Part shown: positions 1 to 13,512 of the stretch, in pieces | Layout of the letters: each line of letters begins with the position of its first letter | Numbering within the stretch: position 1 is the first letter of the stretch | Source: a virus | Taxonomy: Duplodnaviria > Heunggongvirae > Uroviricota > Caudoviricetes | Length of the DNA: 13,512 nucleotides | Strand: one strand, 5' to 3' | Virus record (IMG/VR): IMGVR_UViG_2693429524_000013 | Made by a program: the position numbers and the translations under genes | The notes under the pieces: generated by a model | Databases searched by the model: none | What the model was told of the DNA's origin: nothing | The model's input: the letters and a program-made list of their open reading frames with translations, nothing else

Positions 1-235
1 GCAGTGATGCACAAACCAGGCAACGATAAACAGGCTAACAGTGATAGCGGCGCTCAATCAGCGCACTAAATCCTAACCAGTCCGGGAAAGAGGCTGGCTC
101 TATCGACCGCTCATGCACGGGACAATGCATACCTGATAAAGGATTCTCACAAGGGACCAATCGCGAGAAAAGAAGTGGAAAGGGGCTGATTTGTGGTGTA
201 TCACTACGGCCTCAAAAGAACACTATTACCTCTTT

Positions 236-694
236 TCAACCTCTCCCCACATTTGACCAGTATTTGATTGCACCGATCAAATCATCATAGTGGCGCATTG
301 CATCATTGAAGCCTTTATAGCTTGCCCATTGTGGTGAAACTTTGTTATTGCTGAATTGCCCACTAATCAGGATAGTCTCCAGAATGTCGGCGTATCGCTT
401 GCCAATTCGCTTCCTGACGGCCTCAGAGCTTCCACCCTTTACGATTGCATTAATCAGGGCTTTTGTGTGTCTCAGGCTCTCATAGAGCATTGCAGCGTGG
501 GCAGATTCCATAAATGAGCGTTTAGGCAAATCACCCCACCCCTCAGAATGAATTGCTGCCAGTGTGGCGTAATTCAGGCCGCTATAGTGTTTCCCGTCAT
601 CCCAGCCAACCGCTACACCTTCCATCTGTGAGAGCTCTTTATGCAGCTTATCCATCATGCGCTTGTCTATGGTGCACCGGACTTTCGGACTCAT
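236..694 (-). CDS. hypothetical phage protein (152 aa), distal gene of minus-strand head-module operon
   Basis: ORF 236..694. ATG at 694 with GGAG 8 nt upstream on minus strand. Start overlaps the stop of the upstream ORF (ATGA), suggesting translational coupling. No family recognised by eye. Confidence 0.55.
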   Translation of the reverse strand: MSPKVRCTIDKRMMDKLHKELSQMEGVAVGWDDGKHYSGLNYATLAAIHSEGWGDLPKRSFMESAHAAMLYESLRHTKALINAIVKGGSSEAVRKRIGKRYADILETILISGQFSNNKVSPQWASYKGFNDAMRHYDDLIGAIKYWSNVGRG

Positions 695-1494
695 TTGTTG
701 ATCTCCGTGATGTCATCAAGCAACATGTTGGCCTTATCAATCATCGTTTCGTGGAACTCATTCGACACAACAGACTTATCACCTGCGGCAATCTTTCCCG
801 CTGCCTCTCCCTGTGCATATTCCCCGCGATGCTTAGCCCTGGTTGATTTCGTAGCAGCATTGCCAGCGTTACTACCCTCTTTAGCACTATTAACAGCACC
901 CTTTTGCTGTGTTTTGTTCACCTTCTTACTGTTAGTGAAAACTCCGGCATTTTCGACCATCTTCACCTTGAAGGTGCGGAATTCTTCAAAGGTGCAATCA
1001 ATAGTGATGCAGTCACCGGAGGAAGAGCTACGCTTAACTTCACATTTCGTCATGATGAAGTTCTCAAGGAGTCCGGCATCTTCACTCACCAGGCTAACAA
1101 GCTGGCGCTTGTCTCTCATTTCCATAAGTGCCTGAACAGCGGCAGCAGGGCGCATAGATTCACGGGGATTATCTGGATCAGTGTTCCGGTCGATGTAGTT
1201 CTCTTTCCGGATGATATGAGGAGAAGAGGTAATAATGCCCGTAAAGCTGACAGATTTATCTTTAATGACGGCATGGTCTGACATGGTGGTGCCATCCTCG
1301 ACCGCATAGCTCGATTTCTCAACAGGGAACGAATAGCTGACATCAGAGATAGAGTCAAAGAAGATAGCCACGTTATCGGTATAGTTGAAGCCATCCATTA
1401 TATTTTTGTTTTGTGAATATCCCCCACACATAACAGTGAATGCAGGAGATCTCGACTCAGCTTGTTTTGCAGCTGTCAGAGCATCATTAGCCAT
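691..1494 (-). CDS. hypothetical phage protein (about 267 aa; start uncertain)
   Basis: Longest ORF is 691..1611, but the codon at 1611 is TTG with no SD. First ATGs are at 1503 and 1494, with GGAGG just upstream (spacing 1 and 10 nt). 1494 chosen as most plausible. Function not recognisable by eye. Confidence 0.5.
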   Translation of the reverse strand: MANDALTAAKQAESRSPAFTVMCGGYSQNKNIMDGFNYTDNVAIFFDSISDVSYSFPVEKSSYAVEDGTTMSDHAVIKDKSVSFTGIITSSPHIIRKENYIDRNTDPDNPRESMRPAAAVQALMEMRDKRQLVSLVSEDAGLLENFIMTKCEVKRSSSSGDCITIDCTFEEFRTFKVKMVENAGVFTNSKKVNKTQQKGAVNSAKEGSNAGNAATKSTRAKHRGEYAQGEAAGKIAAGDKSVVSNEFHETMIDKANMLLDDITEINK

Positions 1495-1699
1495 ATTAAA
1501 CATGCCTCCAAATTGGTCCACTTCTTTCGCTGGCTTAGCCAGGTGACTAAGGTCACCCCTTCGGGCGTGAGTGGATTTAGCTAAAGCTAAACCTGCAAAA
1601 GATGCAGGCAAAATAGAACTTATCGTTGCCCTGCTTAAAATCTGCAGAAAATACAGGGCAGTTATTCGTTAGAATCGCTTATAGCTCTTCCCGAGAGCG

Positions 1700-1951
1700 T
1701 TATTTTGCAAAACGATTATGGGCATTCAGGGCTTTTTTGCGGTCCTGTGCCTGTTTTCGTGCAATAAAATGTTCGAAAGTCTCGGCCCAGGTGCATTTAT
1801 TATATTCACGGTATTTATGCATAGCCTGGCGGCTAACGTCATAGCAGGCGGCAAATGTGGAGATACGCAGGAATTCCGGCAGATCCTCGTCATCGATATG
1901 GATAATATCAAAAGGCACGTCGTCACGGTCGCCGTATAAAACAATTTTCAT
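1700..1951 (-). CDS. small protein (83 aa) with helix-turn-helix-like segment
   Basis: Track ORF 1700..1960 begins at a GTG; first ATG is at 1951 with GAGGTG 5 nt upstream. Segment ISTFAACYDVSRQAMHKY looks like an HTH. Function unknown. Confidence 0.5.
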   Translation of the reverse strand: MKIVLYGDRDDVPFDIIHIDDEDLPEFLRISTFAACYDVSRQAMHKYREYNKCTWAETFEHFIARKQAQDRKKALNAHNRFAK

Positions 1952-1990
1952 AAAAGACACCTCAAAAACTTAAGACGGGGATAATAAAAA

Positions 1991-2036
1991 AAGGGAAGAG
2001 GGAAAGACCTATCCCCGATCTCTCACCTCTTCCCTT
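1991..2036 (-). terminator. terminator-like hairpin after the major capsid gene
   Basis: 11-bp perfect inverted repeat AAGGGAAGAGG (1991-2001) / CCTCTTCCCTT (2026-2036) with 24-nt loop. On the minus strand it is followed by a T-run (plus 1981-1990 is ataataaaaa). Long loop is atypical; may act as a partial terminator. Confidence 0.4.
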
Positions 2037-2065
2037 TGCTTTTATTTGGCCTTCGAAGAAGGACC

Positions 2066-3112
2066 TTATTTAGCCTTGGCTTTTGCCAGAGCAGCGGCGG
2101 CGGAGTTACTAACACTCACTTTAACCACAACTTCAGGCATCATGTTCATGAAAGCATAAGAGGATTCAATGAAGATTTCTCGTTTACCTCTGGACTCTTC
2201 CATATACATGAAAGCTTCACGTGCAGCGCCGTTTGCAAGCTTCAGGTTGCGAGCGCAAGGGCCGAAAAATTGAGTATAAACGCCCACCATATCGCCTAAC
2301 GCATGTGGCTGGAATTGTGGGACCAGATAAGCAGTATTCTCTGGCAGACTATCCATTTGCACCACACGCAGGGCTAAGCCCGGAATGCGGAAGGTCGGGA
2401 AGCCCGGCAGAATATCCTCAGGGAACATCAGGCCTTTGTCAGTGATATTTTGATTGCCGAACAACAGCACCTTACGGAGCAGTTCATCAGTCTGAATTGC
2501 AGCAAAGAGTTCAGCACGGCAGAACAGGGTGAAACCACGCAGAGCACGAACGACACCACGCTGTTTAACCTTGCTCAGTGCAACCAGGTCCTGCAGCTGT
2601 TTAAGGATATCTTTAGCTAAATCCACTTCTGAAGTGGTTTGCTGTGCGCCCAGCAGTTCGCACACATTCAGTTCTTTACCCTTGGTGAGGATAATTTTGT
2701 TCTCAAAGAGAGCAAGCTGGCGTGCTTCTTCGTGGGTCTGGCGTAAGCCTTCGCCAAGCTGAATAACACGACGAGCGGTTACAGACTCTAAATTCTCTTC
2801 GGAATCTTTGCCCGGAACGCGGATACCCTGCCAGTCAGAAGGATAAATAGCACTTGATGCGGCAGTGAATGCCATATCACCCGTGCCCGTTTCACGCTCA
2901 TCTGCGGTAATGGTCGCCATCTGTTCACCGTAGCGAGGATACTGACCGAAAGCAGATTGTTTCACCTGGCGAACTTTGTCATATTCAAATTTAAAGGTAT
3001 TGCACAGAGCAGTAGTGTTGAAGATATCCATTGCTGAAATAATCTGGTTATCCAGCGGGATGTCTTTAATCAGACCACACAGATCGCGAACTTCGAATTC
3101 TTTCTTAGCCAT
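2066..3112 (-). CDS. phage major capsid protein, lambda gpE-like
   Basis: Track ORF 2066..3118 begins at TTG; ATG at 3112 has AGGAGG 6 nt upstream. Size (~348 aa) fits gpE-type capsid proteins. Segment RRVIQLGEGLRQTHEEARQLALFENKIILTKGK resembles lambda gpE region RRRIIMQNMRDEELAIAQVEEMQAVSAVLKGK (alignment recalled from memory, not computed). Preceded by a ~110-aa gene, as D precedes E in lambda. Confidence 0.65.
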   Translation of the reverse strand: MAKKEFEVRDLCGLIKDIPLDNQIISAMDIFNTTALCNTFKFEYDKVRQVKQSAFGQYPRYGEQMATITADERETGTGDMAFTAASSAIYPSDWQGIRVPGKDSEENLESVTARRVIQLGEGLRQTHEEARQLALFENKIILTKGKELNVCELLGAQQTTSEVDLAKDILKQLQDLVALSKVKQRGVVRALRGFTLFCRAELFAAIQTDELLRKVLLFGNQNITDKGLMFPEDILPGFPTFRIPGLALRVVQMDSLPENTAYLVPQFQPHALGDMVGVYTQFFGPCARNLKLANGAAREAFMYMEESRGKREIFIESSYAFMNMMPEVVVKVSVSNSAAAALAKAKAK

Positions 3113-3123
3113 CTTCAACCTCC

Positions 3124-3459
3124 TTATTGTGCAACACGCAAATCGCCATTGCTGGCAGCGATAACAGCGGCTAAGCCGTCTTTATCCACGTAGGCCGGAT
3201 TGATGTAGCAACCTTTGTTCGCAACAACGATAAAAGCGTCACCAACCTCAGCACGTTCTACAACCAGCAGCGGAGTTTTATCTGTGTGCGTTGCTTTAAC
3301 GAAGGTCTCAACCTCGCCAGCCTCAGTAACCACAACAACAGTGCCAGCCGGAATCTCAGCTTTAACTTTGTTTTTAATCTCAACGTCGCGAATACTAAAT
3401 TGCTCATCTGCGGCGTATGAAATGATGTGTCCGCGTGTGCGGATAGTCATATCTCTCAT
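3124..3459 (-). CDS. putative head decoration / capsid accessory protein (111 aa)
   Basis: ORF 3124..3459 with ATG at 3459 and AGGTGA 4 nt upstream. Lies immediately upstream of the major capsid gene with a 11-nt gap. Size and position match decoration proteins; sequence does not resemble lambda gpD, so the call is positional. Confidence 0.4.
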   Translation of the reverse strand: MRDMTIRTRGHIISYAADEQFSIRDVEIKNKVKAEIPAGTVVVVTEAGEVETFVKATHTDKTPLLVVERAEVGDAFIVVANKGCYINPAYVDKDGLAAVIAASNGDLRVAQ

Positions 3460-3787
3460 TTGATCACCTGCGATTTAAATTAACTCCCCTCAAAGAGTTC
3501 CGGTATAACCTCTCAAACCGCGACAGGCTCGGGCCGAAAAGTTATGCCGGAAATCTAAAGGGAAATTGATACAAGGAAAGGGAGATAGCCCCGCACCGTC
3601 CAAGCGGGGGCTATTCCATATGGGGAAAACCAACAACAGTTGGCTGATAGTTCACAGTATGGTTACGGTTACTAGAGAGCACTATCACGAAAGGCACTCC
3701 CCCGAATCAGTTCAGGCTGCGGTCACATCAGCGGGGAAATACCTTTCGGGATAGCTACCCACACAGAAAACCCGCAAAAGAAAACTG

Positions 3788-3796
3788 TGTGGATAA
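3788..3796 (-). promoter_or_regulatory. perfect DnaA-box consensus TTATCCACA
   Basis: Plus strand reads TGTGGATAA, so the minus strand is TTATCCACA. Overlaps the 3' arm of an 8-bp inverted repeat CCACACAG (3759-3766) / CTGTGTGG (3785-3792). Single occurrence; within the leader of the head operon. Confidence 0.3.
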
Positions 3797-3943
3797 CTAG
3801 CCCAATAGGAGAATTAATCGACCACTCAACGATGATCAGGGTAGTGTTATTTATAAGGCGGCACCGCTACCTGGTCGCCGTTACTTTGGAGGAAAATACG
3901 GCAAATCAAGATCTTCTCACATTGATATTGACGCCATATGTAT

Positions 3944-3972
3944 ATTATATCAGTATTTACTCACATTGTCAA
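3944..3972 (-). promoter_or_regulatory. consensus sigma70 promoter reading leftward toward the head module
   Basis: On the minus strand: TTGACA (3972-3967), 17-bp spacer, TATAAT (3949-3944). Both hexamers are perfect consensus. Predicted TSS near 3937, giving a ~480-nt leader before the gene at 3459. Confidence 0.55.
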
Positions 3973-4195
3973 CACCCTGATTATATAAATTCTAATAATT
4001 AGCGTAGTAACGGTATTTTCAGACCTCTATCAATCCCATCAATACGTCACCCCACCCTTTAGACATATACATCTATCACTACTTTATAAAGCCTGATAGA
4101 TATCCGTTGATCCTGATCAAGGTTTTCCGGGGATTTACCCGGTTATAGTTCGAATCAAGGAAGGGGAGCATTGATAGCACCCAAACCGAACAAAC

Positions 4196-4213
4196 AAATC
4201 AACTTCTCGCAAA
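4196..4213 (+). promoter_or_regulatory. recurrent 18-nt leader motif AAATCAACTTCTCGCAAA, copy 1
   Basis: Exact 18-mer also at 4739-4756. In both cases it ends 11 nt before an ATG, with a purine-rich SD in between. Confidence 0.5.
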
Positions 4214-4224
4214 AGGTGATAGTT

Positions 4225-4347
4225 ATGGGTATCAAGAACAGTGCCAGCGCATGGCAAAAGGCCAGGTTTCATCACCCACACATTGTTAAGGCAATTGAGG
4301 TGGTTGGAGTGTTAGCCCTGATGTTAGCTCTGTGTGTGGAGGTGTGA
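4225..4347 (+). CDS. possible small hydrophobic peptide (40 aa)
   Basis: ATG at 4225 with AAGGTGA SD. Preceded 11 nt upstream by the recurrent motif AAATCAACTTCTCGCAAA. C-terminal half is hydrophobic (VVGVLALMLALCVEV). Below the 60-aa cutoff of the ORF track; uncertain. Confidence 0.3.
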   Translation: MGIKNSASAWQKARFHHPHIVKAIEVVGVLALMLALCVEV

Positions 4348-4449
4348 GATGGGCAAAGGAGGCAAAGCATTTTTTAATAGGTCTGGCTATCCTGGATGTT
4401 CTACTAATCATGATTGAGCGGAGTTTATGAACAGCATTGAGAGGAGTTT

Positions 4450-4710
4450 ATGACGGGGGCTAAAGATATCAGGAGACTGAGGGAAGAGCTGATAGCTGAA
4501 ATTAAAGCTAAGGCAAAGCAAATGGAGATAGCCGCACAAATGGATGTAGCGGAACAGATGTACAAGATGGTTGAAGAGGGAACACCACGACAGGTTATCG
4601 CTAAAACCTTCGGTGTGGGGATCGCCACCGTGCACAGAAGGCTGAAAGCCTATGCCGACTACCACAACATTGAGAGAGGGGAGGATGGGAGATTTAAGAA
4701 GAATAAATAG
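4450..4710 (+). CDS. small helix-turn-helix DNA-binding protein (86 aa)
   Basis: ORF 4450..4710 with GAGGAG SD. Segment TPRQVIAKTFGVGIATVHRRLK is a classic HTH pattern. N-terminal part reads as coiled-coil-like. Confidence 0.6.
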   Translation: MTGAKDIRRLREELIAEIKAKAKQMEIAAQMDVAEQMYKMVEEGTPRQVIAKTFGVGIATVHRRLKAYADYHNIERGEDGRFKKNK

Positions 4711-4738
4711 TGTGAACAGTCCAATAGGTTATTAACTT

Positions 4739-4756
4739 AAATCAACTTCTCGCAAA
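4739..4756 (+). promoter_or_regulatory. recurrent 18-nt leader motif, copy 2
   Basis: Identical to 4196-4213. Ends 11 nt before the ATG of the membrane-protein gene (4768). Confidence 0.5.
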
Positions 4757-4767
4757 GGGGTACCACT

Positions 4768-5289
4768 ATGTTATTCCAGAAAGACAAAGAATCAGTAAAT
4801 AAAAGGCTTTTTAAAGAACTGGTAAAAATGTTCTTTCAGTACACTGCAGCGTTTTTGATAGCCGGGCCTTGGTTAATGGCTATCTGTTTTTACCCTGCTA
4901 CCTTGTTTATTGGCAGTAGCAAGTTCGGCGATGGCCCGTTTCATGTGGATATTGGTTTTATAGATTCTCTCCTGATCCGTCCTATAAATGCTGTTCTCAA
5001 TGCTTTCTACTTCCCAACTAGTCTAGAGGGGTGGGCGGTAACCTGGGGTGTTTTAGGCTTAGCATATGTATATTGGTTGGTTGGCTTTTTGTGGGGTGCA
5101 ATCTGTGCTCTCCTCGATATTGATACAGGATCAAGCCGTAGGAGTAGTGGTAATAATAGCGGAGCGGGTGTATATGCACACGTAGGTACCAGAGGGGTAA
5201 GTATCACCGCAGGTACCCGATTCGCTGGCGGCTGGCTGAGTATAGGCAAACGCGGCGTTAGTTGGAGAAAAAGCAAAAAACTGTTCTGA
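4768..5289 (+). CDS. predicted membrane protein (173 aa)
   Basis: ORF 4768..5289. Recurrent motif ends 11 nt before the ATG, followed by AGGGG SD. At least two hydrophobic helices (FFQYTAAFLIAGPWLMAICFYPATLFIG and AVTWGVLGLAYVYWLVGFLWGAICALL) and a Gly/Ser/Arg-rich C-terminal tail. Followed by a strong intrinsic terminator. Confidence 0.6.
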   Translation: MLFQKDKESVNKRLFKELVKMFFQYTAAFLIAGPWLMAICFYPATLFIGSSKFGDGPFHVDIGFIDSLLIRPINAVLNAFYFPTSLEGWAVTWGVLGLAYVYWLVGFLWGAICALLDIDTGSSRRSSGNNSGAGVYAHVGTRGVSITAGTRFAGGWLSIGKRGVSWRKSKKLF

Positions 5290-5296
5290 CCTACCA

Positions 5297-5318
5297 GGGG
5301 GCCATCACGGCCCCTTTT
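5297..5318 (+). terminator. rho-independent terminator after the membrane-protein gene
   Basis: GC-rich 6-bp stem GGGGCC/GGCCCC with 5-nt loop, followed by TTTT (5315-5318). Lies 8 nt past the stop at 5289. Confidence 0.6.
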
Positions 5319-5404
5319 CTATTTCCAGTCGCTATAGCTCCTGAGTAATTCCACTCCCTGAGGTCGTGATCAATTCCACACCCTACCCCCTGATCAATTA
5401 ACCC

Positions 5405-5448
5405 CTATTTAATGGGTATTTAATGCCTATTTATTGATTTAATCCGTT
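5405..5448. repeat. AT-rich 11-bp tandem repeats (3-4 units)
   Basis: ctatttaatgg / gtatttaatgc / ctatttattga / tttaatccgtt in perfect tandem from 5405. Period is about one helical turn; candidate DNA-unwinding or bending element. Confidence 0.5.
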
Positions 5449-5514
5449 TTATGCCACAACCGCCCGGTTGACAGAGTAAGAGAGAGGGTGTAACCCTTTT
5501 TCGTAATACTAATG

Positions 5515-5530
5515 AAATCAATAAGTTAGC
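5515..5530 (+). repeat. 16-nt direct repeat AAATCAATAAGTTAGC, copy 1
   Basis: Exact 16-mer also at 13259-13274. Both copies are preceded 13-14 nt upstream by TAATA(C/T)T and lie shortly after a gene end. Confidence 0.5.
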
Positions 5531-6618
5531 TTAATAGGCCTTTTCTCTATTTTTGTCAAATTTAACATACCCTAAAAAACTGCAAAATCTGGCTGCAAGA
5601 TTATCTGCAGCTGGATTTCTTACACCTCATTTTGTGGTATCACCCTGACTAGTTTGTGCATAAATTGAACAGTTTTTAACATTTCCTCTTCACCTGGTAA
5701 CCACACAAAAAGCTAAAAACGAGGCACAGATAATCTTAGAGGCCTATTTTCTTGTTATCACTCTGGAAACGTCGTAGAAGTGATTTTGATGAAAGGCGAC
5801 CTACCCTATTACACCCCCATTTTTTGTTATCACAATTGCATCCTGTGTGGCTATATGGCTATGTGCTGAAAGCGGTCTCGGGTGTGGGTGTCAGAAATAT
5901 CCATTAGCGGTATTTGAGCTTATGGGTAACTCGTCTGAGGTGCCAGGCAGGCGCTCCCCTACCTCCCTTTTTTCTTCTAACAATTCTCAAATATCACACC
6001 ACTGCCCACCACGTTGCTATTATGTTAATTCTTAAGCTTTGCTGTATGTTGTGCACATTATTTATTCAGGTGGCTGTACGTAAATTCTGTGCCCACTGAT
6101 CATGATTTTTAAATCAGATTTTGTAGTGCGGTTTCTTAGTGCTGATAAGATCTATTATGTTAAATGCAATTTTCCCAACCCTTCAAATCAATGACTTACA
6201 TGTAAGCATGCACTAACACCACACACAGCACATTAGACGTATAGATGGCTATATCCCACATATTTGATTGTTTTGTAGTCATTCCCCTGATCATTTAACC
6301 AGTATAGTTTGTTATCTGCAGACCACAAAATCGGAATTTACATCTGATTAACATAATCTGTTAGCATGATCACCATTACCCACACAACAATAACCCCATG
6401 TAAGCCTCTTCAGGCAATTTATCGGCGTGTTGGTGTGAACAGTCTTTCATGTTCTTTATGTATCAGTTGTCCTGTGTGGTGATTTGGTGGACTGCCCCAG
6501 GGGCCATACTTATGATGCCCGGTCAACATAGCTGTTGATAAAATCAACGGGTGTTGACCTGCATATTTCCCACACATGAGAGGAAATCAGAGCAAAGAGA
6601 GAGGAGAGAGGTTTGTTA

Positions 6619-6668
6619 GTCACATATGGTGATTTGAGCTCATCTCAAACCTTCTACGAAGGCCTTTG
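6619..6668. repeat. tandem-hairpin element, copy A
   Basis: Hairpin 1: TTTGAG (6633-6638) / CTCAAA (6644-6649). CC linker. Hairpin 2: CCTTC (6650-6654) / GAAGG (6658-6662) with loop TAC. Flanked by TCACAT..GGTGATTTGAG and GGCCTTTG. Homologous to copy B. Confidence 0.5.
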
Positions 6669-6719
6669 CTAGTCAAAATCAAGTCACATTAGAGTCAAAT
6701 CAGATGCAATCAATCCCCC

Positions 6720-6778
6720 ACCTGTTGGGATTTCCCACATGTTCAACCATACACAGGAGCTAACCTGTTGGGATTTCC
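6720..6778. repeat. pair of 16-bp direct repeats ACCTGTTGGGATTTCC
   Basis: Identical 16-mers at 6720-6735 and 6763-6778 (43 bp apart). They share the ACCTGT core with the iterons immediately downstream. Confidence 0.6.
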
Positions 6779-6813
6779 TACAACCCCTTTCAGTCATACT
6801 CAGGCACCACACC

Positions 6814-7054
6814 CCGGTAAATATTTCCCTACTACCCCGGAGAATTTCTCCGCACTACCTGTAAAGAATTTTCACACCTGTGTGTTTATACAATCATACT
6901 CTCCTGTTTTGCAGTCATTGCACCCATGATACACAGCCCTAACCTGTAAAATATTTTTACTACCCCGCCAATAATACGGCCCATACCTGTAAAATATTTT
7001 TACTACTACCTGTCAAAATCTTTTACTACTACCTGTAAAAATATTTGACACTAA
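6814..7054. repeat. iteron array: six direct repeats of a ~21-23 bp unit
   Basis: Copies of CCTGTAAAATATTTTTACTAC-like units start at 6814, 6858, 6953, 6986, 7009 and 7032. The last three are exactly tandem at 23-bp spacing. Same orientation throughout; no ORF. Confidence 0.7.
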
Positions 7055-7101
7055 TAGATAAAGTAATAGACCACACAATAGATCCCCCTAACCCCCCAGG
7101 G

Positions 7102-7142
7102 GGGAATGGGGAGGGATCAGAGAGTGGGGAAGGTTTTCTAAG
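7102..7142. other. C6-A-G6 palindrome followed by G-tract-rich block
   Basis: CCCCCCAGGGGGG (7102-7114) followed by GGGGGGAATGGGGAGGGATCAGAGAGTGGGGAAGG. Four G-runs of 3 or more; possible G-quadruplex on the plus strand. Confidence 0.35.
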
Positions 7143-7245
7143 GGAAAAGCTTAACCCACAAATGAAAGCCTAAAGAGCATTAGCGACTCTTTAGGCAATC
7201 TGTGTGTGGGGTGACAATGTATTCCATACATGACACGTCACCCTG

Positions 7246-7316
7246 CTCACATGTGTGGTCCACTTCGTGGATTTGAGTTCACTCCGTAACTCAAACCCTC
7301 TACGAGGGCCTTGTGT
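7246..7316. repeat. tandem-hairpin element, copy B
   Basis: Hairpin 1: TTTGAGTT (7272-7279) / AACTCAAA (7288-7295). CC linker. Hairpin 2: CCCTC (7296-7300) / GAGGG (7304-7308) with loop TAC. Differs from copy A by a T-A to C-G double change that keeps the pair. Confidence 0.5.
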
Positions 7317-7410
7317 GGGGAGCGTAGTGCGATAGCACGTAGCTATATAATGTGGAGTCCGGATAAGAGACTTCTGTTTCCAATCCGGACCGTTTAAGCG
7401 AGTGGTTTCT

Positions 7411-7436
7411 CGCGCGCGTGCACGCACACATATATA
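7411..7436. other. 26-nt perfect alternating pyrimidine-purine tract (Z-DNA-prone)
   Basis: CGCGCGCGTGCACGCACACATATATA alternates pyrimidine/purine without a break for 26 nt. Read directly from the sequence. Confidence 0.5.
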
Positions 7437-7616
7437 AAGGATACACTCATAAATCGAAAATAAGGCCCCTAAATGGCCTTCTGGCTGCATTAACTAGTTT
7501 GAGTAGTGTAATTGCATTACCTGATGCTCAAATCGCGTTGTAGGGCCTCTTATGATGTTTGAGTTTAACACCCTCCAAAGTTTTAACAAAAAGTGCTCTC
7601 CCTCCATTGTGGGCCA

Positions 7617-7646
7617 TTGACAATCTTATTGCATAAATGCTATAAG
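7617..7646 (+). promoter_or_regulatory. possible second plus-strand promoter
   Basis: TTGACA (7617-7622), 18-bp spacer, TATAAG (7641-7646). Motif CCATTGACAAT recurs at 7745 within a perfect palindrome ATTGACAA-ttgg-TTGTCAAT (7746-7765). Confidence 0.3.
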
Positions 7647-7936
7647 TTATTCTGTTTTTGACACGGTAGGGGACATTAATAATGCTTACCCCTTTGCTGT
7701 GGACTTGTTTGTACCTATAGCTCGCCTAAATGATAATGATTCCCATTGACAATTGGTTGTCAATATGATAAGATTATAGATAGTGGGAGAAACAGATCCG
7801 GAGGTCAACGTGGAACTGAGCGACGCTATAGCGATCATCAACCTGGCTGTAATGTGGTGCGGTGTTGCCTACATAGCCGGAGTAACTGCAATCGACAACC
7901 TTGAAGAAAAAATGATAGATAAATACAAAAAGATTG

Positions 7937-7965
7937 TTGACAATCTCGCAAATAGCTGATAAAAT
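7937..7965 (+). promoter_or_regulatory. sigma70 promoter for the plus-strand operon
   Basis: TTGACA (7937-7942), 17-bp spacer, TAAAAT (7960-7965). The -35 sits in an imperfect palindrome GATTGTTGACAATC. About 120 nt upstream of the first gene (8088). Confidence 0.5.
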
Positions 7966-8016
7966 ATAAAGCATAGGGTAATTCTCATCATAGTGAATTT
8001 TCCTTTAATGAACTGG

Positions 8017-8044
8017 CGGGAGCTATTAGTTCCCGTTTCTTTTT
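8017..8044 (+). terminator. terminator-like hairpin in the leader of the plus-strand operon
   Basis: CGGGA (8017-8021), 9-nt loop, TCCCG (8031-8035), then TTTCTTTTT (8036-8044). Lies between the promoter at 7937-7965 and the first gene. Short stem, so modest confidence. Confidence 0.35.
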
Positions 8045-8087
8045 AACCCTATATCGCACAGGCGGTGAGCTAACAGGAGATTGAATC

Positions 8088-8297
8088 ATGGCTAAAACCG
8101 GACCGATAAGCCAGCTGGTAAACTGGACTACTGACGAAATCGTCGAGAACGTGCTTAAAGGTAACTTTCGCAAAACTTCCGTTTATGCATTTATTCGAAA
8201 ACATAAAGGAGAATATCCACACATTGAAGCGGCAATAGAAAGATTAAACTTTATTAAACTTGAGCGCCAGCTGGAAAGATATAAACATCTGATTTAA
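8088..8297 (+). CDS. small protein (69 aa), possible regulator
   Basis: ORF 8088..8297 with CAGGAGA SD 6 nt upstream. First gene after the promoter at 7937-7965. Basic and small; function not recognised. Confidence 0.55.
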   Translation: MAKTGPISQLVNWTTDEIVENVLKGNFRKTSVYAFIRKHKGEYPHIEAAIERLNFIKLERQLERYKHLI

Positions 8298-8317
8298 TAA
8301 ATAATTGTGAGGGAATT

Positions 8318-9202
8318 ATGGCAAACAATAAACTGGGGGCACATTTCACCCCCATTTTTAAACGTTTTATCAAGTATAATTTTGAAAATCCAATTGCAAA
8401 AACTACAACAGGCAAAGAGAGATTTAATTTAAATGCGACGGAATTGATAATTTACGGGGAAATGGTTGGCTTTCATTTAAACGGCAAAGAAATATTCATC
8501 TCGGAGCAGACCTTAGCAGATGATTGGGATTTTTCAAGACCAACGATTATTAAAGCTATTAAATCTCTAGTAAATGCTGGGATTATTTCTAAAGATAACC
8601 GGAAAGGCAAATCTAACATTTACAAACTGTTAATTACACCTGAGCAGTTTGATAAAATGTGCGATGAGCAGGGTATTAAAACCTTAGACAGTGTGGGAGA
8701 CAGCAAAGAGGCACCTGCTACACAGGCCCAAGATAATCAACAGGAAGCCCCAAAACAAGCCACACAGCAGCCTGAAAAGCCCGAGGCAATGCAATCCCCT
8801 TCCCAACCTAAAAAAGAACACAGAGAACGCCGTAGAGACGCTGGCAAACGTGAAATAGATGAGCACGGTTATCCGATTCTGACAAGCGATGAAATGAATG
8901 CCAGATATAAAGTAATTCAGGCCGCATTTAAAGATCAGAAGAGAATTAAATTATCTGAATTGCGTGATACATTTTACGGGCCGGAGGTGATGGATAAAAT
9001 TAAAGGCACTATTCCTGATAAAATCTGGAAAGAGGAAGATTACTGGCACCTGACAGAGCAGGCCCTTAAGGTAGCTCAACACGTGGTTAAAAGAGGCAAA
9101 TCAATTATTATTGATTCTATTAGTCATGGCTATGATGCACCGAAAGAAAGGTTGTGGAACAACTGCAAGCTTGTAAAAGGCGAATTGACAATTACAAAAT
9201 AA
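8318..9202 (+). CDS. winged-helix DNA-binding protein (294 aa), possibly replication-initiator/organiser-like
   Basis: ORF 8318..9202 with GAGGGA SD. N-terminal pattern (ELIIYGEMVGF...ISEQTLADDWDFSRPTIIKAIKSLVNAGIIS) resembles wHTH domains of phage O-type/DnaD-like replication proteins. Q/P/K-rich low-complexity linker, then a C-terminal domain. Family assignment is inference. Confidence 0.55.
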   Translation: MANNKLGAHFTPIFKRFIKYNFENPIAKTTTGKERFNLNATELIIYGEMVGFHLNGKEIFISEQTLADDWDFSRPTIIKAIKSLVNAGIISKDNRKGKSNIYKLLITPEQFDKMCDEQGIKTLDSVGDSKEAPATQAQDNQQEAPKQATQQPEKPEAMQSPSQPKKEHRERRRDAGKREIDEHGYPILTSDEMNARYKVIQAAFKDQKRIKLSELRDTFYGPEVMDKIKGTIPDKIWKEEDYWHLTEQALKVAQHVVKRGKSIIIDSISHGYDAPKERLWNNCKLVKGELTITK

Positions 9203-9240
9203 ACATTCTTATTTTTAAGTTCATCAAAGGAAAATTTAAA

Positions 9241-9387
9241 ATGTATGGCGATTTTGATTATTACCTGGAAAAGGAAAAATATTTTGAAGATGAACTATCA
9301 CAACATTTTTCATATTGGGAAGAATATTGTGGTTGGTTAGCTGAAGATCCAGCAGATGAAGAAAATGATTCTGACATCCCTTATTAA
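9241..9387 (+). CDS. small acidic protein (48 aa)
   Basis: Track ORF 9154..9387 overlaps the end of the 294-aa gene. Internal ATG at 9241 has AAGG about 10 nt upstream and lies after the upstream stop; shorter form preferred. Confidence 0.4.
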   Translation: MYGDFDYYLEKEKYFEDELSQHFSYWEEYCGWLAEDPADEENDSDIPY

Positions 9388-9478
9388 TACCCCCAAATAA
9401 ACCAACAAACTACTAAATAAACTAATTACTAGAACTAGATTGATTGCCCTGATCTTTTAAACGTTCGGAGAATTAATC

Positions 9479-9964
9479 ATGTTCAAATCTGATCTTTCTG
9501 ATTCCCAATTTGAAAAACTGGTAGCACTGCAGAAATACCTCCCCAGTGATGATCAACCAACACGACAGGCCAAACACTTATTAGTCGAGGGCTTTACCCC
9601 TGAATTCGTTGCGGAATATACAGGCGTTAAACTTGAGAAAGTCCAAAAACTATATAATGAGTCCTGGAATCCACGGTGTCGAGTTCCCCTCAGTGTCTAT
9701 AACGACATAGATAGAGATAAAAATGTCTTCGAAGATCGCCGCCGCAAATCTCTTTTAATGTGGAATTGTGGGATGAATATTGAAGAGATAGCAAAAGAAT
9801 TAAAAGTAACCTGCTTTCATATATGGGGCTTGTTGAGCGACCTCCTGCCACGTAAGGAGCTTAATCAACGTTTGCCTAAGCCCGGTAGTCGTGCTTATCG
9901 CGAATTTATATTCATCTACCGCCGCCATAGCAATAAAGTCCGGAAAGCAATGCAGCGCAAATAG
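9479..9964 (+). CDS. putative DNA-binding regulator (161 aa)
   Basis: ORF 9479..9964 with GGAG SD. Two HTH-like segments (PEFVAEYTGVKLEKVQKLYNE and MNIEEIAKELKVTCFHIWGLL). Basic C-terminus. Confidence 0.55.
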   Translation: MFKSDLSDSQFEKLVALQKYLPSDDQPTRQAKHLLVEGFTPEFVAEYTGVKLEKVQKLYNESWNPRCRVPLSVYNDIDRDKNVFEDRRRKSLLMWNCGMNIEEIAKELKVTCFHIWGLLSDLLPRKELNQRLPKPGSRAYREFIFIYRRHSNKVRKAMQRK

Positions 9965-10052
9965 CTTATAGCCTTCACATATACCGCAAGTTATTGATTC
10001 TGCCGTCCGGTAAATATGCCGGATGGCTCATATAAATTTTAAGGAATTCCAA

Positions 10053-10496
10053 ATGTCTCAAATCGCTAAATTATTATCCCAGGTTATCAAAGCTATCGAC
10101 GCTGAAGATTCAAAAGTTCGCCAGGATCTTTTAGATGGCAAGTTTACCAACACCCTGGCATTTACCCGTGACAAAGAGCACTTCTTAAAACACAGGCATC
10201 ACGCTTTTGCTGAATGCAAGTCCGCCAATGGTGATGTTTTTTATGTCGATTTGGTGGTTATGGCATGCAGATTGTGGATGATTCAAGACCTTATGCGCCA
10301 GCACGGAGATGATCCCCTCCTCAGCATGTGGGATAACGCCAAGGATGGATTCGTGATCGCGGCGCTATCCAAATCAATGATTGAGGCAGAAGGTGCCAGC
10401 CTTCAAAACATGGCAGACCTCTTCGAAATAAGCGTAGGAATGATGCAGGCCATGCTGCAGGCGGTGAAGCCTCTCAAACTGGTCAATCTTGAATGA
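10053..10496 (+). CDS. hypothetical protein (147 aa)
   Basis: Track ORF starts at 10023 without SD; second ATG at 10053 has AAGGAA 6 nt upstream. Followed by an intrinsic terminator-like hairpin. Confidence 0.5.
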   Translation: MSQIAKLLSQVIKAIDAEDSKVRQDLLDGKFTNTLAFTRDKEHFLKHRHHAFAECKSANGDVFYVDLVVMACRLWMIQDLMRQHGDDPLLSMWDNAKDGFVIAALSKSMIEAEGASLQNMADLFEISVGMMQAMLQAVKPLKLVNLE

Positions 10497-10503
10497 TTAA
10501 TAA

Positions 10504-10545
10504 GCACCCTCAAAAAATGGGGGTGCCTTTATTTATCTTACTTTT
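10504..10545 (+). terminator. terminator-like hairpin between regulatory genes and chaperone/tape-measure genes
   Basis: GCACCC (10504-10509) / GGGTGC (10521-10526) stem with 11-nt loop, followed by T-rich CTTTATTTATCTTACTTTT. Confidence 0.4.
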
Positions 10546-10570
10546 CACGTTTATCTAAAAGGATATGCCT

Positions 10571-10954
10571 ATGAATATTGAAGAAATGATAGTTGAATTC
10601 GATGAGGGTGATTTCCTGGAAGATGGGGAGTTTAAATACTCCCGTTTTAAACAGGCGTTATTTAGCAGTGAGGATAAACCACACGTTAGTGATCTTAACG
10701 ATGATGATTTATGTCGCTGGGTATGCACCCGCTTATATGAAGATGGAAAATATACAGGCCAAAACTTTCCAAATCTCTATTTCAAAGCACAAACATTTGA
10801 GGAAGGGCAAAGAGTGAAAAACCTGGTCGATAAAATGCTGTCAGCCGGATATTTGCATAAAGAATTATTAAATCCTAAAGCTGAAAGCAAGCGCCATTAT
10901 ATTTTTGTGTGGACTATTGGCGATAAGTGTCCACTAAGACGCAAAGGCAAATGA
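10571..10954 (+). CDS. acidic protein (127 aa), possible tail assembly chaperone
   Basis: Track start 10565 sits 1 nt after the SD; ATG at 10571 has better spacing. Acidic N-terminus and position two genes upstream of the tape measure gene suggest a gpG-like chaperone. Positional inference only. Confidence 0.45.
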   Translation: MNIEEMIVEFDEGDFLEDGEFKYSRFKQALFSSEDKPHVSDLNDDDLCRWVCTRLYEDGKYTGQNFPNLYFKAQTFEEGQRVKNLVDKMLSAGYLHKELLNPKAESKRHYIFVWTIGDKCPLRRKGK

Positions 10955-10955
10955 T

Positions 10956-11141
10956 ATGAATACCTACGAAAAGATTTATCAAAAATTAAAAAGTGATAAC
11001 AATGCTCCCGTCATCAAGGGCGGGGCTTCTTCCTCTGGTGACCTCTCAATCGAAGAGCTTGCGGAGAAATATAATATTGATAAAGAGGCCCTGAAAAGAG
11101 CTATTTCATTATCAAAATCTTTAAGACAGGGCGAGGTGTAA
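10956..11141 (+). CDS. small protein (61 aa) immediately upstream of tape measure gene
   Basis: ORF 10956..11141; ATG 1 nt after the upstream stop (coupled). Same reading frame as the tape measure ORF, separated by TAA plus one codon. Confidence 0.45.
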   Translation: MNTYEKIYQKLKSDNNAPVIKGGASSSGDLSIEELAEKYNIDKEALKRAISLSKSLRQGEV

Positions 11142-11144
11142 GAG

Positions 11145-13247
11145 ATGGCAATGAAGGAAGTCGCCAGACTAACAAACGTTATTTACTGGGATTCTGATAA
11201 ATCCTCCTGGCGAAAAGAAGTTAAACGGCTTGAGGATTATAAAAAATCCTGGAAGAAAGCCACCGACGATATAGCTAAAGCTGATTTTAAATCTAATCAG
11301 GCTGTGCTCAGAACACAAAGAACACGCGCTAAGGTGGAAGAGCAGATTGCCAGAGCACAGAAGAAACAACGTGCTCAGGCTGTCAGCCGTCTGACCGGGG
11401 GCAATAATCCGGAGCTCTCCTCTATGCGCAAGTTCTATCAGCAGCAAGCCAGAGAAGCCGCCAGACAACAAAAACTGTTAGATCGTAGTGTTGGAGATGT
11501 TCAGCACAGAAAAGCACGTGTAGGGGCCAACAGTGCACGAATCAGCAGCATGTTTGATGGATCCCTGGTTGCTCAGTTCCAATCCAGAATCCAGAGAGTT
11601 AATGCTGATTATGCTAAAGGGGCTATTAACCTGCAGACCTATAATCAGAAAATGGCTCGGCTCAGAGCTGAAATGAAGATGGCAACAGTAGAGGCCGGAA
11701 AATTTCAGAGCAGACTGGATAAACTGGCATCAGGTGCCAGCAAGGTGCATGACAACCTGGGCAAAATCAACTCCACACTAGGCAAGATAGCCATTGGCCT
11801 TACTGCCGCTGGCTGGGGTGTTCAGCGTGCTGTTAGTGGTGCTATGGGTAGCCTTGCAGATCGCAACAGTGCCTACTTCGGTTTGATGGCACAGAACAAG
11901 GATGATAAAGCCAAGACTGACCAGCAGATGGCCTACGTCAAAAGAATCTCTTATGACTATGGGATGGATCAGCGTGAGACCGAAGGCGGCTTTATGCGCT
12001 TTGCTGCAGCCACACCAAGCATAAAAGAGAAAGATAAGCAGGATCTCTTTGAGGCTATGGCGATTAAAGGCCGATCAGTGGGTGCTACTGCGGACCAACA
12101 GAACAGGGCTATCGTTGCACTAGGACAGATATATAGCAAGGGCGGTCGAGTGTATGCGGAAGAGCTTAAGGGCCAGCTGTCAGAAGCCCTGGCAGGTTCT
12201 CAGGTAGATTTCACTAAGGCCGCTATCGATGCCGGAATCATCAAGAAAGAGGAAGAATTTAATAAAGCCCTTGAAGATGGCAAGATCACCATGGACAAGC
12301 TTCTTCCTTCCCTAGTGAAAATCTGGGGTGCTGCAAAAGAAACTAAAGCTTTTGCTGAATCCATGAAACAGCCAGAAGTAGCAATGCAGCGCATGAAAAA
12401 CAGCTTTAACGAGCTGGCGATTCAGTTTATGGGTGTTGTGGATCCTGCCGATGGCGTTGTTAGCTTATCTGAATCTCTGATCTCCATCTTCGAAGACCTC
12501 ACCACTGATATGGACGGCAGCGGGAGCGCGGCAAAACAGTTTGGTGAAGCAGTCGGTGCTGCCATGCGGGAGATCATGTATTGGGTAGGCTTCGCTAAGG
12601 GCTATATCGAGGTCAAGGCTAAAGAGTTCGGCATGACCGGATCAGAGGTTGGCGAGCTTATCGGGAAACTAGTAGTCGGCTTAGCAGGTCTGAAAGTTAT
12701 TACCACACTGCTTTCCCCTCTAACCGGATTTGTTTCACTTGTCACTCAGCTGATAGCCTTGTTAGGCAAAATCCCTGGTATGAGCAAGCTTATGGCATCT
12801 GCCTCAGGTGGAACGGCAACAGGAGCAGCGGTCATCAGTGCAGGATCTAACGCTGAAAGAAGTTTCATTGATGGCAAGACGCAGGAAATGAGTAAGGAGA
12901 ACTCAAAACAGGGCGCTTTGTTTGAGCTGGGGAGATTTGTCAGCAATGCTGGCGCACTGTTCACACCTGGCGGTGATACTGGTCCTTTGTTCGATCAGGT
13001 CAAAGGCTGGTTTAATAAAGGGCCAACATTGACAGTAGACACTGGCATCAGACCAACACCAACAGGCGGCATAGCTATCCAGAATGGTGGATATCAACCA
13101 GTCCAAGTAAATGTAGCCCCACAAGGTGAGATTTCCGGCAAATGGGAGATAACCATCGATGAGGGGGGAATTGCCAGGGTGATCCAGAAGGAAGTCAGCG
13201 ATCAGTTGGATTGGAAAGCCACACAGGAATCTAACCAGCTTTTCTAA
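11145..13247 (+). CDS. phage tail tape measure protein (700 aa)
   Basis: ORF 11145..13247 with GAGGTG SD 6 nt upstream. N-terminal ~200 aa charged and coiled-coil-like. Central segment (ATADQQNRAIVALGQIYSKGGRVYAEELKGQLSEALAG) matches the tape-measure domain signature as I recall it. C-terminal part has hydrophobic Gly/Ala-rich segments typical of these proteins. Confidence 0.75.
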   Translation: MAMKEVARLTNVIYWDSDKSSWRKEVKRLEDYKKSWKKATDDIAKADFKSNQAVLRTQRTRAKVEEQIARAQKKQRAQAVSRLTGGNNPELSSMRKFYQQQAREAARQQKLLDRSVGDVQHRKARVGANSARISSMFDGSLVAQFQSRIQRVNADYAKGAINLQTYNQKMARLRAEMKMATVEAGKFQSRLDKLASGASKVHDNLGKINSTLGKIAIGLTAAGWGVQRAVSGAMGSLADRNSAYFGLMAQNKDDKAKTDQQMAYVKRISYDYGMDQRETEGGFMRFAAATPSIKEKDKQDLFEAMAIKGRSVGATADQQNRAIVALGQIYSKGGRVYAEELKGQLSEALAGSQVDFTKAAIDAGIIKKEEEFNKALEDGKITMDKLLPSLVKIWGAAKETKAFAESMKQPEVAMQRMKNSFNELAIQFMGVVDPADGVVSLSESLISIFEDLTTDMDGSGSAAKQFGEAVGAAMREIMYWVGFAKGYIEVKAKEFGMTGSEVGELIGKLVVGLAGLKVITTLLSPLTGFVSLVTQLIALLGKIPGMSKLMASASGGTATGAAVISAGSNAERSFIDGKTQEMSKENSKQGALFELGRFVSNAGALFTPGGDTGPLFDQVKGWFNKGPTLTVDTGIRPTPTGGIAIQNGGYQPVQVNVAPQGEISGKWEITIDEGGIARVIQKEVSDQLDWKATQESNQLF

Positions 13248-13258
13248 TATTGTGATCT

Positions 13259-13274
13259 AAATCAATAAGTTAGC
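13259..13274 (+). repeat. 16-nt direct repeat AAATCAATAAGTTAGC, copy 2
   Basis: Identical to 5515-5530. Begins 12 nt after the tape-measure stop codon. Confidence 0.5.
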
Positions 13275-13296
13275 CTGACCGGATAAACTCCAGGCA

Positions 13297-13328
13297 AGAA
13301 AAAAGCCCCTAAGTGTTAACAAAGGGGC
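13297..13328 (-). terminator. terminator-like hairpin, minus-strand orientation
   Basis: GCCCCT (13305-13310) / AGGGGC (13323-13328) with 12-nt loop. Preceded on plus strand by a run of six A (13299-13304), so on the minus strand the hairpin is followed by six T. Would terminate a leftward transcript from beyond the window end; could also weakly terminate the tape-measure operon. Confidence 0.35.
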
Positions 13329-13361
13329 TCTTCTCCGGTATCCTTTTGATGCGGGGCAAAA

Positions 13362-13405
13362 CCTGCTAACAAAAATCAACCTCTCGCGAGACTAATGTTA
13401 GCAGG
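13362..13405. repeat. 10-bp inverted repeat enclosing a variant of the recurrent motif
   Basis: CCTGCTAACA (13362-13371) / TGTTAGCAGG (13396-13405) flank a 24-nt loop containing AAATCAACCTCTCGCGAG (13373-13390). The loop itself holds the perfect palindrome TCTCGCGAGA (13382-13391). Confidence 0.5.
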
Positions 13406-13512
13406 TTGCCGGAAGGTAAGTCAACTCCGGTCTATAAACCTTAAAGCGACTATAAAATTGCCCCGCCAATTGTGATGATCCGACCTTTGAGGCGGGTCCG
13501 GTGCCCAGGGGG

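Follow-up and report, generated by a model that had tools for sequence, protein, structure and literature searches.

The window analysed here (13,512 nt) is an entire plasmid and a closed circle, its last and first 600 nt being contiguous inside two related circular plasmids. It is a complete, autonomously replicating iteron-type E. coli plasmid of ~13.5 kb that encodes four recognised structural proteins, namely a major capsid protein (MCP), a tail-tube initiator, a neck-like protein and a tape measure protein (TMP), besides a small protein in the decoration position. The best phage homologs of all four belong to Vequintavirinae and close relatives (24-51% identity). Vequintavirinae are rV5/phiTE-like virulent myoviruses of ~136 kb. 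The gene content suggests, with a confidence somewhat better than even, that this is a plasmid-borne satellite of rV5-like phages, which would itself provide the capsid shell and a tail-length set and take the rest of the virion from a helper. If so, it would represent a so far undescribed family of plasmid-borne satellites of Vequintavirinae-type virulent myoviruses.

The MCP gene (2066..3118, minus strand) encodes a 350-aa protein of predicted HK97 fold and gpE/Phage_cap_E type; an earlier note on this DNA had proposed a gpE-like capsid gene. The protein matches phrog_29 (E=8.6e-21) and aligns over its full length with the MCP of rV5-like type (24% identity, E=2e-12), its family profile matches the solved MCPs phi92 gp124 (7e-35) and 9cul (4e-30), and its relatives match the Pfam model Phage_cap_E. 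It is 94-99% identical within the plasmid family (dN/dS 0.075). An exhaustive HMMER search found its next relatives at 42%, 31% and 30% identity. Among 1.84 billion sequences, 29 representatives were recovered at E<=1e-3, the nearest beyond the plasmid clades being ~25% identical, and complete phages contained no intermediate relatives. The MCP lineage is isolated, which agrees better with a long history of independent evolution than with a recent capture. Its cluster comprises 441 sequences, carried by 13-14-kb contigs.

Directly upstream of the MCP is a gene for a 111-aa protein (3124..3459, minus strand) that the earlier note called decoration-like. Position and size agree with this, as the order of small protein and MCP is the order of decoration protein and MCP in rV5-like phages, but in sequence the protein does not resemble the decoration protein of rV5, and it has no match in PDB or Pfam. 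Its AF2 model has low confidence and no usable fold (pLDDT 38). The gene is kept in all relatives (dN/dS 0.057). Another small protein (83-86 aa; 1700..1960, minus strand; dN/dS 0.065) is always encoded directly downstream of the MCP; it has no family match in profile scans, and its position is kept in the relatives L013, L014, L015, L016 and L029 with weak similarity (34-37%).

The TMP (700 aa; 11145..13247, plus strand) was also correctly recognised, with matches to PF20155 (1.5e-14), phrog_5255 (6e-154) and PDB 9cuy_W (5e-21). The rV5-like TMP has 778 aa and the solved 9cuy_W 811 aa. Similarity to the rV5-like TMP covers aa 4-495 (26% identity, E=2e-20), while the C-terminal 215 aa had no match among 50,697 phages. 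Within the plasmid family the TMP is 68-92% identical (dN/dS 0.19). Three small genes directly upstream of it (157, 129 and 61 aa; 10023..11141, plus strand; dN/dS 0.05-0.21), the 61-aa one with weak HTH signals, have no phage homologs and no similarity to bas57_0016, the gene directly upstream of the rV5 TMP and, by position only, a possible tail-assembly chaperone.

No tube gene lies beside the TMP, as had been stated, but two further genes in the capsid operon had been overlooked. The first encodes a Dit-like tail-tube initiator (691..1611, minus strand; dN/dS 0.04), for which the longest ORF has 306 aa and the PGAP start is at 1494 (267 aa). It matches PF21821 Dit_like (E=3.3e-25), phrog_5197 (E=1.5e-107) and the PDB chain 9cuy_K, 'Tube initiator protein' (E=1.6e-34), and shares 51% identity with its rV5-like counterpart, named 'tail tube initiator' (E=2e-67). 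The second, a neck/tail-completion-like gene (152 aa; 236..694, minus strand), is the last of the leftward structural operon, and its start overlaps the stop of the initiator gene. Its product matches phrog_222, 'tail completion or Neck1' (E=7.9e-29), and is 43% identical to rV5-like bas57_0011 (E=2e-41) and 49% identical to proteins of phiTE-group phages. It is nearly invariant within the plasmid family (99-100% aa identity, dN/dS 0.004). No PDB chain matched this protein, and its phiTE homolog is missing from the solved virion, so its structural role is uncertain and we regard its function in the virion as putative.

We scanned 16 ORFs, consisting of the family-conserved ORFs of 100 aa or more and the small PGAP-annotated ORFs. 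None of the 16 matched portal, terminase, protease, scaffold, tube or sheath families, in agreement with the claim that the capsid genes stand without portal, protease, scaffold or terminase, and no baseplate or lysis families were matched on the plasmid. The earlier note had allowed for the missing morphogenetic genes to lie in flanking sequence; this does not apply, since a closed circle has no flanks that could conceal them. Its comparison with a lambda-like gene order is borne out in that the relatives match a gpE-family Pfam model, but judging from protein similarity the nearest phages of the structural genes are rV5/phiTE-type myoviruses, not lambdoid siphoviruses. A phage-plasmid with scattered morphogenetic genes, one of its suggestions, was set aside because the whole replicon, of 13.5 kb, has no genes for terminase, portal, tube, sheath, baseplate or lysis.

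The structural operon is preceded by the promoter and long leader that had been described for it. The promoter is a consensus sigma-70 promoter (3972-3944, minus strand; 12/12 match, with TG), accompanied by two operator-like direct repeats of repeat family D10 (3949-3968 and 3905-3924, minus strand). The leader extends ~485 nt from the promoter to the 111-aa gene (region 3460..3972), and its segment 3701-3900 is 99-100% conserved in the plasmid family. A rightward operon, running from replication and regulation genes to the TMP, has a promoter at 7937..7965 (plus strand; 11/12 consensus, with TG). It opens with a Rep-like initiator and HTH proteins and closes with the TMP, 3' of which is a hairpin (~13306-13335), consistent with the earlier description of a TMP at the end of a replication- or regulatory-type operon and before a terminator.

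The Rep-like initiator (294 aa; 8318..9202, plus strand) is a predicted winged-helix, DnaD/O-like protein that matches phrog_270, replication initiation protein (E=1.3e-10), ten further Rep/O-like PHROGs, PF13730 and DnaD_N. A candidate replication origin is formed by an iteron array (6720..7049, plus strand) in which TACCTGTAAAATATTTTTAC occurs five times with spacing of 23/43/85 nt, with an additional pair at 6720/6763. Rep is the most divergent protein of the family (31-82% identity), and the iteron region co-varies with its gene. Rep and iterons are exchanged between family members while the structural genes stay constant, which suggests that the element is defined by its structural kit and not by its replicon. 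The all-helical 161-aa protein o9479 (9479..9964, plus strand) has two HTH-like modules and nine helices in its AF2 model (pLDDT 79); the top Foldseek matches were sigma factors and ParB/KorA HTH proteins, none of them significant, and the model looks like a two-HTH regulator. A further candidate regulator is an 86-aa HTH protein (4450..4710, plus strand; PF02796 HTH_7, E=3.5e-6; dN/dS 0.10). Next to it is a variable hotspot, with alternative alleles in relatives, that here holds a 173-aa hydrophobic protein (4768..5289, plus strand); this allele is found in only 4/8 relatives and had no match in Pfam, PHROG or PADLOC.

The plasmid family is represented by five PLSDB records, all 13.2-13.7-kb plasmids typed as non-mobilizable, and by 7 of 5,426 complete E. 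coli genomes, in each case as a non-mobilizable plasmid of that size and never in the chromosome. The carriers are human, chicken, cattle and feral-pig isolates from five continents. No conjugation or mobilisation genes were detected on the plasmid, and no description of the family was found in the searched literature. A 30-kb variant carries antibiotic resistance.

The architecture is kept in more distant relatives. In L028/L029 (14.7 kb), a second plasmid lineage from E. coli, the gene order is identical and the proteins are 35-58% identical to those of this plasmid (MCP 51%, TMP 35%), its Rep being 25% identical. The metagenomic relatives L013 and L014 share the order small protein, MCP, small protein and initiator, and L013 also has the neck-like gene. 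The chromosomal island L016 contains an integrase, a Rep-like gene adjoined by a gene for a protein 30% identical to o9479, a gene for a 709-aa TMP-like protein, a small protein gene and an MCP gene. By its gene content L016 is the plasmid architecture in reduced form, integrated in a chromosome, and by analogy its integrase and replication layout is typical of satellites. Purifying selection on the structural genes is strong (dN/dS 0.004-0.19), and their ORFs are intact in 7-8 of 8 relatives. A small autonomous replicon with a partial kit homologous to one phage group, under strong selection, kept across divergent lineages and with an integrase-bearing chromosomal relative, favours the satellite or phage-parasite reading among those that the earlier note had offered.

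The most conserved DNA of the plasmid is a structured non-coding element of ~200 nt on the plus strand that spans the circle junction (5' part 13470..13512, 3' part 1..154). It is 97-100% identical in eight relatives and gives the strongest DNA match to the second plasmid lineage (79%, E=7e-44), whose proteins are far less similar (35-58% identity). Of its 73 predicted pairs, 13 have compensatory changes, a number reached by none of 500 shuffles; slid controls gave 0-2. The element has no match in Rfam.

We propose that in the resting state the plasmid's HTH proteins probably repress its two strong sigma-70 promoters, which are flanked by operator-like repeats. Upon helper infection the plasmid would express its own capsid shell protein with the small partners encoded on either side, together with a tail-length set of TMP, tube initiator and neck/tail-completion-like protein, in which the initiator would seat the TMP on the baseplate hub. 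The helper would supply portal, protease, scaffold, terminase, tube, sheath, baseplate, fibres and lysis. The outcome would be chimeric particles with a plasmid-sized capsid, roughly T=3-4 for 13.5 kb when scaled from the T=13 capsid of the 142-kb phiTE, and spread of the plasmid at the helper's cost. All of these steps, from induction by a helper through assembly together with its parts and the formation of small capsids to packaging and transfer, are ones that we infer. As identity to known rV5-like phages is modest, the actual helper may be a phage that has yet to be sampled. Mitomycin induction, as had been proposed, is probably unsuitable because the likely helper is virulent.

Several observations count against the satellite reading. 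No packaging function or signal and no TerS-like protein was identified, o9479 resembling a regulator; no scaffold or size-determination factor was recognised within the window; and the role of the neck-like protein is uncertain. The plasmid has no DNA similarity to any phage, the conserved non-coding element included, and the family was not found among IMG/VR viral contigs. The 30-kb resistance variant fits a strict small-capsid limit badly.

The lack of packaging functions and of IMG/VR contigs would also suit an anti-phage defence plasmid that is never packaged. Its structural homologs, having diverged, would work as dominant-negative 'poison' subunits that spoil head and tail assembly in infecting rV5-like phages and thereby shield the bacterial population. 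Defence by interference with assembly is known from Tai systems (PMC11364771), the homologs belong to a single virulent phage group, and the very low dN/dS of the neck-like gene is expected if its product must keep fitting a helper partner. We consider this rather unlikely, however, because five co-ordinated, full-length and constrained structural genes, with a complete MCP and its flanking partners, exceed what interference needs, and because a non-mobilizable plasmid found across hosts on five continents requires a transfer route. PADLOC models gave no match, and the integrated relative L016 has a satellite-type layout. Interference and satellite spread are in any case compatible rather than mutually exclusive.

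The strong sigma-70 promoters and operator-like repeats fit repressor control of a temperate kind, and the rV5-like helper is putative, the closest phages known being just 24-51% identical. Both points agree with a split (multipartite) system, a temperate phage or phage-plasmid of which this plasmid would be one part, with portal, terminase, tube, sheath and baseplate on a prophage or larger phage-plasmid in the same cell and joint induction. This appears improbable, since every detectable phage homolog sits in obligately virulent groups, the neck-like and initiator patterns have no relative in 185,579 species-representative genomes, and the MCP lineage lacks intermediates in complete phages. 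A degenerate remnant, that is, a cryptic replicon derived by deletion from a phage-plasmid or rearranged prophage (the latter also raised earlier) with functionless structural leftovers, would account for the small size, incomplete kit and several ORFs of no assigned function, but is highly improbable given the low dN/dS, the intact ORFs, the identical architecture in metagenomic relatives and in lineages whose proteins are 35-58% identical, the divergence of replicon genes beside conserved structural genes, and the lack of a parent phage of similar sequence when 50,697 phage records and 72,556 plasmids were searched.

As a satellite, the plasmid can be compared with several known systems. P4 (~11.6 kb) parasitises the myovirus P2, forms small (T=4) capsids and can persist as a multicopy plasmid. 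It is likewise a small element able to live as a plasmid and parasitic on a myovirus, parasitism being inferred from genes in our case. Unlike our plasmid, P4 has no MCP, TMP or tail genes, and its Sid/Psu, alpha primase-helicase, integrase and P2-type cos sites were not detected here. According to a 2025 review (PMC12282955), the satellite role had been demonstrated for a single plasmid, a satellite of an inovirus (Schmid et al. 2024). As presented there, it resembles our plasmid, whose satellite role is putative, as an autonomous plasmid serving as phage satellite, but it has a filamentous ssDNA phage as helper and no tailed-phage capsid or tail homologs.

The cf-PICIs of Enterobacteria make their own capsids (bioRxiv 10.1101/2022.09.08.507074). 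They too are small (~10-15 kb) elements that have their own HK97-fold MCP and rely on a helper for the remaining virion parts, a dependence that is presumed for the plasmid. They differ in being integrated (integrase, att sites), in having temperate siphovirus helpers, and in carrying a whole head module (portal, protease/scaffold, head-tail connectors, TerS, HNH) without tail genes, whereas the plasmid has no portal, protease or TerS, has a TMP and tube initiator, and has homologs pointing to virulent myoviruses. In SaPIbov5, the MCP homolog Ccm redirects the size or shape of the capsid (PMC8569155). As a satellite-encoded homolog of a helper MCP, it offers the nearest precedent in mechanism for an MCP without the remaining head module. 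Ccm is close kin of its helper's capsid protein and belongs to an integrated Gram-positive island with a cos site, whereas the plasmid MCP is just ~24% identical to that of the putative helper, and both tail genes and two small conserved partners are encoded along with it. PLE of Vibrio cholerae parasitises the virulent myovirus ICP1 (PMC10945586). As a satellite of an obligately virulent myovirus with its own replication initiator, small-capsid remodelling and a block of the helper, it parallels what may be proposed for the plasmid. PLE is integrated, uses the ICP1 coat protein with its scaffold TcaP and no MCP of its own, and has no sequence relationship to the plasmid. By analogy with SaPIbov5 Ccm, cf-PICIs and PLE, precedents exist for each step of the satellite model.

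The unusual module arrangement pointed out in the earlier note, in which capsid and tape measure genes stand apart from their usual neighbours, is real and more striking than described. The note had proposed looking for the missing genes in the flanking sequence, but there is none. When the last 600 nt and the first 600 nt of the window were joined, the junction aligned unbroken within two related plasmids, and the window is therefore a complete circle with no flanks to hide missing genes. Five PLSDB plasmids, and plasmids from 7 of 5,426 complete E. coli genomes, match it at 89-94% identity over 79-94% of its length. All of these records are 13.2-13.7 kb long, circular and typed as non-mobilizable, with no chromosomal copies. 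The carrier isolates come from human, chicken, cattle and feral pig, and from Chile, Japan, South Africa, USA and China. The capsid protein belongs to a cluster of 441 member sequences, nearly all from 13-14-kb contigs. No conjugative functions, tRNAs or Rfam families above threshold were detected in the window.

Two larger records were also observed. L005 (NZ_CP043822.1, 39,610 bp), deposited as a plasmid, contains the 13.2-kb unit three times in tandem, with fragmented ORFs in one copy; the record is a true multimer or else an artefact of long-read assembly, and the former would be relevant if packaging is headful. L011 (NTNY01000053.1, 30.1 kb) has an insertion at 13452-21041, between the neck-like gene and the end of the tape measure gene, which carries strA/strB-type aminoglycoside phosphotransferases, an IS transposase and tetR-type genes, making it a 30-kb resistance-bearing plasmid variant.

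The replicon has its own predicted initiator, a Rep-like protein of the winged-helix DnaD/O-like type (8318-9202, + strand). Approximately 1.3 kb upstream of this gene is an iteron array (6720-7049) composed of five 20-nt repeats at 6856-7049 and a pair at 6720/6763. A Rep gene with adjoining direct-repeat iterons, to which the initiator is predicted to bind, is the organisation of an iteron-controlled theta plasmid, and these elements, in a circular plasmid present in 7 complete genomes, are predicted to provide replication independent of a helper. Divergence is greatest in Rep (31-82% amino acid identity) and the iterons, which vary together between the members of a family that is otherwise 92-99% identical. 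The pattern points to exchange of replicon or incompatibility type around a structural core that stays fixed, such that the replicon appears to be exchangeable and the structural kit to be what the family retains. A motif, GATTTGAG...CTCAAACC[TC]TCTACGA[AG]GGCCTT, flanks the iterons on both sides (6630-6668, 7270-7311 and 7542-7565), the third site being inverted and partial.

The leftward structural operon comprises five genes on the minus strand. It is driven by a consensus sigma-70 promoter (3972-3944, 12/12 match) after a leader of ~485 nt, and 20-nt direct repeats (ATCAAGATCTTCTCACATTG and ATCAGTATTTACTCACATTG, 44 nt apart, at 3905-3968) overlap and follow this promoter as candidate operators. 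The genes encode, in order, a 111-aa protein (3459-3124), the major capsid protein (MCP; 3118-2066), an ~85-aa protein (1960-1700), a Dit-like tail-tube initiator (1611/1494-691) and a 152-aa protein (694-236) of PHROG family 222 ("tail completion or Neck1"). The rightward operon has a promoter at 7937-7965 (+ strand, 11/12 match) and encodes a 69-aa protein, the Rep-like initiator, a 49-aa ORF (9238-9387), a protein with two HTH modules (9479-9964), three small proteins of no recognised function and finally the 700-aa tape measure protein (TMP; 11145-13247). An HTH_7 protein (4450-4710) and a variable hydrophobic protein of 173 aa (4768-5289) are also encoded on the plus strand.

The capsid and tape measure calls of the earlier note were both borne out by profile searches. 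The MCP matches phrog_29 (E=8.6e-21) and aligns end to end, at 24% identity, with the MCP of rV5-like phages. A profile of the MCP family also gives end-to-end matches to solved MCPs (phi92, 9cul and others; E=7e-35 to 2e-17). PF03864 is matched by relatives of the MCP, with the window protein by itself falling below Pfam's threshold, and a tblastn search of 50,697 phage records at 1e-5 yielded no match to it. On these comparisons its assignment as a full-length homolog of HK97-fold/Phage_cap_E capsid proteins is solid. The TMP assignment is equally solid (PF20155, phrog_5255, and PDB 9cuy_W at 5e-21), as is that of the tube initiator (PF21821; 51% identity to an annotated rV5-like tube initiator; PDB 9cuy_K, "Tube initiator protein", 1.6e-34). 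The TMP aligns with its rV5-like counterpart over residues 4-495 only. The N-terminal 70% is clearly Vequintavirinae-like, and the C-terminal 215 residues (486-700; window 12600-13244) have no tblastn match in the 50,697 phage records. In phiTE the C-terminal end of the TMP sits at the baseplate hub. The plasmid TMP is 78 residues shorter than the rV5-like TMP, which would make the tail modestly shorter, by roughly 10%. The 152-aa neck-like protein is 43-49% identical to a conserved Vequintavirinae protein and matches no PDB chain; its role may thus lie in assembly and not in the virion itself. The 111-aa protein, which the earlier note called decoration-like, agrees with decoration proteins in gene position and size only. 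It has no BLASTP similarity to the rV5 decoration protein and no Pfam match, its PDB profile search was empty, and its AlphaFold2 (AF2) model (pLDDT 38) is unusable.

For all recognisable structural proteins the best pointers are to Vequintavirinae and close relatives, namely rV5-like Vequintavirus of E. coli, phiTE-like Certrevirus and similar phages, which are obligately virulent myoviruses of ~130-150 kb. We infer the identity of the helper from homologies of 24-51% alone. The phiTE virion has a T=13 capsid with an MCP, a DEC protein and a "Pagoda" protein, and its TMP is six-fold along the tail and three-fold at its C-terminal end (PMC11972413).

A scan of the whole 13.5-kb circle identified only five structural-type genes, and no members of portal, terminase, protease, scaffold, tube, sheath, baseplate or lysis families. 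With this incomplete virion and packaging set the plasmid is predicted to form no particles alone, as expected of a satellite. The window yielded neither a packaging signal nor a TerS-like protein. Megablast of its entire sequence against phages gave no match, and blastn of the ORF-poor region 5290-8087 gave only three chance-level matches of ~50 nt (E=6e-3). The conserved intergenic element between the two operons also lacks a phage match, and on these searches there is no helper-like pac or cos sequence. The two-HTH protein (9479-9964) is not supported as a TerS candidate; its AF2 model (pLDDT 79) has two HTH-like helical modules, and Foldseek returned only non-significant matches, to sigma factors and ParB/KorA. 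The three genes upstream of the TMP show no tail-chaperone homology to rV5 bas57_0016, and a faint "NNxPV" scaffold-like resemblance in ORF 10956-11141 is unconserved in the family and was dismissed. Nine non-structural ORFs, concatenated, had no tblastn match to phages. A search of IMG/VR for the plasmid family found it absent, with no satellite-type relatives; IMG/VR contigs of 12.7 kb and 6 kb are plain rV5 fragments. A shared promoter motif was also discarded as a link to the helper. The structural intergenic regions of rV5 hold promoters of the extended -10 TGGTAAAAT type, and the window has four TGATAAAAT sites against 0.8 expected, an excess that is ordinary sigma-70 usage and undiagnostic of the helper.

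Several small ORFs were compared across the family. Two of ~49 aa (7810-7959 and 9238-9387, both + strand) are PGAP-annotated in all relatives, and in six relatives the second shows 100% conservation and hardly any synonymous changes either. A 99-aa ORF at 7191-7490 on the minus strand was rejected as a gene because its reading frame is unconserved. The region after the HTH_7 gene (4768-5400) is a hotspot in which the 173-aa hydrophobic protein is swapped for proteins of 195, 236 or 162 aa (in family members L003 and L007 and the second-lineage plasmid L029). None of these proteins has a Pfam or PADLOC match, and PADLOC returned only sub-threshold noise for 10 window proteins and 4 alternative-allele proteins from the same three plasmids. 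The layout resembles the accessory/defence hotspots of P4-like satellites.

The structural genes are under strong constraint. Against eight family members, dN/dS is 0.004 for the neck-like protein, 0.04 for the tube initiator, 0.057 for the 111-aa protein, 0.075 for the MCP and 0.19 for the TMP, and the structural reading frames are intact in 7-8 of the 8 relatives. Wider homologs are few: an exhaustive HMMER search of 1.84 billion representatives recovered only 29 proteins at E<=1e-3, the next relatives being 42%, 31% and 30% identical. No relatives were found in species-representative genomes, and JGI metagenomes contained near-identical copies only. The architecture is old, its gene order being shared by distant relatives. 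Two E. coli plasmids of 14.7 kb, L028 and L029, repeat the entire window map at identities of 51% (MCP), 58% (initiator), 50% (neck-like protein), 35% (TMP) and 25% (Rep). The metagenomic relative L013 has a small protein, MCP, small protein, Dit-like initiator and 152-aa neck-like protein in that order, and a second, L014, has the first four, followed by a convergent TMP-like gene on the opposite strand. L016, on a 130-kb chromosomal contig, encodes an integrase, a Rep-like gene, a homolog of ORF 9479, a 709-aa TMP-like gene, a small protein and an MCP, directly followed by metabolic genes. The locus has the appearance of a ~10-kb integrated island sharing the common core. At 6143-6487, just upstream of its TMP-like gene, it encodes a 114-aa protein (PF26210, Phage_phiTE_211) in which 36 residues share 61% identity with the N-terminus of the rV5-like head scaffold. 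This protein is a possible scaffold mimic, of a type that could serve an element hijacking capsid assembly; a search of the window gave no counterpart.

A structured element of ~200 nt (13470-13512 + 1-154, + strand) lies in the intergenic region where the TMP and neck-like genes converge. No DNA of the plasmid is more conserved than this region (97-100% identity), and none matches the divergent L029 lineage better (79% over 226 nt, E=7e-44), the proteins of which are just 35-58% identical. RNAalifold predicts a multi-branched structure of 73 pairs, 13 of which have compensatory double changes, including 7 in a long-range closing helix; three variants of one hairpin occur (CCAG/CTGG, CAAG/CTTG and CCTA/TAGG). 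None of 500 shuffles reached 13 compensatory pairs, and slid partners gave 0-2. These counts come from essentially two lineages and one independent change, and the support is therefore good but narrow. The G-U pairs are on the plus strand. The element matches no Rfam family and, by blastn, no phage, and a covariance model of it recovered it from the two E. coli plasmid lineages alone. It could function as an RNA made downstream of the TMP operon, as a signal for single-strand DNA initiation or as one for packaging, and may separately represent a new motif of RNA or DNA.

Taken together, we consider it somewhat probable, wholly on comparative genomics, that the plasmid is a phage satellite. The satellite or phage-parasite reading is the best supported of those raised in the earlier note; against it stand the missing packaging signal or TerS-like protein and the absence from IMG/VR, and the 30-kb resistance-carrying variant is a weak point. 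Neither a phage-plasmid, a remnant nor a chance assortment fits nearly as well with four observations in combination: the replicon is small and autonomous, the structural kit is partial, strongly constrained and from a single phage group, one core occurs in plasmid and integrative forms, and the distribution is world-wide without conjugative functions. The plasmid would supply the capsid shell with its two small partners and a tail-length set of ruler, initiator and completion factor, and an rV5-like helper would supply portal, protease, scaffold, terminase, tube, sheath, baseplate, fibres and lysis. Scaling by volume from phiTE (T=13, 142 kb) would give a capsid of T ~3-4 for 13.5 kb. Re-measuring the tail would possibly divert helper baseplates to satellite-specific tails, or fit the ejection machinery to a small genome. 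Pure assembly interference, in which the kit serves defence without transfer, is possible, as is a co-resident temperate helper in place of a virulent one. The phage-plasmid with scattered genes suggested earlier sits poorly with a 13.5-kb replicon that carries just five structural-type genes. A rearranged prophage remnant is contradicted by the low dN/dS values and intact frames.

If the plasmid is a satellite, the spread of one class of non-mobilizable E. coli plasmids would be explained; genes for resistance to streptomycin and tetracycline are present in at least one variant. The plasmid would also count as a natural antagonist of rV5-like phages, which are in wide use in cocktails for phage therapy and biocontrol. 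In E. coli, the system would further offer a tractable model of how a divergent MCP redirects capsid size, and of tail-ruler substitution, which to our knowledge is done by no known satellite.

Full-text searches found no description of this plasmid family in the literature. A review of phi29-like phages covers Phanie of A. baumannii, which was accordingly taken to be of that type and unrelated. Vibrio (PLE, PICMI) is the main known source of satellites of virulent phages. We suggest, tentatively and with some doubt, that this may be the first case of a plasmid acting as satellite to tailed coliphages that are obligately virulent (rV5-like Vequintavirinae), as well as the first family of satellites to replace both the capsid shell and the helper's tail-length machinery (tape measure, tube initiator and neck/completion factor), forming chimeric virions in which the head is miniature and the tail re-measured, with integrated cousins in other bacteria and a dedicated structured RNA/DNA element that may serve packaging or control. 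Phage-plasmids are full autonomous phages, with packaging, head, tail and lysis genes in addition to replication and partition, unlike the window. P4-like satellites are marked by Sid/Psu/Delta, an alpha primase-helicase, an integrase and a P2-type cos, and no window ORF matches any of these protein families in Pfam or PHROGs. PLEs are integrated islands with a large serine recombinase, a RepA_N initiator and the TcaP scaffold that use the helper's coat protein, whereas the window is a plasmid without a recombinase and has its own MCP and a winged-helix DnaD/O-like Rep. cf-PICIs have an integrase and a chromosomal att site, whereas the window lacks an integrase and all copies are on plasmids, the distant relative L016 being the one with an integrase. 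cf-PICIs also encode a complete head module (MCP, portal, protease/scaffold, connectors, TerS and HNH) without tail genes; the head part of the window is limited to the MCP and small partners, and tail genes for the TMP and tube initiator are present. If confirmed, the plasmid would add to the known satellites a variant that resides on a plasmid, encodes its own capsid shell and tail ruler and probably has a virulent myovirus as its helper.

Follow-up and report, generated by a model that had tools for sequence, protein, structure and literature searches.

In a family of satellite-like plasmids of E. coli, the leader of the head genes, transcribed from a promoter called here P_head, is on balance probably an attenuated, structured RNA in which the SD of the first gene is masked, and which would also act in trans, through its first 35 nt, as an antisense RNA against a helper phage. 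The window, that is the whole stretch of 13,512 nt analysed, is a complete circular E. coli plasmid of ~13.5 kb, the ends of which join when compared with a relative. End-to-end alignment was obtained with five plasmids of PLSDB and seven of RefSeq, all from E. coli, 13.2-13.7 kb in size and typed as non-mobilizable, and the family comprises more than 30 E. coli plasmids or contigs of human, cattle, pig and chicken origin, from several continents. One record (NZ_CP043822.1, 39.6 kb) holds three plasmid copies, these being either a true trimer or a concatemer made by the assembly.

The minus-strand operon located behind P_head encodes a 111-aa protein, the major capsid protein, an 86-aa protein, a Dit-like tail-tube initiator and a neck/tail-completion protein. 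On the plus strand lie the genes of an HTH_7 protein, a replication initiator and a tape-measure protein. The first two genes of the operon are:

3124-3459, minus strand: first head gene, 111 aa, in the decoration-protein position; relatives have a small gene followed by a Phage_cap_E capsid gene
2066-3118, minus strand: major capsid protein gene (phrog_29, E = 8.6e-21), which carries this annotation in relatives as well

This lineage of capsid proteins is rare, with only 29 cluster representatives among 1.84 billion proteins, and a scan of GTDB genomes returned no capsid relatives. Terminase, portal, protease and scaffold genes were not recognised in the plasmid. The Dit-like and neck proteins are 51% and 45% identical, respectively, to proteins of rV5-like Vequintavirus myophages. 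A set of structural genes devoid of terminase, portal and protease, joined to rV5-like tail homologues, makes the plasmid look like a satellite. Its gene content fits this status, as do the 45-51% identity to helper tail proteins and the occurrence of shared DNA patches. The plasmid is thus probably an undescribed satellite of rV5-like virulent phages, the link to the helper being drawn from homology. In the literature, no paper was found either on rV5 satellites or on the 13-kb plasmid family.

The region upstream of the head genes was compared in 32 sequences, which form subfamily A (the window and 21 others) and subfamily B (10 sequences). The two subfamilies share 82% capsid identity and ~70% DNA identity. 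The promoter is located as follows:

3944-3972, minus strand: P_head, extended -10 sigma70 promoter (-35 TTGACA at 3972-3967, 17-nt spacer, TGn at 3952-3950, -10 TATAAT at 3949-3944)

The original prediction had pointed to a minus-strand promoter in which TTGACA, a 17-bp spacer and TATAAT are all perfect. Inspection confirmed this, and added a TG at 3952-3951, upstream of the TATAAT, which makes the -10 an extended one. P_head is the sole 12/12 sigma70 match found by the promoter scan across the 13.5-kb window; according to our own estimate, which assumes a uniform base composition, ~0.005-0.01 such sites are expected by chance per 13.5 kb, both strands included. The TTGACA, the 17-nt spacer and the TG are unchanged in 32 of 32 relatives, and the -10 is either TATAAT or TAAAAT. 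A distant relative (L014), the capsid protein of which is 31% identical, features TTGACA-17-TAATAT plus the TG. P_head has therefore the make-up of a sigma70 promoter with an extended -10, and is predicted to be active. The sequence upstream of it is invariant as well, and includes the dyad ATCTATCA...TGATAGAT at 4101-4071. Transcription is predicted to start at ~3937-3939, and the 111-aa gene opens with an ATG at 3459. The leader of ~480 nt ahead of the head genes that had been proposed is thus retained.

A consensus sigma70 promoter had been regarded as unusual for a phage late operon. This premise fails, because in the helper lineage it is ordinary for structural genes to be preceded by strong sigma70 promoters. 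Promoters of the TTGACA/TGnTAAAATA type are found in rV5-like phages in intergenic regions throughout their own structural module, and one of them reads TTGACAAT-N14-TGGTAAAATA. The TTGACA(AT)-17-TGnTAAAATA design is common to helper and plasmid (one helper promoter is TTGACAATgcaccataatcaTGGTAAAATA), but the helper promoters sit 30-60 nt from their genes, and lack a long leader. In the plasmid, the same design recurs at 7617, 7746 and 7937 on the plus strand. The sites at 7617-7645 and 7745-7775 are two more TTGACAAT...TGn promoters; the palindrome ATTGACAATTGGTTGTCAAT, at 7745-7764, carries promoter-like sites on both strands, and TTGACAAT occurs in five copies in the window vs 0.75 expected. 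In the candidate helper, the phage CarlMeissner, the gene bas48_0056 (L030 3526-4503) is annotated as an anti-sigma factor. Such a factor might explain why the TGn of the extended -10 has been kept in promoters of both helper and satellite, and the invariant TG would make P_head robust to it.

The leader is non-coding. ATG-started ORFs of at least 20 aa are missing from its ~480 nt, and 1-nt indels are present in the leader region of relatives; a coding sequence was rejected on these two observations. Three inverted repeats are found in the leader. The first (3742-3766 / 3785-3809) spans 25 nt, is 80% complementary and has a 15-bp perfect core; the second (3682-3704 / 3732-3754) spans 23 nt and is 83% complementary; the third (3585-3592 / 3607-3614) is a perfect 8-nt repeat reaching ~10 bp. 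Two 8-bp inverted repeats (3759-3792 and 3588-3618) had been noticed at the outset; both are present and larger than stated, and the 3682-3704 / 3732-3754 repeat comes in addition, having been absent from that description. The main segments of the RNA are:

3665-3892, minus strand: structured core of the leader RNA, conserved, with very little variation in subfamily A and islands common to subfamily B
3742-3809, minus strand: long hairpin I1, with a 15-bp perfect core, containing the 'DnaA box' TTATCCACA at 3796-3788
3682-3754, minus strand: long hairpin I2 (A4 columns 270-288 with 341-358), which has the best covariation support
3862-3874, minus strand: CCAGGTAGCGGTG, the longest stretch without any difference between subfamilies A and B, forming the loop of a hairpin the stem of which covaries (GGCG/CGCC vs CCGCC/GGCGG)

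The core (3892-3665) shows an identity of 0.985-0.993 within subfamily A, vs 0.86-0.95 for the adjoining capsid genes. The predicted fold of the leader has an energy of -174 kcal/mol (z = -6.6 vs shuffled sequence). When subfamilies A and B are compared over 63 predicted pairs, both partners are changed in 11 and one partner in 20, and no pair is broken, while slid controls gave 0-3 double changes and ~50% pairing; all of this covariation comes from one split in the phylogeny, and the same sequences served to predict the structure. In the I2 helix (3682-3704/3732-3754) the two subfamilies differ by three compensatory and two wobble changes, with no broken pair. Variation of the same kind is found inside subfamily A, where some members have CCAAC/GTTGG and others CCGAC/GTCGG. 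By these measures the leader qualifies, at the level of sequence, as a structured non-coding RNA. Several of its segments keep two alternative, mutually exclusive partners. As an example, GGGUAG at 3760-3755 is predicted to pair either with CUACCC at 3844-3839 or with UUAUCC. The conservation of alternative pairings hints at a switch, short of proof.

A scan of Rfam 15, which includes C4/CI antisense RNA, RNAI and ctRNAs, returned nothing in 3459-3972 at E <= 1. The core motif had no match in IMG/VR, and the core resembles nothing in the phage collection; a metagenome scan retrieved only four further members, all of the same plasmid family. The leader of the distant relative L014 cannot be aligned, and was compared by architecture alone: the gene order is the same, the leader spans ~630 nt, and terminator-like hairpins are present.

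Conservation of this degree could alternatively be due to constraints acting on DNA. The conserved block might be a cos or pac site, an element of a DnaA-dependent origin, or a set of repressor operators keeping the promoter off. The plasmid needs a packaging signal, since it lacks a terminase; the box TTATCCACA, a perfect DnaA-box consensus, lies at 3796-3788 on the minus strand, and both the sequence and the dyad upstream of the promoter are invariant. We regard this as a very unlikely account of the block as a whole, because the compensatory changes keep helices, which argues for base pairing and not for protein-DNA contacts. The DnaA box announced in the original prediction at 3788-3796 does exist, but finds no support as a functional site, being one strand of the 15-bp RNA hairpin and reading GATATCTACCC in subfamily B. 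DnaA-box-like 9-mers with at most one mismatch number 12 in the window, vs 3.85 expected (0 of 200 shuffles reached this count), and are scattered (e.g. at 3182, 4944, 8213 and 10273). With a single perfect box, dispersed one-mismatch boxes and no box in subfamily B, a DnaA-dependent origin was rejected. The sequence CGGCGACC at 3880-3873 presumably resembles part of the lambda cohesive end, but a cos site was similarly discarded, no supporting similarity being found in any phage; for packaging, better candidates are the regions 13252-13512 plus 1-686 and 5972-5996. The same holds for the repeated words that had been reported. The word CAATGTGAG (CTCACATTG on the plus strand) has exactly two copies in the window, at 3960-3968 and 3916-3924, vs 0.14 expected, a count reached by 1 of 200 shuffles. 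The two CTCACATTG copies do not stay alike among relatives, diverging independently, and one belongs to the phage-derived module described below; the words are real, but their reading as an operator pair was rejected. Repression of the promoter remains in any case compatible with functions exerted by the RNA.

Some features located elsewhere in the plasmid deserve mention in their own right. A stretch including the neck gene and the convergent intergenic region following the tape-measure gene (13252-13512 plus 1-686) is 89-100% identical in subfamilies A and B, vs ~70% elsewhere. No gene is annotated in any relative in the ~2.4 kb corresponding to window positions 5290-7700. Here, the 25 nt at 5972-5996 (TTCTTCTAACAATTCTCAAATATCA), present in both plasmid subfamilies, match at 24 of 25 positions CarlMeissner 93252-93276, which lies in the helper's own 2.5-kb gene-free region; the patch is a candidate for a hijacked cis site, either an origin or a packaging signal. 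Patches of 62 nt and 49 nt, absent from the window, were found in two relatives (L001 7026-7086; L015 6225-6286 and 6432-6480). They match CarlMeissner 134292-134353 and 134152-134200, two sites close to the phage tRNA cluster, with 85-92% identity, and compensatory differences (GCTGCC/GGCAGC vs ACCGAC/GTCGGT) suggest a structured RNA common to phage and satellite. An exact 14-nt repeat, CAACTTCTCGCAAA, occurs at 4200-4213 and 4743-4756 (0.01 expected), each copy being located just upstream of an ORF start, in one case that of a ~40-aa ORF called in relatives, in the other that of a 173-aa ORF at 4768. The repeat may be a shared translational or transcriptional operator.

The distal part of the leader carries the signals which plausibly restrain the head genes:

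3582-3618, minus strand: terminator-position hairpin (AUAGCCCCGC...GCGGGGCUAU), followed by the weak U tract CUCCCUUUCCUU
3463-3468, minus strand: GGUGAU, SD of the 111-aa D-like gene (ATG at 3459)
3831-3838, minus strand: UGAUCAUC, predicted anti-SD of subfamily A

In the window, the hairpin (3618-3582) has a 10-bp GC-rich stem, and its tail, CUCCCUUUCCUU, failed the terminator scan. The aligned hairpin of subfamily B passes as a canonical intrinsic terminator, its 15 pairs being followed by a U7-9 tract. A compensatory change is found at columns 430/455 of A4. Given the poor U tract CUCCCUUUCCUU, termination in the window may be partial. Terminator-like hairpins located 140-200 nt before the D-like gene are present in L013 and L014 as well. 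Since no promoter-like site was detected by the promoter scan between the hairpin and the 111-aa gene, the head genes would depend on read-through. In full-length leaders of both subfamilies the SD is predicted to be paired (p ~0.6-0.7) with an upstream AUCAUC; this anti-SD is provided by UGAUCAUC in subfamily A, and is placed elsewhere in subfamily B. A promoter followed by a terminator is found a second time in the plasmid. The strong promoter at 7937 (TTGACA-17-TAAAAT with TG, near-consensus) is followed by an intrinsic terminator at 8015-8037, upstream of the first gene of the replication operon (8088), and the layout is found also in subfamily B (L015, 5710 to 5606-5589). A further complementarity involves the leader sequence GAUUAAUUCUCC, at 3808-3819 on the minus strand, which is perfectly complementary to the SD and spacer of the 161-aa gene, GGAGAATTAATCatg, at 9467-9481 on the plus strand. 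Its E value is 0.31, and the match may be due to chance.

The beginning of the leader is of a different nature:

3904-3938, minus strand: 5' module of the leader RNA, ~+1 to +35, antisense to the rV5-like gene following the major capsid gene

The first ~35 transcribed nt are hypervariable, with indels, among otherwise near-identical plasmids, and the pace of change of the module exceeds that of the adjoining core more than 30-fold. In the window it is identical at 32 of 35 positions (91%) to the antisense strand of CarlMeissner 7561-7595. Searches of the region, of the whole window and of the capsid gene against phages with blastn/tblastn at default thresholds gave no match, and the 35-nt similarity became visible only with a less strict E-value limit; for the whole phage collection the match of the leader has an E value of 7e-4, and the 71 records matched are all rV5-like. 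No further Vequintavirus match emerged when all the non-coding plasmid DNA, a 4.9-kb query, was used. The phage gene lies on the strand opposite to the leader RNA, and the RNA is therefore antisense to it. The target is a 281-aa gene (phrog_3259; bas48_0009 in CarlMeissner) located directly after the phage major capsid gene, the C-terminal match of which is a 'minor head protein inhibitor of protease'. The site itself is found in the 3' portion of this coding region, and not at a ribosome-binding site. Two of the three mismatches are G.U-compatible, so that 34 of 35 positions can pair, in a duplex made of 16 bp, one mismatch and 18 bp. The duplex of module and target is predicted at -58 kcal/mol, vs -25 +/- 2.8 for shuffles, and is the best that the module can form anywhere in the complete 137.6-kb helper genome (-53.8 vs ~-28). 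No significant self-target of the leader was found elsewhere in the plasmid.

The distribution of this complementarity is uneven. Pairing to the helper is limited to variants V1-V3, that is to 9 of the 22 subfamily-A sequences, window included. The modules of V4-V8 resemble shorter, diverged forms of the same module, and the module of subfamily B is unrelated and 70 nt long. Searches of the phage collection, of one complete helper genome and of IMG/VR revealed no target for the modules of V4-V8, of subfamily B and of L014. In the phage collection the modules of V4, subfamily B and L014 gave chance-level matches in unrelated phages only; exact 20-21-mers from the V4, V6 and B modules are absent from IMG/VR, and a duplex scan of the V4 module against the whole helper genome gave values within the shuffle range. 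Extended complementarity carried by the transcribed strand, as a trans-acting antisense RNA requires, is consequently found in V1-V3 only. Two explanations remain for the other variants: the V4-V8 and B modules may address unsequenced helpers, or the patch is a recombination scar.

The second explanation belongs to a broader alternative, less probable than a trans-acting RNA yet to be taken seriously, according to which the leader acts purely in cis, by attenuation and masking, and the 35-nt similarity to the phage is a relic of recombination, without a role in trans. The complementarity is missing from more than half of the family, and the site targeted is internal to a coding region, well beyond its start. 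Other short patches of DNA are common to satellites and helper, so exchange does occur, which gives the scar some support. A scar, in turn, fits poorly with a patch which starts at the predicted +1 and runs opposite to the shared gene order (the plasmid minus strand corresponds to the phage plus strand for the Dit and TMP genes). The module is moreover far closer to the phage (91%) than any homologous plasmid gene, its mismatches are mostly G.U-compatible, and its pace of change is unlike that of an inert spacer lying beside a constrained RNA.

The antisense leader acting both in cis and in trans is thus the reading that we prefer. It is built on what sequence analysis provides, namely the promoter and its conservation, the covarying structure, the position of the terminator, and the complementarity to the helper. 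P_head, a promoter of constitutive type, would transcribe a conserved, highly structured non-coding RNA. Most transcripts would end at the conserved hairpin located ~345 nt downstream, a weaker terminator in the window than in subfamily B. Transcripts reading through it would carry the capsid genes, with the ribosome-binding site of the first gene masked by the upstream AUCAUC. Between them, termination hairpin and masking would throttle a strong promoter after initiation. The first 35 nt would form a near-perfect duplex with a helper late mRNA, inside the gene following the major capsid gene. Because the duplex is near-perfect, the abundant short RNA would probably act in trans against the head module of the helper, and a shift towards read-through could take place upon infection. 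The original prediction had left the choice between an attenuated strong promoter and a leader RNA with a function of its own. Both fit the covarying structure, the terminator hairpin, the masking of the SD and the helper-antisense 5' end, and the last of these, a putative antisense module supported by sequence, lies outside what had been described.

Capsid genes which lie beyond both a terminator-position hairpin and an SD predicted to be masked, and for which no internal promoter was detected, could also be waiting for a signal. The late mRNA of the helper would then pair with the 5' module and refold the leader, either suppressing termination or unmasking the ribosome-binding site, so that capsid genes are turned on in infected cells only. 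The predicted fold pairs the 5' module with core nucleotides lying beside the anti-SD, and several mutually exclusive alternative pairings are conserved. We consider this unlikely, since no fold calculation shows a release of terminator or SD upon sequestration of the 5' module, and the core segment set free seems to favour the long-range anti-SD helix instead. Variants devoid of complementarity would moreover have no inducer, and the control by an RNA in trans of a co-transcriptional decision taken 345 nt downstream is kinetically demanding. Just as unlikely is a riboregulator made of guide and scaffold, in which a fast-evolving 5' 'address', by pairing with a helper late mRNA, damages the expression of helper head genes and at the same time senses the helper, switching the conserved scaffold from a terminating fold with a masked SD to read-through and capsid translation.

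The 13-kb plasmids form an apparently undescribed family, and although typed as 'non-mobilizable', would spread by hijacking virulent phages. Their layout (invariant promoter, phage-antisense module, conserved scaffold, terminator), with a swappable module of 35 nt, is a design easily tested, which could be re-targeted.

Similar arrangements are known. In lambda, the strong constitutive promoter PR' is followed by the terminator tR'; a short RNA, 6S, is made, and late and head genes need read-through, which is ensured by Q. The logic is alike, in that a promoter and a candidate terminator precede head genes which would be expressed by read-through. The leader described here is twice as long, strongly structured and conserved, and the helper lineage is not lambdoid; no Q-like family was found in Pfam/PHROG scans of the main ORFs of the plasmid, and no Q-binding element was identified. 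The CI RNA of P4 and the C4 antisense RNAs of P1/P7 (RF01695) act on their own transcripts through repeated target sites. These systems, too, feature a satellite or a phage-plasmid, a constitutive promoter, an RNA derived from a leader, and pairing coupled to premature termination. The leader analysed here differs from them because it has no Rfam match (E <= 1) and no significant self-target in the plasmid. By sequence or covariance model it is not a member of the SviR, lambda 6S or P4 CI kinds.

The system nearest in function is plausibly SviR, a small RNA of the Vibrio cholerae satellite PLE, which pairs with helper transcripts, including that of a putative structural protein; infection induces SviR, which is a stand-alone trans-acting sRNA and is kept throughout the satellite family (Dunham, Angermeyer & Seed, bioRxiv 10.1101/2022.04.08.487710). 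In both cases an RNA of a satellite of a virulent phage is complementary to a helper transcript, here as deduced from sequence alone. The two RNAs have no relation in sequence or structure. Unlike SviR, the leader RNA has a promoter of constitutive type, spans ~350 nt, doubles as the leader of the capsid operon, and carries the module in part of the family. If it works as proposed, it would be the second known case, after SviR of PLE, of a satellite using an RNA against its helper, and the first such RNA in E. coli, hosted by a plasmid and aimed at rV5-like phages, which are widely used therapeutic candidates.

Follow-up and report, generated by a model that had tools for sequence, protein, structure and literature searches.

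A gene-free third of an Escherichia coli plasmid is a mosaic of cis-acting parts, some shared with rV5-like phages

Why should a small replicon that carries phage structural genes leave about one third of its length without genes? The window analyzed here, the whole stretch of 13,512 nt, is a complete circular E. coli plasmid of ~13.5 kb. A first-pass annotation of its sequence had described positions 3460-8087 as poor in ORFs outside 4225-5289 and had offered three candidate explanations: a replication origin or incompatibility region, a regulatory hub, or long structured RNAs. The ORF poverty is confirmed, with a 49-aa sORF to be added: besides this sORF and the cassette, the region holds just short ORFs lacking homologues, ten of its longest ORF fragments gave no match in PHROG or Pfam, and in ~20 relatives neither PGAP nor other gene callers annotate anything in the same two stretches of ~1 kb and ~2.3 kb. 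The three explanations are partly supported: each fits some of the region, but none fits all of it. What fills the region is a mosaic of compact cis-acting units that adjoin one another (Table 1), and this dense packing with DNA and RNA signals accounts for the lack of genes.

The element is a circular plasmid of 13.2-13.7 kb; the assembly of one relative is a trimer, as would be expected if multimers form and have to be resolved. Among 5426 complete E. coli genomes, 7 carry it, with no chromosomal copies, and MOB typing classifies it as non-mobilizable. The gene set comprises MCP, neck, tube initiator/Dit, TMP and Rep; portal and terminase genes are absent from it, and neither an integrase nor partition genes are encoded. 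Identity to proteins of rV5-like phages is 51% for Dit, 45% for neck, 26% for TMP and 24% for MCP, the Dit gene providing the strongest DNA-level similarity to phage, above that of the non-coding modules. The first-pass annotation guessed well with its 'phage-plasmid type element' and its 'divergent phage operons', but a gene content without portal and terminase fits a satellite rather than a phage-plasmid.

The gene-free stretches are non-coding, given that their substitutions lack periodicity (174 in block B, divided 62/59/53 across the three phases), that 1-nt indels are tolerated, and that protein families are not matched. Pairwise divergence is 0.015 at 3640-3900 and 0.048 at 5462-6457, whereas the four-fold sites in adjacent genes diverge by ~0.05-0.18. 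The annotation had allowed that the region might prove to be frameshifted pseudogenes or to lack conservation, and neither was found. Degraded coding sequence, in the form of lost portal and terminase pseudogenes, or neutral junk would suit the length, as the missing phage genes would take up about as much space; it is already largely refuted and scarcely credible, since the tested frames retain no protein-family similarity or substitution periodicity, non-coding blocks evolve 2-6 times slower than synonymous sites, and ~20 relatives share the length and architecture of the gene-free stretches.

The iterons, tandem 11-mer, duplicated hairpins and recurrent elements (here of 21 nt and 18 nt) reported earlier were all found, as was the Z-DNA-prone tract, here an alternating purine-pyrimidine run. 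Word bias is strong for CCACACA/TGTGTGG (14 observed, 1.5 expected, z ~9) and modest for TCACAT (n=6, all on the plus strand). The density of CCACACA is 3.0/kb in this region, and 2.8/kb in the gene-free region of the phage against 0.36/kb across the phage genome (P 2e-5). The 21-nt element recurs at 4739-4759, 5' of the 173-aa gene, is strongly conserved in the divergent relative L010, and may act in translation or regulation as a signal common to both sites.

Table 1. Features of the gene-free region and the cassette within it (window positions)
Feature	Position	Strand	Remarks
Structured 5' leader of 111-aa/capsid operon, ~480 nt	3460-3937	-	conserved
Terminator-like hairpin, then C-rich G-poor tract	3581-3617	-	15-bp stem in consensus fold
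Small leader hairpin, compensatory change	3630-3643	-	CCAAC/GUUGG n=8, CCGAC/GUCGG n=11 sequences
Long leader hairpin, arms CCACACAG/CUGUGUGG	3750-3802	-	consensus fold
Consensus sigma-70 promoter TTGACA-17-TATAAT + TG extension	3944-3972	-	12/12 match
21-nt element AAATCAACTTCTCGCAAAAGG	4196-4216	+	immediately 5' of 40-aa sORF start
Small-gene cassette	4225-5289	+	three genes
40-aa sORF	4225-4347	+	cassette
HTH_7 protein	4450-4710	+	cassette
173-aa protein, hypervariable	4768-5289	+	cassette
Intrinsic terminator, 3' of cassette	5296-5316	+	predicted
Tandem 11-mer CCTATTTAATG	5404-5433	none	2.7 copies
Block B, 1 kb, conserved, non-coding, without thermodynamic structure	5462-6457	none	divergence 0.048
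Copy of left terminal-repeat (DTR) boundary of rV5-like phages, 62 nt	5937-5998	+	sequence match
XerC/XerD (dif/cer-type) core site AGTGCTGATAA-GATCTA-TTATGTTAAAT	6138-6165	+	dif comparison
Two-hairpin element, copy 1	6631-6666	none	copy 2 at 7270-7312
Iteron array, at least 9 copies, three related 20-23-bp types	6720-7052	+	predicted replication origin
Hypervariable palindrome-rich spacer	7060-7302	none	hairpin/terminator-like sites 7084-7103, 7168-7196
Module homologous to rV5-like phage non-coding segment, ~270 nt	7303-7577	+	MaxTheCat 131583-131932
Inverted repeat in module	7357-7390		
Alternating purine-pyrimidine tract in module	~7411-7436		read from sequence
Near-palindrome TGTAATTGCA in module	7507-7516		
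Promoter TTGACA-17-TAAGAT	7746-7774	+	further TTGACA copy ~7619
49-aa hydrophobic sORF, conserved	7810-7959	+	strong SD (GGAGG), GTG start
Promoter TTGACA-17-TAAAAT + TG extension (TGATAAAATA)	7937-7965	+	
Terminator 3' of 49-aa sORF	8015-8037		predicted

The leftmost promoter faces the capsid operon, and L010 keeps its design (TTGACA-N17-TGATAAAATA). As a constitutive consensus promoter it would feed the ~480-nt minus-strand leader, the part of the region for which the idea of a long structured RNA holds: sequence pairs diverge by 0.015, compared with ~0.10 for synonymous sites, the fold has a z of -6.1, and folding is strand-asymmetric (z down to -5.8 on the minus strand, -0.6 on the plus strand). 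The leader has no match in Rfam. Of the conservation and covariation that the annotation had proposed to seek among relatives, the former is clear and the latter amounts to 1 compensatory pair among the 136 of RNAalifold, the leader being almost invariant among the sequences. A perfect DnaA box (TTATCCACA, 3788-3796) lies inside the long hairpin, and L010 retains a hairpin at this site with a different distal stem. At the site corresponding to 3581-3617, L010 carries a canonical stem and U9 terminator; because the U-tract is weak in the window family, and the terminator canonical solely in L010, terminator function in the former is something we infer. In the predicted fold, a long-range helix covers the SD/start, and hairpin and RBS-masking helix would probably hold the capsid operon off until a signal, most likely phage infection. 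In lambdoid phages, a strong constitutive promoter, PR', precedes a long untranslated leader and a terminator, tR', ahead of the structural genes. The plasmid resembles this Q antitermination system in its promoter-leader-terminator order, an analogy of layout only, as it has no sequence similarity to it and no Q-like gene.

The proposed origin or incompatibility function is supported for ~6458-7060, only about 0.6 kb of the 4.6 kb. The 23-bp iterons occupy 6856-7052, with related copies at 6720, 6763, 6811 and 6834, DnaA-like boxes cluster at 6376-6927, and the iteron type changes among relatives together with that of the highly variable, lambda-O-like Rep, which would serve this origin. The copies of the two-hairpin element bracket the iterons, and a compensatory change distinguishes them (CCTTC/GAAGG in one, CCCTC/GAGGG in the other); an inverted partial copy lies at 7542-7565, and the adjoining spacer folds with z of -5 to -8 on both strands. 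A likeness of the iterons to phage sequence did not survive a PWM test and was rejected. With its 20-23-bp direct repeats, DnaA-like boxes, neighbouring initiator gene and an initiator type that changes with the iterons, the arrangement recalls iteron theta replicons with lambda-O/DnaD-like initiators, but it mixes three iteron types in an array that is bracketed by two-hairpin elements and lies ~1.3 kb upstream of rep.

Block B could be imagined as filled by one or more long structured non-coding RNAs, like the large phage-associated RNAs, being 1 kb of conserved, gap-free non-coding sequence whose composition skews like that of minus-strand transcription units. Such RNAs are nevertheless highly improbable, as the block shows no excess of folding (mean z -0.10 and -0.06 on the two strands), Rfam yields no match even at permissive thresholds, no strong promoter was found inside or facing it, and two of its longest invariant runs are DNA sites, namely the phage boundary and the Xer site. 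Block B as such matched neither phage records nor E. coli chromosomes; it holds IHF consensus sites at 5516 and 6186 and a perfect DnaA box at 5655.

The boundary copy aligns without gaps to MaxTheCat 91573-91634 (39/62, z 6.9; the next best score in the phage is 32), and was recovered by blastn-short (23/24, E 5e-4) and by profile nhmmer (E 0.004). In phage Gotham the match coincides precisely with the boundary of the 459-bp DTR, which is identical at the two ends of the phage record. Every element has the phage-like parts of the copy unchanged, between flanks that vary, and the left boundary alone is copied, the right one having no counterpart in the plasmid. In the phage, the boundary itself sits within a 2.5-kb gene-free region (PMC3606486), and a Vequintavirinae DTR with T7-type termini has been documented for KPP-1 (PMC9862379). 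The copy, about 190 bp upstream of the Xer site, corresponds to the sequence at one physical genome end of rV5-like phages, at which a helper terminase may recognise and cut plasmid concatemers, with a predicted cut between 5945 and 5946, and then package them.

The Xer site matches dif at 19 of 22 arm positions (XerD arm 11/11) around a 6-bp spacer, a level reached by 0 of 200 shuffles; the XerC arm fits less well (8/11 in the window, 7/11 in most relatives), and the XerD arm and spacer are invariant across the family. In 20 elements the site lies 200-210 nt, mostly ~209 nt, from the boundary motif. A perfect dif-type site is also present inside the DTR of 3/3 rV5-like phages, at +169..196 from the boundary as against +192..219 in the plasmid; relative to the boundary, the phage and plasmid sites have opposite orientations. 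An Xer site beside a phage-end copy, mirrored by a dif-type site in the phage DTR, was not found in the literature searched. The 11-6-11 core with a perfect XerD arm recalls ColE1 cer and pSC101 psi, and the site would resolve plasmid multimers. In P1, Cre-lox both resolves plasmid multimers and cyclises terminally redundant injected DNA. Re-circularisation after injection could likewise proceed through the Xer site, if it lies in the terminal redundancy, or through host recombination; P1 uses its own recombinase, whereas the plasmid would use that of the host. The rV5-like kinship, the XerCD site and the presence of a terminal-repeat-boundary copy in a gene-free region are the main points that go beyond the first-pass annotation.

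Comparison with phages also matched the module next to the spacer, whose phage counterpart is conserved in 119 Vequintavirus records. The nhmmer E value is 7e-4 for the window and reaches 4e-21, 2e-18 and 1.5e-16 in sister plasmids, every hit falling on one and the same locus of the phage, and 5-nt indels in the alignment argue against coding. The module lies just 5' of the promoters of the Rep/tail operon and may place this operon under the influence of helper regulators; the extended -10 of the distal promoter is identical to that of phage late promoters. The intervening 49-aa sORF is annotated by PGAP as WP_157794903 in most relatives. For part of the region, a regulatory hub is supported by this module, by terminators and by three promoters, one matching the consensus at 12/12 and two others also strong. 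An ordinary maintenance region of an iteron plasmid, the option that the first-pass annotation had put first, concerned with origin, incompatibility, partition and resolution and devoid of phage-directed function, would explain the iterons, DnaA-like boxes, IHF sites, Xer site and Rep gene. It is improbable, as these features cover well under 1.5 kb, partition genes are absent, and the capsid-operon leader, the boundary copy with its similarity to the end of a phage genome and the phage-homologous module (E to 4e-21) are left unexplained.

These observations favour, with a probability of about 0.6, a resident satellite of rV5-like phages whose gene-free region serves as a hub for replication, resolution, packaging and regulation. 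Since its proteins share little identity with those of known rV5-like phages, the plasmid could have its true helper in a relative not yet sampled, or the similarities could be ancestral. A rather unlikely alternative is that the plasmid is neither packaged nor transferred, being either a relic of an rV5-like ancestor, with the shared non-coding sequences as leftovers, or a decoy, a defence plasmid that serves the host, its shared sequences titrating the terminase or regulators of the phage and its divergent capsid and tail proteins poisoning assembly. Divergent structural homologues could indeed interfere with phage assembly, and mobile elements that disturb tail assembly have been described (PMC11364771); a single DTR boundary is present, and a search of IMG/VR viral contigs did not find the family. 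However, the structural genes are all intact and, with divergence far lower at codon positions 1 and 2 than at position 3, under purifying selection; the family is spread over several continents and several hosts although it lacks mobilisation genes; the boundary copy is invariant between variable flanks; and known defence models gave no match. Interference and satellite transfer are, moreover, not mutually exclusive, and known satellites do both.

The satellite reading finds its closest parallels in elements that borrow from a helper. P4 can exist as a multicopy plasmid that replicates from an origin of its own with its own replication protein; it has a packaging site, cos, copied from that of its helper P2, relies on P2 for most of its morphogenesis, and is regulated through leader transcripts and termination control. 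The plasmid resembles this E. coli satellite in its plasmid life, own Rep and origin, putative packaging site of helper type and predicted leader-based control, but lacks the integrase, Sid/Psu/Delta and primase-helicase of P4. Conversely, P4 has no capsid or tail genes, whereas the plasmid encodes capsid, neck, tube-initiator and tape-measure proteins; and the helper of P4 is temperate with cos ends, while the nearest phages of the plasmid are virulent myoviruses with short terminal repeats. Like cf-PICIs, it encodes capsid proteins of its own and would borrow the remainder, yet cf-PICIs have portal, protease and small-terminase genes and take their tails from the helper, whereas the plasmid lacks portal, protease and terminase and has tail genes. 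Parasitism of virulent phages, reported for PICMI (PMC10803314), would link the plasmid to PLE and PICMI, but these, like cf-PICIs, are chromosomal islands with integrases. Taken together, the evidence points to a plasmid of a kind not described so far that would travel in the particles of rV5-like phages.

A cis-acting hub is the best description of the gene-poor region (3460-8087) of this E. coli plasmid, an element that resembles a satellite of the rV5-like phages (Vequintavirinae). The anatomy, constraint and homologies of the region identify an iteron array, a Xer site, a copy of a phage genome end, a structured leader upstream of the capsid operon and a module shared with the phage, which would serve in replication, multimer resolution, packaging, gating of the capsid and helper-like control, respectively. 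Over its full length of 13,512 bp, the sequence aligns at ~92-94% identity to circular E. coli "plasmids" of 13.2-13.7 kb; the family is present in 7 of 5,426 complete E. coli genomes, where no chromosomal copies were found, and additional copies occur as contigs of ~13.4-14.3 kb. It comes from several continents and from human, chicken, cattle and feral-pig sources, it is typed as non-mobilizable, and a literature search returned no description of it. One relative, L009 (NZ_CP043822.1, 39,610 bp), is a head-to-tail trimer of the element whose copies differ slightly, with frameshifts, and which is either a true multimer or an assembly artefact, a distinction that bears on the need for a Xer site. 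Another (L011:13400-21041), on a 30-kb contig, has gained two APH/strAB-like genes, an IS and TetR-family genes (strAB/tet-type cargo), so that the family can carry antibiotic-resistance genes, a natural selectable marker.

The 13.5-kb element has about 16 genes; when every ORF of appreciable length in the window was scanned with Pfam and PHROG, no portal, terminase, protease, sheath, baseplate or lysis gene was detected. A scan with defence-system models gave nothing convincing, and no tRNA or tmRNA was found. No coding segment varies more than the gene at 4768-5289, which follows the HTH_7 regulator and exists in several unrelated-looking versions that match no family, defence models included; its product may serve in diversifying exclusion or host interaction. 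Further downstream, on the + strand at 7810-7959, a hydrophobic peptide of 49 aa is conserved and has a strong Shine-Dalgarno sequence; it, too, matches no family and is accompanied by promoter-like sites on the - strand (7940-7912 and 7763-7736), a layout reminiscent of a type I toxin-antitoxin system or a small membrane effector. Within the structural operon, the gaps that separate the capsid, 83-aa and Dit genes (1501-1620 and 1921-2100, - strand) fold strongly (z -4.6 to -5.7), vary among relatives and probably act as terminators or processing sites.

Features of the element and their counterparts in rV5-like phages
Feature	Position	Strand	Remarks
Neck/tail-completion, Dit-like tube initiator, 83-aa, major capsid and 111-aa proteins		-	
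Cassette: 40-aa sORF, HTH_7 protein, hypervariable 173-239-aa protein	4225-5289	+	
69-aa protein, lambda-O/DnaD-like Rep, several small proteins, 700-aa tape-measure protein		+	after the cassette; Rep at 8318-9202
Sigma-70 promoter with TG extension	3972-3944	-	12/12 consensus match
Tandem 11-mer	5404-5433		
Copy of phage left boundary	5937-5998		includes GTGCCAGGCAGGCG and TAACAATTCTCAAATATC; predicted cut between 5945 and 5946
XerCD core AGTGCTGATAA-GATCTA-TTATGTTAAAT	6138-6165		19/22 arm positions match dif; XerD arm 11/11; 6-bp spacer
Two-hairpin element, two copies	6631-6666; 7270-7312		
Iterons (23-bp) and related copies, at least 9, three related types	6720-7052		beside a DnaA-like box cluster
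Phage dif-type site GGTGCGCATAA-TGGGTA-TTATGTTAAAT	MaxTheCat 91,429-91,456 (L025:41429-41456); navn L028:2816-2843; Gotham L029/L027		both arms 11/11
56-aa "hypothetical protein" over the shared module	L026:31687-31857 (rV5-like record)		bas57_0219; rv5_gp074 in rV5

The first-pass annotation had described 3460-8087 as poor in ORFs and dense in repeats, and both observations stand. Only short ORFs lie there besides the cassette and the 49-aa peptide, PGAP and other callers annotate nothing in stretches of ~1 kb and ~2.3 kb that recur in every relative, and ten of the longest ORF fragments gave no hit to PHROG or Pfam families. The iterons, the tandem 11-mer and the duplicated hairpin element are joined by recurrent elements of 18 and 21 nt; among short words, CCACACA/TGTGTGG is strongly over-represented (14 copies against 1.5 expected, z about 9), and TCACAT shows only a modest enrichment. 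Comparison across 10, and later ~20, element sequences revealed a mosaic in which two near-invariant, gap-free blocks (about 3577-4065, block A, and 5462-6457, block B) coexist with highly variable parts, namely the last cassette gene, the iteron region, 7060-7300 and the Rep gene. Pairwise divergence is 0.015 within 3640-3900 and 0.048 in block B, as against 0.05-0.18 at four-fold-degenerate sites of the adjoining genes; the 174 substitutions of block B are spread over the three phases as 62/59/53, and 1-nt homopolymer indels are tolerated. Low divergence, absence of phase bias and tolerance of indels together indicate that the blocks are under purifying selection and do not encode protein. 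The opposing interpretation, in which the gene-free region consists of coding sequence or of pseudogenes degraded from it, and which would have refuted the first-pass annotation, is rejected on the lack of periodicity, the indels and the lack of family matches, and the noncoding reading is kept. When the region or its blocks were compared by megablast and sensitive blastn with E. coli chromosomes and with 50,697 phage records, nothing matched outside the plasmid family.

Long structured noncoding RNA, proposed initially as one explanation for the region, is supported for the leader of the capsid operon and rejected for block B, which folds no better than shuffled sequence on either strand (z about -0.1). 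Rfam 15 returned no match at the gathering threshold, for the leader or elsewhere in the region, and only chance-level hits at E up to 5. The leader extends untranslated for ~480 nt from the sigma-70 promoter to the ATG of the 111-aa/capsid operon, and its folding exceeds that of shuffles (z -6.1) in a strand-specific manner (z to -5.8 on the - strand versus -0.6 on the + strand of the same segment). About 230 nt of it are almost invariant among 19 variants; RNAalifold predicts 136 pairs, hardly any of which are broken, one hairpin displays a true compensatory change (GC in 11 variants, AU in 8), and a predicted long-range helix joins the 5' part to the Shine-Dalgarno/start region. In L010 (SRR3146357), the one divergent relative available (capsid 82% identical), the promoter design is kept and a leader hairpin retains the same loop of 11 nt above an altered stem. 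Attenuator and antitermination leaders combine a promoter and a structured leader, both present here, with a stem and U-tract that are canonical in L010 alone (stem plus U9); at the same place in the window, a C-rich tract comes after a strong hairpin, and the U-tract is weak throughout the window family. Such a leader would keep the capsid operon silent until a signal comes, by termination, through Rho, or by masking of the ribosome-binding site. The structural genes of the element do not have the late-promoter motif of the phage, TGGTAAAATA, immediately upstream.

An origin or incompatibility region, another of the explanations proposed initially, is supported for ~0.6 kb (6458-7060), where repeated 17-23-bp sites lie near a cognate Rep gene, as in iteron origins, and form a candidate origin whose iterons covary with Rep. 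The Rep protein has an HTH_36/DnaD_N/O-like N-terminus. Plasmids with 92-98% identity elsewhere encode Rep proteins only 27-82% identical to that of the window, and the dominant iteron word shifts along with Rep type, albeit imperfectly, as expected of an exchangeable Rep-plus-origin specificity module. The array of the window mixes the types ACCTGTTGGGATTTCCCACA, ACCCCGGTAAATATTTCCC and TACCTGTAAAATATTTTTAC, each dominant in other variants that have a different Rep; this may reflect cross-incompatibility or be a leftover of module swapping. A 16/17 match of an iteron to the phage was discarded, since the iteron PWM gives no specific hit in the phage gene-free stretch.

The rV5-like phages are virulent E. 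coli myoviruses of ~136 kb, with rV5 as the type, and include the closest phage relatives of the element's proteins (51% identity for the Dit-like protein, 45% for the neck protein and 26% for the tape measure). The capsid protein is 24% identical to the rV5-like capsid over its full length, a similarity seen solely by direct pairwise comparison; tblastn against phages gave nothing at 1e-5, and a search of IMG/VR with the same protein was equally empty. Separately, the name "Campylobacter phage ..." is given to about 18-23 GenBank records whose matched regions show ~93% identity to E. coli rV5-like phages; these look like mislabelled or contaminant entries.

A gene-free stretch of ~2.5 kb was noted in the 2013 rV5 paper and left unexplained. 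When the non-coding region of the element was searched against one complete phage, MaxTheCat (135 kb), the best match (23/24) joined an invariant run of block B, 5972-5995, to the gene-free stretch of the phage, and the two top profile hits of block B both fell inside that stretch. In the record of phage Gotham, both ends carry an identical terminal repeat of 459 bp, whose boundaries agree with start or end points of other records. The left boundary in the phage reads GTGCTGCCA/GGCGGACG, the slash marking the end, with AATTCTCAAATATC 36 nt on, and the element has GAGGTGCCA GGCAGGCG with AATTCTCAAATATC after exactly 36 nt; the gapless match covers 39 of 62 positions (z 6.9), the next best score in the phage on either strand being 32. 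The phage-like parts are invariant in all element variants, whereas the directly flanking bases vary. For the right boundary of the direct terminal repeat (DTR), the best gapless score in the element is at chance level, and the phage terminal region has no Rfam match. Local similarities of the CCCCTGATCAATTAACCC element and of the block A promoter region to the sequence after the DTR exceed mononucleotide-shuffle controls, but not genome-wide searches, and are suggestive only. Within the Vequintavirinae, KPP-1 has short terminal repeats and fixed, T7-type ends (PMC9862379), while headful packaging was inferred instead for a Vequintavirus (PMC13211470). If the element is a satellite, the helper terminase would cut and package the plasmid at the phage-end copy. 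In the chief rival explanation, the phage-like sequences would be relics or decoys, and the plasmid would interfere with the phage rather than ride it.

The satellite reading also draws on the Xer site. The 11-bp arms and 6-8-bp spacer of dif, cer and psi are reproduced in the element (arms scored against E. coli dif), at a level attained by 0 of 200 shuffles; the XerD arm and spacer are invariant within the plasmid family, and one IHF consensus lies nearby. Each of the three phages examined has a perfect dif-type site within its terminal repeat, at 169-196 bp from the left boundary (~5e-8 expected by chance), and the element's site lies 192-219 bp from the boundary copy, in the opposite orientation. 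The distance from boundary motif to XerD arm is mostly ~209 nt (range 200-210) among 20 elements, and this like spacing indicates that block B is built like the phage terminal repeat region. Host XerCD would resolve and re-circularise plasmid DNA at the dif-like site, and the sequence of the phage site suggests that XerCD acts on the phage genome as well, in circularisation or concatemer resolution; strictly lytic myoviruses may thus use host chromosome-dimer resolution on their own genomes. A literature search showed that filamentous phages, gokushoviruses and plasmid prophages make use of Xer, and found nothing on a dif site in rV5-like or Vequintavirus repeats.

A second module is shared with the phage. 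Window 7312-7524 matches phage 131,686-131,889 weakly (E 7e-4), but every sister plasmid matches the same locus, several of them strongly (E 4e-21, 2e-18 and 1.5e-16), and in whole-element searches the module is the second-best DNA-level similarity to the phage, after the Dit gene. The phage segment is conserved in 119 records, of which some annotate a 56-aa hypothetical ORF and others nothing at this place; the 5-nt indels between phage and element modules, not being triplets, suggest that this ORF is not a gene. Between two conserved anchors lies a perfect inverted repeat, in phages and two element types, with unrelated arms (ACCGAC/GTCGGT, GCTGCC/GGCAGC and GTCCGGAT/ATCCGGAC), and the stem co-varies between phage and element types; RNA folding is better than shuffled in the window type only, and the module could act either as RNA or as a DNA element that binds protein. 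On the plasmid it lies just upstream of strong + strand promoters, including 7746-7774 and 7937-7965, the latter with an extended -10 (TGATAAAATA) that is that of phage late promoters; the phage copy lies just downstream of a putative transcriptional regulator. A reasonable inference is that the module may couple the Rep/tail operon to helper infection. The word CCACACA may also matter, given its co-enrichment in the non-coding DNA of both partners: the phage gene-free stretch holds 7 copies against 0.78 expected (about eight-fold, P 2e-5) and is the densest 2.5-kb segment of that genome, a second phage cluster surrounds the shared module, and several sites in the element are conserved. DnaA boxes were dismissed as its explanation, about 3 of 14 sites fitting TTWTNCACA. 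Copies of TGTGTGG(G) (window 7203, 7252 and 7312, and the homologous positions at columns ~120-320 of the alignment that covers the shared module) often sit at the edges of the large indels by which element variants differ in the hypervariable spacer, as if marking recombination joints.

Among known systems, the element would work most like P4, with a plasmid state, its own replication and a putative copy of a helper packaging site; its 62-nt end copy, with a predicted cut, is of the DTR rather than the cos kind, and Pfam and PHROG scans found none of the P4 gene set (integrase, psu, delta, sid, alpA, alpha primase-helicase). Capsid-forming PICIs likewise carry a capsid gene, but are chromosomal islands with an integrase, whereas the element is always a plasmid and has, out of their set of capsid, portal, protease, connector and small terminase, the capsid alone. 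PLE and PICMI exploit a virulent phage, as the element would; none of these four systems has its defining gene set here, nor is there the full virion, packaging and lysis set that phage-plasmids carry on a plasmid replicon. Phage satellites in general lack essential virion or packaging genes and depend on a helper phage for transfer; the element lacks such genes and would likewise depend on a helper. To our knowledge, current satellite detection schemes all need an integrase or a fixed gene set, and the element would escape them. We place at about 0.4 the probability that the family represents a new satellite class, an iteron plasmid with its own capsid and part of a tail that exploits virulent rV5-like myoviruses through a copy of the DTR boundary and host XerCD; it has a fair chance of being recognised as such once tested.

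If this is true, a plasmid-resident satellite with capsid and tail genes that exploits a virulent myovirus would join the short list of satellite types, and the spread of small "non-mobilizable" plasmids would be explained, including that of the 30-kb relative with strAB and tetracycline-resistance-type genes. The same reading offers a testable function for two puzzles, the gene-free stretch of the plasmid and the gene-free 2.5 kb of rV5-like phages with its terminal repeat and dif-type site. Since phage cocktails and phage typing make use of rV5-like phages, a plasmid that either rides or blocks them would be of practical interest.

Follow-up and report, generated by a model that had tools for sequence, protein, structure and literature searches.

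Known antisense RNAs and the locus described here

Trans-acting small RNAs (sRNAs) of enterobacteria, such as RybB, OmrA/OmrB and MicC, carry their seed at the extreme 5′ end and finish in a Rho-independent terminator. GcvB represses its targets via C/A-rich elements upstream of the Shine-Dalgarno sequence (SD). In the type I toxin-antitoxin pairs tisB/istR-1 and zorO/orzO, the antitoxin is an sRNA that does not overlap the toxin gene. Mobile elements offer further examples. The CI RNA of satellite P4 acts on two repeated targets, seqA and seqC. In P1, the C4 RNA is required for full icd/ant repression (PMC8198154).

The window analysed here is the whole 13,512-nt stretch of DNA, essentially an entire circular E. 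coli plasmid of ~13.5 kb. It belongs to a plasmid family that is common in E. coli but undescribed. Its sequence suggests that a trans-acting antisense sRNA probably controls the translation of two genes, one for a 40-aa membrane peptide and one that occupies a swappable cargo slot. Antisense blocking of translation by an sRNA is in itself a well-known mechanism. The relevant features, in window positions, are the following.

4196-4213, plus strand: target site 1, an exact 18-mer with its core CAACTTCTCGC at 4200-4210, in the leader of the 40-aa peptide gene
4225-4347, plus strand: 40-aa ORF (MGIKNSASAWQKARFHHPHIVKAIEVVGVLALMLALCVEV) with a hydrophobic C-terminal segment, the first gene after site 1
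4450-4710, plus strand: 86-aa helix-turn-helix (HTH) protein with a resolvase-type HTH_7 domain (Pfam E 3.5e-6), encoded between the motif copies
4739-4756, plus strand: target site 2, an exact 18-mer with its core at 4743-4753, 11 nt before the cargo ATG
4768-5289, plus strand: cargo gene, 173 aa, membrane-like, in a variable slot with at least five unrelated alleles family-wide
5296-5316, plus strand: terminator-like hairpin AGGGGGCCATCACGGCCCCTT then TTCTATTT, closing the peptide-HTH-cargo operon
13297-13387, minus strand: predicted sRNA of ~91 nt, with the anti-motif GCGAGAGGUUGAUUU (13387-13373) as its 5′ end and an intrinsic terminator as its 3′ end
13298-13335, minus strand: predicted terminator hairpin of the sRNA, GAGAAGAGCCCCUU...AAGGGGCUUUUUUC, taken from the fold with coordinates derived by hand
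13361-13410, no strand assigned: inverted repeat ACCTGCTAACA / TGTTAGCAGGT around the predicted sRNA start, an 11-bp stem in the fold, long allele only
13373-13390, plus strand: third motif copy AAATCAACCTCTCGCGAG, with 3 mismatches to the 18-mer, the template complement of the predicted sRNA seed
13395-13424, minus strand: predicted sigma-70 promoter with a -35 box TTGACT (13424-13419), an 18-nt spacer and a TG-extended -10 box TAACAT (13400-13395)

In its predicted architecture, this locus follows RybB, OmrA/OmrB and MicC: it would have its own promoter, a seed that is single-stranded from +1, and a terminal GC hairpin with a U-tail. The predicted mode of action is also alike, with 11-15 nt of pairing next to the ribosome-binding site (RBS), at a conserved site present in more than one target mRNA. 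Unlike those sRNAs, it is plasmid-borne with its predicted targets on the same plasmid, it shows no sequence or Rfam relationship to them, and its short alleles would measure only ~50-60 nt. As with GcvB, pairing is predicted upstream of the SD and not over it, at site 1 within an A/C-rich leader (AACAAACAAAUCAAC). However, the seed is not rich in G and U as that of GcvB is, and no homology links the two RNAs.

The P1/P7 c4 and P4 CI immunity RNAs (the C4 family of Rfam) are likewise antisense RNAs of a phage, plasmid-prophage or satellite that silence a key operon, as predicted here. They too use two repeated short targets at the RBS or close to it; here, the SDs follow sites 1 and 2 at a distance of 0-4 nt. 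The P1 and P4 RNAs are processed from their targets' own transcript, on the same strand, and adopt a conserved cloverleaf-like fold, whereas the RNA considered here would be read from the opposite strand and from a promoter of its own. The complement of the motif occurs on the minus strand only, and the predicted sRNA gene is separated from its targets by 8.6-9.2 kb along the window, or by 4.3-4.9 kb the other way round the circle. A permissive cmscan of the whole window against Rfam gave no hit at E 0.1 and, unlike for members of that family, no match to the C4 covariance model at E ≤ 1.

The first target recalls tisB/istR-1 and zorO/orzO, in that a gene for a small hydrophobic peptide (<60 aa; 40 aa here) is conserved at the coding level and has a 5′ UTR complementary over 12-20 nt to an sRNA that is predicted to be separately transcribed. 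Several features set it apart from those pairs. A long distance separates the predicted sRNA gene from the peptide gene, an unrelated cargo gene has a second target in front of it, and the hydrophobic segment is C-terminal. The peptide has no family match either (Pfam, PHROG and PADLOC), and it would be a toxin only by analogy. The plasmid carries no partition genes, and a type I toxin-antitoxin role would suit the upkeep of such a small plasmid.

A repeated motif with an 11-nt conserved core

The 18-mer AAATCAACTTCTCGCAAA occurs twice without mismatch on the plus strand, at 4196-4213 and 4739-4756. Each copy is followed 11 nt later by an ATG (4225 and 4768), with an SD-like AGGTGA or GGGG between, just as an earlier, sequence-only reading of the window had described. 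That reading held the recurrence to be beyond chance, and a scan allowing up to 3 mismatches agrees: three matches were found against 0.05 expected, a number reached in 0 of 200 shuffles. The third match, at 13373-13390, is on the same strand as the other two and is identical in all 21 of the long-allele relatives. The palindrome at 13382-13391, which the earlier reading had noticed for its TCTCGC, turns out to be part of this genuine third copy. A candidate fourth copy with 4 mismatches (3477-3494) is absent from the divergent lineages L119, L138 and L140 and was dismissed. The other recurrences of TCTCGC to which the reading had drawn attention do not stand out, since the hexamer occurs at chance level (seven times on both strands against ~6.6 expected by our own arithmetic). 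The one at 7944 (TCTCGCAAA) is found in just 4 of 13 relatives, and the one placed at 7407-7412 actually lies at 7408-7413.

A longer segmental duplication, which the reading had considered as a possible source of the repeat, does not account for it: the repeat is only 18-21 nt long, and the flanks of the copies are unrelated. Comparison of 40 distinct versions of the three sites, from more than 30 relatives, identified the invariant unit as the 11-mer CAAC[T/C]TCTCGC rather than the 18-mer. Ten of its 11 positions are the sole invariant columns across the 40 versions. Each complete element holds exactly three copies, two of them before an SD and ATG and one at the predicted sRNA locus.

The core at site 1 is identical in 12 of 12 distinct versions, including those of L119 and L140 with an unrelated upstream flank. 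At site 2 it is invariant in 23 distinct versions, except for a T/C difference at position 5 in L119. In L140 and L141, the sequence on either side of site 2, and that upstream of site 1, bears no relation to the window. The core is thus retained even where its surroundings on both sides, and the gene after it, have been replaced, and its place beside the SD is kept whatever the flanks. The distance to the start codon is less strict. The 11-nt spacing that the sequence-only reading took to be conserved holds at both sites of the window but not across the family: L119 has spacings of 14 and 12 nt, and at site 2 of L140 nothing separates the SD from the core.

The predicted small-RNA locus

Read on the minus strand, the third copy is framed by a promoter-like and a terminator-like element. 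The sRNA would be transcribed from its own sigma-70 promoter across ~13387-13297 and end at the intrinsic terminator. Its start would fall on, or no more than one nucleotide away from, the leading G of GCGAGA(G/A)GUUGA, a sequence exactly complementary to the core. Both ends are predicted, the start from promoter geometry. We infer from the sequence that this RNA is made and where it ends, along with the sign of its regulation and any dependence on Hfq. The minus-strand RNA of this region folds with a z of -5.2, and U-tracts (T-runs in the DNA) follow the hairpins on the minus strand only, in long and short alleles alike.

The same arrangement recurs where the surrounding DNA does not. Beyond the tape-measure protein (TMP) gene, the DNA of L123 and L136 is non-homologous to that of the window, and L140 and L141 carry a diverged form. 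The short alleles of these two groups are laid out as TTGACT, 17 nt, CACACT, 6 nt, GCGAGAAGTTGA, a GC hairpin and T5. Both groups keep the TTGACT box, and likewise its spacing from the anti-motif. Counting from the -10 box, the first G of the anti-motif is nucleotide 7 in the short alleles and nucleotide 8 in the long one. The RNAs predicted from the short alleles are essentially a seed plus a terminator. The promoter-seed-terminator layout is therefore common to three alleles, the other sequence of which is unrelated or diverged. The -10 boxes (TAACAT and CACACT) are weak, and promoter, start and terminator are consensus predictions. An L123-type sRNA module was absent from complete E. coli genomes and from PLSDB.

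Some further observations concern the same stretch. The predicted sRNA terminators adjoin the TMP stop codon, where some terminator would be expected regardless. The inverted repeat at 13361-13410 is invariant in 21 relatives and missing from the short alleles; its 5′ arm overlaps the -10 box, and an RNA with a 5′ seed does not explain it. A match to ctRNA_p42d on the minus strand (13334-13294, E 0.25) was below threshold and amounts to terminator likeness.

Predicted pairing with the two leaders

Nucleotides 1-11 of the predicted sRNA are complementary to CAACYTCTCGC, and pairing with the leader at site 1 is predicted to extend over 15-20 nt. Across the whole plasmid, the two leader sites are the best non-self partners of the seed, at -27.1 and -26.2 kcal/mol versus -10.0 ± 2.9 kcal/mol. 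Net ΔΔG values for the window sRNA with the two leaders are -14.1 and -16.7 kcal/mol. For all six allele/target pairs, the net cofold gain ranges from -14.0 to -16.8 kcal/mol, with z from -3.2 to -8.0 against shuffled leaders.

Seed and target vary at a single position. The long allele has a seed G opposite the variable T/C, which occurs with T targets and could pair as G:U or G:C, and the seed A of the short alleles co-occurs with T targets only. L119 is the only lineage with a C target; its contig stops ~140 nt (estimated by hand) before the expected sRNA locus, which lies outside the comparison. The T/C difference in the core is compatible with the predicted seed pairing. The core varies too little to show true compensatory co-variation.

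In the mechanism that we propose, the first 11-15 nt of the sRNA would pair with (AAAU)CAACUUCUCGC, directly 5′ of the SD, in both leaders: (i) that of the 40-aa peptide, after which the HTH gene follows; (ii) that of the swappable cargo. Relative to each AUG, the duplex would occupy about -29 to -15, a position within the 30S footprint or at its border, and would most likely prevent the initiation of translation. As a net result, the peptide-HTH-cargo operon would stay quiet in the resident plasmid. Among the functions that the sequence-only reading had put forward, translational control through a shared leader fits the position of the core by the SD, the replacement of its flanks and its complement at the predicted sRNA 5′ end. 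A leader hairpin that sequesters the SD, with activation by unfolding, was also considered and is without support: the leader folds are no better than those of shuffles (z -0.5 and 0.0).

The peptide-HTH-cargo operon

Gene callers annotate the 40-aa ORF in L123, L126, L132, L139 and L141. In L119, its length and frame are kept at 50% amino-acid identity (counted by hand). The AF2 model of the 86-aa HTH protein (pLDDT 84.5) consists of a long helix followed by the HTH, and a fold search returned generic HTH regulators only, none at E ≤ 0.001. Neither Pfam nor the model gives this protein a catalytic domain. A consensus scan detected no sigma-70 promoter for the plus-strand operon, nor any within or adjoining sites 1 and 2.

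The gene behind site 2 swaps among at least five alleles without any change in the position of the site. Their products begin with MLFQKDKE, MNIKTII, MFKGLVV/MFKGIIV (with a lipobox-like LLAC), MKTSTALC and MFFQKDAE, and the cargo alleles have no match in PHROG or PADLOC. The operon thus contains a hot spot in which unrelated membrane or lipoprotein genes are exchanged behind the same regulatory site. If the antisense reading is correct, the likely control point of the plasmid's accessory operon has been identified. It would also provide a compact and easily testable sRNA-target module, in which 11-12 nt of seed act on two targets and of which short alleles of ~50 nt exist naturally.

Alternative explanations

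The motif may act as DNA or as protein-bound RNA instead of through base pairing. A plasmid regulator (a candidate is the 86-aa HTH protein, whose gene lies between copies 1 and 2) could bind the 11-mer as a DNA operator and co-regulate all three places, including the minus-strand promoter at 13395-13424. The third copy lies in a palindrome (TCTCGCGAGA) and overlaps the +1 of that predicted promoter, and conservation of the 11-mer at three places is also expected at the DNA level. We nonetheless consider such an operator unlikely. Sites 1 and 2 are non-palindromic and have no promoter-like site detected beside them, their constant position 0-4 nt from an SD is a constraint at the mRNA level, and the short alleles (TCTCGCC) no longer form the palindrome. 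An operator does not demand that the strand be kept either, nor that the complement of the third copy be the first sequence transcribed before a minus-strand terminator in non-homologous alleles. The kept strand would suit a repressor protein that binds CAACYUCUCGC in the leaders of the mRNA, with the third copy in the TMP 3′ UTR serving as a decoy: all three copies are on the plus strand, two are beside SDs, and the long-allele third copy would sit in a hairpin loop if that strand were transcribed. This is distinctly improbable, given that the ORFs scanned contain no RNA-binding domain and that the structure at the third copy differs by allele, from the loop of an 11-bp stem to a position directly after a hairpin. 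It also leaves the TTGACT box at its fixed distance and the minus-only U-tracts unexplained.

The other proposals give the repeats a role in transcription initiation or in DNA exchange. One option named by the sequence-only reading was a promoter served by a dedicated RNA polymerase or sigma factor. In its favour are the identity of the two 18-nt copies, each equally far from its start codon in the window, and a plus-strand operon for which no sigma-70 promoter was detected. Such a factor would come from the element or from a helper phage, and transcripts would start just before the SD. This suggestion fares badly and we hold it to be very improbable. No polymerase or sigma gene is present among the 16 ORFs scanned (Pfam and/or PHROGs), and a helper is itself conjectural. 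The complete genome of the rV5-like phage MaxTheCat (135 kb), searched with the motif and with its sub-cores, lacks the motif, offering scattered matches with 4-5 mismatches only. An exact 15-mer from the motif is found in 106 IMG/VR stretches; the 80 listed carry one copy each on unrelated contigs, a chance-like pattern. Moreover, just 11 nt are conserved, the spacing to the ATG is variable, site 2 is internal to an operon, and the third copy has no conserved gene downstream at which to point. Hardly any weight goes to the idea that the resolvase-type HTH protein recognises the repeats as sites for cargo-cassette exchange or as a pac site, even though its HTH_7 domain is of that type and the variable cargo is bounded by site 2 on its 5′ side. 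Cassette recombination was rejected because the motif is missing on the 3′ side of the cargo and the 86-aa protein lacks a catalytic domain. Exchange between direct repeats 1 and 2 would remove the peptide and HTH genes, the boundary sequences of L140 differ while the core is unchanged, and neither recombination nor packaging explains why promoter and terminator elements are arranged around the third copy.

The plasmid family

The chief value of the antisense reading is in annotating this family and in providing an entry point to these unstudied E. coli plasmids. The family encodes a capsid protein, the TMP and other tail proteins. Its capsid and tail genes are related to those of rV5-like phages, the lineage closest to the plasmid's tail genes.

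A broader scenario builds on this gene content. The plasmids could be undescribed plasmid-borne phage satellites, with capsid and tail-length proteins of their own, that parasitise virulent rV5-like myoviruses and use the sRNA as a master ‘immunity’ switch. The sRNA would hold the peptide-HTH-cargo operon silent in the resident state. Once a helper infects the cell, read-through arriving convergently from the TMP operon, with perfect complementarity to the sRNA, would either titrate this RNA or disturb its transcription. The HTH regulator would thereby be released and the satellite committed to particle production. We think this scenario quite unlikely as it stands.

Searches beyond the family were negative in the collections covered: neither megablast nor a capsid tblastn against 50,697 phage records gave a match, and no relatives were found in IMG/VR or among GTDB species representatives. 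The matches listed for the TMP are filled by variants at least 92% identical, the capsid family is narrow and comprises 18 clusters at least 82% identical, and the family of the 86-aa HTH protein forms 9 clusters confined to these plasmids.

A conserved core beside two start sites

The 18-mer AAATCAACTTCTCGCAAA, reported by the sequence-only reading to stand 11 nt before two ATGs, is indeed present in exact plus-strand copies at 4196-4213 and 4739-4756. Each copy stops 11 nt short of its start codon (4225; 4768), and the gap contains an SD-like AGGTGA or GGGG. When up to 3 mismatches were allowed, a third plus-strand copy, AAATCAACCTCTCGCGAG, appeared at 13373-13390; 0.05 matches would be expected at this threshold against the three observed, a number seen in 0 of 200 shuffles. 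The repeat spans just 18-21 nt and its flanks are unrelated, so the longer segmental duplication that had been named beforehand as the refuting case is ruled out. Recurrences of the shorter TCTCGC, once read as part of the same signal, are at chance level (7 in the window, where a 6-mer should occur about 6.6 times over the two strands). The copy at 7944 is found in just 4 of 13 relatives, and the one assigned to 7407-7412 truly lies at 7408-7413.

Comparison with relatives narrows the unit under conservation. CAAC[T/C]TCTCGC occurs in exactly three copies per complete element (23 family members, ≤1 mismatch), which in the window are as follows.

4196-4213, plus strand: site 1, before the 40-aa peptide gene
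4739-4756, plus strand: site 2, before the cargo gene (4768-5289)
13373-13390, plus strand: third copy, after the tape-measure protein (TMP) gene

Site 2 stays in place while the cargo behind it varies among at least five unrelated alleles. In L119, a divergent relative (capsid 82% identical), site 1 is unchanged despite a diverged upstream flank, site 2 reads AATACAACCTCTCGCAAA, and the site-to-ATG spacings are 14 and 12 nt. In the relatives L140 and L141, the sequence upstream of site 1 and that on either side of site 2 bear no relation to the window, and the SD follows the core without a gap. Alignment on the core of 40 distinct versions from all three site classes left CAAC.TCTCGC as the sole invariant columns. 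These invariant columns and the varying spacing indicate that the functional unit is an 11-mer 0-4 nt 5′ of the SD rather than an 18-mer with a constant 11-nt spacing.

A predicted small RNA gene at the third copy

On the minus strand, the third copy reads GCGAGAGGUUGAUUU, which complements AAAUCAACUUCUCGC, the T/C position giving a single G:U pair. This anti-motif is accompanied by a predicted promoter.

13424-13419, minus strand: -35 box TTGACT of the predicted sRNA promoter, followed by an 18-nt spacer
13400-13395, minus strand: TG-extended -10 box TAACAT of the same promoter

Downstream of the anti-motif, a long GC-rich hairpin is followed by UUUUUUCUU, and a T-run after this hairpin is present only on the minus strand. 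The 156-nt minus-strand region has a fold z of -5.2; no Rfam family matches the sRNA region.

The strongest argument for a putative sRNA gene is a natural allele replacement that keeps this layout. In L123 and the independent metagenome contig L136, the stretch from the TMP stop to the tail-completion gene has no homology with the window. The same strand nonetheless carries, in the same order, TTGACT, 17 nt, CACACT, tgccag, GCGAGAAGTTGA, GCCCC...GGGGC and TTTTT. A diverged form of this short allele, differing inside the hairpin, is carried by L140 and L141. Past the -10 box, the anti-motif's first G comes at nucleotide 7 in short alleles and at nucleotide 8 in the long allele of the window, so the anti-motif is predicted to form the extreme 5′ end of the RNA in every allele. 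The predicted RNA is about 91 nt long in the window, and short alleles would give one of about 50-60 nt. Their seeds are complementary to TCAACTTCTCGC at every position and co-occur with T-type targets only; the core is too little varied for real co-variation. The -10 boxes of the predicted sRNA promoters are weak.

Around the predicted sRNA start, the long allele has an invariant 11-bp inverted repeat at 13361-13410 (ACCTGCTAACA / TGTTAGCAGGT). Its 5′ arm overlaps the -10 box, and short alleles are without it. The repeat might be an operator of the sRNA promoter; alternatively, it might present the anti-motif in the hairpin loop of a longer transcript from a weaker upstream promoter-like site (13476-13449).

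Pairing with the leaders and competing explanations

The first 22 nt of the predicted window sRNA were scored against every 40-nt window on both strands. Its own complement aside, its best partners are the two leaders, at -27.1 and -26.2 kcal/mol versus a background of -10.0 ± 2.9. Over all six allele/target pairs, net full-length co-folding, with the unfolding of both partners subtracted, ranges from -14.0 to -16.8 kcal/mol, versus -2.2 to -5.2 for shuffled leaders (real-pair z of -3.2 to -8.0). The leaders are no more structured than shuffles, and thus nothing suggests an inhibitory structure for pairing to open. On balance, we think it likely that a predicted trans-acting antisense sRNA explains the motif. 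Its pairing would occupy about -29 to -15 relative to the AUG, immediately 5′ of the SD, in both leaders of the peptide-HTH-cargo operon, and the duplex would most probably block 30S binding; we infer repression from position alone. Among the functions originally proposed, a translational-control site is thus supported by the cores beside the SDs, whereas a promoter is not.

Conservation of an 11-mer would be expected likewise of a DNA operator bound by the 86-aa HTH protein encoded between sites 1 and 2. Such an operator leaves unexplained the constant SD-adjoining position, the constant strand and the order of promoter, seed and terminator that non-homologous alleles share. Short alleles have also lost the palindrome TCTCGCGAGA, and the HTH protein model has generic fold matches only, making this reading unlikely. 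Somewhat more doubtful again is a same-strand RNA operator for a protein: the ORFs scanned include no candidate RNA-binding protein, and the structural setting of the third copy differs between alleles. It is highly improbable that the motif is the promoter of a dedicated polymerase, given that no polymerase or sigma gene is among the 16 ORFs scanned, the motif is absent from the complete rV5-like genome MaxTheCat, IMG/VR 15-mer matches are single copies per contig (80 listed of 106), and the third copy has no conserved gene downstream. A recombination or pac site, for which no site 3′ of the cargo is present, is slightly less credible still.

Functionally, the predicted sRNA resembles 5′-seed, terminator-ended enterobacterial sRNAs. 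In biological role it is also like the CI RNA of satellite P4, an antisense immunity RNA acting on repeated short targets near the RBS. A further likeness in role is to c4 of P1/P7 (PMC8198154), an antisense immunity RNA that also acts on repeated short targets near the RBS. Membership of the C4/CI family was rejected, as there was no covariance-model match. Unlike C4/CI, the predicted sRNA lies on the opposite strand, has its own predicted promoter and is not processed from the target transcript. Some features are shared with type I toxin-antitoxin pairs, but here the genes are far apart. An sRNA with its targets is a known kind of system; the one predicted here sits on an apparently undescribed plasmid family.

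Putative control of a small peptide and variable cargo

The peptide encoded at the first target has 40 aa and is hydrophobic in its C-terminal segment. Coding is conserved (50% identity in L119), so a type I toxin-antitoxin-like role of the peptide and predicted sRNA in plasmid maintenance is possible. The second target shows that the predicted sRNA would also control any cargo placed behind site 2. The TMP operon runs towards the predicted sRNA gene, so that its read-through could, speculatively, counteract the sRNA.

In the variable slot directly behind site 2 (4768-5289; likewise in relatives L005, L006, L119, L138 and L140), at least five alleles occur that are unrelated to each other and 173-239 aa long. 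Membrane segments or N-termini like a signal peptide or lipobox (e.g. MFKGLVVTLLAC) are seen in several. PHROG and PADLOC yielded no family match for any of them; a role in exclusion or defence is possible. At 4413-4453, a tandem 18-nt duplication (ATTGAGCGGAGTTTATGA / ATTGAGAGGAGTTTATGA, 23 nt apart) yields an 8-codon upstream ORF (4427-4453), whose stop overlaps the HTH gene ATG (ATGA), which suggests translational coupling. About 55 nt upstream of site 1, the hairpin CCGGGGATTTACCCGG (4127-4142) is followed by TTATAGTT, and L119 keeps a similar CCGGG...CCCCGG hairpin at the same place. No sigma-70 promoter for the plus-strand operon was found in the window, so this hairpin may act as an attenuator or belong to a promoter that needs an activator.

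The plasmid and its gene content

Judged by its matches, the window is essentially a whole circular plasmid. By megablast, circular, non-mobilizable E. coli plasmids of ~13.2-13.7 kb match it at 89-94% identity over most of their length, no phage record does, and the window's two ends are contiguous in relatives. The genes are arranged on two strands.

Minus strand: tail-completion protein, Dit-like 'tail tube initiator', small ORF, major capsid protein, 111-aa ORF
Plus strand: 40-aa peptide, 86-aa HTH protein, cargo gene, iterons, Rep-like protein, several unknown ORFs, 700-aa tape-measure protein

The tail genes are nearest to those of virulent rV5-like myoviruses (Vequintavirinae), with 51% identity for the Dit-like protein and about 26% for the TMP. 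For the capsid protein, tblastn against 50,697 phage records gave no match. In E. coli the family is common (412 TMP clusters); the 120 clusters listed are ≥92% identical to the query, almost all on ~13.5-kb contigs. A literature search found no paper describing the family, which looks like an undescribed plasmid-borne phage satellite.

One "plasmid" record, L009 (NZ_CP043822.1, 39,610 bp), consists of about three tandem element copies, one degraded. It could be a real multimer or an assembly artefact; if real, it would bear on headful packaging into a larger capsid. Iteron-like direct-repeat arrays at 6720-7050, upstream of the Rep-like operon (ACCTGTTGGGATTTCC twice; TACCTGTAAAATATTTTTAC four to five times at ~43 nt spacing), are a probable replication origin. 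Only one sigma-70 consensus in the window is perfect (TTGACA, 17 nt, TATAAT, with TG; 3944-3972, minus strand); it is directed into the capsid operon. The operon's first start codon (3459) lies ~480 nt downstream, beyond a long leader that holds a GC hairpin (around 3585-3612). Just past the tail-completion gene, a terminator-like minus-strand hairpin at 144-169 (TTCTCGCGATTGGTCCCTTGTGAGAA), with another TCTCGCGA inside it, is kept even in L119. The capsid/tail operon probably ends here, and the region from this hairpin to 13297 would therefore be a separate transcription unit.

Follow-up and report, generated by a model that had tools for sequence, protein, structure and literature searches.

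A helically phased TATTTA array as a candidate protein-binding site in the non-coding DNA of an Escherichia coli plasmid family

The 13,512-bp stretch of DNA analysed here (the window) carries a short array of 11-bp direct repeats with the core TATTTA that, by comparison with its relatives, is the most tightly conserved non-coding DNA of the plasmid family. The array is phased with the DNA helix, extremely conserved, variable in copy number, distant from the iterons of the plasmid and restricted to the clade with a short helix-turn-helix (HTH) protein, and we infer that it is probably a binding array for some sequence-specific protein and not a DNA-unwinding element. As to the binder and the role, the reading that we prefer, tentatively and with rather less than even confidence, is cooperative binding by the 86-amino-acid (aa) HTH protein of the plasmid itself, with a centromere-like or operator function in stability or regulation.

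The exact cores start at 5406, 5417 and 5428, a spacing of exactly 11 bp, and belong to the units TATTTAATGGG, TATTTAATGCC and TATTTATTGAT (5406-5438), each with a G+C spacer, or clamp, of 4-5 bp. A degenerate unit, CAATTAACCCC (usual form TATTTAACCCC), lies upstream at 5394-5404, and a degenerate tail that is off the 11-bp register follows at 5436-5451, with GATTTA at 5436 and GTTTTA at 5446. TRF reported a repeat at 5404-5433 with a period of 11, 2.7 copies and a score of 46. The count of three to four tandem 11-mers in the first-pass annotation was therefore accurate, since the three exact units have degenerate sequence on either side. Over 40 bp the array is 78% A+T, and it does not itself contain GATC. 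Among 500 simulated sequences of 13.5 kb (first-order Markov), one contained any 6-mer in three copies spaced evenly with a period of 9-12 bp; with the non-coding composition the result was 2 of 500. The helical-turn periodicity that had been pointed out is thus a real property of a non-random array with one box per turn of DNA and, as the relatives described below indicate, it is strongly selected.

The window corresponds to a single complete unit of a circular plasmid from E. coli. Over their full length, and across the window junction, nine public plasmids of 13.2 to 13.7 kb align with it at 92-94% identity; gene calls are the sole annotation of these and of one longer record, and a literature search found no description of the family. 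In the longer record, NZ_CP043822.1 (L009; 39,610 bp), three copies of the 13.5-kb unit, one of them rearranged, are joined head to tail, and this trimer could be a true multimer or an assembly artefact. On the minus strand, the plasmid has genes for a neck/tail-completion protein (236-694), a Dit-like "tail tube initiator" (691-1611) and a major capsid protein (2066-3118), and it further encodes a tape-measure protein (11145-13247), an O-like/HTH_36 replication initiator (Rep; 8318-9202) and the 86-aa HTH_7-type protein (4450-4710, plus strand). No terminase or portal gene was found on the 13.5-kb plasmid. The capsid proteins of the family are numerous, with more than 400 member sequences in one cluster alone. 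About 30% of the plasmid is free of ORFs (3460-4450, 5290-7780 and 13250-236), and Rfam, searched with the entire window (E <= 1), returned nothing credible. Between the HTH gene and the array is a hypervariable accessory ORF (4768-5289). Its position (4750-5290) is a hotspot, occupied across relatives by products of 162, 165, 173, 179, 195, 225, 236 and 331 aa; several of the alleles have no alignable DNA, and the 173-aa product of the window had no family match.

For the conservation of the array we compared 30 elements with a short HTH protein, namely, the window, the nine plasmid records and 20 contigs, the last from assemblies of isolates and metagenomes. Core (TATTTA) and register (11 bp) were invariant in all 30, in 15 distinct architectures with three to six copies, of which five contiguous units were the commonest, and in some relatives the array was split into two sets (2+4). 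Spacers among the 30 were TCCCC, ACCCC, CCCCC, TCCCT, AGGGG, ATGGG, ATGCC and ATACC, and position-specific spacers were kept across subfamilies. The array is conserved better than any DNA-binding protein that the plasmid encodes, as would be expected also with a host or helper-phage factor as the binder. The most divergent short-HTH relative is L131, the proteins of which are 39-93% identical to those of the window. Its non-coding DNA beside the array is 62-66% identical and its accessory gene has 74% identity to the nearest allele, while the array reads, letter for letter, TATTTATCCCC TATTTAACCCC TATTTAATGGG TATTTAATGCC TATTTA (five units). Since both flanks have diverged (62-74% identity) while the five units are identical, recent recombination was rejected as the cause, and what the alignment shows is purifying selection on the DNA sequence. 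A hidden protein gene was likewise rejected: there was no conserved ORF or frame bias in 5290-7800, and tblastx against L131 returned fragments of 10-34 aa in all frames and on both strands, so that the conservation is at the DNA level.

The array is also confined to this clade. Among 5,426 complete E. coli genomes no other replicon had it, an observation that speaks against a general host regulon. A scan of IMG/VR for TATTTA-N5 repeated three times returned A+T-rich giant-virus and phage repeats only; a stricter pattern found eight perfect tandem arrays of 11 bp in low-G+C phages, all unrelated and to be seen as analogues. The non-coding region had no phage match by megablast or blastn. A longer homologue of the HTH protein (224-265 aa) led to a sister clade (L161, L162 and L163; 13.9-14.6 kb), in which gene order and long non-coding region are the same as in the short-HTH clade and no TATTTA array follows the terminator. 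Three ATTTA-type boxes lie about 400 bp further on in these elements.

The surroundings of the array are partly variable and partly kept. Upstream is the intrinsic terminator of the HTH/accessory operon (GGGGCCATCACGGCCCC followed by a T run; 5296-5320, plus strand), and in most relatives the array starts at this T run; the commonest form, with five units, begins inside it. In the window, the first, terminator-side unit is missing, and an indel-variable segment of 84 bp (5317-5400) stands in place of the first two units. This segment has two 24-nt direct repeats (5336-5359 and 5361-5384) 25 bp apart and holds both array-side TGATCA sites (5367 and 5391); it is missing or altered in most relatives, and relatives have a different insertion of about 50 bp or none. 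Downstream by about 70 bp is a perfect IHF consensus, AATCAATAAGTTA (5516-5528, plus strand), which is kept, with changes, in divergent clades. A 16-mer that contains the consensus, AAATCAATAAGTTAGC, occurs twice, at 5515-5530 and at 13259-13274 just past the tape-measure gene, and a third IHF consensus is found at 6186. Phased A/T tracts at 5535-5580 have the highest predicted curvature in the plasmid (wedge model, peak at 5551). The suggestion of phased bending is therefore partly right, with the array itself at the 97th percentile of predicted curvature and the plasmid maximum 100 bp downstream, but the role in an origin that was attached to it is not supported. A TTGACA hexamer at 5468-5473 (plus strand), kept in closer relatives, was tried as a sigma-70 promoter and rejected; it is probably not one, because the -10 sequence is not conserved (TAACCC, TCACCC, TGGAGC and TAAAGC).

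On the preferred reading, the three to six TATTTA boxes, placed one per turn with short G+C spacers, would let copies of a small protein align cooperatively on one face of the helix, and the complex, together with the IHF site and the curved DNA, would wrap or bend the left edge of a 2.5-kb control region. The likeliest binder would be the plasmid's own 86-aa coiled-coil/HTH protein, the gene for which lies 0.7 kb upstream in the operon whose terminator adjoins the array, and the likeliest role would be that of a "handle" of the centromere or operator kind that serves the stability or regulation of the plasmid, comparable to StbA-stbS of R388 and ParR-parC of R1. The one-turn period of the repeats, the arrangement as five contiguous units or as 2+4, and the adjoining perfect IHF consensus and curvature maximum are evidence for such a docking array. 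Exact boxes at every turn, in variable number and at times in two sets, typify arrays to which proteins bind cooperatively. Structure prediction for the 86-aa protein gave a long helix (residues 3-42) and an HTH (residues 47-72), and the recognition helix, ATV(H/Q)RR(L/I), is conserved in all clades in a protein that is 57-59% identical overall. A PDB fold search with the model returned generic HTH matches only, relatives of the protein were not found in GTDB species representatives or IMG/VR, and tblastn of the HTH and capsid proteins against phages gave no match. Further observations count against this binder. The homologue in the sister clade, extended to 224-265 aa by a C-terminal domain, has the same recognition helix, yet there is no array there; either the HTH does not need the array or its sites lie elsewhere in that clade, or the array has another binder. 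The array is also located downstream of the HTH operon and not over its promoter.

Known partition sites show how far the comparison carries. The stbS site of R388 consists of 9-bp direct repeats with 2-bp spacers, hence a cycle of 11 bp, in two sets, with arrays of two to five, and is bound cooperatively by the small HTH protein StbA without the need for a plasmid NTPase. The plasmid studied here resembles this system in its 11-bp direct repeats, in the split sets of some relatives and in having a small HTH protein as the candidate binder, and also in the lack of an NTPase, as no ParA, ParM or TubZ motor was found with Pfam, PHROGs or NCBIfam. It differs in that the stbS core, TTGCATCAT, is unrelated to the array core, that stbS overlaps the stbA promoter whereas the array is downstream of the operon terminator, and that StbA has an N-terminal HTH and no detected sequence similarity to the 86-aa protein. 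The repeats of R1 parC are 11 bp long. They form two sets of five iterons on which a continuous complex is built along one DNA face (PMC2241845). The array is similar in having iteron-like boxes, one per turn and in two sets in some relatives, but ParR is a ribbon-helix-helix protein that acts with the actin-like motor ParM, no such gene appeared in the scans of the plasmid, and R1 parC lies over the operon promoter whereas the array follows the HTH operon. Taken by itself the array is one more phased direct-repeat binding site, and the element that carries it is more unusual.

The main rival to the docking-array reading is that the array is bound by a protein or packaging-specificity factor of an rV5-like phage and is the sensing, activation or packaging-initiation site of a satellite, which we think unlikely. 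The rV5-like phages are the Vequintavirinae, with genomes of about 136 kb. The plasmid has homologues in these virulent phages of the tail tube initiator (51%), neck (43-45%), tape-measure (26%) and capsid (24%) proteins, and non-coding blocks are common to plasmid and phage, so that the plasmid looks like a satellite of rV5-like phages, with a helper relationship that we infer and that is thus itself a weak point of this rival. A non-coding profile of the family (nhmmer) matched phage MaxTheCat at 131686-131936 (L141 31686-31936) with an E value of 3.5e-21, in the part that corresponds to about 7300-7560 of the window. Within this homology is a stem both arms of which differ, with the loop, GAAAGCTTGCCAGCGCCGnAAGGAG, preserved, and the window has a different variant there; a shared small RNA is possible. 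The second block, at 5940-5996 of the window and 91576-91630 of MaxTheCat, consists of TGCCAGGC and TTCTTnTAACAATTCTCAAATATC with 23/24 core bases identical, lies inside a 2.5-kb non-coding gap of the phage itself (90051-92584) and is one of the few blocks that are kept in the divergent L131. The most over-represented 7-mer of the plasmid, CCACACA/TGTGTGG (20 copies against 2.4 expected, for example, at 3759, 4276, 5701, 6380, 6570, 7203, 7252 and 7312), is mostly conserved and dense in the non-coding DNA, and in the phage it clusters in exactly the two regions that are homologous to the non-coding DNA of the plasmid.

Satellites are known to mimic short pieces of the helper pac site, and this, together with an array that is conserved more than the plasmid's own DNA-binding proteins, would suit a phage-derived binder. 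A precedent is PLE, a satellite of the virulent phage ICP1 that has a short, highly conserved non-coding block in common with its helper, and the plasmid is likewise satellite-like with a block common to a virulent phage. The block in common is, however, the one at 5940-5996, which may imitate a cis site of the phage (pac or ori), and not the array, which has no counterpart in the examined phage: TATTTA-N5-TATTTA is absent from the whole rV5-like genome that was searched (MaxTheCat). For packaging mimicry of the PLE type, the 5940-5996 block, with its 23/24 bases in the phage gap, would therefore be the better candidate. The sister clade also has the same structural genes and no array, so that the array is not a universal pac or sensing site.

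In relatives, the terminator with the first array unit agrees at 26-27 of 29 bases with a Vequintavirus terminator that is bidirectional, a point in favour of the phage interface, and the matches to this query in the phage collection were mostly Vequintavirus phages. This resemblance suggests that the array grew by duplication of the 11-mer at a phage-derived terminator tail. The widest form of the satellite idea is an undescribed family of plasmid-borne satellites of virulent rV5-like (Vequintavirus) myoviruses with their own capsid, tape-measure protein and tail tube initiator and a partly phage-derived 2.5-kb "control board," in which the array would be the place of assembly of a phage- or satellite-encoded factor that switches the element from maintenance to amplification or packaging; as a whole, this remains speculative and, in our judgement, doubtful.

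The start of the array in the T run of the terminator in most relatives could also mean that it serves transcription, either as an insulator or termination back-up, in which slippage of 11-mers has made a U-rich terminator tail against read-through, or as a nucleation site for silencing of the H-NS type. The single unit at the related phage terminator and the variation in copy number, which is consistent with slippage, agree with this explanation. It is nevertheless improbable, since a terminator has no need of an exact 6-mer or of a register of 11 bp, the spacers are conserved by position from one subfamily to another, and in the window the array is still conserved with 84 bp between it and the terminator.

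That the array is a DNA-unwinding or phased-bend element of a replication origin, as the first-pass annotation had proposed, we consider very improbable. The region is curved, and the array, with its 78% A+T, ranks within the six least stable windows of 40 bp (z = 2.6); its last unit, CTATTTATT, resembles part of the 13-mer L of oriC, and the unwinding 13-mers of oriC and iteron plasmids are also A+T-rich short tandem repeats. The array differs from those elements in lying away from the initiator sites, in not being the stability minimum, in its G+C clamp at every turn and in that the exact hexamer and its register are selected and not the A+T content. Over 100 bp its stability is unremarkable (z = 1.2), and the least stable duplex in the nearest-neighbour profile, in both 40- and 100-bp windows, is at 6984-7080, with the array in about sixth place at 40 bp. 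The iterons that had been noted are real and are 1.27 kb from the array, at 6716-7049, as a mosaic of 20-23-bp iterons that is followed by three copies of AATAGA with a 12-bp period (7053-7083; AT-rich), the whole origin spanning 6716-7085. The iterons are of three types that track very divergent Rep alleles (27-99% identity), which match them, and the minimum of stability lies with them. L007 and L131 have 96%-identical Rep proteins and the same iteron type, and by this comparison Rep modules have been exchanged between subfamilies. With the sister clade lacking the array as well, the view that it is the melting region of the replication origin is not supported.

The other origin-like signatures fared unevenly. 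The DnaA box exists, as a single perfect copy (TGTGGATAA, 3788-3796) that overlaps a TGTGTGG motif, but it lies in the other non-coding region (3460-4450), far from the iterons; within 5290-7800, DnaA boxes have one mismatch (5655, 6376 and 6533). Both copies of CCCCTGATCA(A/T)TTAACC are present, at 5387-5408 and 6284-6305, and are 86% identical over 22 nt, the second being kept in closer relatives and absent in L131. TGATCA sites are indeed several, nine against about 3.3 expected, with 8/9 in ORF-free DNA, while GATC overall is at expectation (52 against 53). P1 pac has TGATCA hexamers near an IHF site, and the array side is similar in this; P1 has two clusters of three or four TGATCA/G hexamers that flank the cleavage region, whereas here there are two hexamers on the array side. 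A P1-type Dam-controlled site at the array is not supported, because the array-side pair is in the indel-variable 84-bp segment absent from most relatives and the other sites are scattered and are lost in relatives: those at 6288 and 6367 are kept in closer relatives and lost in L131, and that at 6097 is lost in L008, L005 and L131. The proposal of a role for Dam methylation is accordingly weak.

A host response regulator of the OmpR/PhoB class is a highly improbable binder. These regulators recognise direct repeats at 11-bp spacing, the geometry of the array, and the core is one base from the half-site of the PhoP box, TGTTTA-N5-TGTTTA. The half-site consensus is (T/G)GTTTA, and its conserved G is A in every unit of the array; furthermore, there is no similar array elsewhere in E. 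coli genomes, and the array is not at the -35 position of any recognisable promoter. Accessory sequences for Xer recombination were also considered, but a distance of about 700 bp between array and Xer core led to their rejection.

The Xer site itself is a dif/cer-like sequence at 6138-6165, AGTGCTGATAA-GATCTA-TTATGTTAAAT, that matches dif at 11/11 positions in the XerD arm and at 22/28 in the whole site; it is kept within the family and probably serves to resolve multimers. Further along the non-coding region, at 6620-6670 and 7200-7320, are cassettes of three consecutive hairpins flanked by TGTGTGG(G), which vary in number and sequence among relatives with the hairpins preserved. MaxTheCat has a related element, a double hairpin, at about 90905-90950, and L133 has it twice. 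Upstream of the rep operon, ATTGACAAT is found at strong promoter-like sites (7615-7625, 7744-7765 and 7935-7945), once as the inverted pair ATTGACAATTGGTTGTCAAT, and these repeats are probably an operator. The -10 regions of these sites (TGaTAAAATA) resemble the TGGTAAAATA motif upstream of the late genes in the rV5-like phage.

In conclusion, the array matters by its position, as the most tightly conserved non-coding DNA of E. coli plasmids that form a widespread family. The rV5-like phages are candidates for therapy and biocontrol, which would make a resident plasmid that is parasitic on them practically relevant. Should the plasmids prove to be satellites of virulent phages, the array, the Xer site, the phage-like blocks and the iteron origin would be handles with which to dissect their maintenance, sensing and packaging.

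Follow-up and report, generated by a model that had tools for sequence, protein, structure and literature searches.

The put and nut sites act as RNA and are found in all relatives, at a fixed position and in a fixed orientation downstream of early promoters. Insertion of the IS200/IS605 type shows a strand bias, targets the 3' side of a fixed tetra- or pentanucleotide and leaves the target unduplicated. The Rickettsia palindromic elements (RPE), which Ogata et al. are said to have described in 2000, are reportedly non-autonomous and insert in frame within genes as well as between genes. Mitochondrial GC clusters, such as GC42 of yeast, are non-coding, hairpin-defined elements of 30–80 nt whose mobilising enzyme is unknown and whose mechanism of mobility is still unresolved (PMC4478555); the double-hairpin elements (DHE) of Allomyces mtDNA go back to Paquin et al. 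(2000), as cited in PMC4478555. The PeSL cassettes of T4-type phages combine a sigma-70 promoter with a terminator, flank whole genes, and are thought to move by recombination between short conserved motifs (PMC2839356).

The DNA analysed here (the window, 13,512 nt in its entirety) carries two hairpin elements, A and B, that are probably copies of a mobile, non-autonomous and structure-dependent piece of DNA of about 45 bases, as opposed to an RNA control site with a fixed place; its mechanism of spread we infer below. A small mobile DNA element is preferred over a fixed RNA site because the insert is variably present, at many sites, among near-identical phage-like plasmids of E. coli and rV5-type phages.

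Copies A and B and the hairpin family

Copies A and B (Table 1) have in common GATTTGAG...CTCAAACC[T/C]TCTACGA[A/G]GGCCTT, and the direct repeat between them (6644–6666 and 7290–7312) is identical at 21 of 23 positions, where about 0.003 such repeat pairs would be expected in the window by chance. The sequence-only reading of this region had described two tandem-hairpin copies in which a T-A pair of H2 is exchanged for C-G around the same TAC loop, and in which the TTTGAG/CTCAAA stem of H1 is common to both while the loops differ. Both observations are borne out. Its two hairpins stand, but a third on the 5' side (H0) had been overlooked, and its bounds of 6619–6668 and 7246–7316 give way to the cores listed in Table 1. 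A degenerate third copy that it placed at 5896–5930 could not be upheld, as this stretch shares only GGT.ATTTGAGCT, lacks a partner arm and the element fold, and gave no match to the covariance model, which also failed to recover A or B.

Table 1. Hairpin elements, flanking repeats and insertion sites in the window (^, insertion point)
Feature	Position (nt)	Strand	Remarks
Copy A, triple-hairpin element	6620..6664	+	seen in the sequence
Copy A, H0: TCAC-ATATG-GTGA	6620–6632	+	
Copy A, H1: TTTGAG-CTCAT-CTCAAA	6633–6649	+	
Copy A, H2: CCTTC-TAC-GAAGG	6650–6662	+	followed by CC
Left flanking direct repeat of A, TTTGTTAGTCA	6612..6622	+	last 3 bases within H0
Right flanking direct repeat of A, TTTGCTAGTCA	6665..6675	+	single copy in relatives
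Copy B, triple-hairpin element	7259..7311	+	seen in the sequence
Copy B, H0: TCCAC-TTC-GTGGA	7259–7271	+	
Copy B, H1: TTTGAGTT-CACTCCGT-AACTCAAA	7272–7295	+	
Copy B, H2: CCCTC-TAC-GAGGG	7296–7308	+	followed by CCT
Left flanking TGTGTGG of B	7252..7258	+	single in empty alleles
Right flanking TGTGTGG of B	7312..7318	+	single in empty alleles
Outer element, H0 loop split by another element	1517..1608	+	nested fold is the MFE, z −4.4
Outer element, H0: TCCAC...GTGGA	1517–1521 / 1571–1575	+	
Outer element, H1: TTTAGC-TAAA-GCTAAA	1576–1591	+	
Outer element, H2: CCTGCA-AAAGA-TGCAGG	1592–1608	+	
Inner nested element, second subfamily	1530..1565	+	CTGGC-TTA-GCCAG GTGAC-TAAG-GTCAC CCC-TTC-GGG
Leader of inner element, TTCTTTCG	1522–1529	+	trailer CGTGA
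Empty insertion site CTAAT^ATTGTG	13244..13254	+	overlaps tape-measure stop codon
Empty insertion site TGTGTGTGG^GG	7201..7211	+	filled in 8 relatives, 4 different variants
Lone hairpin CCTTC-TTC-GAAGG	2050..2062	−	just past capsid stop codon

Folded as DNA, A and B each have the triple hairpin as their minimum free energy (MFE) structure on both strands (z = −3.7 for A, −4.2 for B). Folded as RNA together with wider flanks, A scores no better than shuffled sequence (z = −0.3) and B favours another structure. The sequences trailing the hairpins, CCTTTGC in A and CCTTGTG in B, contain no T-run. We also weighed, and rejected, a tRNA-like cloverleaf: its closing stem would have only 0–5 bp, and these pairs are inconsistent.

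In the family to which A and B belong, the elements are 36–53 nt long and consist of three contiguous perfect hairpins (H0, 4–6 bp; H1, 5–8 bp; H2, 3–6 bp) with loops mostly of 3–4 nt. They have no coding capacity and no terminal inverted repeats, their two ends not being mutual inverted repeats (e.g. TCCAC... and ...GGGCCT). Subfamilies carry short leaders of their own and differ in target preference, which is ...GTGTGG^ for one and ...CTT^ for another. The motif TGTGTGG occurs 20 times against 1.4 expected and is abutted by many copies; it also flanks another polymorphic cassette, whose perfect TTGACA-N17-TATAAG promoter lies at 7617–7646. The 86-aa HTH_7 protein encoded at 4450–4710 is a candidate for binding this motif. 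The complementary strand shows GAA, GTA or GGA in many loops of H0 and H2. Where the loop is TAC, that strand contains GTAG, a motif missing from most variants.

That pairing is maintained through sequence change, as had been proposed from A and B, holds for the whole family, and with far more force than a pair of copies could give. The stems of different variants are entirely different in sequence with their pairing kept, and among 33 distinct members both sides have changed in 11 of 14 pairs, with a covariation score of 0.647 against 0.170 in shuffles (none of 500 as high) and only 28–48% of cells paired in slid controls. Because only perfect hairpins served as seeds and the alignment was made to follow the model, the proportion of paired cells (97.3%) is inflated and the number of G-T pairs (5 among 445 cells, 428 of which are Watson-Crick pairs) is depressed.

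The window holds at least four family copies, namely A, B and a nested pair in which one element sits within the H0 loop of another. The outer element occurs uninterrupted in the related plasmid L134 (TCCAC-TTC-aTGGA TTTGGCT-AAA-GCCAAA CCTGC...). The inner one was matched by the hairpin scanner and by the covariance model (47.8 bits, E 2e-9), and is 80–90% identical to copies elsewhere in relatives and also to copies in rV5-like phages. Of 24 relatives, 13 have the site at the tape-measure stop codon (empty in the window) filled, each with one or the other of two different variants, and in L005 an H0+H1 module inserted beside the lone hairpin near the capsid gene yields a full triple hairpin. 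Two further candidates were rejected, a partial inverted match at 7542–7565 and a TTTGAG...CTCAAA pair at 7499–7533 (in a region conserved in relatives); neither forms the triple fold or matches the model.

Occurrence in related plasmids and rV5-like phages

The comparison covered 24 related genomes, the relatives being 13-kb E. coli plasmids of about 90% identity. In all, these plasmids number some 440 or more genomes (cluster P0001 and others). Alignments (blastn) of nt 5200–8400 with these relatives break exactly at 6622/6665 and 7258/7312, and alignments of filled with empty alleles, for which only genome pairs with a real gap were counted, gave the same breakpoints for both copies. Relatives that lack A or B have one copy of the flanking repeat at the respective site (TTTGYTAGTCA; TGTGTGG). 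Copy A is present in three of the 24 genomes (the window, L130 and L131; in L130 its two flanking repeats are identical), and the site is empty in at least eight relatives. The variant at B is unique to the window (1 of 24); L007, L134 and others have nothing inserted there, and different variants occupy the site in L009, L131, L141, L142, L136 and L138.

A survey of indels that took no account of structure returned 46 insertions of 25–90 nt, 29 of which are perfect triple hairpins, and several of the remainder are imperfect or nested versions. Scanning ten genomes for triple hairpins gave 66 matches, compared with 4–9 in shuffles. Altogether there are about 19 element sites in the 24 genomes, each filled in 1–13 of them, and a single site may hold up to five different variants between flanks that stay more than 90% identical. 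The elements are found between genes, inside genes, nested and in tandem arrays; in two genes they form in-frame insertions of 17 codons, one sense and one antisense, in proteins that are otherwise conserved. A test for strand preference, with respect to transcription and to the iteron origin, was negative: 12 sites have the + and 6 the − orientation, counting both sides of the origin. The flanking direct repeats measure 1, 2, 4, 5, 7, 8, 10 or 11 nt and are often imperfect. The most similar copies are those within one genome, and overall the copies are very divergent, unlike a recent burst from one master copy. Hairpin modules appear to have been swapped or added singly (site 2049 of L005; variants of site C), so the 'unit' may be looser than a classical element.

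Members of the family also occur in rV5-like phages. A 137-kb rV5-like contig carries a clean 46-nt insertion with a CTCTT duplication (the L154 site), and the same site is empty in phage CM1 (TTGC^CTCTTCAGG); about 118 rV5-like phages have it empty and 1–3 have it filled. At another locus an identical 44-nt copy is present in at least 18 rV5-like phages, and CM1 carries two copies. A scan of the whole genome of phage naswa detected no element (13 weak matches versus 4–7 in shuffles, none family-like). The neck, Dit-like and tape-measure proteins of the plasmids are 45%, 50% and 25% identical to naswa proteins, respectively, and naswa encodes endonuclease VII.

Among 5,426 complete E. coli genomes, the element was found only in these plasmids and in no chromosome, and in a metagenome scan only in plasmid or rV5-like contigs. 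Neither megablast nor blastn matched the 3-kb non-coding region to any of 50,697 phage records. In IMG/VR, the pattern GATTTGAGN{3,14}CTCAAACC gave 120 chance matches, none with a second hairpin, the pattern TTAGC...GCTAAGCCCNTNGGG gave none, and relatives of the capsid protein were not found. An H1+H2 pattern gave eight matches in the genome contigs of 100,044 species, and these are taken as chance matches because they come from unrelated taxa and none has H0. As far as searched, the family is confined to one lineage of circular E. coli plasmids of about 13.5 kb and to rV5-like phages, and the plasmids are probably a satellite of these phages.

Proposed mobility and its alternatives

The copies are present or absent at orthologous sites with intact empty sites, as is typical of mobile elements, and related copies lie at unrelated loci and in different replicons (plasmids and rV5-like phages). 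Their fold has been kept by compensatory change despite divergence, as in selfish elements of the hairpin type, in an alignment seeded with perfect hairpins and fitted to the model. A MITE dependent on a DDE transposase does not fit, given that terminal inverted repeats are absent and the repeat length ranges from 1 to 11 nt; more generally, direct repeats of such variable length, often imperfect, fit no transposase with a fixed stagger. The flanking repeats fit target duplication, microhomology-primed copying and recombination between short motifs alike.

Spread could take place at the DNA level during joint replication of plasmid and phage, with host or helper enzymes. The palindromes would extrude as hairpins or cruciforms, at which replication stalls or a structure-specific nuclease (e.g. 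the endonuclease VII encoded by rV5-like phages) cuts. Repair or copy-choice would then prime on a few bases of homology at the preferred targets (...GTGTGG^, ...CTT^), a step that would copy the element into the new site and duplicate the short target. Both arms may also be regained at a single stroke by intrastrand template switching in quasi-palindromes. On this proposal, elements that do not fold stop spreading, which would keep the stems complementary, and the compensated pair between A and B would therefore reflect the divergence of sister copies and be no evidence of an RNA regulatory site. Pfam and PHROG searches of the plasmid proteins and of the 'transposase-like' and HNH proteins of naswa produced no candidate mobilising enzyme, and the latter two proteins have no transposase domain. 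More tentatively, and with rather low confidence, the triple hairpin may be a new kind of structure-defined mobile DNA, with neither terminal repeats nor a transposase, that passes between plasmid satellite and rV5-like helper by a dedicated mobilising activity. This might be a structure-specific nuclease or primase of helper or host that recognises the three-hairpin fold, or it might use an RNA intermediate and target-primed reverse transcription in the manner of a SINE, which would also account for target duplications of variable length.

It is unlikely that the elements are regulatory hairpin cassettes (3'-end stabilisers, terminators or TGTGTGG-linked barriers) moved by phage-type recombination and selected for their function, not selfish DNA. 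Sites just past stop codons (tape-measure, 13248; capsid, 2050–2062) would suit such cassettes, as would the L130 site that follows a terminator-like hairpin (5296–5316) and the many copies abutting the enriched TGTGTGG that also borders the promoter cassette; the PeSL cassettes provide a precedent (PMC2839356). No copy is followed by a T-run, however, and a terminator scan of nt 5200–8400 listed six sites, none of them at A or B. Copies in both orientations and within coding sequences, most sites filled in only a minority of otherwise near-identical genomes, and nesting in another copy's loop, which is hard to explain functionally, likewise speak against selection for a function, although some copies, e.g. 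those directly after stop codons, may have a cellular or regulatory role. More doubtful still is that an HUH (Y1) enzyme transposes the elements as single-stranded DNA, in the way of REP/BIME with RAYT or of elements derived from IS200/IS605. Such transposition would explain why the elements are defined by hairpins, which would be recognised on one strand, and have no terminal inverted repeats, why many complementary-strand loops are of the stable DNA triloop type and in part contain GTAG, and why the target motifs of the subfamilies directly precede the element. These motifs are the only feature resembling a fixed target; the plasmid proteins and the naswa 'transposase-like' protein have no Y1/RAYT domain, target duplications of 5–11 nt are clean where IS200/IS605-type insertion makes none, strand bias is lacking, and most variants are without GTAG.

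The sequence-only reading had favoured a cis-acting RNA (a nut/put-like site, an RNA-binding protein site or an sRNA module) maintained by selection on RNA folding, which would here have two copies in a leader region. A and B do share their orientation, flank an iteron region and lie upstream of a + strand operon starting at 8088/8318, and the compensated pair between them and the strong covariation across the family point the same way. Compensated pairs between two copies do not by themselves imply a regulatory RNA, because hairpin-dependent selfish DNA leaves the same signature. A nut/put-like site is a misfit since position and orientation are not conserved, the sites being otherwise empty or filled by unrelated variants, and the element has three hairpins where the put fold has two stems. 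Copy A is absent from at least eight close relatives and the B variant from all of them, other copies run antisense to their transcripts or lie within genes, and the RNA fold of A with its flanks is no better than that of shuffled sequence. Stems nearly without G-U pairs also argue against RNA, with the reservation that the seeds were perfect hairpins. No boxA-like sequence adjoins A or B, and an Rfam search (E ≤ 1) and a tRNA/tmRNA scan gave nothing at either copy. The cis-acting RNA is thus largely refuted by non-conservation, and we regard it as very improbable; the condition under which that reading was to fall, that the copies are just a DNA duplication, comes closer to the truth, in that they are copies of an insertion element. 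It is equally hard to credit that nothing has moved, and that an ancestor held all palindromes and its lineages lost different ones by slippage between flanking repeats. Every clean polymorphism is formally reversible, and E. coli has a well-known bias to delete palindromes bracketed by short direct repeats. Loss alone does not account for the same core, 80–100% identical, at unrelated sites in plasmids and rV5-like phages, for one element inside the loop of another, for 17-codon insertions in otherwise conserved proteins, for unrelated variants at one site between conserved flanks, or for the L154 site, empty in nearly all rV5-like phages.

With A and B read as copies of a mobile element, the family appears to be undescribed: a set of tiny insertion elements of phages and satellites that remodel non-coding regions, add 17-residue segments to proteins, and are one source of fine-scale mosaicism between near-identical phages. 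Common elements, the TGTGTGG motif and homologous neck, baseplate and tape-measure genes tie the 13-kb E. coli 'plasmids' to rV5-like phages, and plasmid and phage make a testable satellite-helper pair. Its roughly 19 polymorphic sites among 24 genomes make the family active enough for the mobility of hairpin elements to be studied in E. coli.

Comparison with known systems

Like the put sites of HK022 and the nut sites of lambda, the multi-stem-loop sequence of A and B occurs twice in its genome, and differences between the two copies are compensated; unlike put and nut, A and B are missing from most relatives, and the family occurs in either orientation and inside genes. PeSL cassettes are similarly small, phage-borne stem-loop cassettes at the boundaries of indels or replacements between close genomes (PMC2839356), but in the present family there is neither promoter nor T-run, the element itself is what is inserted, and it can sit in genes. 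REP/BIME sequences are also short extragenic hairpins of E. coli, often placed after stop codons and without terminal inverted repeats. The present family shows no similarity to the E. coli REP consensus and is absent from E. coli chromosomes, and it differs from REP/RAYT and IS200/IS605 in that no RAYT/TnpA was found and that it has target duplications and both orientations. RPE resemble it in being palindromic and non-autonomous and in their in-frame genic and intergenic insertion; they are chromosomal, 100–150 bp long and far more uniform, whereas the elements described here measure 36–53 nt and have lengthened two genes by exactly 17 codons each.

Mitochondrial GC clusters and DHE reside in organelles, have one or two hairpins, and are GC-rich with fixed AG/ACT; the present family occurs in a bacterial plasmid and phages, has three hairpins, a GC content of 44–64% and repeats of 1–11 nt. 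There is no sequence resemblance, the architecture differs and common descent is not indicated, so that the likeness is one of analogy only. As analogues, going by the account of the mitochondrial elements in PMC4478555, both groups show sporadic presence among close genomes, short flanking direct repeats, changes that fall mainly in loops or are compensated in stems, and merger, nesting, module shuffling and occasional insertion into genes.

Replicon and its non-coding region

The window represents an entire E. coli 'plasmid', which is circular and belongs to a family that occurs in 7 of 5,426 complete E. coli genomes as well as several PLSDB records. Its plasmid relatives (related genomes carry L-numbers below, and are mostly E. 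coli plasmids of about 13 kb) are ~90–94% identical and typed as non-mobilizable. Genes occur on both strands (table), and no terminase, portal or integrase was seen among them. A 3-kb stretch (nt 5290–8318, 22% of the replicon) lacks a convincing gene or ORF and is strongly mosaic among relatives. It contains iterons, which are flanked by copies A and B of the hairpin element, one on each side, and is presumably the origin and regulatory region; the initiator gene lies downstream of the iterons. Of the two terminator-like hairpins on the minus strand, the one at the right end gave a weak Rfam match to ctRNA_p42d, whose 23.6 bits fall below the gathering score of 50, and is most likely just a terminator.

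In relative L005 (NZ_CP043822.1, 39,610 bp), three 13-kb units are joined head to tail, which reflects either a multimer or an artefact of assembly; one of the units is degraded, its baseplate and capsid region being truncated. In L139, a 30-kb contig (NTNY01000053.1, nt 13400–21041), a family member is joined to APH(6)/APH(3'') aminoglycoside phosphotransferase genes, a DDE transposase and a TetR gene; possible origins are uptake of a resistance region by the phage-like plasmid and cointegrate formation.

Features of the window and clean direct repeats flanking the elements
Feature	Position (nt)	Strand	Description
Genes		-	major capsid protein, Dit-like baseplate protein, neck protein
Genes		+	86-aa resolvase-type HTH protein, lambda-O/DnaD-like replication initiator, several unknown proteins, tape-measure protein
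O/DnaD-like initiator gene	8318-9202	+	
Iterons	6720-7050		ACCTGTAAAATATTTTTACTAC x5 at 6856-7049; ACCTGTTGGGATTTCC x2 at 6720-6782
Copy A	6620-6664		TCAC-ATATG-GTGA, TTTGAG-CTCAT-CTCAAA, CCTTC-TAC-GAAGG, CC
Copy B	7259-7311		TCCAC-TTC-GTGGA, TTTGAGTT-CACTCCGT-AACTCAAA, CCCTC-TAC-GAGGG, CCT
Outer nested element	1517-1608		
Inner nested element, second subfamily	1530-1565		CTGGC-TTA-GCCAG, GTGAC-TAAG-GTCAC, CCC-TTC-GGG
TGTGTGG examples	3786, 4333, 5844, 6473, 7203, 7252, 7312	+	
TGTGTGG examples	1424, 3759, 4276, 5701, 6219, 6380, 6570, 7071, 8217	-	
Terminator-like hairpin	7168-7196	-	11-bp stem, T-rich tail, includes TGCTCTTTA
Terminator-like hairpin	13294-13334	-	
Promoter and hairpin cassette	7612-7702		~90 nt; perfect sigma-70 promoter TTGACA-N17-TATAAG (7617-7646), then GGGG...CCCC hairpin; flanks TGTGGGC / TGTGGAC
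Two-level hairpin	7210-7242		GGTGAC-A-ATGTAT-TCC-ATACAT-GACAC-GTCACC, between two TGTGTGG
Clean flanking repeat			CTCTT, 5 nt
Clean flanking repeat			CTAAT, 5 nt
Clean flanking repeat			GCCCCTT, 7 nt
Clean flanking repeat			TGTGTGG, 7 nt
Clean flanking repeat			TGTGTGGG, 8 nt
Clean flanking repeat			TGTGTGTGGG, 10 nt
Clean flanking repeat			TTTGTTAGTCA, 11 nt

Copies A and B as insertions

The sequence-only reading had described A and B as a two-hairpin unit. Both of its sequences are present in the window, and the T-A to C-G change between their last stems is genuine. The last two hairpins stand, but a further 5' hairpin in each copy had been missed, so the unit consists of three contiguous hairpins with zero spacers (H0, H1 and H2, 5' to 3'). 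A proposed third copy at nt 5896–5930 has ~11 bases in common, lacks the partner arm and was recovered by no method. A and B share a 21/23 block (chance expectation ~0.003 in the window). For A and B alike, folding of single-stranded DNA gives the triple hairpin as the minimum-energy structure, whichever strand is used (z −3.7 to −4.2); in RNA folding with wider flanks, A was unremarkable and B favoured a different fold. Rfam and tRNA scans at A and B returned no match.

Blastn alignments of nt 5200–8400 with nine relatives break precisely at 6622/6665 and 7258/7312. In multiple alignments, relatives have GGTTTGTTAGTCAAAATC at the A site and CACATGTGTGGGGAGCG at the B site, where the window has TTTGTTAGTCA-(42 nt)-TTTGCTAGTCA and TGTGTGG-(53 nt)-TGTGTGG, respectively. 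A and B are insertions. In thirteen relatives the tape-measure stop codon is directly followed by an element (CTAAT-(46 nt)-CTAAT); the window is empty there (13248/13249). The architecture of this element is that of A and B, but the last stem is CCTGC-ATA-GCAGG; relative L009 has another variant there (TTTAGCT-TTC-AGCTAAA, CCCTC-TTCG-GAGGG). A distinct 21-nt insert, CTGGAAGATAGTGCAGCTTTA, was observed at the equivalent of 13248 in L130, which makes this position a hot spot for insertions in general, with three or more different occupants.

The elements are flanked by direct repeats, which apart from the clean cases (table) are just 1–4 nt long, and they lack terminal inverted repeats. Short leaders are subfamily-specific (GTGGGA, CATGGGA, TGTAG; TCR in the CTGGC subfamily), and one subfamily lies after ...GTGTGG, another after ...CTT. 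The hairpin elements favour TGTGTGG as a junction. This heptamer occurs 20 times in the window, on both strands, versus 1.4 expected (0 of 200 shuffles reach 20), often with a -10-like A/T-rich hexamer following it, and 52 sites are found in the rV5-like phage naswa, clustered in its ~2.5-kb non-coding region. The motif may be a phage-specific promoter or protein-binding site.

The promoter and hairpin cassette, which is polymorphic among relatives (missing in L002 and L005) and reminiscent of T4 PeSLs, adds a second type of small polymorphic cassette. The two-level hairpin, gone or replaced in L001, L004, L005 and L008, may be another of hairpin type.

An element family in plasmids and rV5-like phages

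Scanning for three contiguous perfect hairpins gave 66 matches in ten genomes, against 4–9 in shuffled sequence. With 14 genomes added via capsid homologues (24 genomes), ~19 distinct element sites were mapped (12 in + and 6 in − orientation), each occupied in 1–13 genomes and with up to five unrelated variants at one site. A structure-blind survey of 25–90-nt insertions between aligned genomes listed 46 loci, of which 29 are perfect triple hairpins and several others imperfect or composite ones. In the window, one element is nested inside the first-hairpin loop of another, the outer one being uninterrupted in L134, and tandem arrays exist with TGTGTGG between units. In-frame 51-nt insertions change a 61-aa protein to 78 aa (element antisense) and a 129-aa protein to 144 aa (sense), and the initiator gene of L006 contains a copy. 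Such nested, tandem, in-frame and within-gene copies are typical of mobile DNA. Only 3 of ~18 sites lie in coding sequence, as expected if most such insertions are removed by selection. Similarity is greatest between copies within one genome (H1 and H2 are common to A and B, H0 and H1 to the two copies of L009), which suggests recent copying inside a genome together with module exchange. In L005 (nt 9597–9671, equivalent to window ~1987), an extra hairpin, GCTCTC-GGCT-GAGAGC, plus 10 nt lies inside a triple-hairpin element, with GCTAA duplicated; single hairpin modules can apparently be added alone.

A covariance model seeded with 13 variants returned 75 matches, 33 of them distinct, in plasmids and phages. 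Although the seeds were picked as perfect hairpins and the alignment was fitted to the model, standard pairs fill 97.3% of cells (70% with partners shuffled, 28–48% with partners slid), 11 of 14 pairs have changes on both sides, and the covariation score of 0.647 (versus 0.170) was matched by 0 of 500 shuffles. Structure is what the family conserves. The pairs comprise 428 Watson-Crick, 5 G-T and 1 A-C, and the loops are mostly of 3 bases (GAA, GTA or GGA on the complementary strand); with the same caveat on seeds and alignment, this looks more like DNA palindromes than an evolving RNA helix.

In IMG/VR, pattern scanning yielded a single true copy, on a 137-kb contig that is an rV5-like (Vequintavirus) phage; ~118 rV5-like phages are 47–48 nt shorter at this locus. 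Aligned with phage CM1, the contig has a clean insertion of 46 nt, TTGC-CTCTTTCG(core)CGG-CTCTTCAGG versus TTGC-CTCTTCAGG. In 18 or more rV5-like phages the identical 44 nt occur elsewhere, at a locus that is non-coding; CM1 has two element copies, and a scan of the whole naswa genome found zero. Metagenome matches were exclusively to plasmid-family or rV5-like contigs, E. coli chromosomes yielded no element, and the genomes of 100,044 species gave chance matches only. Compared with naswa, the plasmid neck protein shows 45% identity (to gp39), the Dit-like protein 50% (to gp47) and the tape-measure protein 25% (to gp46). The shared elements and these homologies make it probable that the plasmid is a satellite of rV5-like phages, or at least a relative residing alongside them, and that elements pass between the two. 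A plasmid-borne Vequintavirus satellite of this kind was not described in the literature searched.

Proposed spread of the elements and comparison with known systems

A and B are members of a structure-defined, insertion-polymorphic element family common to two replicon types. For this family we infer DNA-level spread, the elements having no enzyme of their own. No mobilising enzyme emerged from Pfam and PHROG searches, which covered the plasmid proteins and one phage protein annotated as 'transposase-like'. As repeat length varies, a fixed-stagger transposase does not fit; microhomology-primed copying or variable staggered breaks do. Hairpin or cruciform formation could cause stalling or cleavage, given that rV5-like phages encode endonuclease VII, and repair or copy-choice on few homologous bases would then install a copy and duplicate a short target. 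Complementarity would stay perfect through the need to fold, and possibly also because quasi-palindromes are corrected by template switching, a mutational route known from E. coli.

The nut/put-like RNA role first proposed for A and B fails, as neither position nor orientation is conserved. Recombination that shuffles a functional hairpin cassette, as with the T4 PeSLs (PMC2839356), is another rival reading, weakened by the absence of a T-run at A and B and by copies that are nested, within genes and in either orientation. The other rivals are HUH-type single-strand transposition and polymorphism by loss only.

In the searchable literature, no account of such elements was found for either rV5-like phages or these plasmids, a weak negative. 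Rickettsia palindromic elements, which insert in frame, are analogous in that respect, by analogy and not homology. The nearest analogues, again not homologues, are mitochondrial GC clusters and double-hairpin elements: sporadic hairpin elements of 30–80 nt with short flanking repeats and no known enzyme, whose changes are loop-biased or compensated and which merge and shuffle (PMC4478555).

Follow-up and report, generated by a model that had tools for sequence, protein, structure and literature searches.

A likely iteron-type replication origin and its putative winged-helix initiator in a family of phage-like plasmids of about 13.5 kb

The 13.5-kb element and its repeat array

The window, by which we mean the whole stretch of DNA that was analyzed (13,512 nucleotides), carries genes for phage virion proteins and, in a region devoid of convincing open reading frames, the array of direct repeats that is the subject of this study (Table 1). 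The 13.5-kb element is a whole circle and not a fragment, being collinear from end to end with nine closed circular Escherichia coli plasmids of 13.2-13.7 kb. A further collinear record, L009 (NZ_CP043822.1, 39,610 bp; relatives are cited by such L numbers throughout), is a head-to-tail trimer of the element; the capsid, Dit, and tape-measure ORFs are fragmented in one of its copies, and the trimer is either a real multimer or an artefact of assembly or sequencing. Since the element is complete and is kept as a circle, it must carry an origin. MOB-suite assigned no replicon type to the plasmids and classed them as non-mobilizable. The range of the element comprises these closed plasmids in E. 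coli and contigs of 13-14 kb in Shigella and E. albertii.

The ORFs scanned in the element include no terminase, portal, helicase, primase, or partition NTPase, and tail tube and lysis genes are likewise missing. Carrying virion genes but none of these, the element has the look of a plasmid-borne phage satellite or mini phage-plasmid, apparently an undescribed one. Downstream of the initiator-like gene, the ORFs of 48, 161, 157, 129, and 61 aa gave no family match in Pfam, PHROG, and the other family scans. DNA and protein searches of the phage collection returned nothing matching the array region or the initiator-like protein, and the best identity of the capsid protein in that collection was just ~22-25%; as a whole, the element bears hardly any resemblance to deposited phages. 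In the literature, we found no description of a family of ~13.5-kb elements of this kind, which thus appears to be undescribed. Rfam gave no credible match, either for the whole window at the gathering threshold or for 5200-8100 at an E-value threshold, and the window contains no tRNA genes.

Table 1. Genes and sequence features of the window
Feature	Position	Strand	Basis or remark
Tail-completion/Neck1 protein	236-694	-	Family matches
Dit-like protein	691-1611	-	Family matches
86-aa ORF	Between the Dit-like and capsid genes	-	ORF
Major capsid protein	2066-3118	-	Family matches
111-aa ORF	After the major capsid protein in the gene list	-	ORF
HTH_7 protein	4450-4710	+	Family match
Membrane protein	4768-5289	+	
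~2.8-kb stretch without convincing ORF	5290-8088		Contains the array
Class C units (two)	6720-6782	+	ACCTGTTGGGATTTCC(C/T)ACA, 43 bp apart
Tandem 23-bp foreign units	6811-6879	+	E-type ACCCCGGTAAATATTTCCCTACT, D-type ACCCCGGAGAATTTCTCCGCACT, G-type ACCTGTAAAGAATTTTCACACCT
Putative cognate iteron 1 (class A)	6941-6963	+	AACCTGTAAAATATTTTTACTAC; distal, 43 bp before iteron 2
Putative cognate iterons 2-4 (class A)	6984-7052	+	GT(A/C)AAA-N3-TTT(T/G)AC palindromes; starts 6984, 7007, 7030
AT-rich block CTAATAGATAAAGTAATAGACCACACAATAGAT, candidate DNA-unwinding element	7051-7083	.	Conserved across all iteron classes
GC-rich palindrome CCCCCTAACCCCCCAGGGGGG	7084-7104	.	C-run/G-run stem kept in relatives, loop differs
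G-rich block and hairpin GCCTAAAGAG...CTCTTTAGGC	7105-7196	-	Conserved in all classes
Two strong sigma-70-like promoters	7746-7774, 7937-7965	+	Precede the 8088 ORF and rep
69-aa ORF	8088	+	Upstream of rep
294-aa initiator-like protein gene (rep)	8318-9202	+	Pfam, PHROG, AF2, Foldseek, alignments
Four small ORFs	Between rep and the tape-measure gene	+	
Tape-measure protein	11145-13247	+	

The initial annotation had described six same-orientation copies of one ~23-bp unit, three of them exactly tandem, with two further repeats just upstream. The repeats lie where it placed them: positions 6720-7052 hold nine same-orientation units, every one of which is an imperfect palindrome. Using a repeat finder, we recovered a 23-nt family at 6856, 6941, 6984, 7007, and 7030 (spacings of 85, 43, 23, and 23), another 23-bp tandem pair at 6811/6834, and the two upstream repeats, which start at 6720 and 6763 and represent class C. 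The 22-mer ACCTGTAAAATATTTTTACTAC occurs in two exact copies and in none of 200 dinucleotide shuffles. Dyad symmetry about one common center reaches at least 6/8 in eight of the nine units and 5/8 in the ninth (range 5-7), where a random 24-mer scores 6/8 or more with P = 0.063. The copies are not all of one unit, since the upstream ones belong to foreign specificity classes. Thus, the tandem trio of the initial annotation stands, and its single family of six gives way to four class A units (core CCTGTAAAATATTTTTAC, half-site GT(A/C)AAA), which start at 6941, 6984, 7007, and 7030 and are the only ones of this class. They are spaced by 43, 23, and 23 bp, and the last three, in tandem, adjoin the conserved AT-rich block. 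The units at 6811, 6834, and 6857, which represent three classes, are themselves tandem at 23 bp; therefore, the array contains two 23-bp triplets.

To the right of the array, the same order is found in all compared elements, i.e., the AT-rich block, a palindrome with a C-run/G-run stem, a G-rich stretch, and a hairpin. The AT-rich block contains AATAGA three times, at 7053, 7065, and 7077 (12-bp spacing). When the 60-bp windows of the 13.5 kb are ranked by stability, 7010-7070 comes third from the bottom, ~2.8 sd from the mean. The GC-rich palindrome retains its stem in L024 and L012, with different loops, and the hairpin stem of the 7105-7196 block is kept in L024 with an altered loop. Read on the - strand, the hairpin at 7196-7168 has the form of an intrinsic terminator aimed at the AT-rich block; it and a second terminator-like hairpin on this strand (7103-7084) both face that block, and transcription might enter the candidate origin from the right side. 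Two kinds of host-factor site were also sought. DnaA-box 9-mers with at most one mismatch lie nearest at 6376 and 6533, more than 400 bp off, with none in 6600-8200, and the IHF consensus has no match near the array. Cumulative GC skew was discarded as an origin marker: the minimum falls 46-48 bp to the right of the array in 5/10 elements, near 4000 in 4/10, and elsewhere in 1/10. The signal is ambiguous between two minima of almost equal depth, of which the local one stems from the C-run of the palindrome.

The remainder of the ORF-poor region contains further sequence elements. Both strong promoters, 0.7-0.9 kb from the array, overlap a palindrome of the TTGACAAT type, which is unlike the iterons. 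Palindromes of the ATTGACAAT type (ATTGACAATTGGTTGTCAAT, ATTGTTGACAAT) occur at 7617-7625, 7746-7765, and 7935-7946, overlapping the promoter -35 regions, and probably serve as operators of a repressor distinct from the 294-aa protein. A cassette array at 7197-7430, and also at 6620-6668, is made of 1-4 hairpin modules with TGTGTGG(G) delimiters; there are ~5-8 module types, whose number and order vary between relatives, and an extra cassette copy lies left of the iterons in the window and in L013/L026. The stems of a three-hairpin module co-vary, with compensatory double changes in 7/12 predicted pairs among seven variants. The cassettes have no Rfam match and may be structured RNA or single-strand DNA signals, e.g., priming sites. 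Finally, a second repeat cluster lies at 5336-5436, just past the terminator of the membrane-protein gene. It comprises a pair of 24-nt repeats (5336, 5361; 25 bp apart) and, at 5398-5436, three AT-rich repeats TTAAnnnnTATTTAATG with 11-bp spacing, and its GATC-containing 22-nt repeat CCCCTGATCAWTTAACC recurs at 6284-6305. This cluster could be another protein-binding site (packaging, partition) or an alternative origin.

Co-variation of repeat class and recognition helix

The initial annotation had named the protein encoded at 8318-9202 as a candidate binder of the array and had proposed to look for the same array beside homologous genes. The family of this protein comprises 101 protein clusters, nearly all on contigs of 13.3-14.4 kb from E. 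coli, Shigella, and E. albertii. We compared 22 elements for which both array and gene were available, namely the window, nine plasmids, 11 contigs from the protein look-up, and one metagenome contig. A conserved motif of the left flank had no occurrences in the genome and viral contig collections scanned, and a metagenome scan with a right-flank motif found three loci fitting the pattern. All 22 elements have the array next to the homologous gene in the same geometry: irrespective of class, four repeats stand at about -108, -65, -42, and -19 from the AT-rich block (CTAATAGATAAA).

The sequence of these four repeats changes exactly when the recognition helix of the protein changes. Eight repeat classes follow the turn and recognition helix (residues ~70-86), with no exception among the 22 elements. 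Specifically, the helices FSRPTIIKAIKS and VSRPTVINSIKS go with class A (core CCTGTAAAATATTTTTAC), ATEKTVRSAIKT with class E (core CCGGTAAATATTTCCG), WTPKTVRTAIHS with class F (core GGTAAAAATTACCGGGG), VSDRKIIESIKT with class B (core ACTGAAGATTTCTCAC), VSDRKIRDSIKS with class D (core CCGGAAGATTTCTCCG), KDRGKIVSAIKS with class C (core CCTGTTGGAATTTCCCACA), and KDRGKIASAIKS with class C' (core ATGCGGGAATTTCCAACAT). Like helices pair with like cores, as seen for E and F, B and D, and C and C'. The variable residues are those of the turn and the first turns of the predicted recognition helix (H74-86).

Natural domain swaps separate the parts of the protein, and they show that the repeat class tracks the N-terminal domain and neither the C-terminal domain nor the wing. 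L002 and L005, both of class C, are 100% identical over Rep residues 58-106 and share only 27% identity in the C-terminal domain. Conversely, the window (class A) and L005 (class C) differ in class although their C-terminal domains are 96% identical; their N-terminal regions share 59% identity. The wing was ruled out as the specificity determinant, because a helix with another wing keeps its class: for the D helix, and likewise for the C helix, two different wings were seen with no change of class. The small helix-turn-helix proteins, which the initial annotation had also offered as possible binders, are not borne out, nor are the others among the six further small proteins considered, since the repeat class does not co-vary with them. 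The window (class A) and L005 (class C) have the same 69-aa protein, identity of the HTH_7 protein is at least 93% across all classes, and the 61-aa protein does not differ between elements of classes A to E.

Since the class follows the helix in 22 elements and across the domain swaps, there is strong evidence from these alignments that the N-terminal domain of the 294-aa protein recognizes the four proximal repeats, as it would if the candidate named at the outset is the binder. The 22 elements are related and not independent, and the argument rests on ~10-12 distinct recombinant backgrounds. As read from the compared sequences, repeat sequence and recognition helix have been swapped together at least seven times among the related plasmids. 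Altogether, the repeats are very probably the binding sites of this winged-helix protein.

One relative departs from the family at this locus by a replicon swap. In L007 (NZ_CP020521.1; ~6950-9500 in its rotated coordinates), the gene position of the initiator is occupied by the gene of an unrelated 303-aa MarR-like protein. Three palindromic repeats of its own (TATCAAYATATCAANNTGATATAYTTA) lie just right of the G-rich block, beside an AT-rich tract, and the old class E array is kept, the matching protein being gone. The arrival of a new protein together with its own repeats suggests that protein and repeats are exchanged as one module. In addition, a QEAPKQA motif is still found in the MarR-like protein of L007, which suggests that the recombination junction lies within the linker-coding DNA.

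The 294-aa protein and the function of the array

The family matches of the 294-aa protein point in more than one direction. In Pfam, HTH_36 is just over its cutoff and DnaD_N stays under its own (E 2.6e-4, 21.5 bits against a cutoff of 27); there is no match to Rep_3, nor to Phage_rep_O at E <= 0.01. PHROG returned 16 families, the best at E 1e-10 to 1e-8; most are annotated as replication initiation protein, as O-like, or as DnaD-like helicase loader. In NCBIfam and among PDB sequences, the likeness was confined to generic winged helices (GntR/CodY/MarR/TubR), the best PDB sequence match of the family profile being TubR with a marginal E of 0.0064. Direct homology to lambda O was not supported, as hhalign with the family profile was non-significant (probability 0.1%); given the O-like PHROG families, which match at E 1e-8, a distant relationship to lambda O is conceivable. 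Because the PHROG matches are moderate, the NCBIfam and PDB matches generic, and the comparison with lambda O non-significant, we regard the assignment of the protein as a replication initiator as moderately supported. No other initiator candidate was found among the 17 ORFs scanned.

The AF2 model, built from 27 homologues (mean pLDDT 68), predicts a winged helix-turn-helix with helices at 40-51, 63-69, and 74-86 and a wing at 90-104, followed by a disordered linker (121-177) and a confidently predicted C-terminal domain (178-294). A single winged helix is thus predicted to be joined to an unrelated C-terminal domain, unlike the two winged helices of Rep_3. Foldseek matched the model to winged-helix repressors, to TubR, and to the N-domains of RepA_N proteins (5kbj, 4pql, 4pt7; E 7e-3 to 1.5e-2, rmsd 8-9 Å). 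The C-terminal domain occurs in two alleles, ~27-29% identical, which reassort freely with the N-terminal types, and the linker motif that separates the N- and C-terminal domains, QEAPKQATQQ, hardly varies.

The initial annotation had left the role of the array between an iteron-type origin and a multi-site operator for an initiator or repressor. The PHROG matches, the AT-rich block, and the distance of the promoters favor the former, a function that we infer; an operator role in rep expression is unlikely, since no class A-like site lies near the promoters at 7746-7965. We therefore take the repeats to be the likely replication origin of the element and consider it probable, with fair assurance, that they form a lambda-ori-like iteron origin bound by initiator dimers. 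In the mechanism that we propose, dimers of the 294-aa protein would bind, via their N-terminal winged helices, the four ~18-bp imperfect palindromes (6941, 6984, 7007, 7030). The three proximal sites, 23 bp apart, adjoin the AT-rich block with its three AATAGA copies, beyond which the GC palindrome follows. The bound array, probably wrapped, would melt the AT-rich block, and the C-terminal domain would then recruit the host helicase and replisome to fire the origin, the element itself encoding no helicase or primase.

This proposal draws on the likeness to ori-lambda and its initiator O. The lambda record has four 18-bp iterons at spacings of 20/24/23 bp next to an AT-rich tract; according to PMC7466680, O binds each lambda iteron, an imperfect inverted repeat of 19 bp. 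The window likewise has four ~18-bp imperfect inverted repeats at a spacing of ~20-24 bp with an adjoining AT-rich tract, no DnaA box or IHF consensus nearby, and an initiator that would combine an N-terminal DNA-binding domain, a flexible linker, and a C-terminal recruitment domain. The series of specificities that differ among otherwise conserved relatives also resembles the type-specific O/iteron pairs of lambdoid phages. However, the sites lie 1.26 kb upstream of the putative initiator gene (from the end of the array at 7052 to the gene start at 8318) and not within it as in lambda. In addition, no P-like helicase loader is recognized, the host replicon is a 13.5-kb plasmid and not a lambdoid phage, and the protein shows neither significant sequence similarity to O nor a match to the Pfam family Phage_rep_O.

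With the iteron plasmids pSC101, F, P1, R6K, RK2, and pPS10, the element shares direct repeats, a plasmid-encoded and here putative initiator, and a likely AT-rich unwinding element with short repeats, and its iterons would be expected to set incompatibility as they do there. The classical systems (Rep_3/TrfA) differ in having asymmetric iterons bound by Rep monomers with two winged helices, whereas the units are palindromic here; DnaA boxes are usual in them, whereas none is near the array here; and their rep gene is auto-repressed at inverted half-iterons in its promoter, whereas no class A-like site is found at 7746-7965. The RepA_N/DnaD-like initiators (RepA of pSK41 and pTZ2162) would resemble the 294-aa protein in that an N-terminal winged helix binds iterons and the C-terminal domain, which is thought to engage host replisome proteins, is variable. 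This likeness is weak (E ~1e-2, high rmsd; DnaD_N below threshold), and, unlike in the present element, the RepA_N origins lie within the rep gene and their hosts are Gram-positive.

Among the other readings of the array, the best surviving one accepts the 294-aa protein as its binder and takes the array for a copy-number or incompatibility locus, a distant operator, or a roadblock, with replication starting elsewhere, e.g., at the 5336-5436 cluster or by RNA priming somewhere in the 2.8-kb ORF-poor region. The incA locus of P1, a copy-number or incompatibility element, is the model for such a role. The co-variation proves recognition and not origin firing, so that it agrees with this reading as well, but the array stands in fixed register with a conserved AT-rich block of low stability in all classes. 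Similarly, while the closest relatives of the protein in curated libraries are repressors of the GntR/CodY type, its PHROG matches are initiators, and the 17 ORFs offer no other candidate for that role. The noncoding region does contain further repeats and many hairpins, and the terminator-like hairpins of the - strand are aimed at the array; yet the nearest strong promoters, at the distance given above, carry different palindromes with no cognate site near. Weighing these points, we regard a control locus separate from the start of replication as unlikely.

We give much less credit to a plasmid centromere with a winged-helix binder, like TubR/tubC or ParR/parC. Such sites are arrays of direct repeats, and TubR, whose type III centromere tubC pairs a winged-helix protein with an array of this kind, is both the best PDB profile match (E 0.0064, which is marginal) and an entry in the Foldseek list. 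However, the likeness to TubR is that of a generic winged helix, the protein has an additional 115-residue C-terminal domain and PHROG matches to initiators, and none of the ORFs scanned encodes TubZ or another partition NTPase (ParA, ParM) that could act as the motor. Least credible of all is that the array is a packaging site (pac or a cos-binding region) or that all of its repeats are relics with no function: an element with virion genes has to be packaged in some way, and some upstream units do resemble relics, but the terminase gene is absent, and the proximal four repeats keep their position, their class sequence, and their match to the resident protein in every element, which neither relics nor a site for a helper terminase would do.

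Upstream units and the wider family

The likely origin of the window is preceded by units of other specificities. The units at 6720 and 6763 belong to class C, the one at 6811 to class E, that at 6834 to class D, and that at 6857 to class G. Class C is the cognate class of L002, L005, L012, and L023, and the E and D types serve as cognate arrays in relatives whose Rep helices are different. Class G is cognate to no sampled initiator (101 protein clusters). Its unit at 6857-6879, CCTGT(A/G)AAGAATTTTCACACC, is found in 15/21 elements and lies three mismatches from the class A core; it is possibly the site of an initiator outside the sample, a site of weak class A binding, or a host-factor site. 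The pattern is general, in that nearly every element has single sites for most of the other specificities of the family, in a conserved order, and in L017 the cognate class F array is preceded by a full class B array. In 7/21 relatives (L004, L010, L019, L020, L021, L022, and L024), a 37-bp insertion, ATTAACGGCCCCGAGTCAAGGCCTATGAAACGAGGGT, bisects the second class C unit at its exact center, at the position equivalent to ~6774 of the window.

Most simply, the five upstream units (6720-6879) are relics of earlier swaps of the initiator and iteron module, and the simplest reading of such swaps is that the left crossover falls inside the array. It seems improbable to us that they are instead a maintained panel of heterologous iterons with a role as decoys or in cross-incompatibility. 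If this were true, the upstream sites may act on the initiators of rival sister elements by titration or handcuffing, which would amount to a built-in cross-incompatibility between satellites that share one host and one helper. Alternatively, the foreign sites could let a co-resident relative replicate the element in trans.

The kind of origin described here is, overall, an ordinary one; the replicon itself is untyped, and its family is apparently undescribed. Our analysis identifies the likely replicon of widespread phage-like plasmids of ~13.5 kb in E. coli, Shigella, and E. albertii, a family that plasmid typing tools leave untyped. The family illustrates that a distance of 1.3 kb does not prevent an origin and its putative initiator from being exchanged as a module. 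Its most useful aspect is the specificity series that runs across it: eight matched pairs of helix and DNA site, set in a ~90% identical backbone, constitute a natural data set for recognition by winged helices, and these matched pairs could yield orthogonal origin-initiator pairs for E. coli.

Follow-up and report, generated by a model that had tools for sequence, protein, structure and literature searches.

The locus raises the question of whether a perfectly alternating pyrimidine-purine tract beside a replication origin serves as an element with a function of its own or is left behind by the way in which its surroundings are rebuilt. The tract, CGCGCGCGTGCACGCACACATATATA, occupies positions 7411-7436 of the analyzed window, a stretch of 13,512 bases which represents a complete circular E. 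coli plasmid and is identical to the E. coli contig CYFD01000085.1. It reads (CG)4 TG CA CG (CA)3 (TA)3, is not assigned to either strand, and consists of 5 CG, 5 CA/TG and 3 TA steps. Its exact length is 26 nt, with the alternation broken by T7410 before it and by A7437 behind it, and the perfect alternation reported by the first-pass annotation was borne out by reading the sequence. The tract is the longest alternating run of the window, with runners-up of 17 nt (5168-5184) and 12 nt. Based on an alternating-step fraction of 0.475, only 5.8 × 10−5 runs of at least 26 nt are expected in the window, and 5 out of 5000 shuffles of the purine/pyrimidine string attained this length. The maximum run in 2000 first-order Markov simulations was 22 nt, and none of 200 dinucleotide-preserving shuffles produced a match to the 26-mer, so the earlier estimate of a chance expectation well below 0.01 was correct. 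The tract is at once an alternating purine-pyrimidine run and a compound dinucleotide repeat, and represents a new example of a known, potentially Z-forming kind of sequence.

The plasmid is one of a family of E. coli plasmids that are circular, non-mobilizable and 13.2-13.7 kb in size. Its genes code for a replication initiator with a winged helix of the O/DnaD type (rep, 8318-9202), a major head protein (capsid; 2066-3118, minus strand), a neck protein (236-694, minus strand), a Dit-like tail-tube initiator (691-1611, minus strand), a tape-measure protein (11145-13247) and a small HTH_7 protein of 86 aa (4450-4710), and include neither a terminase nor a portal gene. Identities to the corresponding proteins of rV5-like Vequintavirus phages amount to 45% for the neck, 51% for the tube-initiator and 25% for the tape-measure protein. 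Because another plasmid protein of 48 aa is listed in 1762 blocks of an assembly collection (the longest carrying contig measuring 10-20 kb in 1421 of them), the element is evidently very common. Our literature search turned up no description of this plasmid family or of an rV5 satellite; the family is widespread and phage-related, carries capsid and tail genes without packaging genes, and is apparently undescribed. All relatives of the capsid protein come from E. coli and are at least 82% identical, which leaves no distant relatives for testing the conservation of the tract. Searches of viral contigs and species-representative genomes gave no match, either with the conserved 26-mer pattern or with capsid-based loci.

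The tract lies within a 2.5-kb stretch without conserved genes (5290-7809), which is bordered by the gene for a 173-aa membrane protein and by a 49-aa ORF heading the rep operon. It is located about 330 bp to the right of an origin composed of iterons and AT-rich DNA and 310 bp to the left of the rep-operon promoter. The origin-like region (6720-7083, no strand assigned) starts with dyad-symmetric iterons (6720-7049; repeat families D1, D2, D4 and D8), as exemplified by TACC-TGTAAAATATTTTTAC, and continues with the AT-rich stretch (7050-7083). This is followed by a segment of G/C runs, a hairpin at 7168-7196, and an array of two hairpin cassettes on the plus strand (7201-7320), in which the cassettes (7212-7251 and 7259-7311) are bounded by (TG)nG(m) joints at 7201-7211, 7252-7258 and 7312-7320. 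More hairpin modules fill positions 7321-7413, up to the tract. They include a plus-strand module at 7357-7390 with the stem GTCCGGAT/ATCCGGAC (inverted repeat I23), which matches in position a helix that differs by compensatory changes in rV5 phages and in plasmids of the other type, and the small plus-strand hairpin GCGAG-TGGTTT-CTCGC (7398-7413), at whose position other plasmids carry the different hairpin GGAGGC-AGCAAAGA-GTCTCC. The 3' arm of the small hairpin supplies the first three bases of the tract, which explains why the latter had been described as beginning with a TCTCGC core: the hexamer (7408-7413) indeed overlaps these bases, but it is not enriched in the window, where 7 copies on both strands compare to about 6.6 expected. 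On the other side, the best sigma-70-like promoter of the region as identified by a promoter scan, TTGACA-17-TAAGAT, is embedded in the palindrome TTGACAATTGGTTGTCAA (7746-7774, plus strand); it is conserved across family members and lies upstream of the 49-aa ORF (7810-7959), a 69-aa ORF and rep. No tRNA or tmRNA gene was found.

We compared 41 related loci with the window (42 sequences in total, counting the window's own contig once) and found an alternating run at the tract position in all 41, with lengths of 11-26 nt, a mode of 19 nt, and strongly different sequences. Runs of 26 and 25 nt are present in four loci each, 22 nt in one, 21 nt in two, 19 nt in 13, 18 nt in nine, 14 nt in two, 13 nt in one and 11 nt in five. 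According to the allele tables, the tract divides into two parts, neither assigned to a strand: a conserved CG-repeat joint (7411-7418), which reads C(T/C)CGCGCG in the relatives and is usually followed by GG, and the alternating block TGCACGCACACATATATA (7419-7436), which is allele-specific and differs among the plasmids. Variants of the block found at this position in other plasmids are TGCATGCACGTA, CGTGTATGCACACACGTA, TGCGTATGTGTGCATGCAT and CATGTGTGGGCGTATACGTA, and the alleles recorded comprise CGCGCG(C/G)GTGCACGCACACATATATA, CGCGCGTGCATGCACGTA, CGTGTATGCACACACGTA, CGCGCGTGCGTATGTGTGCATGCAT, CGCGC(N)CATGTGTG-GG-CGTATACGTA and one with a long insertion. Conservation among them is confined to the beginning, C(T/C)CGCGC. 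The commonest allele reads CGCGCG-GG-TGCAC where the window reads CGCGCG-CG-TGCAC, and the 26-nt run of the window thus results from a single G-to-C difference that fuses a 6-nt and a 19-nt run. The unbroken form is therefore a minority allele, whereas the commonest allele is split by GG into 6 + 19 nt and C-type alleles into 8-14 + 11 nt.

Close relatives differ from each other by 2-nt steps or single transitions, sometimes on otherwise identical left flanks of 250 nt. Examples are (TA)3 against (TA)4, (CA)3 against (CA)4, (CA)3(TA)3 against (CA)4(TA)2, and the loss of one CG, and the repeat copy number accordingly varies among close relatives. Transitions outnumber transversions by 164:67 among the tract alleles, compared to 27:84 in the adjoining flank, a measure that is based on non-independent pairs and is partly circular with the alternation itself. 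The 2-nt indels, together with variable stop codons among the relatives, exclude a conserved reading frame. Two coding candidates were discarded: a plus-strand ATG at 7350 opens a frame of 15 aa in the window and of 11 aa in the phage, with no constant length in other sequences, and cassette indels in relatives disrupt a 99-aa ORF on the minus strand (7191-7490).

The modules on either side of the tract occur in many combinations, two types with sub-variants on the left and at least five types on the right, and C(T/C)CGCGC is placed at the junction between them. Four plasmids (L002, L041, L043 and L045) contain a 52-nt cassette of three hairpins exactly between CGCGCG and (G/C)GTGCAC; the cassette itself ends in the joint-like sequence TGTGCG. 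The cassettes further upstream were parsed in 38 loci; they number 0-3 per plasmid, belong to several types in differing order, and are bounded by (TG)2-4G2-6 without exception. Their loops consist of 3 nt (TAC, TTC, TCT or TCC on the plus strand, the first two reading GTA and GAA on the minus strand) and are not the UNCG tetraloops that would have argued for a plus-strand RNA. The related motif TGTGTGG is present in 20 copies in the window against 1.4 expected (14-fold) and in 54 copies in rV5 against about 17 expected, where it clusters in two gene-poor regions. Near the origin, it points away on both sides, in the plasmid as well as in rV5. Genuine ATGTGTGG occurs at the tract position in C-type alleles and in the rV5 homolog, and CGCGCGGG of the common allele is a transition variant of it. 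Likewise, the CG-repeat joint of the tract is a transition variant of the upstream (TG)nG(m) joints. From the allele spectrum, the module combinations and these related upstream joints, we infer that the tract is a member of the class of alternating joints, extended by an allele-specific block.

Our preferred reading, held tentatively and with somewhat less than even confidence, is that the tract is the form which a hypervariable simple-sequence joint, prone to slippage and recombination, takes in this plasmid, and that it is passive and not a sequence-specific signal. The conserved (CG)3-4 joint, classed together with the (TG)2-4G2-6 joints that separate the upstream cassettes, is followed by the allele-specific alternating block; GG keeps the two apart in most relatives, and the G-to-C change fuses them here. 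The tract would most likely act, or merely exist, at the level of the DNA as a short alternating microhomology. Replication slippage would add or remove dinucleotides, recombination or template switching would swap, insert or delete the neighboring modules, and the two processes together would give rise to the mosaic control region that separates the iteron origin from the rep operon. Change by transitions and 2-nt steps would preserve the alternation automatically, and the ease of forming Z-DNA under strong negative supercoiling would then be a by-product of the joint. Slippage and recombination are the processes that probably generated the pattern, judging from modules that re-assort and from indels that end at the joint, with the breakpoints judged by eye. 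The earlier suggestion that the tract influences recombination therefore gains indirect comparative support from the module combinations and from the cassette following CGCGCG in four plasmids.

Several points speak against this reading as a joint. With no more than 3-4 repeat units, slippage usually proceeds slowly, and by itself it leaves unexplained why the alleles are deeply different and yet all alternating. The mixture of CG, TG, CA and TA steps, in place of one long homogeneous repeat, suggests a constraint on alternation rather than neutral slippage, and the similar predicted B-Z transitions of all alleles would also be expected from selection for Z-potential. Module exchange could occur anywhere in conserved stretches, and no enzyme that would move the cassettes was found. 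The evidence for the joint is direct but descriptive, while that for a constraint on alternation is indirect. We rank the joint first, followed by a selected Z-DNA switch, an arm of a structured nucleic acid, a protein-binding site and a promoter.

Mosaic phage genomes contain short conserved boundary sequences at module junctions, and E. coli contains mosaic arrays of REP/BIME elements. The plasmids resemble these systems in that their interchangeable hairpin modules, of varying number and order, are flanked by short conserved joints, namely (TG)nG(m) and CGCGCG. Unlike REP or boundary sequences, however, the joints are alternating TG or CG runs followed by G runs, and the modules are non-coding hairpin cassettes of 35-55 nt beside a replication origin, in a plasmid without a transposase or RAYT-like enzyme. 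Taken alone, the tract is of modest importance, being one more alternating run with Z-DNA potential. It nevertheless indicates where slippage and module exchange would rebuild the control region of a small and very common E. coli plasmid, and may serve as a convenient marker and test bed for mosaicism driven by short alternating repeats.

The Z-DNA potential of the tract was assessed with a crude two-state model of the B-Z transition, assuming 5 kcal/mol per junction, the usual supercoiling free energy, and the dinucleotide energies that Ho et al. reportedly gave in 1986. The first 20 bp of the tract are predicted to flip at a superhelical density (sigma) of about -0.037, which makes them the best site of the window before the next best at -0.045. 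Predicted transitions of all plasmid alleles range from -0.037 to -0.046 and most are better than any other site of the window; even alleles that differ considerably in sequence group together at -0.039 to -0.040, and the rV5 homolog is predicted at -0.051. Z-forming alternating tracts of supercoiled plasmids include (CG)n and (CA)n inserts and a natural tract of pBR322. The tract shares with them a perfect alternation over 26 bp, richness in CG and CA/TG steps, a predicted flip at about -0.037 and a position upstream of a promoter, where negative supercoils collect. It differs from them in having only four consecutive CG steps and six final bases made up of TA steps, which are poor Z-formers, in the interruption of its commonest allele, and in a predicted threshold beyond the steady-state superhelicity in vivo. 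Unconstrained steady-state superhelicity in E. coli is usually quoted as about -0.025 to -0.03. The predicted -0.037 would be reachable in purified plasmid but is more negative than this level, and Z-DNA in the cell would therefore require transient, transcription-driven supercoiling. Alternating purine-pyrimidine tracts are known Z-forming sequences (PMC5295012). With uninterrupted alternation of more than the approximately 12 bp demanded of such sequences and its many CG and CA/TG steps, our tract has the sequence properties of a potential Z-former. The suggestion that it can adopt Z-DNA receives partial support in that it is the most Z-prone site of the plasmid in the two-state model, but needs to be qualified by a predicted threshold beyond the usual in vivo superhelicity; Z-DNA is plausible in purified plasmid and under transcription-driven supercoiling.

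This potential may have been selected. According to this alternative, which we regard as unlikely, the tract would be a supercoil-responsive element that flips to Z-DNA behind RNA polymerase leaving the rep promoter or during origin opening, and thereby absorbs about 4-5 turns and couples transcription, origin melting and topology. It would account for the fact that alternation, and not sequence, is kept in 41/41 related loci, for the rank of the tract as the best predicted B-Z site of the plasmid (-0.037 against -0.045), and for the clustering of different alleles around nearly the same predicted transition. The position also fits, since negative supercoils gather upstream of a promoter according to the twin-domain model, and the tract precedes the rightward rep promoter (7746-7774), while the AT-rich stretch of the origin is about 330 bp away. 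The excess of transitions over transversions, which fits the joint as well, points in the same direction, with the reservations on circularity and non-independent pairs given above. On the other hand, GG interrupts the commonest allele, C-type alleles of 8-14 + 11 nt are predicted to flip only at values down to -0.046, and the rV5 homolog is non-alternating beyond CGCGCG and TATGTGTG; the predicted threshold, which comes from a crude model, exceeds the usual unconstrained superhelicity of E. coli. If the alternation is selected after all, the tract would be among the few natural bacterial cases of a Z-prone sequence with a role beside a replication origin. The most far-reaching version of this idea strikes us as quite improbable: the alternation would be selected as a supercoil-driven B-Z switch that forms the terminal joint of an undescribed, (TG)nG(m)-punctuated array of hairpin cassettes and links rep-operon transcription to origin firing, and the plasmids carrying it would form a widespread and so far undescribed class in E. 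coli that parasitizes rV5-like lytic phages and shares an origin-like non-coding element with them.

The surroundings of the tract have a counterpart in rV5-like phages. In the record LR597647.1, it extends from 64,350 down to 63,760, on the strand that corresponds to the plus strand of the plasmid, and contains four copies of the dyad iteron CTGTCCGTnnnACGGACAC, an AT-rich stretch of about 130 nt and a hairpin-rich element. The order of iterons followed by AT-rich DNA is common to this region and to positions 6720-7083 of the plasmid. The hairpin-rich element is 83-85% identical over 62-82 nt to the modules immediately left of the tract in those plasmids that carry a "type-2" left module, and AAGGCCCCTAAAT is present both in the rV5 region and immediately to the right of the tract in the plasmid. 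At the tract position, rV5 reads CGCGCG-AGCTTGGATGAAGTTTATGTGTGGAAACGGACAAG, in which only CGCGCG and TATGTGTG are alternating. The homology surfaced only after querying with the other module type: a megablast search of the region against the phage collection gave no match, and a distant search with the window's own allele gave only matches at chance level. The hairpin-rich element recurs at 90-100% identity in 119 phage records, nearly always unannotated, and the phage iterons are preceded by a 116-aa gene with weak similarity (E = 0.009) to the portion of the plasmid Rep that binds DNA.

One 6-bp helix of this element differs between the phage (CCGAC/GUCGG) and type-2 plasmids (GCUGCC/GGCAGC) by changes on both sides in three of its six pairs. 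It is paired in 100% of the cells, compared to at most 53% in a control for a mis-specified helix, in which the 3' partner was shifted by 1-3 columns. Other compensated stems are CUCGCC/GGCGAG against CUCUCC/GGAGAG and GGCC/GGCC against GCGC/GCGC. The phage homology and the compensated stems indicate that the tract sits in an origin-flanking, structure-constrained non-coding element of phage ancestry. These surroundings, namely a phage-related plasmid, an unannotated hairpin-rich, origin-like element common with rV5 and a variable cassette array, represent a stronger lead than the tract itself.

Given this environment, the tract may be a variable arm or linker of a structured single strand, either a plus-strand RNA leader or origin-proximal ssDNA, whose hairpins would be recognized by replication or regulatory proteins shared with rV5-like phages; the tract would be tolerated there as long as pairing or spacing is maintained. 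The compensated helices next to the tract argue for such a structure, and so does the wider region, whose plus strand folds more stably than the minus strand in 24 of 27 distinct plasmids. In some alleles, a hairpin of 5-7 bp can start at the conserved GCG (GCGCCC-GUGUGU-GGGCGU and GCGUGCG-UAUGUG-UGCAUGC), and evolution by transitions only is also seen in G-U-tolerant helices. The compensation seen in the neighboring hairpins does not extend to the tract, however. The best hairpin of the window's allele and of the commonest allele has only 3 bp (-3.6 to -4.8 kcal/mol), the window's allele folds with -3.6 kcal/mol, worse than most shuffles (z +1.2), and no allele beats dinucleotide-preserving shuffles (z -1.5 to +1.5 over 11 alleles). 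Moreover, no conserved promoter or terminator brackets the tract, and the cassette triloops with their two strand readings do not fix the acting strand. Rfam, queried at gathering and permissive thresholds with the window, a relative with the other module type and the rV5 region, contained no family matching the region in plasmid or phage. We therefore consider a role of the tract as an arm rather improbable. A similarity between CCGGAAGGAGGCAGCAAAG and the conserved SRP (4.5S) RNA domain was discarded because no Rfam match backs it.

Lambda-type origins combine dyad-symmetric iterons with an AT-rich region and have hairpin-rich priming signals nearby, such as single-strand initiation sites of the G4 type. 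The tract has a similar setting in a hairpin-rich stretch adjoining dyad iterons and AT-rich DNA, in a plasmid whose initiator resembles winged-helix proteins of the O/DnaD type, but forms no hairpin itself. The telO site of the linear plasmid-prophage N15 has an alternating TACGCGCGTA center within a long perfect palindrome. A CG-rich alternating core in a phage-related plasmid is common to both, but the tract is no long palindrome, the members of the family are reported as circular, and the plasmid encodes no protelomerase. A protelomerase target or cruciform palindrome was discarded as a candidate, since the sole inverted repeat, I18, has overlapping 17-nt arms that are 76% complementary.

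We also regard it as very unlikely that the tract is recognized by a protein preferring alternating or palindromic DNA, either as a strong gyrase site or as a target of the 86-aa HTH protein, which would then also read TGTGTGG. Gyrase cleavage sites favor alternating purine-pyrimidine sequence, and strong gyrase sites stabilize small plasmids. Each allele contains short palindromes (GCGTGCACGC, CGTGCATGCACG, CGTATACG and CCCGCGCGGG), the 14-fold enriched TGTGTGG points away from the origin on both sides in plasmid and rV5, and a small HTH_7 protein is encoded by the plasmid. The palindromes, however, vary between alleles without obvious co-variation with a protein variant, and alternating sequence alone makes short palindromes likely. 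Two other roles of TGTGTGG were rejected: its orientation in the coding regions of rV5 does not follow gene direction, which speaks against a promoter element, and a perfect DnaA box (TTATCCACA) is present only at the copy at 3786, with a neighboring CCACACA at 3759.

The least credible reading, to which we give hardly any weight, makes the TATATAAAGG end of the tract a -10 box and the tract itself a spacer whose length adjusts promoter strength, as in promoters that are phase-variable by dinucleotide repeats; it finds some support in A/T-rich hexamers behind the alternating block of several alleles (TATAAA, TAAGAT and TAATAT) and in the differing copy numbers of TA and CA units between relatives, but a scan of the window called no sigma-70-type site on either strand at 7400-7450, TTGACA is matched at 1/6 positions by the would-be -35 box (TCGCGC or TCTCGC), alleles C, D, E and G have unrelated sequence in place of the end of the tract, and the hexamer is not conserved in position, with allele G lacking any TAnnnT hexamer in the segment as judged by eye. 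The -10-like letters pointed out by the first-pass annotation are thus present without a sigma-70-type promoter at or near the tract, where a TAnnnT element with a -35 box at 16-18 bp and conservation among relatives would be needed. Nor is rV5 enriched in the T4-type late motif TATAAATA (7 copies against about 4 expected). In the hif genes of Haemophilus influenzae, a (TA)n spacer between divergent promoters acts as a contingency repeat. The tract shares with such repeats a dinucleotide copy number that differs in close relatives, as in (TA)3/(TA)4 and (CA)3/(CA)4, but its blocks are very short and lie neither between recognizable -35 and -10 boxes nor within a gene.

To the right, the tract is followed by a stretch on the plus strand (7437-7494) consisting of an A-rich spacer, the hairpin AAGGCC-CCTAAAT-GGCCTT (7462-7480) and the 22-nt sequence ATGGCCTTCTGGCTGCATTAAC (7473-7494), which overlaps the hairpin; further hairpins are located between it and the promoter. 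A compensated variant of the hairpin, GCGC...GCGC, is present in L018, and its minus strand was called terminator-like by the scan, with a T-run that is not conserved. ATGGCCTTCTGGCTGCATTAAC is invariant in nine of ten aligned family members, with one substitution in L006, and is matched within 3 mismatches in 37 of the 41 related loci (38 sequences when the window is counted), with single-base differences in L006, L016, L017, L024 and L028.

The window (1-13512) is an entire circular E. coli plasmid of about 13.5 kb from a very common family: the collection lists the 48-aa protein of this plasmid in 1762 blocks. The only source of capsid homologues found was E. coli. We found no publication on this plasmid family in the literature. 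The plasmid codes for Rep and for head, neck, tail-tube-initiator and tape-measure proteins with relatives in the rV5-like lytic phages, and neither a terminase nor a portal gene is among the genes of window 1-13512. The element looks like a plasmid satellite or assembly parasite of Vequintavirus phages. Some copies are joined to larger replicons or interrupted by resistance elements (plasmid loci L012, L013, L014, L039 and L002), the neighbours in some of them being an IncFII repA, a Tn3-type transposase and a beta-lactamase gene; in a 353-kb contig of this group, an IS and a beta-lactamase gene are present in place of the origin region. GenBank entry CP043822 (39.6 kb) consists of three tandem copies of the element.

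The rV5-like phages also contain an unannotated origin-like region, located on the minus strand at 13760-14350 of rV5 locus L033 (63,760-64,350 of rV5) and present in 119 phage records with 90-100% identity. It consists of four dyad iterons, an AT-rich segment of about 130 nt and a hairpin-rich element whose stems are compensated relative to the plasmid version, and a gene for a 116-aa winged-helix protein lies immediately upstream.

The motif TGTGTGG occurs 20 times in the plasmid vs. 1.4 expected (14-fold enrichment), e.g., at 3759, 3786, 4276, 4333 and within 5701-7312, and 54 times in rV5 vs. 17 expected (about 3-fold). In both, the copies cluster where genes are sparse, the rV5 clusters (L032-L034) being located at 63.9-65.9 kb and 102.6-107.2 kb. 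On either side of the iteron/AT-rich region, the motifs point outward in plasmid and phage alike, and their orientation also flips near 104.3 kb of rV5. TGTGTGG could serve as a polar replication-related signal, such as a priming site. A second gene-free region of the plasmid (3460-4450) spans about 1 kb and separates the capsid operon from the HTH gene. It contains CCACACA...TGTGTGG in two divergent pairs (3759/3786 and 4276/4333), the former falling within two DnaA-box sequences that are both perfect, namely TTATCCACA and its complement TGTGGATAA.

In the plasmid, the AT-rich stretch is immediately followed by CCCCCTAACCCCCCAGGGGGGAATGGGGAGGGATCAGAGAGTGGGG (7084-7135), which is conserved in the family, includes a C6/G6 hairpin and four G-runs and may therefore form a G-quadruplex. 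The hairpin cassette array at 7201-7320 occupies the same place in L001-L048, with 0-3 cassettes of 35-55 nt each, which are separated by (TG)2-4G2-6 joints and vary between plasmids in number, type and order. Most cassette stems have 3-nt loops, reading TAC, TTC or TCT on the plus strand and GTA, GAA or AGA on the minus strand. Ahead of the rep operon, the palindrome TTGACAATTGGTTGTCAA (7746-7763), conserved in the family, contains two -35-like boxes placed back to back and is likely an operator with divergent promoters.

The second-longest alternating run of the window, GTGTATATGCACACGTA (5164-5184), lies within the 3' part of an ORF for a 173-aa membrane protein. It is similar to CGTGTATGCACACACGTA, which is allele E of the alternating tract at 7411-7436, a likeness which is probably coincidental.

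Follow-up and report, generated by a model that had tools for sequence, protein, structure and literature searches.

We propose that a promoter and an intrinsic terminator on the plus strand of a small circular element from Escherichia coli probably constitute the gene for an antisense-type regulatory RNA of ~72 nt, which would at the same time throttle entry into the replication (rep) operon. The window, i.e. the whole stretch of DNA that was analysed (13,512 bases), corresponds approximately to the entire element. According to the proposed mechanism, most transcripts starting at 7937 and at the promoter of the upstream gene ORF49 would end at the terminator, and a minority, reading through, would serve as mRNA of ORF69, the Rep initiator and the genes that follow. 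The short RNA would pair with the Shine-Dalgarno sequence (SD), the start codon and the first codons of the gene for an acidic protein located after rep, so that ribosome binding would be blocked. Pairing may, in addition, make the mRNA a substrate of RNase III or lead to Rho-dependent polarity on the downstream genes. The terminator would have two jobs, supplying the 3' end and U-tail of the regulator and securing a large excess of regulator over target with enough read-through for Rep. ORF69 and rep, located upstream of the target, would escape repression, which would suit a plasmid needing Rep continuously. The role of such a regulator may be copy-number or incompatibility control, or an immunity-type silencing of the distal genes. 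Coordinates are given in Table 1.

Table 1. Features of the leader region, the operon following it and the capsid operon.
Feature	Position	Strand	Remarks
Upstream promoter of ORF49	7746-7774	+	TTGACA-17-TAAGAT with TG, 10/12; kept in all relatives
ORF49	7810-7959	+	49-aa single-pass membrane peptide; GTG start, SD GGAGG; annotated in RefSeq relatives
Sigma-70 promoter	7937-7965	+	near-consensus, extended -10; TTGACA-17-TGaTAAAAT, 11/12
Predicted leader RNA, ~72-73 nt	7972-8044	+	start placed from the position of the -10
Parts of leader RNA	~7975-8005; 8006-8014; terminator	+	predicted fold: 5' stem-loop; single-stranded linker; terminator
Antisense core of leader RNA	7989-8014	+	CATAGTGAATTTTCCTTTAATGAACT; complement of 9218-9243
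Intrinsic terminator	8015-8044	+	GC-rich hairpin 8015-8037, U-tract 8038-8044
ORF69	8088-8297	+	first gene past the terminator; ATG 8088, SD AGGAG; helical
Replication initiator (rep)	8318-9202	+	lambda O-like / DnaD-like winged-helix N-terminal domain
Target site	9218-9243	+	intergenic sequence, SD AAAGGAAAA (9226-9234), AUG (9241-9243) of ORF48
ORF48	9241-9387	+	very acidic 48-aa protein ending ...ENDSDIPY; WP_001682500.1 in relatives
HK97-type major capsid protein		-	capsid operon; phrog_29
Dit-like 'tail tube initiator'		-	capsid operon
Tail-completion/Neck1 protein		-	capsid operon

Promoter, terminator and predicted leader RNA

The original prediction had placed a promoter, a hairpin with U-tract and a resulting short RNA of ~70 nt ahead of the gene at 8088, and this arrangement is well supported. 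The promoter is composed of a -35 hexamer TTGACA (7937-7942), a 17-nt spacer and a -10 hexamer TAAAAT (7960-7965) preceded by TG. Dinucleotide shuffles of the window are expected to contain 0.026 sites each with at least 11/12 matches and the TG; the window itself has two. The second one is the promoter of the capsid operon on the minus strand (3972-3944), a paralogue of the first with the common pattern GTTGACAAT-N11-CTGATAWAATATA. Both hexamers of the 7937 promoter are invariant in 24/24 sequences of the family. A resemblance of the -10 region to the iterons, as would be expected for autoregulation by Rep, was dismissed, since the iterons vary or are absent in relatives and the -10 is invariant.

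The promoter overlaps codons 43-49 and the stop codon of ORF49. Among relatives, the start codon of ORF49 switches between GTG and ATG and substitutions are mainly synonymous; family searches with ORF49 gave no match. Transcripts from its own promoter at 7746 are predicted to reach the leader terminator likewise. The gene at 8088 (ORF69) is therefore the first one after the terminator, as had been claimed, but not the first gene on the plus strand.

The hairpin downstream of the promoter has the form of a canonical intrinsic terminator. Its stem of 10 pairs is closed by the loop AUU and followed by TTTCTTTTT up to 8044, a U-tract that reads UUUCUUUUU when counted from 8036. Hairpin energy is about -13 kcal/mol in the window and ranges from -10 to -14 kcal/mol, with 8-11 bp, across the sequences. 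By the classical hairpin/T-tract score it ranks as the top terminator of the element; the sequence has the features required of an intrinsic terminator, and the T-tract is invariant in 24/24 family sequences. The hairpin is kept in all 24 as well, despite a G·U pair in place of A-U, a matched deletion in both arms (L007) and, in the type B leader (CP134895, L011/L016), replacement of the full sequence. Type B is not alignable to the other leaders and yet ends with GCUGGG-loop-CCCAGC-UUCUUUUUU.

The 73-nt RNA from 7972 to 8044 is predicted to fold into two hairpins (MFE -20.6 kcal/mol, z = -3.2 against shuffles). Its U-rich linker and long U-tail are suggestive of Hfq binding, and, judging from its anatomy, the RNA would be a primary transcript whose 3' end is set by its own terminator, and not a product of processing (RNase P). 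Searched against Rfam, the leader yielded no hit at gathering score; up to E = 5 no relevant hit appeared. Promoter-like sites were found neither between the terminator and the first downstream gene (8045-8087) nor inside ORF69 ahead of rep. As no promoter lies between the T-tract and rep, rep should be transcribable only via read-through of the terminator.

Most type A leaders contain a -10-like TAGGGT at about +3 to +8, which is TAGGGA in L015 and absent in type B. Several further candidate elements were discarded. The outer stem AUAGGGU/ACCCUAU around the terminator and the RfaH ops-like GGCGGTGAGCT 3' of it are not conserved in relatives, and the putative leader peptide MNWRELLVPVSF lacks its ATG in most of them. 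An alternative antiterminator pairing was absent in every leader variant folded. Attenuator control of the classical kind, one of two comparisons drawn in the original prediction, thus finds neither a conserved antiterminator pairing nor a conserved leader peptide.

It had further been claimed that the promoter spacer carries a core shared with a recurrent leader motif. The 9-mer TCTCGCAAA is present at 7944-7952, but it is confined to the window, L003 and L027; the other relatives have TTGACGAATGT/C or CTAGCAAATAG at this position. Different spacers (CTCGCAAATAG, CTAGCAAATAG, TTGACGAATGT/C) stand ahead of an unchanged leader. Elsewhere in the element, the true repeated motif (AAATCAACTTCTCGCAAA; also UCAACUUCUCGCAAA[A/G]GG) stands ahead of two start codons and is invariant in all relatives. 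The spacer being variable and the repeated motif invariant, we regard the resemblance as coincidental.

Complementarity of the leader to the start of ORF48

The first 45 nt of the leader were scanned against the translation-initiation region (TIR) of each of the 17 genes, with 300 shuffled leaders as null. Only the TIR of ORF48 pairs strongly, with -27.7 kcal/mol as compared to -10.4±2.8 kcal/mol for the shuffles (z -6.1, 0/300). Independently, an inverted-repeat tool detected the same two arms, 7989-8014 and 9218-9243, as 26 nt of 85% complementarity 1,203 nt apart. A match of 18/19 has, by our own calculation, an expected frequency of ~3e-4 in the element. On the target side, the predicted duplex spans intergenic sequence upstream of the SD, the SD itself, the AUG and codons 2-4 of ORF48, which is presumably the regulated gene. 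The leader contributes its unpaired linker as well as the loop and 3' arm of the first hairpin. Roughly half of the antisense core sits in the stem of this hairpin, which has to open for pairing. The leader was also compared with the rV5-like phage MaxTheCat; over 100 kb nothing longer than an 11-mer was found, and a target there was dropped.

Variation within the leader is greatest in the linker, and the target changes along with it. Five type A leaders (v1-v5) and the non-homologous type B leader were compared with their targets (Table 2). A column-based count of co-variation on a MAFFT alignment was dropped, as indels in the T-run shift the register; duplexes of the individual variants and a cross-matrix were used instead. 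In all six variants, matched leaders and post-rep TIRs form predicted duplexes of 23-31 bp with -26 to -31.6 kcal/mol. In the 6x6 cross-matrix 6/6 leaders prefer their own target, for which the probability is 1 in 720 under random assignment; this co-variation rests on six variant classes, some of them closely related, from a narrow family restricted to E. coli/Shigella. Variants v1, v4 and v5 cross-pair fairly well, and some variants differ by small steps.

Table 2. Leader and target sequences of the six variants.
Variant	Found in	Leader	Target
v1	window, L027	UUUUCCUUUAAUGAACU	AGUUCAUCAAAGGAAAA
v2	L001, L002, L036 and others	UUUCCUUUAGUAGACUG	CAGUAUUCUAAAGGAAA
v3	L010, L026, L030-32	UUUCCUUAAACAAAAAU	AUUUUUGUUUAAGGAAA
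v4	L015	UUUCCUUAAUUAACUG	CAGUUAAUUAAGGAAA
v5	L028, L029	UUUUCCUUUAAUUAACUG	CAGUUAAUUAAAGGAAAA
Type B	L016	GCUCAUAAAAACUUCUC	GAGAUUUUAUUAUGAGCA

L015, L028 and L016 (v4, v5 and type B) carry a different small gene after rep, and their leaders match the first codons of that gene. As the leader is altered to fit differing post-rep genes, pairing appears to track the position and the start site and not a specific gene. One leader variant can be combined with differing rep modules between the two arms (window versus L027; L026 versus L030), which indicates that the pair stays matched through recombination. In 11/12 plasmids, all complete or nearly so, no other 20-nt stretch of the operon strand is as good a Watson-Crick complement of the leader as the post-rep TIR, which scores 16-19/20 as compared to 14-15/20 for the runner-up. 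The exception, L035 (CP020521), has kept promoter, leader and terminator and shows no complement above background. In this plasmid a separate gene after rep is missing, and an acidic ...DSAIPY tail forms part of the preceding protein by fusion.

The antisense sequence is also present at the 5' end of every read-through mRNA. It is therefore conceivable that pairing takes place only within this mRNA molecule and that the short RNA is a by-product. The terminator would then just end the ORF49 unit and throttle the promoter, the 5' leader would fold back on the ORF48 start 1.2-1.8 kb away, masking it or creating an RNase III site, and the free 72-nt RNA would be functionless. We consider this explanation unlikely. 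It agrees with the location of the terminator 56 nt past the ORF49 stop codon, the usual position for a terminator of that gene, and with both pairing arms lying on one transcript; the co-variation, which supports RNA pairing, fits action in cis and in trans alike. Intramolecular pairing, however, needs no terminator, and if the product were waste, it would be difficult to see why ORF49 contains a near-consensus promoter whose output mostly runs into a terminator. Moreover, the leader has the standard anatomy of an sRNA (5' hairpin, unpaired linker, terminator with long U-tail), and this layout recurs in the non-homologous type B leader. Given that the leader is built like an sRNA and that a near-consensus promoter is invested in it, we favour action of the short RNA in trans over intramolecular pairing. 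We infer that the short RNA accumulates, acts in trans and represses its target.

Other explanations and related regulators

A second comparison in the original prediction was with lambda pR'-tR' and its Q protein. More generally, promoter and terminator could form a gate opened in a regulated manner by a processive antitermination factor of the Q, N or put type, provided by the element or by a helper phage. At lambda pR'-tR'/6S RNA, as at the present locus, a long operon is headed by a strong constitutive promoter and a short leader that is terminated; in our case no promoter was found inside the operon. The gene array contains another terminator-like hairpin, at 10504, and the likeness of the element to a phage satellite would make helper-dependent induction plausible. 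However, no protein of the element belongs to Q, N or another antiterminator family (Pfam, PHROG, NCBIfam), the gene directly upstream of the promoter, the normal place of a Q gene, encodes a 49-aa membrane peptide, and the promoter spacer, in which a binding site for Q would be expected, is variable. Neither a conserved spacer element nor a consistent pause signal is present; boxA/boxB-like or put-like RNA was not found, and Rfam gave no match. The hairpin at 10504 has no U-tract in four relatives, which weakens the case for a processive mechanism. ORF69, whose homologues are confined to E. coli/Shigella, was considered as the antiterminator and rejected, as its confident AlphaFold model (pLDDT 88.8) has no significant, informative fold match. 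Finally, antitermination leaves the co-varying complementarity unexplained; lambda 6S RNA is not known to have a co-varying target and the short RNA described here has one. The parallel with Q thus finds no support, and we judge regulated antitermination to be very improbable.

The two 26-nt arms could also act at the level of DNA, as recombination sites or cassette boundaries around the variable rep module. Indeed they bracket the most variable part of the element, from ORF69 to rep, which has clearly been exchanged among relatives. Yet the sequence of the arms drifts freely while their complementarity is kept, whereas sites of protein binding or recombination should be conserved in sequence. 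The right arm always covers the SD and the start codon, even with unrelated target genes, and the same pair of arms occurs with different inner modules. The segment is inverted in no relative. No recombinase gene is present in the element either, its 86-aa HTH_7-like protein being merely an HTH protein. An inverted repeat serving DNA transactions is accordingly a highly improbable explanation. Countertranscript-driven attenuation of the pT181/pIP501 type, in which an antisense RNA from the opposite strand induces the terminator, would fit the location of the terminator, which directly precedes a replication operon here as it does in those plasmids, but is hardly conceivable, with no minus-strand promoter-like site in 7960-8200 and no alternative pre-emptor pairing with the terminator arm in any variant.

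As an antisense regulator embedded in the operon that it controls, the putative leader RNA functionally resembles P1 c4, P4 CI and IsrK, yet stands outside those RNA families. From the work of Citron & Schuster and of Biere et al., c4 of phages P1 and P7 is reportedly encoded upstream of its target in the same constitutive operon and pairs with the ribosome-binding site of a small gene, and co-varying c4 RNAs and targets are said to define the heteroimmunity of P1 and P7. The locus described here shares with c4 (icd-ant, immI operon) an RNA located upstream in the same operon, complementarity to a downstream ribosome-binding site and co-varying specificity. It differs from c4 in the origin of the RNA and the geometry of pairing. 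c4 is cut out by processing, and is given as a 77-base processed RNA where it is cited in PMC8546580, whereas the leader RNA is predicted to end at its own intrinsic terminator. Further, c4 makes two short loop contacts with an adjoining target; here a single duplex of 23-31 bp is formed over a distance of 1.2-1.8 kb, with ORF69 and rep in between. Homology to the C4/CI family, in sequence or structure, is absent, as judged by the lack of an Rfam match at gathering score or at E up to 5.

According to PMC4825925, the CI RNA (seqA/seqB/seqC) of satellite P4 is a leader-derived RNA of a plasmid-capable phage satellite which pairs with transcripts from the same promoter and holds the replication or lytic genes down. 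The leader RNA is likewise derived from a leader and complementary to transcripts of its own promoter. CI, in contrast, arises by processing and makes transcription stop prematurely ahead of the replication genes, and the target here is a translation start beyond the replication genes. Gifsy-1 IsrK is made from a single promoter both as a short RNA, with its end at a Rho-independent terminator, and as a read-through mRNA, and the short RNA acts in trans on the long one (PMC4825925). The anatomy found here is the same, with a terminator at 8015-8044, no downstream promoter and a target at 9218-9243 on the same strand. However, IsrK activates translation by remodelling near its own 3' end, whereas pairing across the SD and AUG of a distant site predicts repression, and the two RNAs show no homology.

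The predicted RNA also has features of two further groups. DapZ/MicL-type 3'UTR sRNAs are transcribed from a promoter within the 3' end of a coding sequence, here ORF49, and use the terminator of that gene, which is common to both RNAs. Those sRNAs are chromosomal, Hfq-dependent and act on unlinked targets; the target here is in the operon just past the common terminator. Small constitutive RNAs pairing with translation starts of replication operons are known from plasmids, e.g. R1 CopA/CopT, the Inc RNA of ColIb-P9 and RNAI of ColE2. Common to them and the present RNA are the two-hairpin fold and the start region in a replication operon, and variants would define incompatibility types. Their complementarity is automatic, as they are encoded on the opposite strand; here separate sequences on the same strand are involved, and selection must keep the match.

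If confirmed, the leader RNA would be a new, sequence-unrelated case in the small class of operon-embedded antisense regulators (P1 c4, P4 CI, N15 CA, IsrK). Its design would be exceptionally legible. The output of one promoter would be split by a terminator into regulator and target, with the replication genes skipped and a gene more than 1 kb away targeted. The natural leader and target variants represent ready-made compensatory mutants.

The post-rep proteins and the plasmid family

The rep product matches phrog_270 (1.3e-10), 8 more replication-initiator or O-like families and Pfam HTH_36. Three unrelated proteins are encoded at the post-rep target position; all are small and very acidic and end with ...DSDIPY, ...DSAIPY or ...DDDYDEDY. 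The C-terminal tip of SSB is DDDIPF. On this resemblance one may speculate that the target proteins are toxic or have a function linked to replication.

Nine complete E. coli plasmids of 13.2-13.7 kb show 85-95% identity to the window over the region described. An additional record of 39.6 kb contains the same ~13.5-kb unit as a head-to-tail trimer; a cointegrate of differing specificity types was considered for it and rejected, as the trimer consists of one unit. More copies of the element are found as contigs of 13-14 kb in metagenomes and in Logan, and the plasmid family, with ~450 members, occurs in several hundred assemblies. Among 72,556 plasmids, rep is present only in this family. A literature search found no published description of a ~13.5-kb E. 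coli plasmid family of this kind. Relatives of the capsid protein, Rep and ORF69 were found only in E. coli/Shigella copies of the element, and wider relatives for a deeper analysis of co-variation were found neither in GTDB genomes nor in IMG/VR. If confirmed, the regulator would provide a first handle on the regulation of this uncharacterised family with its capsid and rV5-like tail genes.

The plus strand encodes, in this order, an HTH protein, two membrane proteins, a 2.4-kb ORF-poor stretch with iterons, ORF49, ORF69 and rep, followed by ORF48, several unknown proteins and a tape-measure protein. Two other features in and around this region were considered and discarded. A 99-aa ORF on the minus strand (7191-7490) as a repressor gene has a composition that is not protein-like and no family match. 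A putative antisense promoter (8400-8373) with a hairpin (8354-8334), which could have given a countertranscript to rep, has a -10 that is not conserved.

The element resembles a phage satellite and may be one in plasmid form. According to a 2025 review, a single plasmid has so far been demonstrated as a phage satellite (PMC12282955). Compared with proteins of rV5-like virulent myoviruses, the Dit-like protein is 51%, the Neck1-like protein 45% and the tape-measure protein 25% identical. In a wider and doubtful extension of our proposal, the RNA and its target would be a reprogrammable specificity pair, an immunity or incompatibility determinant of at least six types, in an undescribed family of plasmid-borne satellites of virulent rV5-like phages. 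It would control a small acidic protein whose C-terminus mimics the tip of SSB and which switches on replication or hijacking, and it may be half of a two-RNA circuit together with the leader of the capsid operon.

The minus strand of the element carries this operon, which is small and whose products are listed in Table 1. Its leader, paralogous to the one described here, is also complementary to a translation start, namely the start site of rep (z -4.4).

Nature of the element

Several hundred assemblies contain the element, and the window is one complete circular Escherichia coli 'plasmid' of ~13.5 kb. The element itself encodes an HK97-type capsid gene, together with a tail tube initiator, a Neck1-like protein and a tape measure that are 51%, 45% and 25% identical, respectively, to their homologues in rV5-like phages (Vequintavirinae). 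Nothing in the element (1-13512) was recognised as a portal, terminase or tube gene, and a literature search for a description of a ~13.5-kb element of this kind found no paper. Plausibly, it represents a plasmid-borne satellite of virulent rV5-like phages, or a hijacker of them, that has so far gone undescribed. The 39.6-kb 'plasmid' p3RM10740 (NZ_CP043822.1; L037) is a head-to-tail trimer of a single 13.2-kb unit with scattered frameshifts; the concatemer may be real, or it may be an artefact of long-read assembly.

Leaders and their proposed targets

The untranslated leader of the capsid operon is exceptionally structured (MFE -175.9 versus -138.5 for shuffles, z -6.7) and has no match in Rfam over 3460-3937. 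Its first ~58 nt (3880-3937, minus strand) carry the invariant UUUGCCGUAUUUUCCUCC and are complementary to GAGGGAAUUAUGGCAAA (8300-8335, plus strand) at the start of the replication initiator gene rep. The predicted duplex reaches -25.4 as compared to -13.3±2.8 for shuffles (z -4.4), and rep is the best partner among 17 start sites. In relatives the pairing is retained (-21 to -27), with both sides nearly invariant. Capsid leader and rep start may constitute a second leader-RNA/target pair, beside the predicted ~72-nt leader RNA ahead of the rep operon and its target, the gene following rep.

The presumed target genes of this short leader RNA (9241-9387 in the window; equivalents in the related sequences L016 and L015/L028) encode three unrelated proteins which are small and very acidic, ending in DSDIPY, DSAIPY or DDDYDEDY. 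The C-terminal tip of SSB is DDDIPF, which these endings resemble. In CP020521 (L035) an acidic tail of such kind is fused to the preceding protein as a rep tail.

Candidate control sites and probable origin

Features located in the window
Feature	Position	Strand	Remarks
Capsid-operon promoter	3972-3944	minus	perfect consensus
Capsid-operon untranslated leader, ~480 nt	3460-3937	minus	3' of promoter 3972-3944
Motif AAATCAACTTCTCGCAAA(A/G)GG	4196-4213, 4739-4756, 13373-13390		three copies
Iteron-like direct repeats	6720-7049		ACCTGTAAAATATTTTTAC(TAC), ACCTGTTGGGATTTCCCACA
Promoter	7763-7736	minus	upstream of hairpins 7480, 7196, 7103
Terminator-like hairpins (several)	7480, 7196, 7103	minus	within 5300-7740, downstream of promoter 7763-7736
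GGGGG...CCCCC hairpin, then U-run	8334-8354		inside rep codons 6-12
Terminator-like hairpin	10504-10536		3' of ORF157

All three main promoters share the extended -35 GTTGACAAT (7745-7765, 7936-7955, 3973-3950), and most relatives carry a second TTGAC(A/G)AAT-like copy 8-11 nt downstream of it; in the window, the palindrome ATTGACAATTGGTTGTCAAT arises from the copy at 7746. One of the small HTH proteins may use these repeats as a shared operator. A translational operator may be represented by AAATCAACTTCTCGCAAA(A/G)GG, which, in the genes for the 40-aa and 173-aa membrane proteins, directly precedes the Shine-Dalgarno sequence. The third copy, at 13373, is degenerate and forms part of a hairpin. 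Every relative has all three copies unchanged, and no sequence complementary to the motif was found in the element.

The hairpin inside rep is preserved across divergent Rep variants with altered sequence (GGGGA/UCCCC, GGGG/CCCC) and may act as a second attenuator or as a translational element. No promoter was found ahead of the tail-chaperone and tape-measure genes. In four relatives the hairpin at 10504-10536 persists but lacks the U-tract.

No credible ORF was found in the 2.4 kb between 5300 and 7740; a 99-aa minus-strand ORF (7191-7490) appears non-coding. The iteron-like repeats, with five copies of ACCTGTAAAATATTTTTAC(TAC) spaced 23 or 43 nt apart and two of ACCTGTTGGGATTTCCCACA, are the probable origin. 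Relatives with other Rep types have different iteron-like repeats or none.
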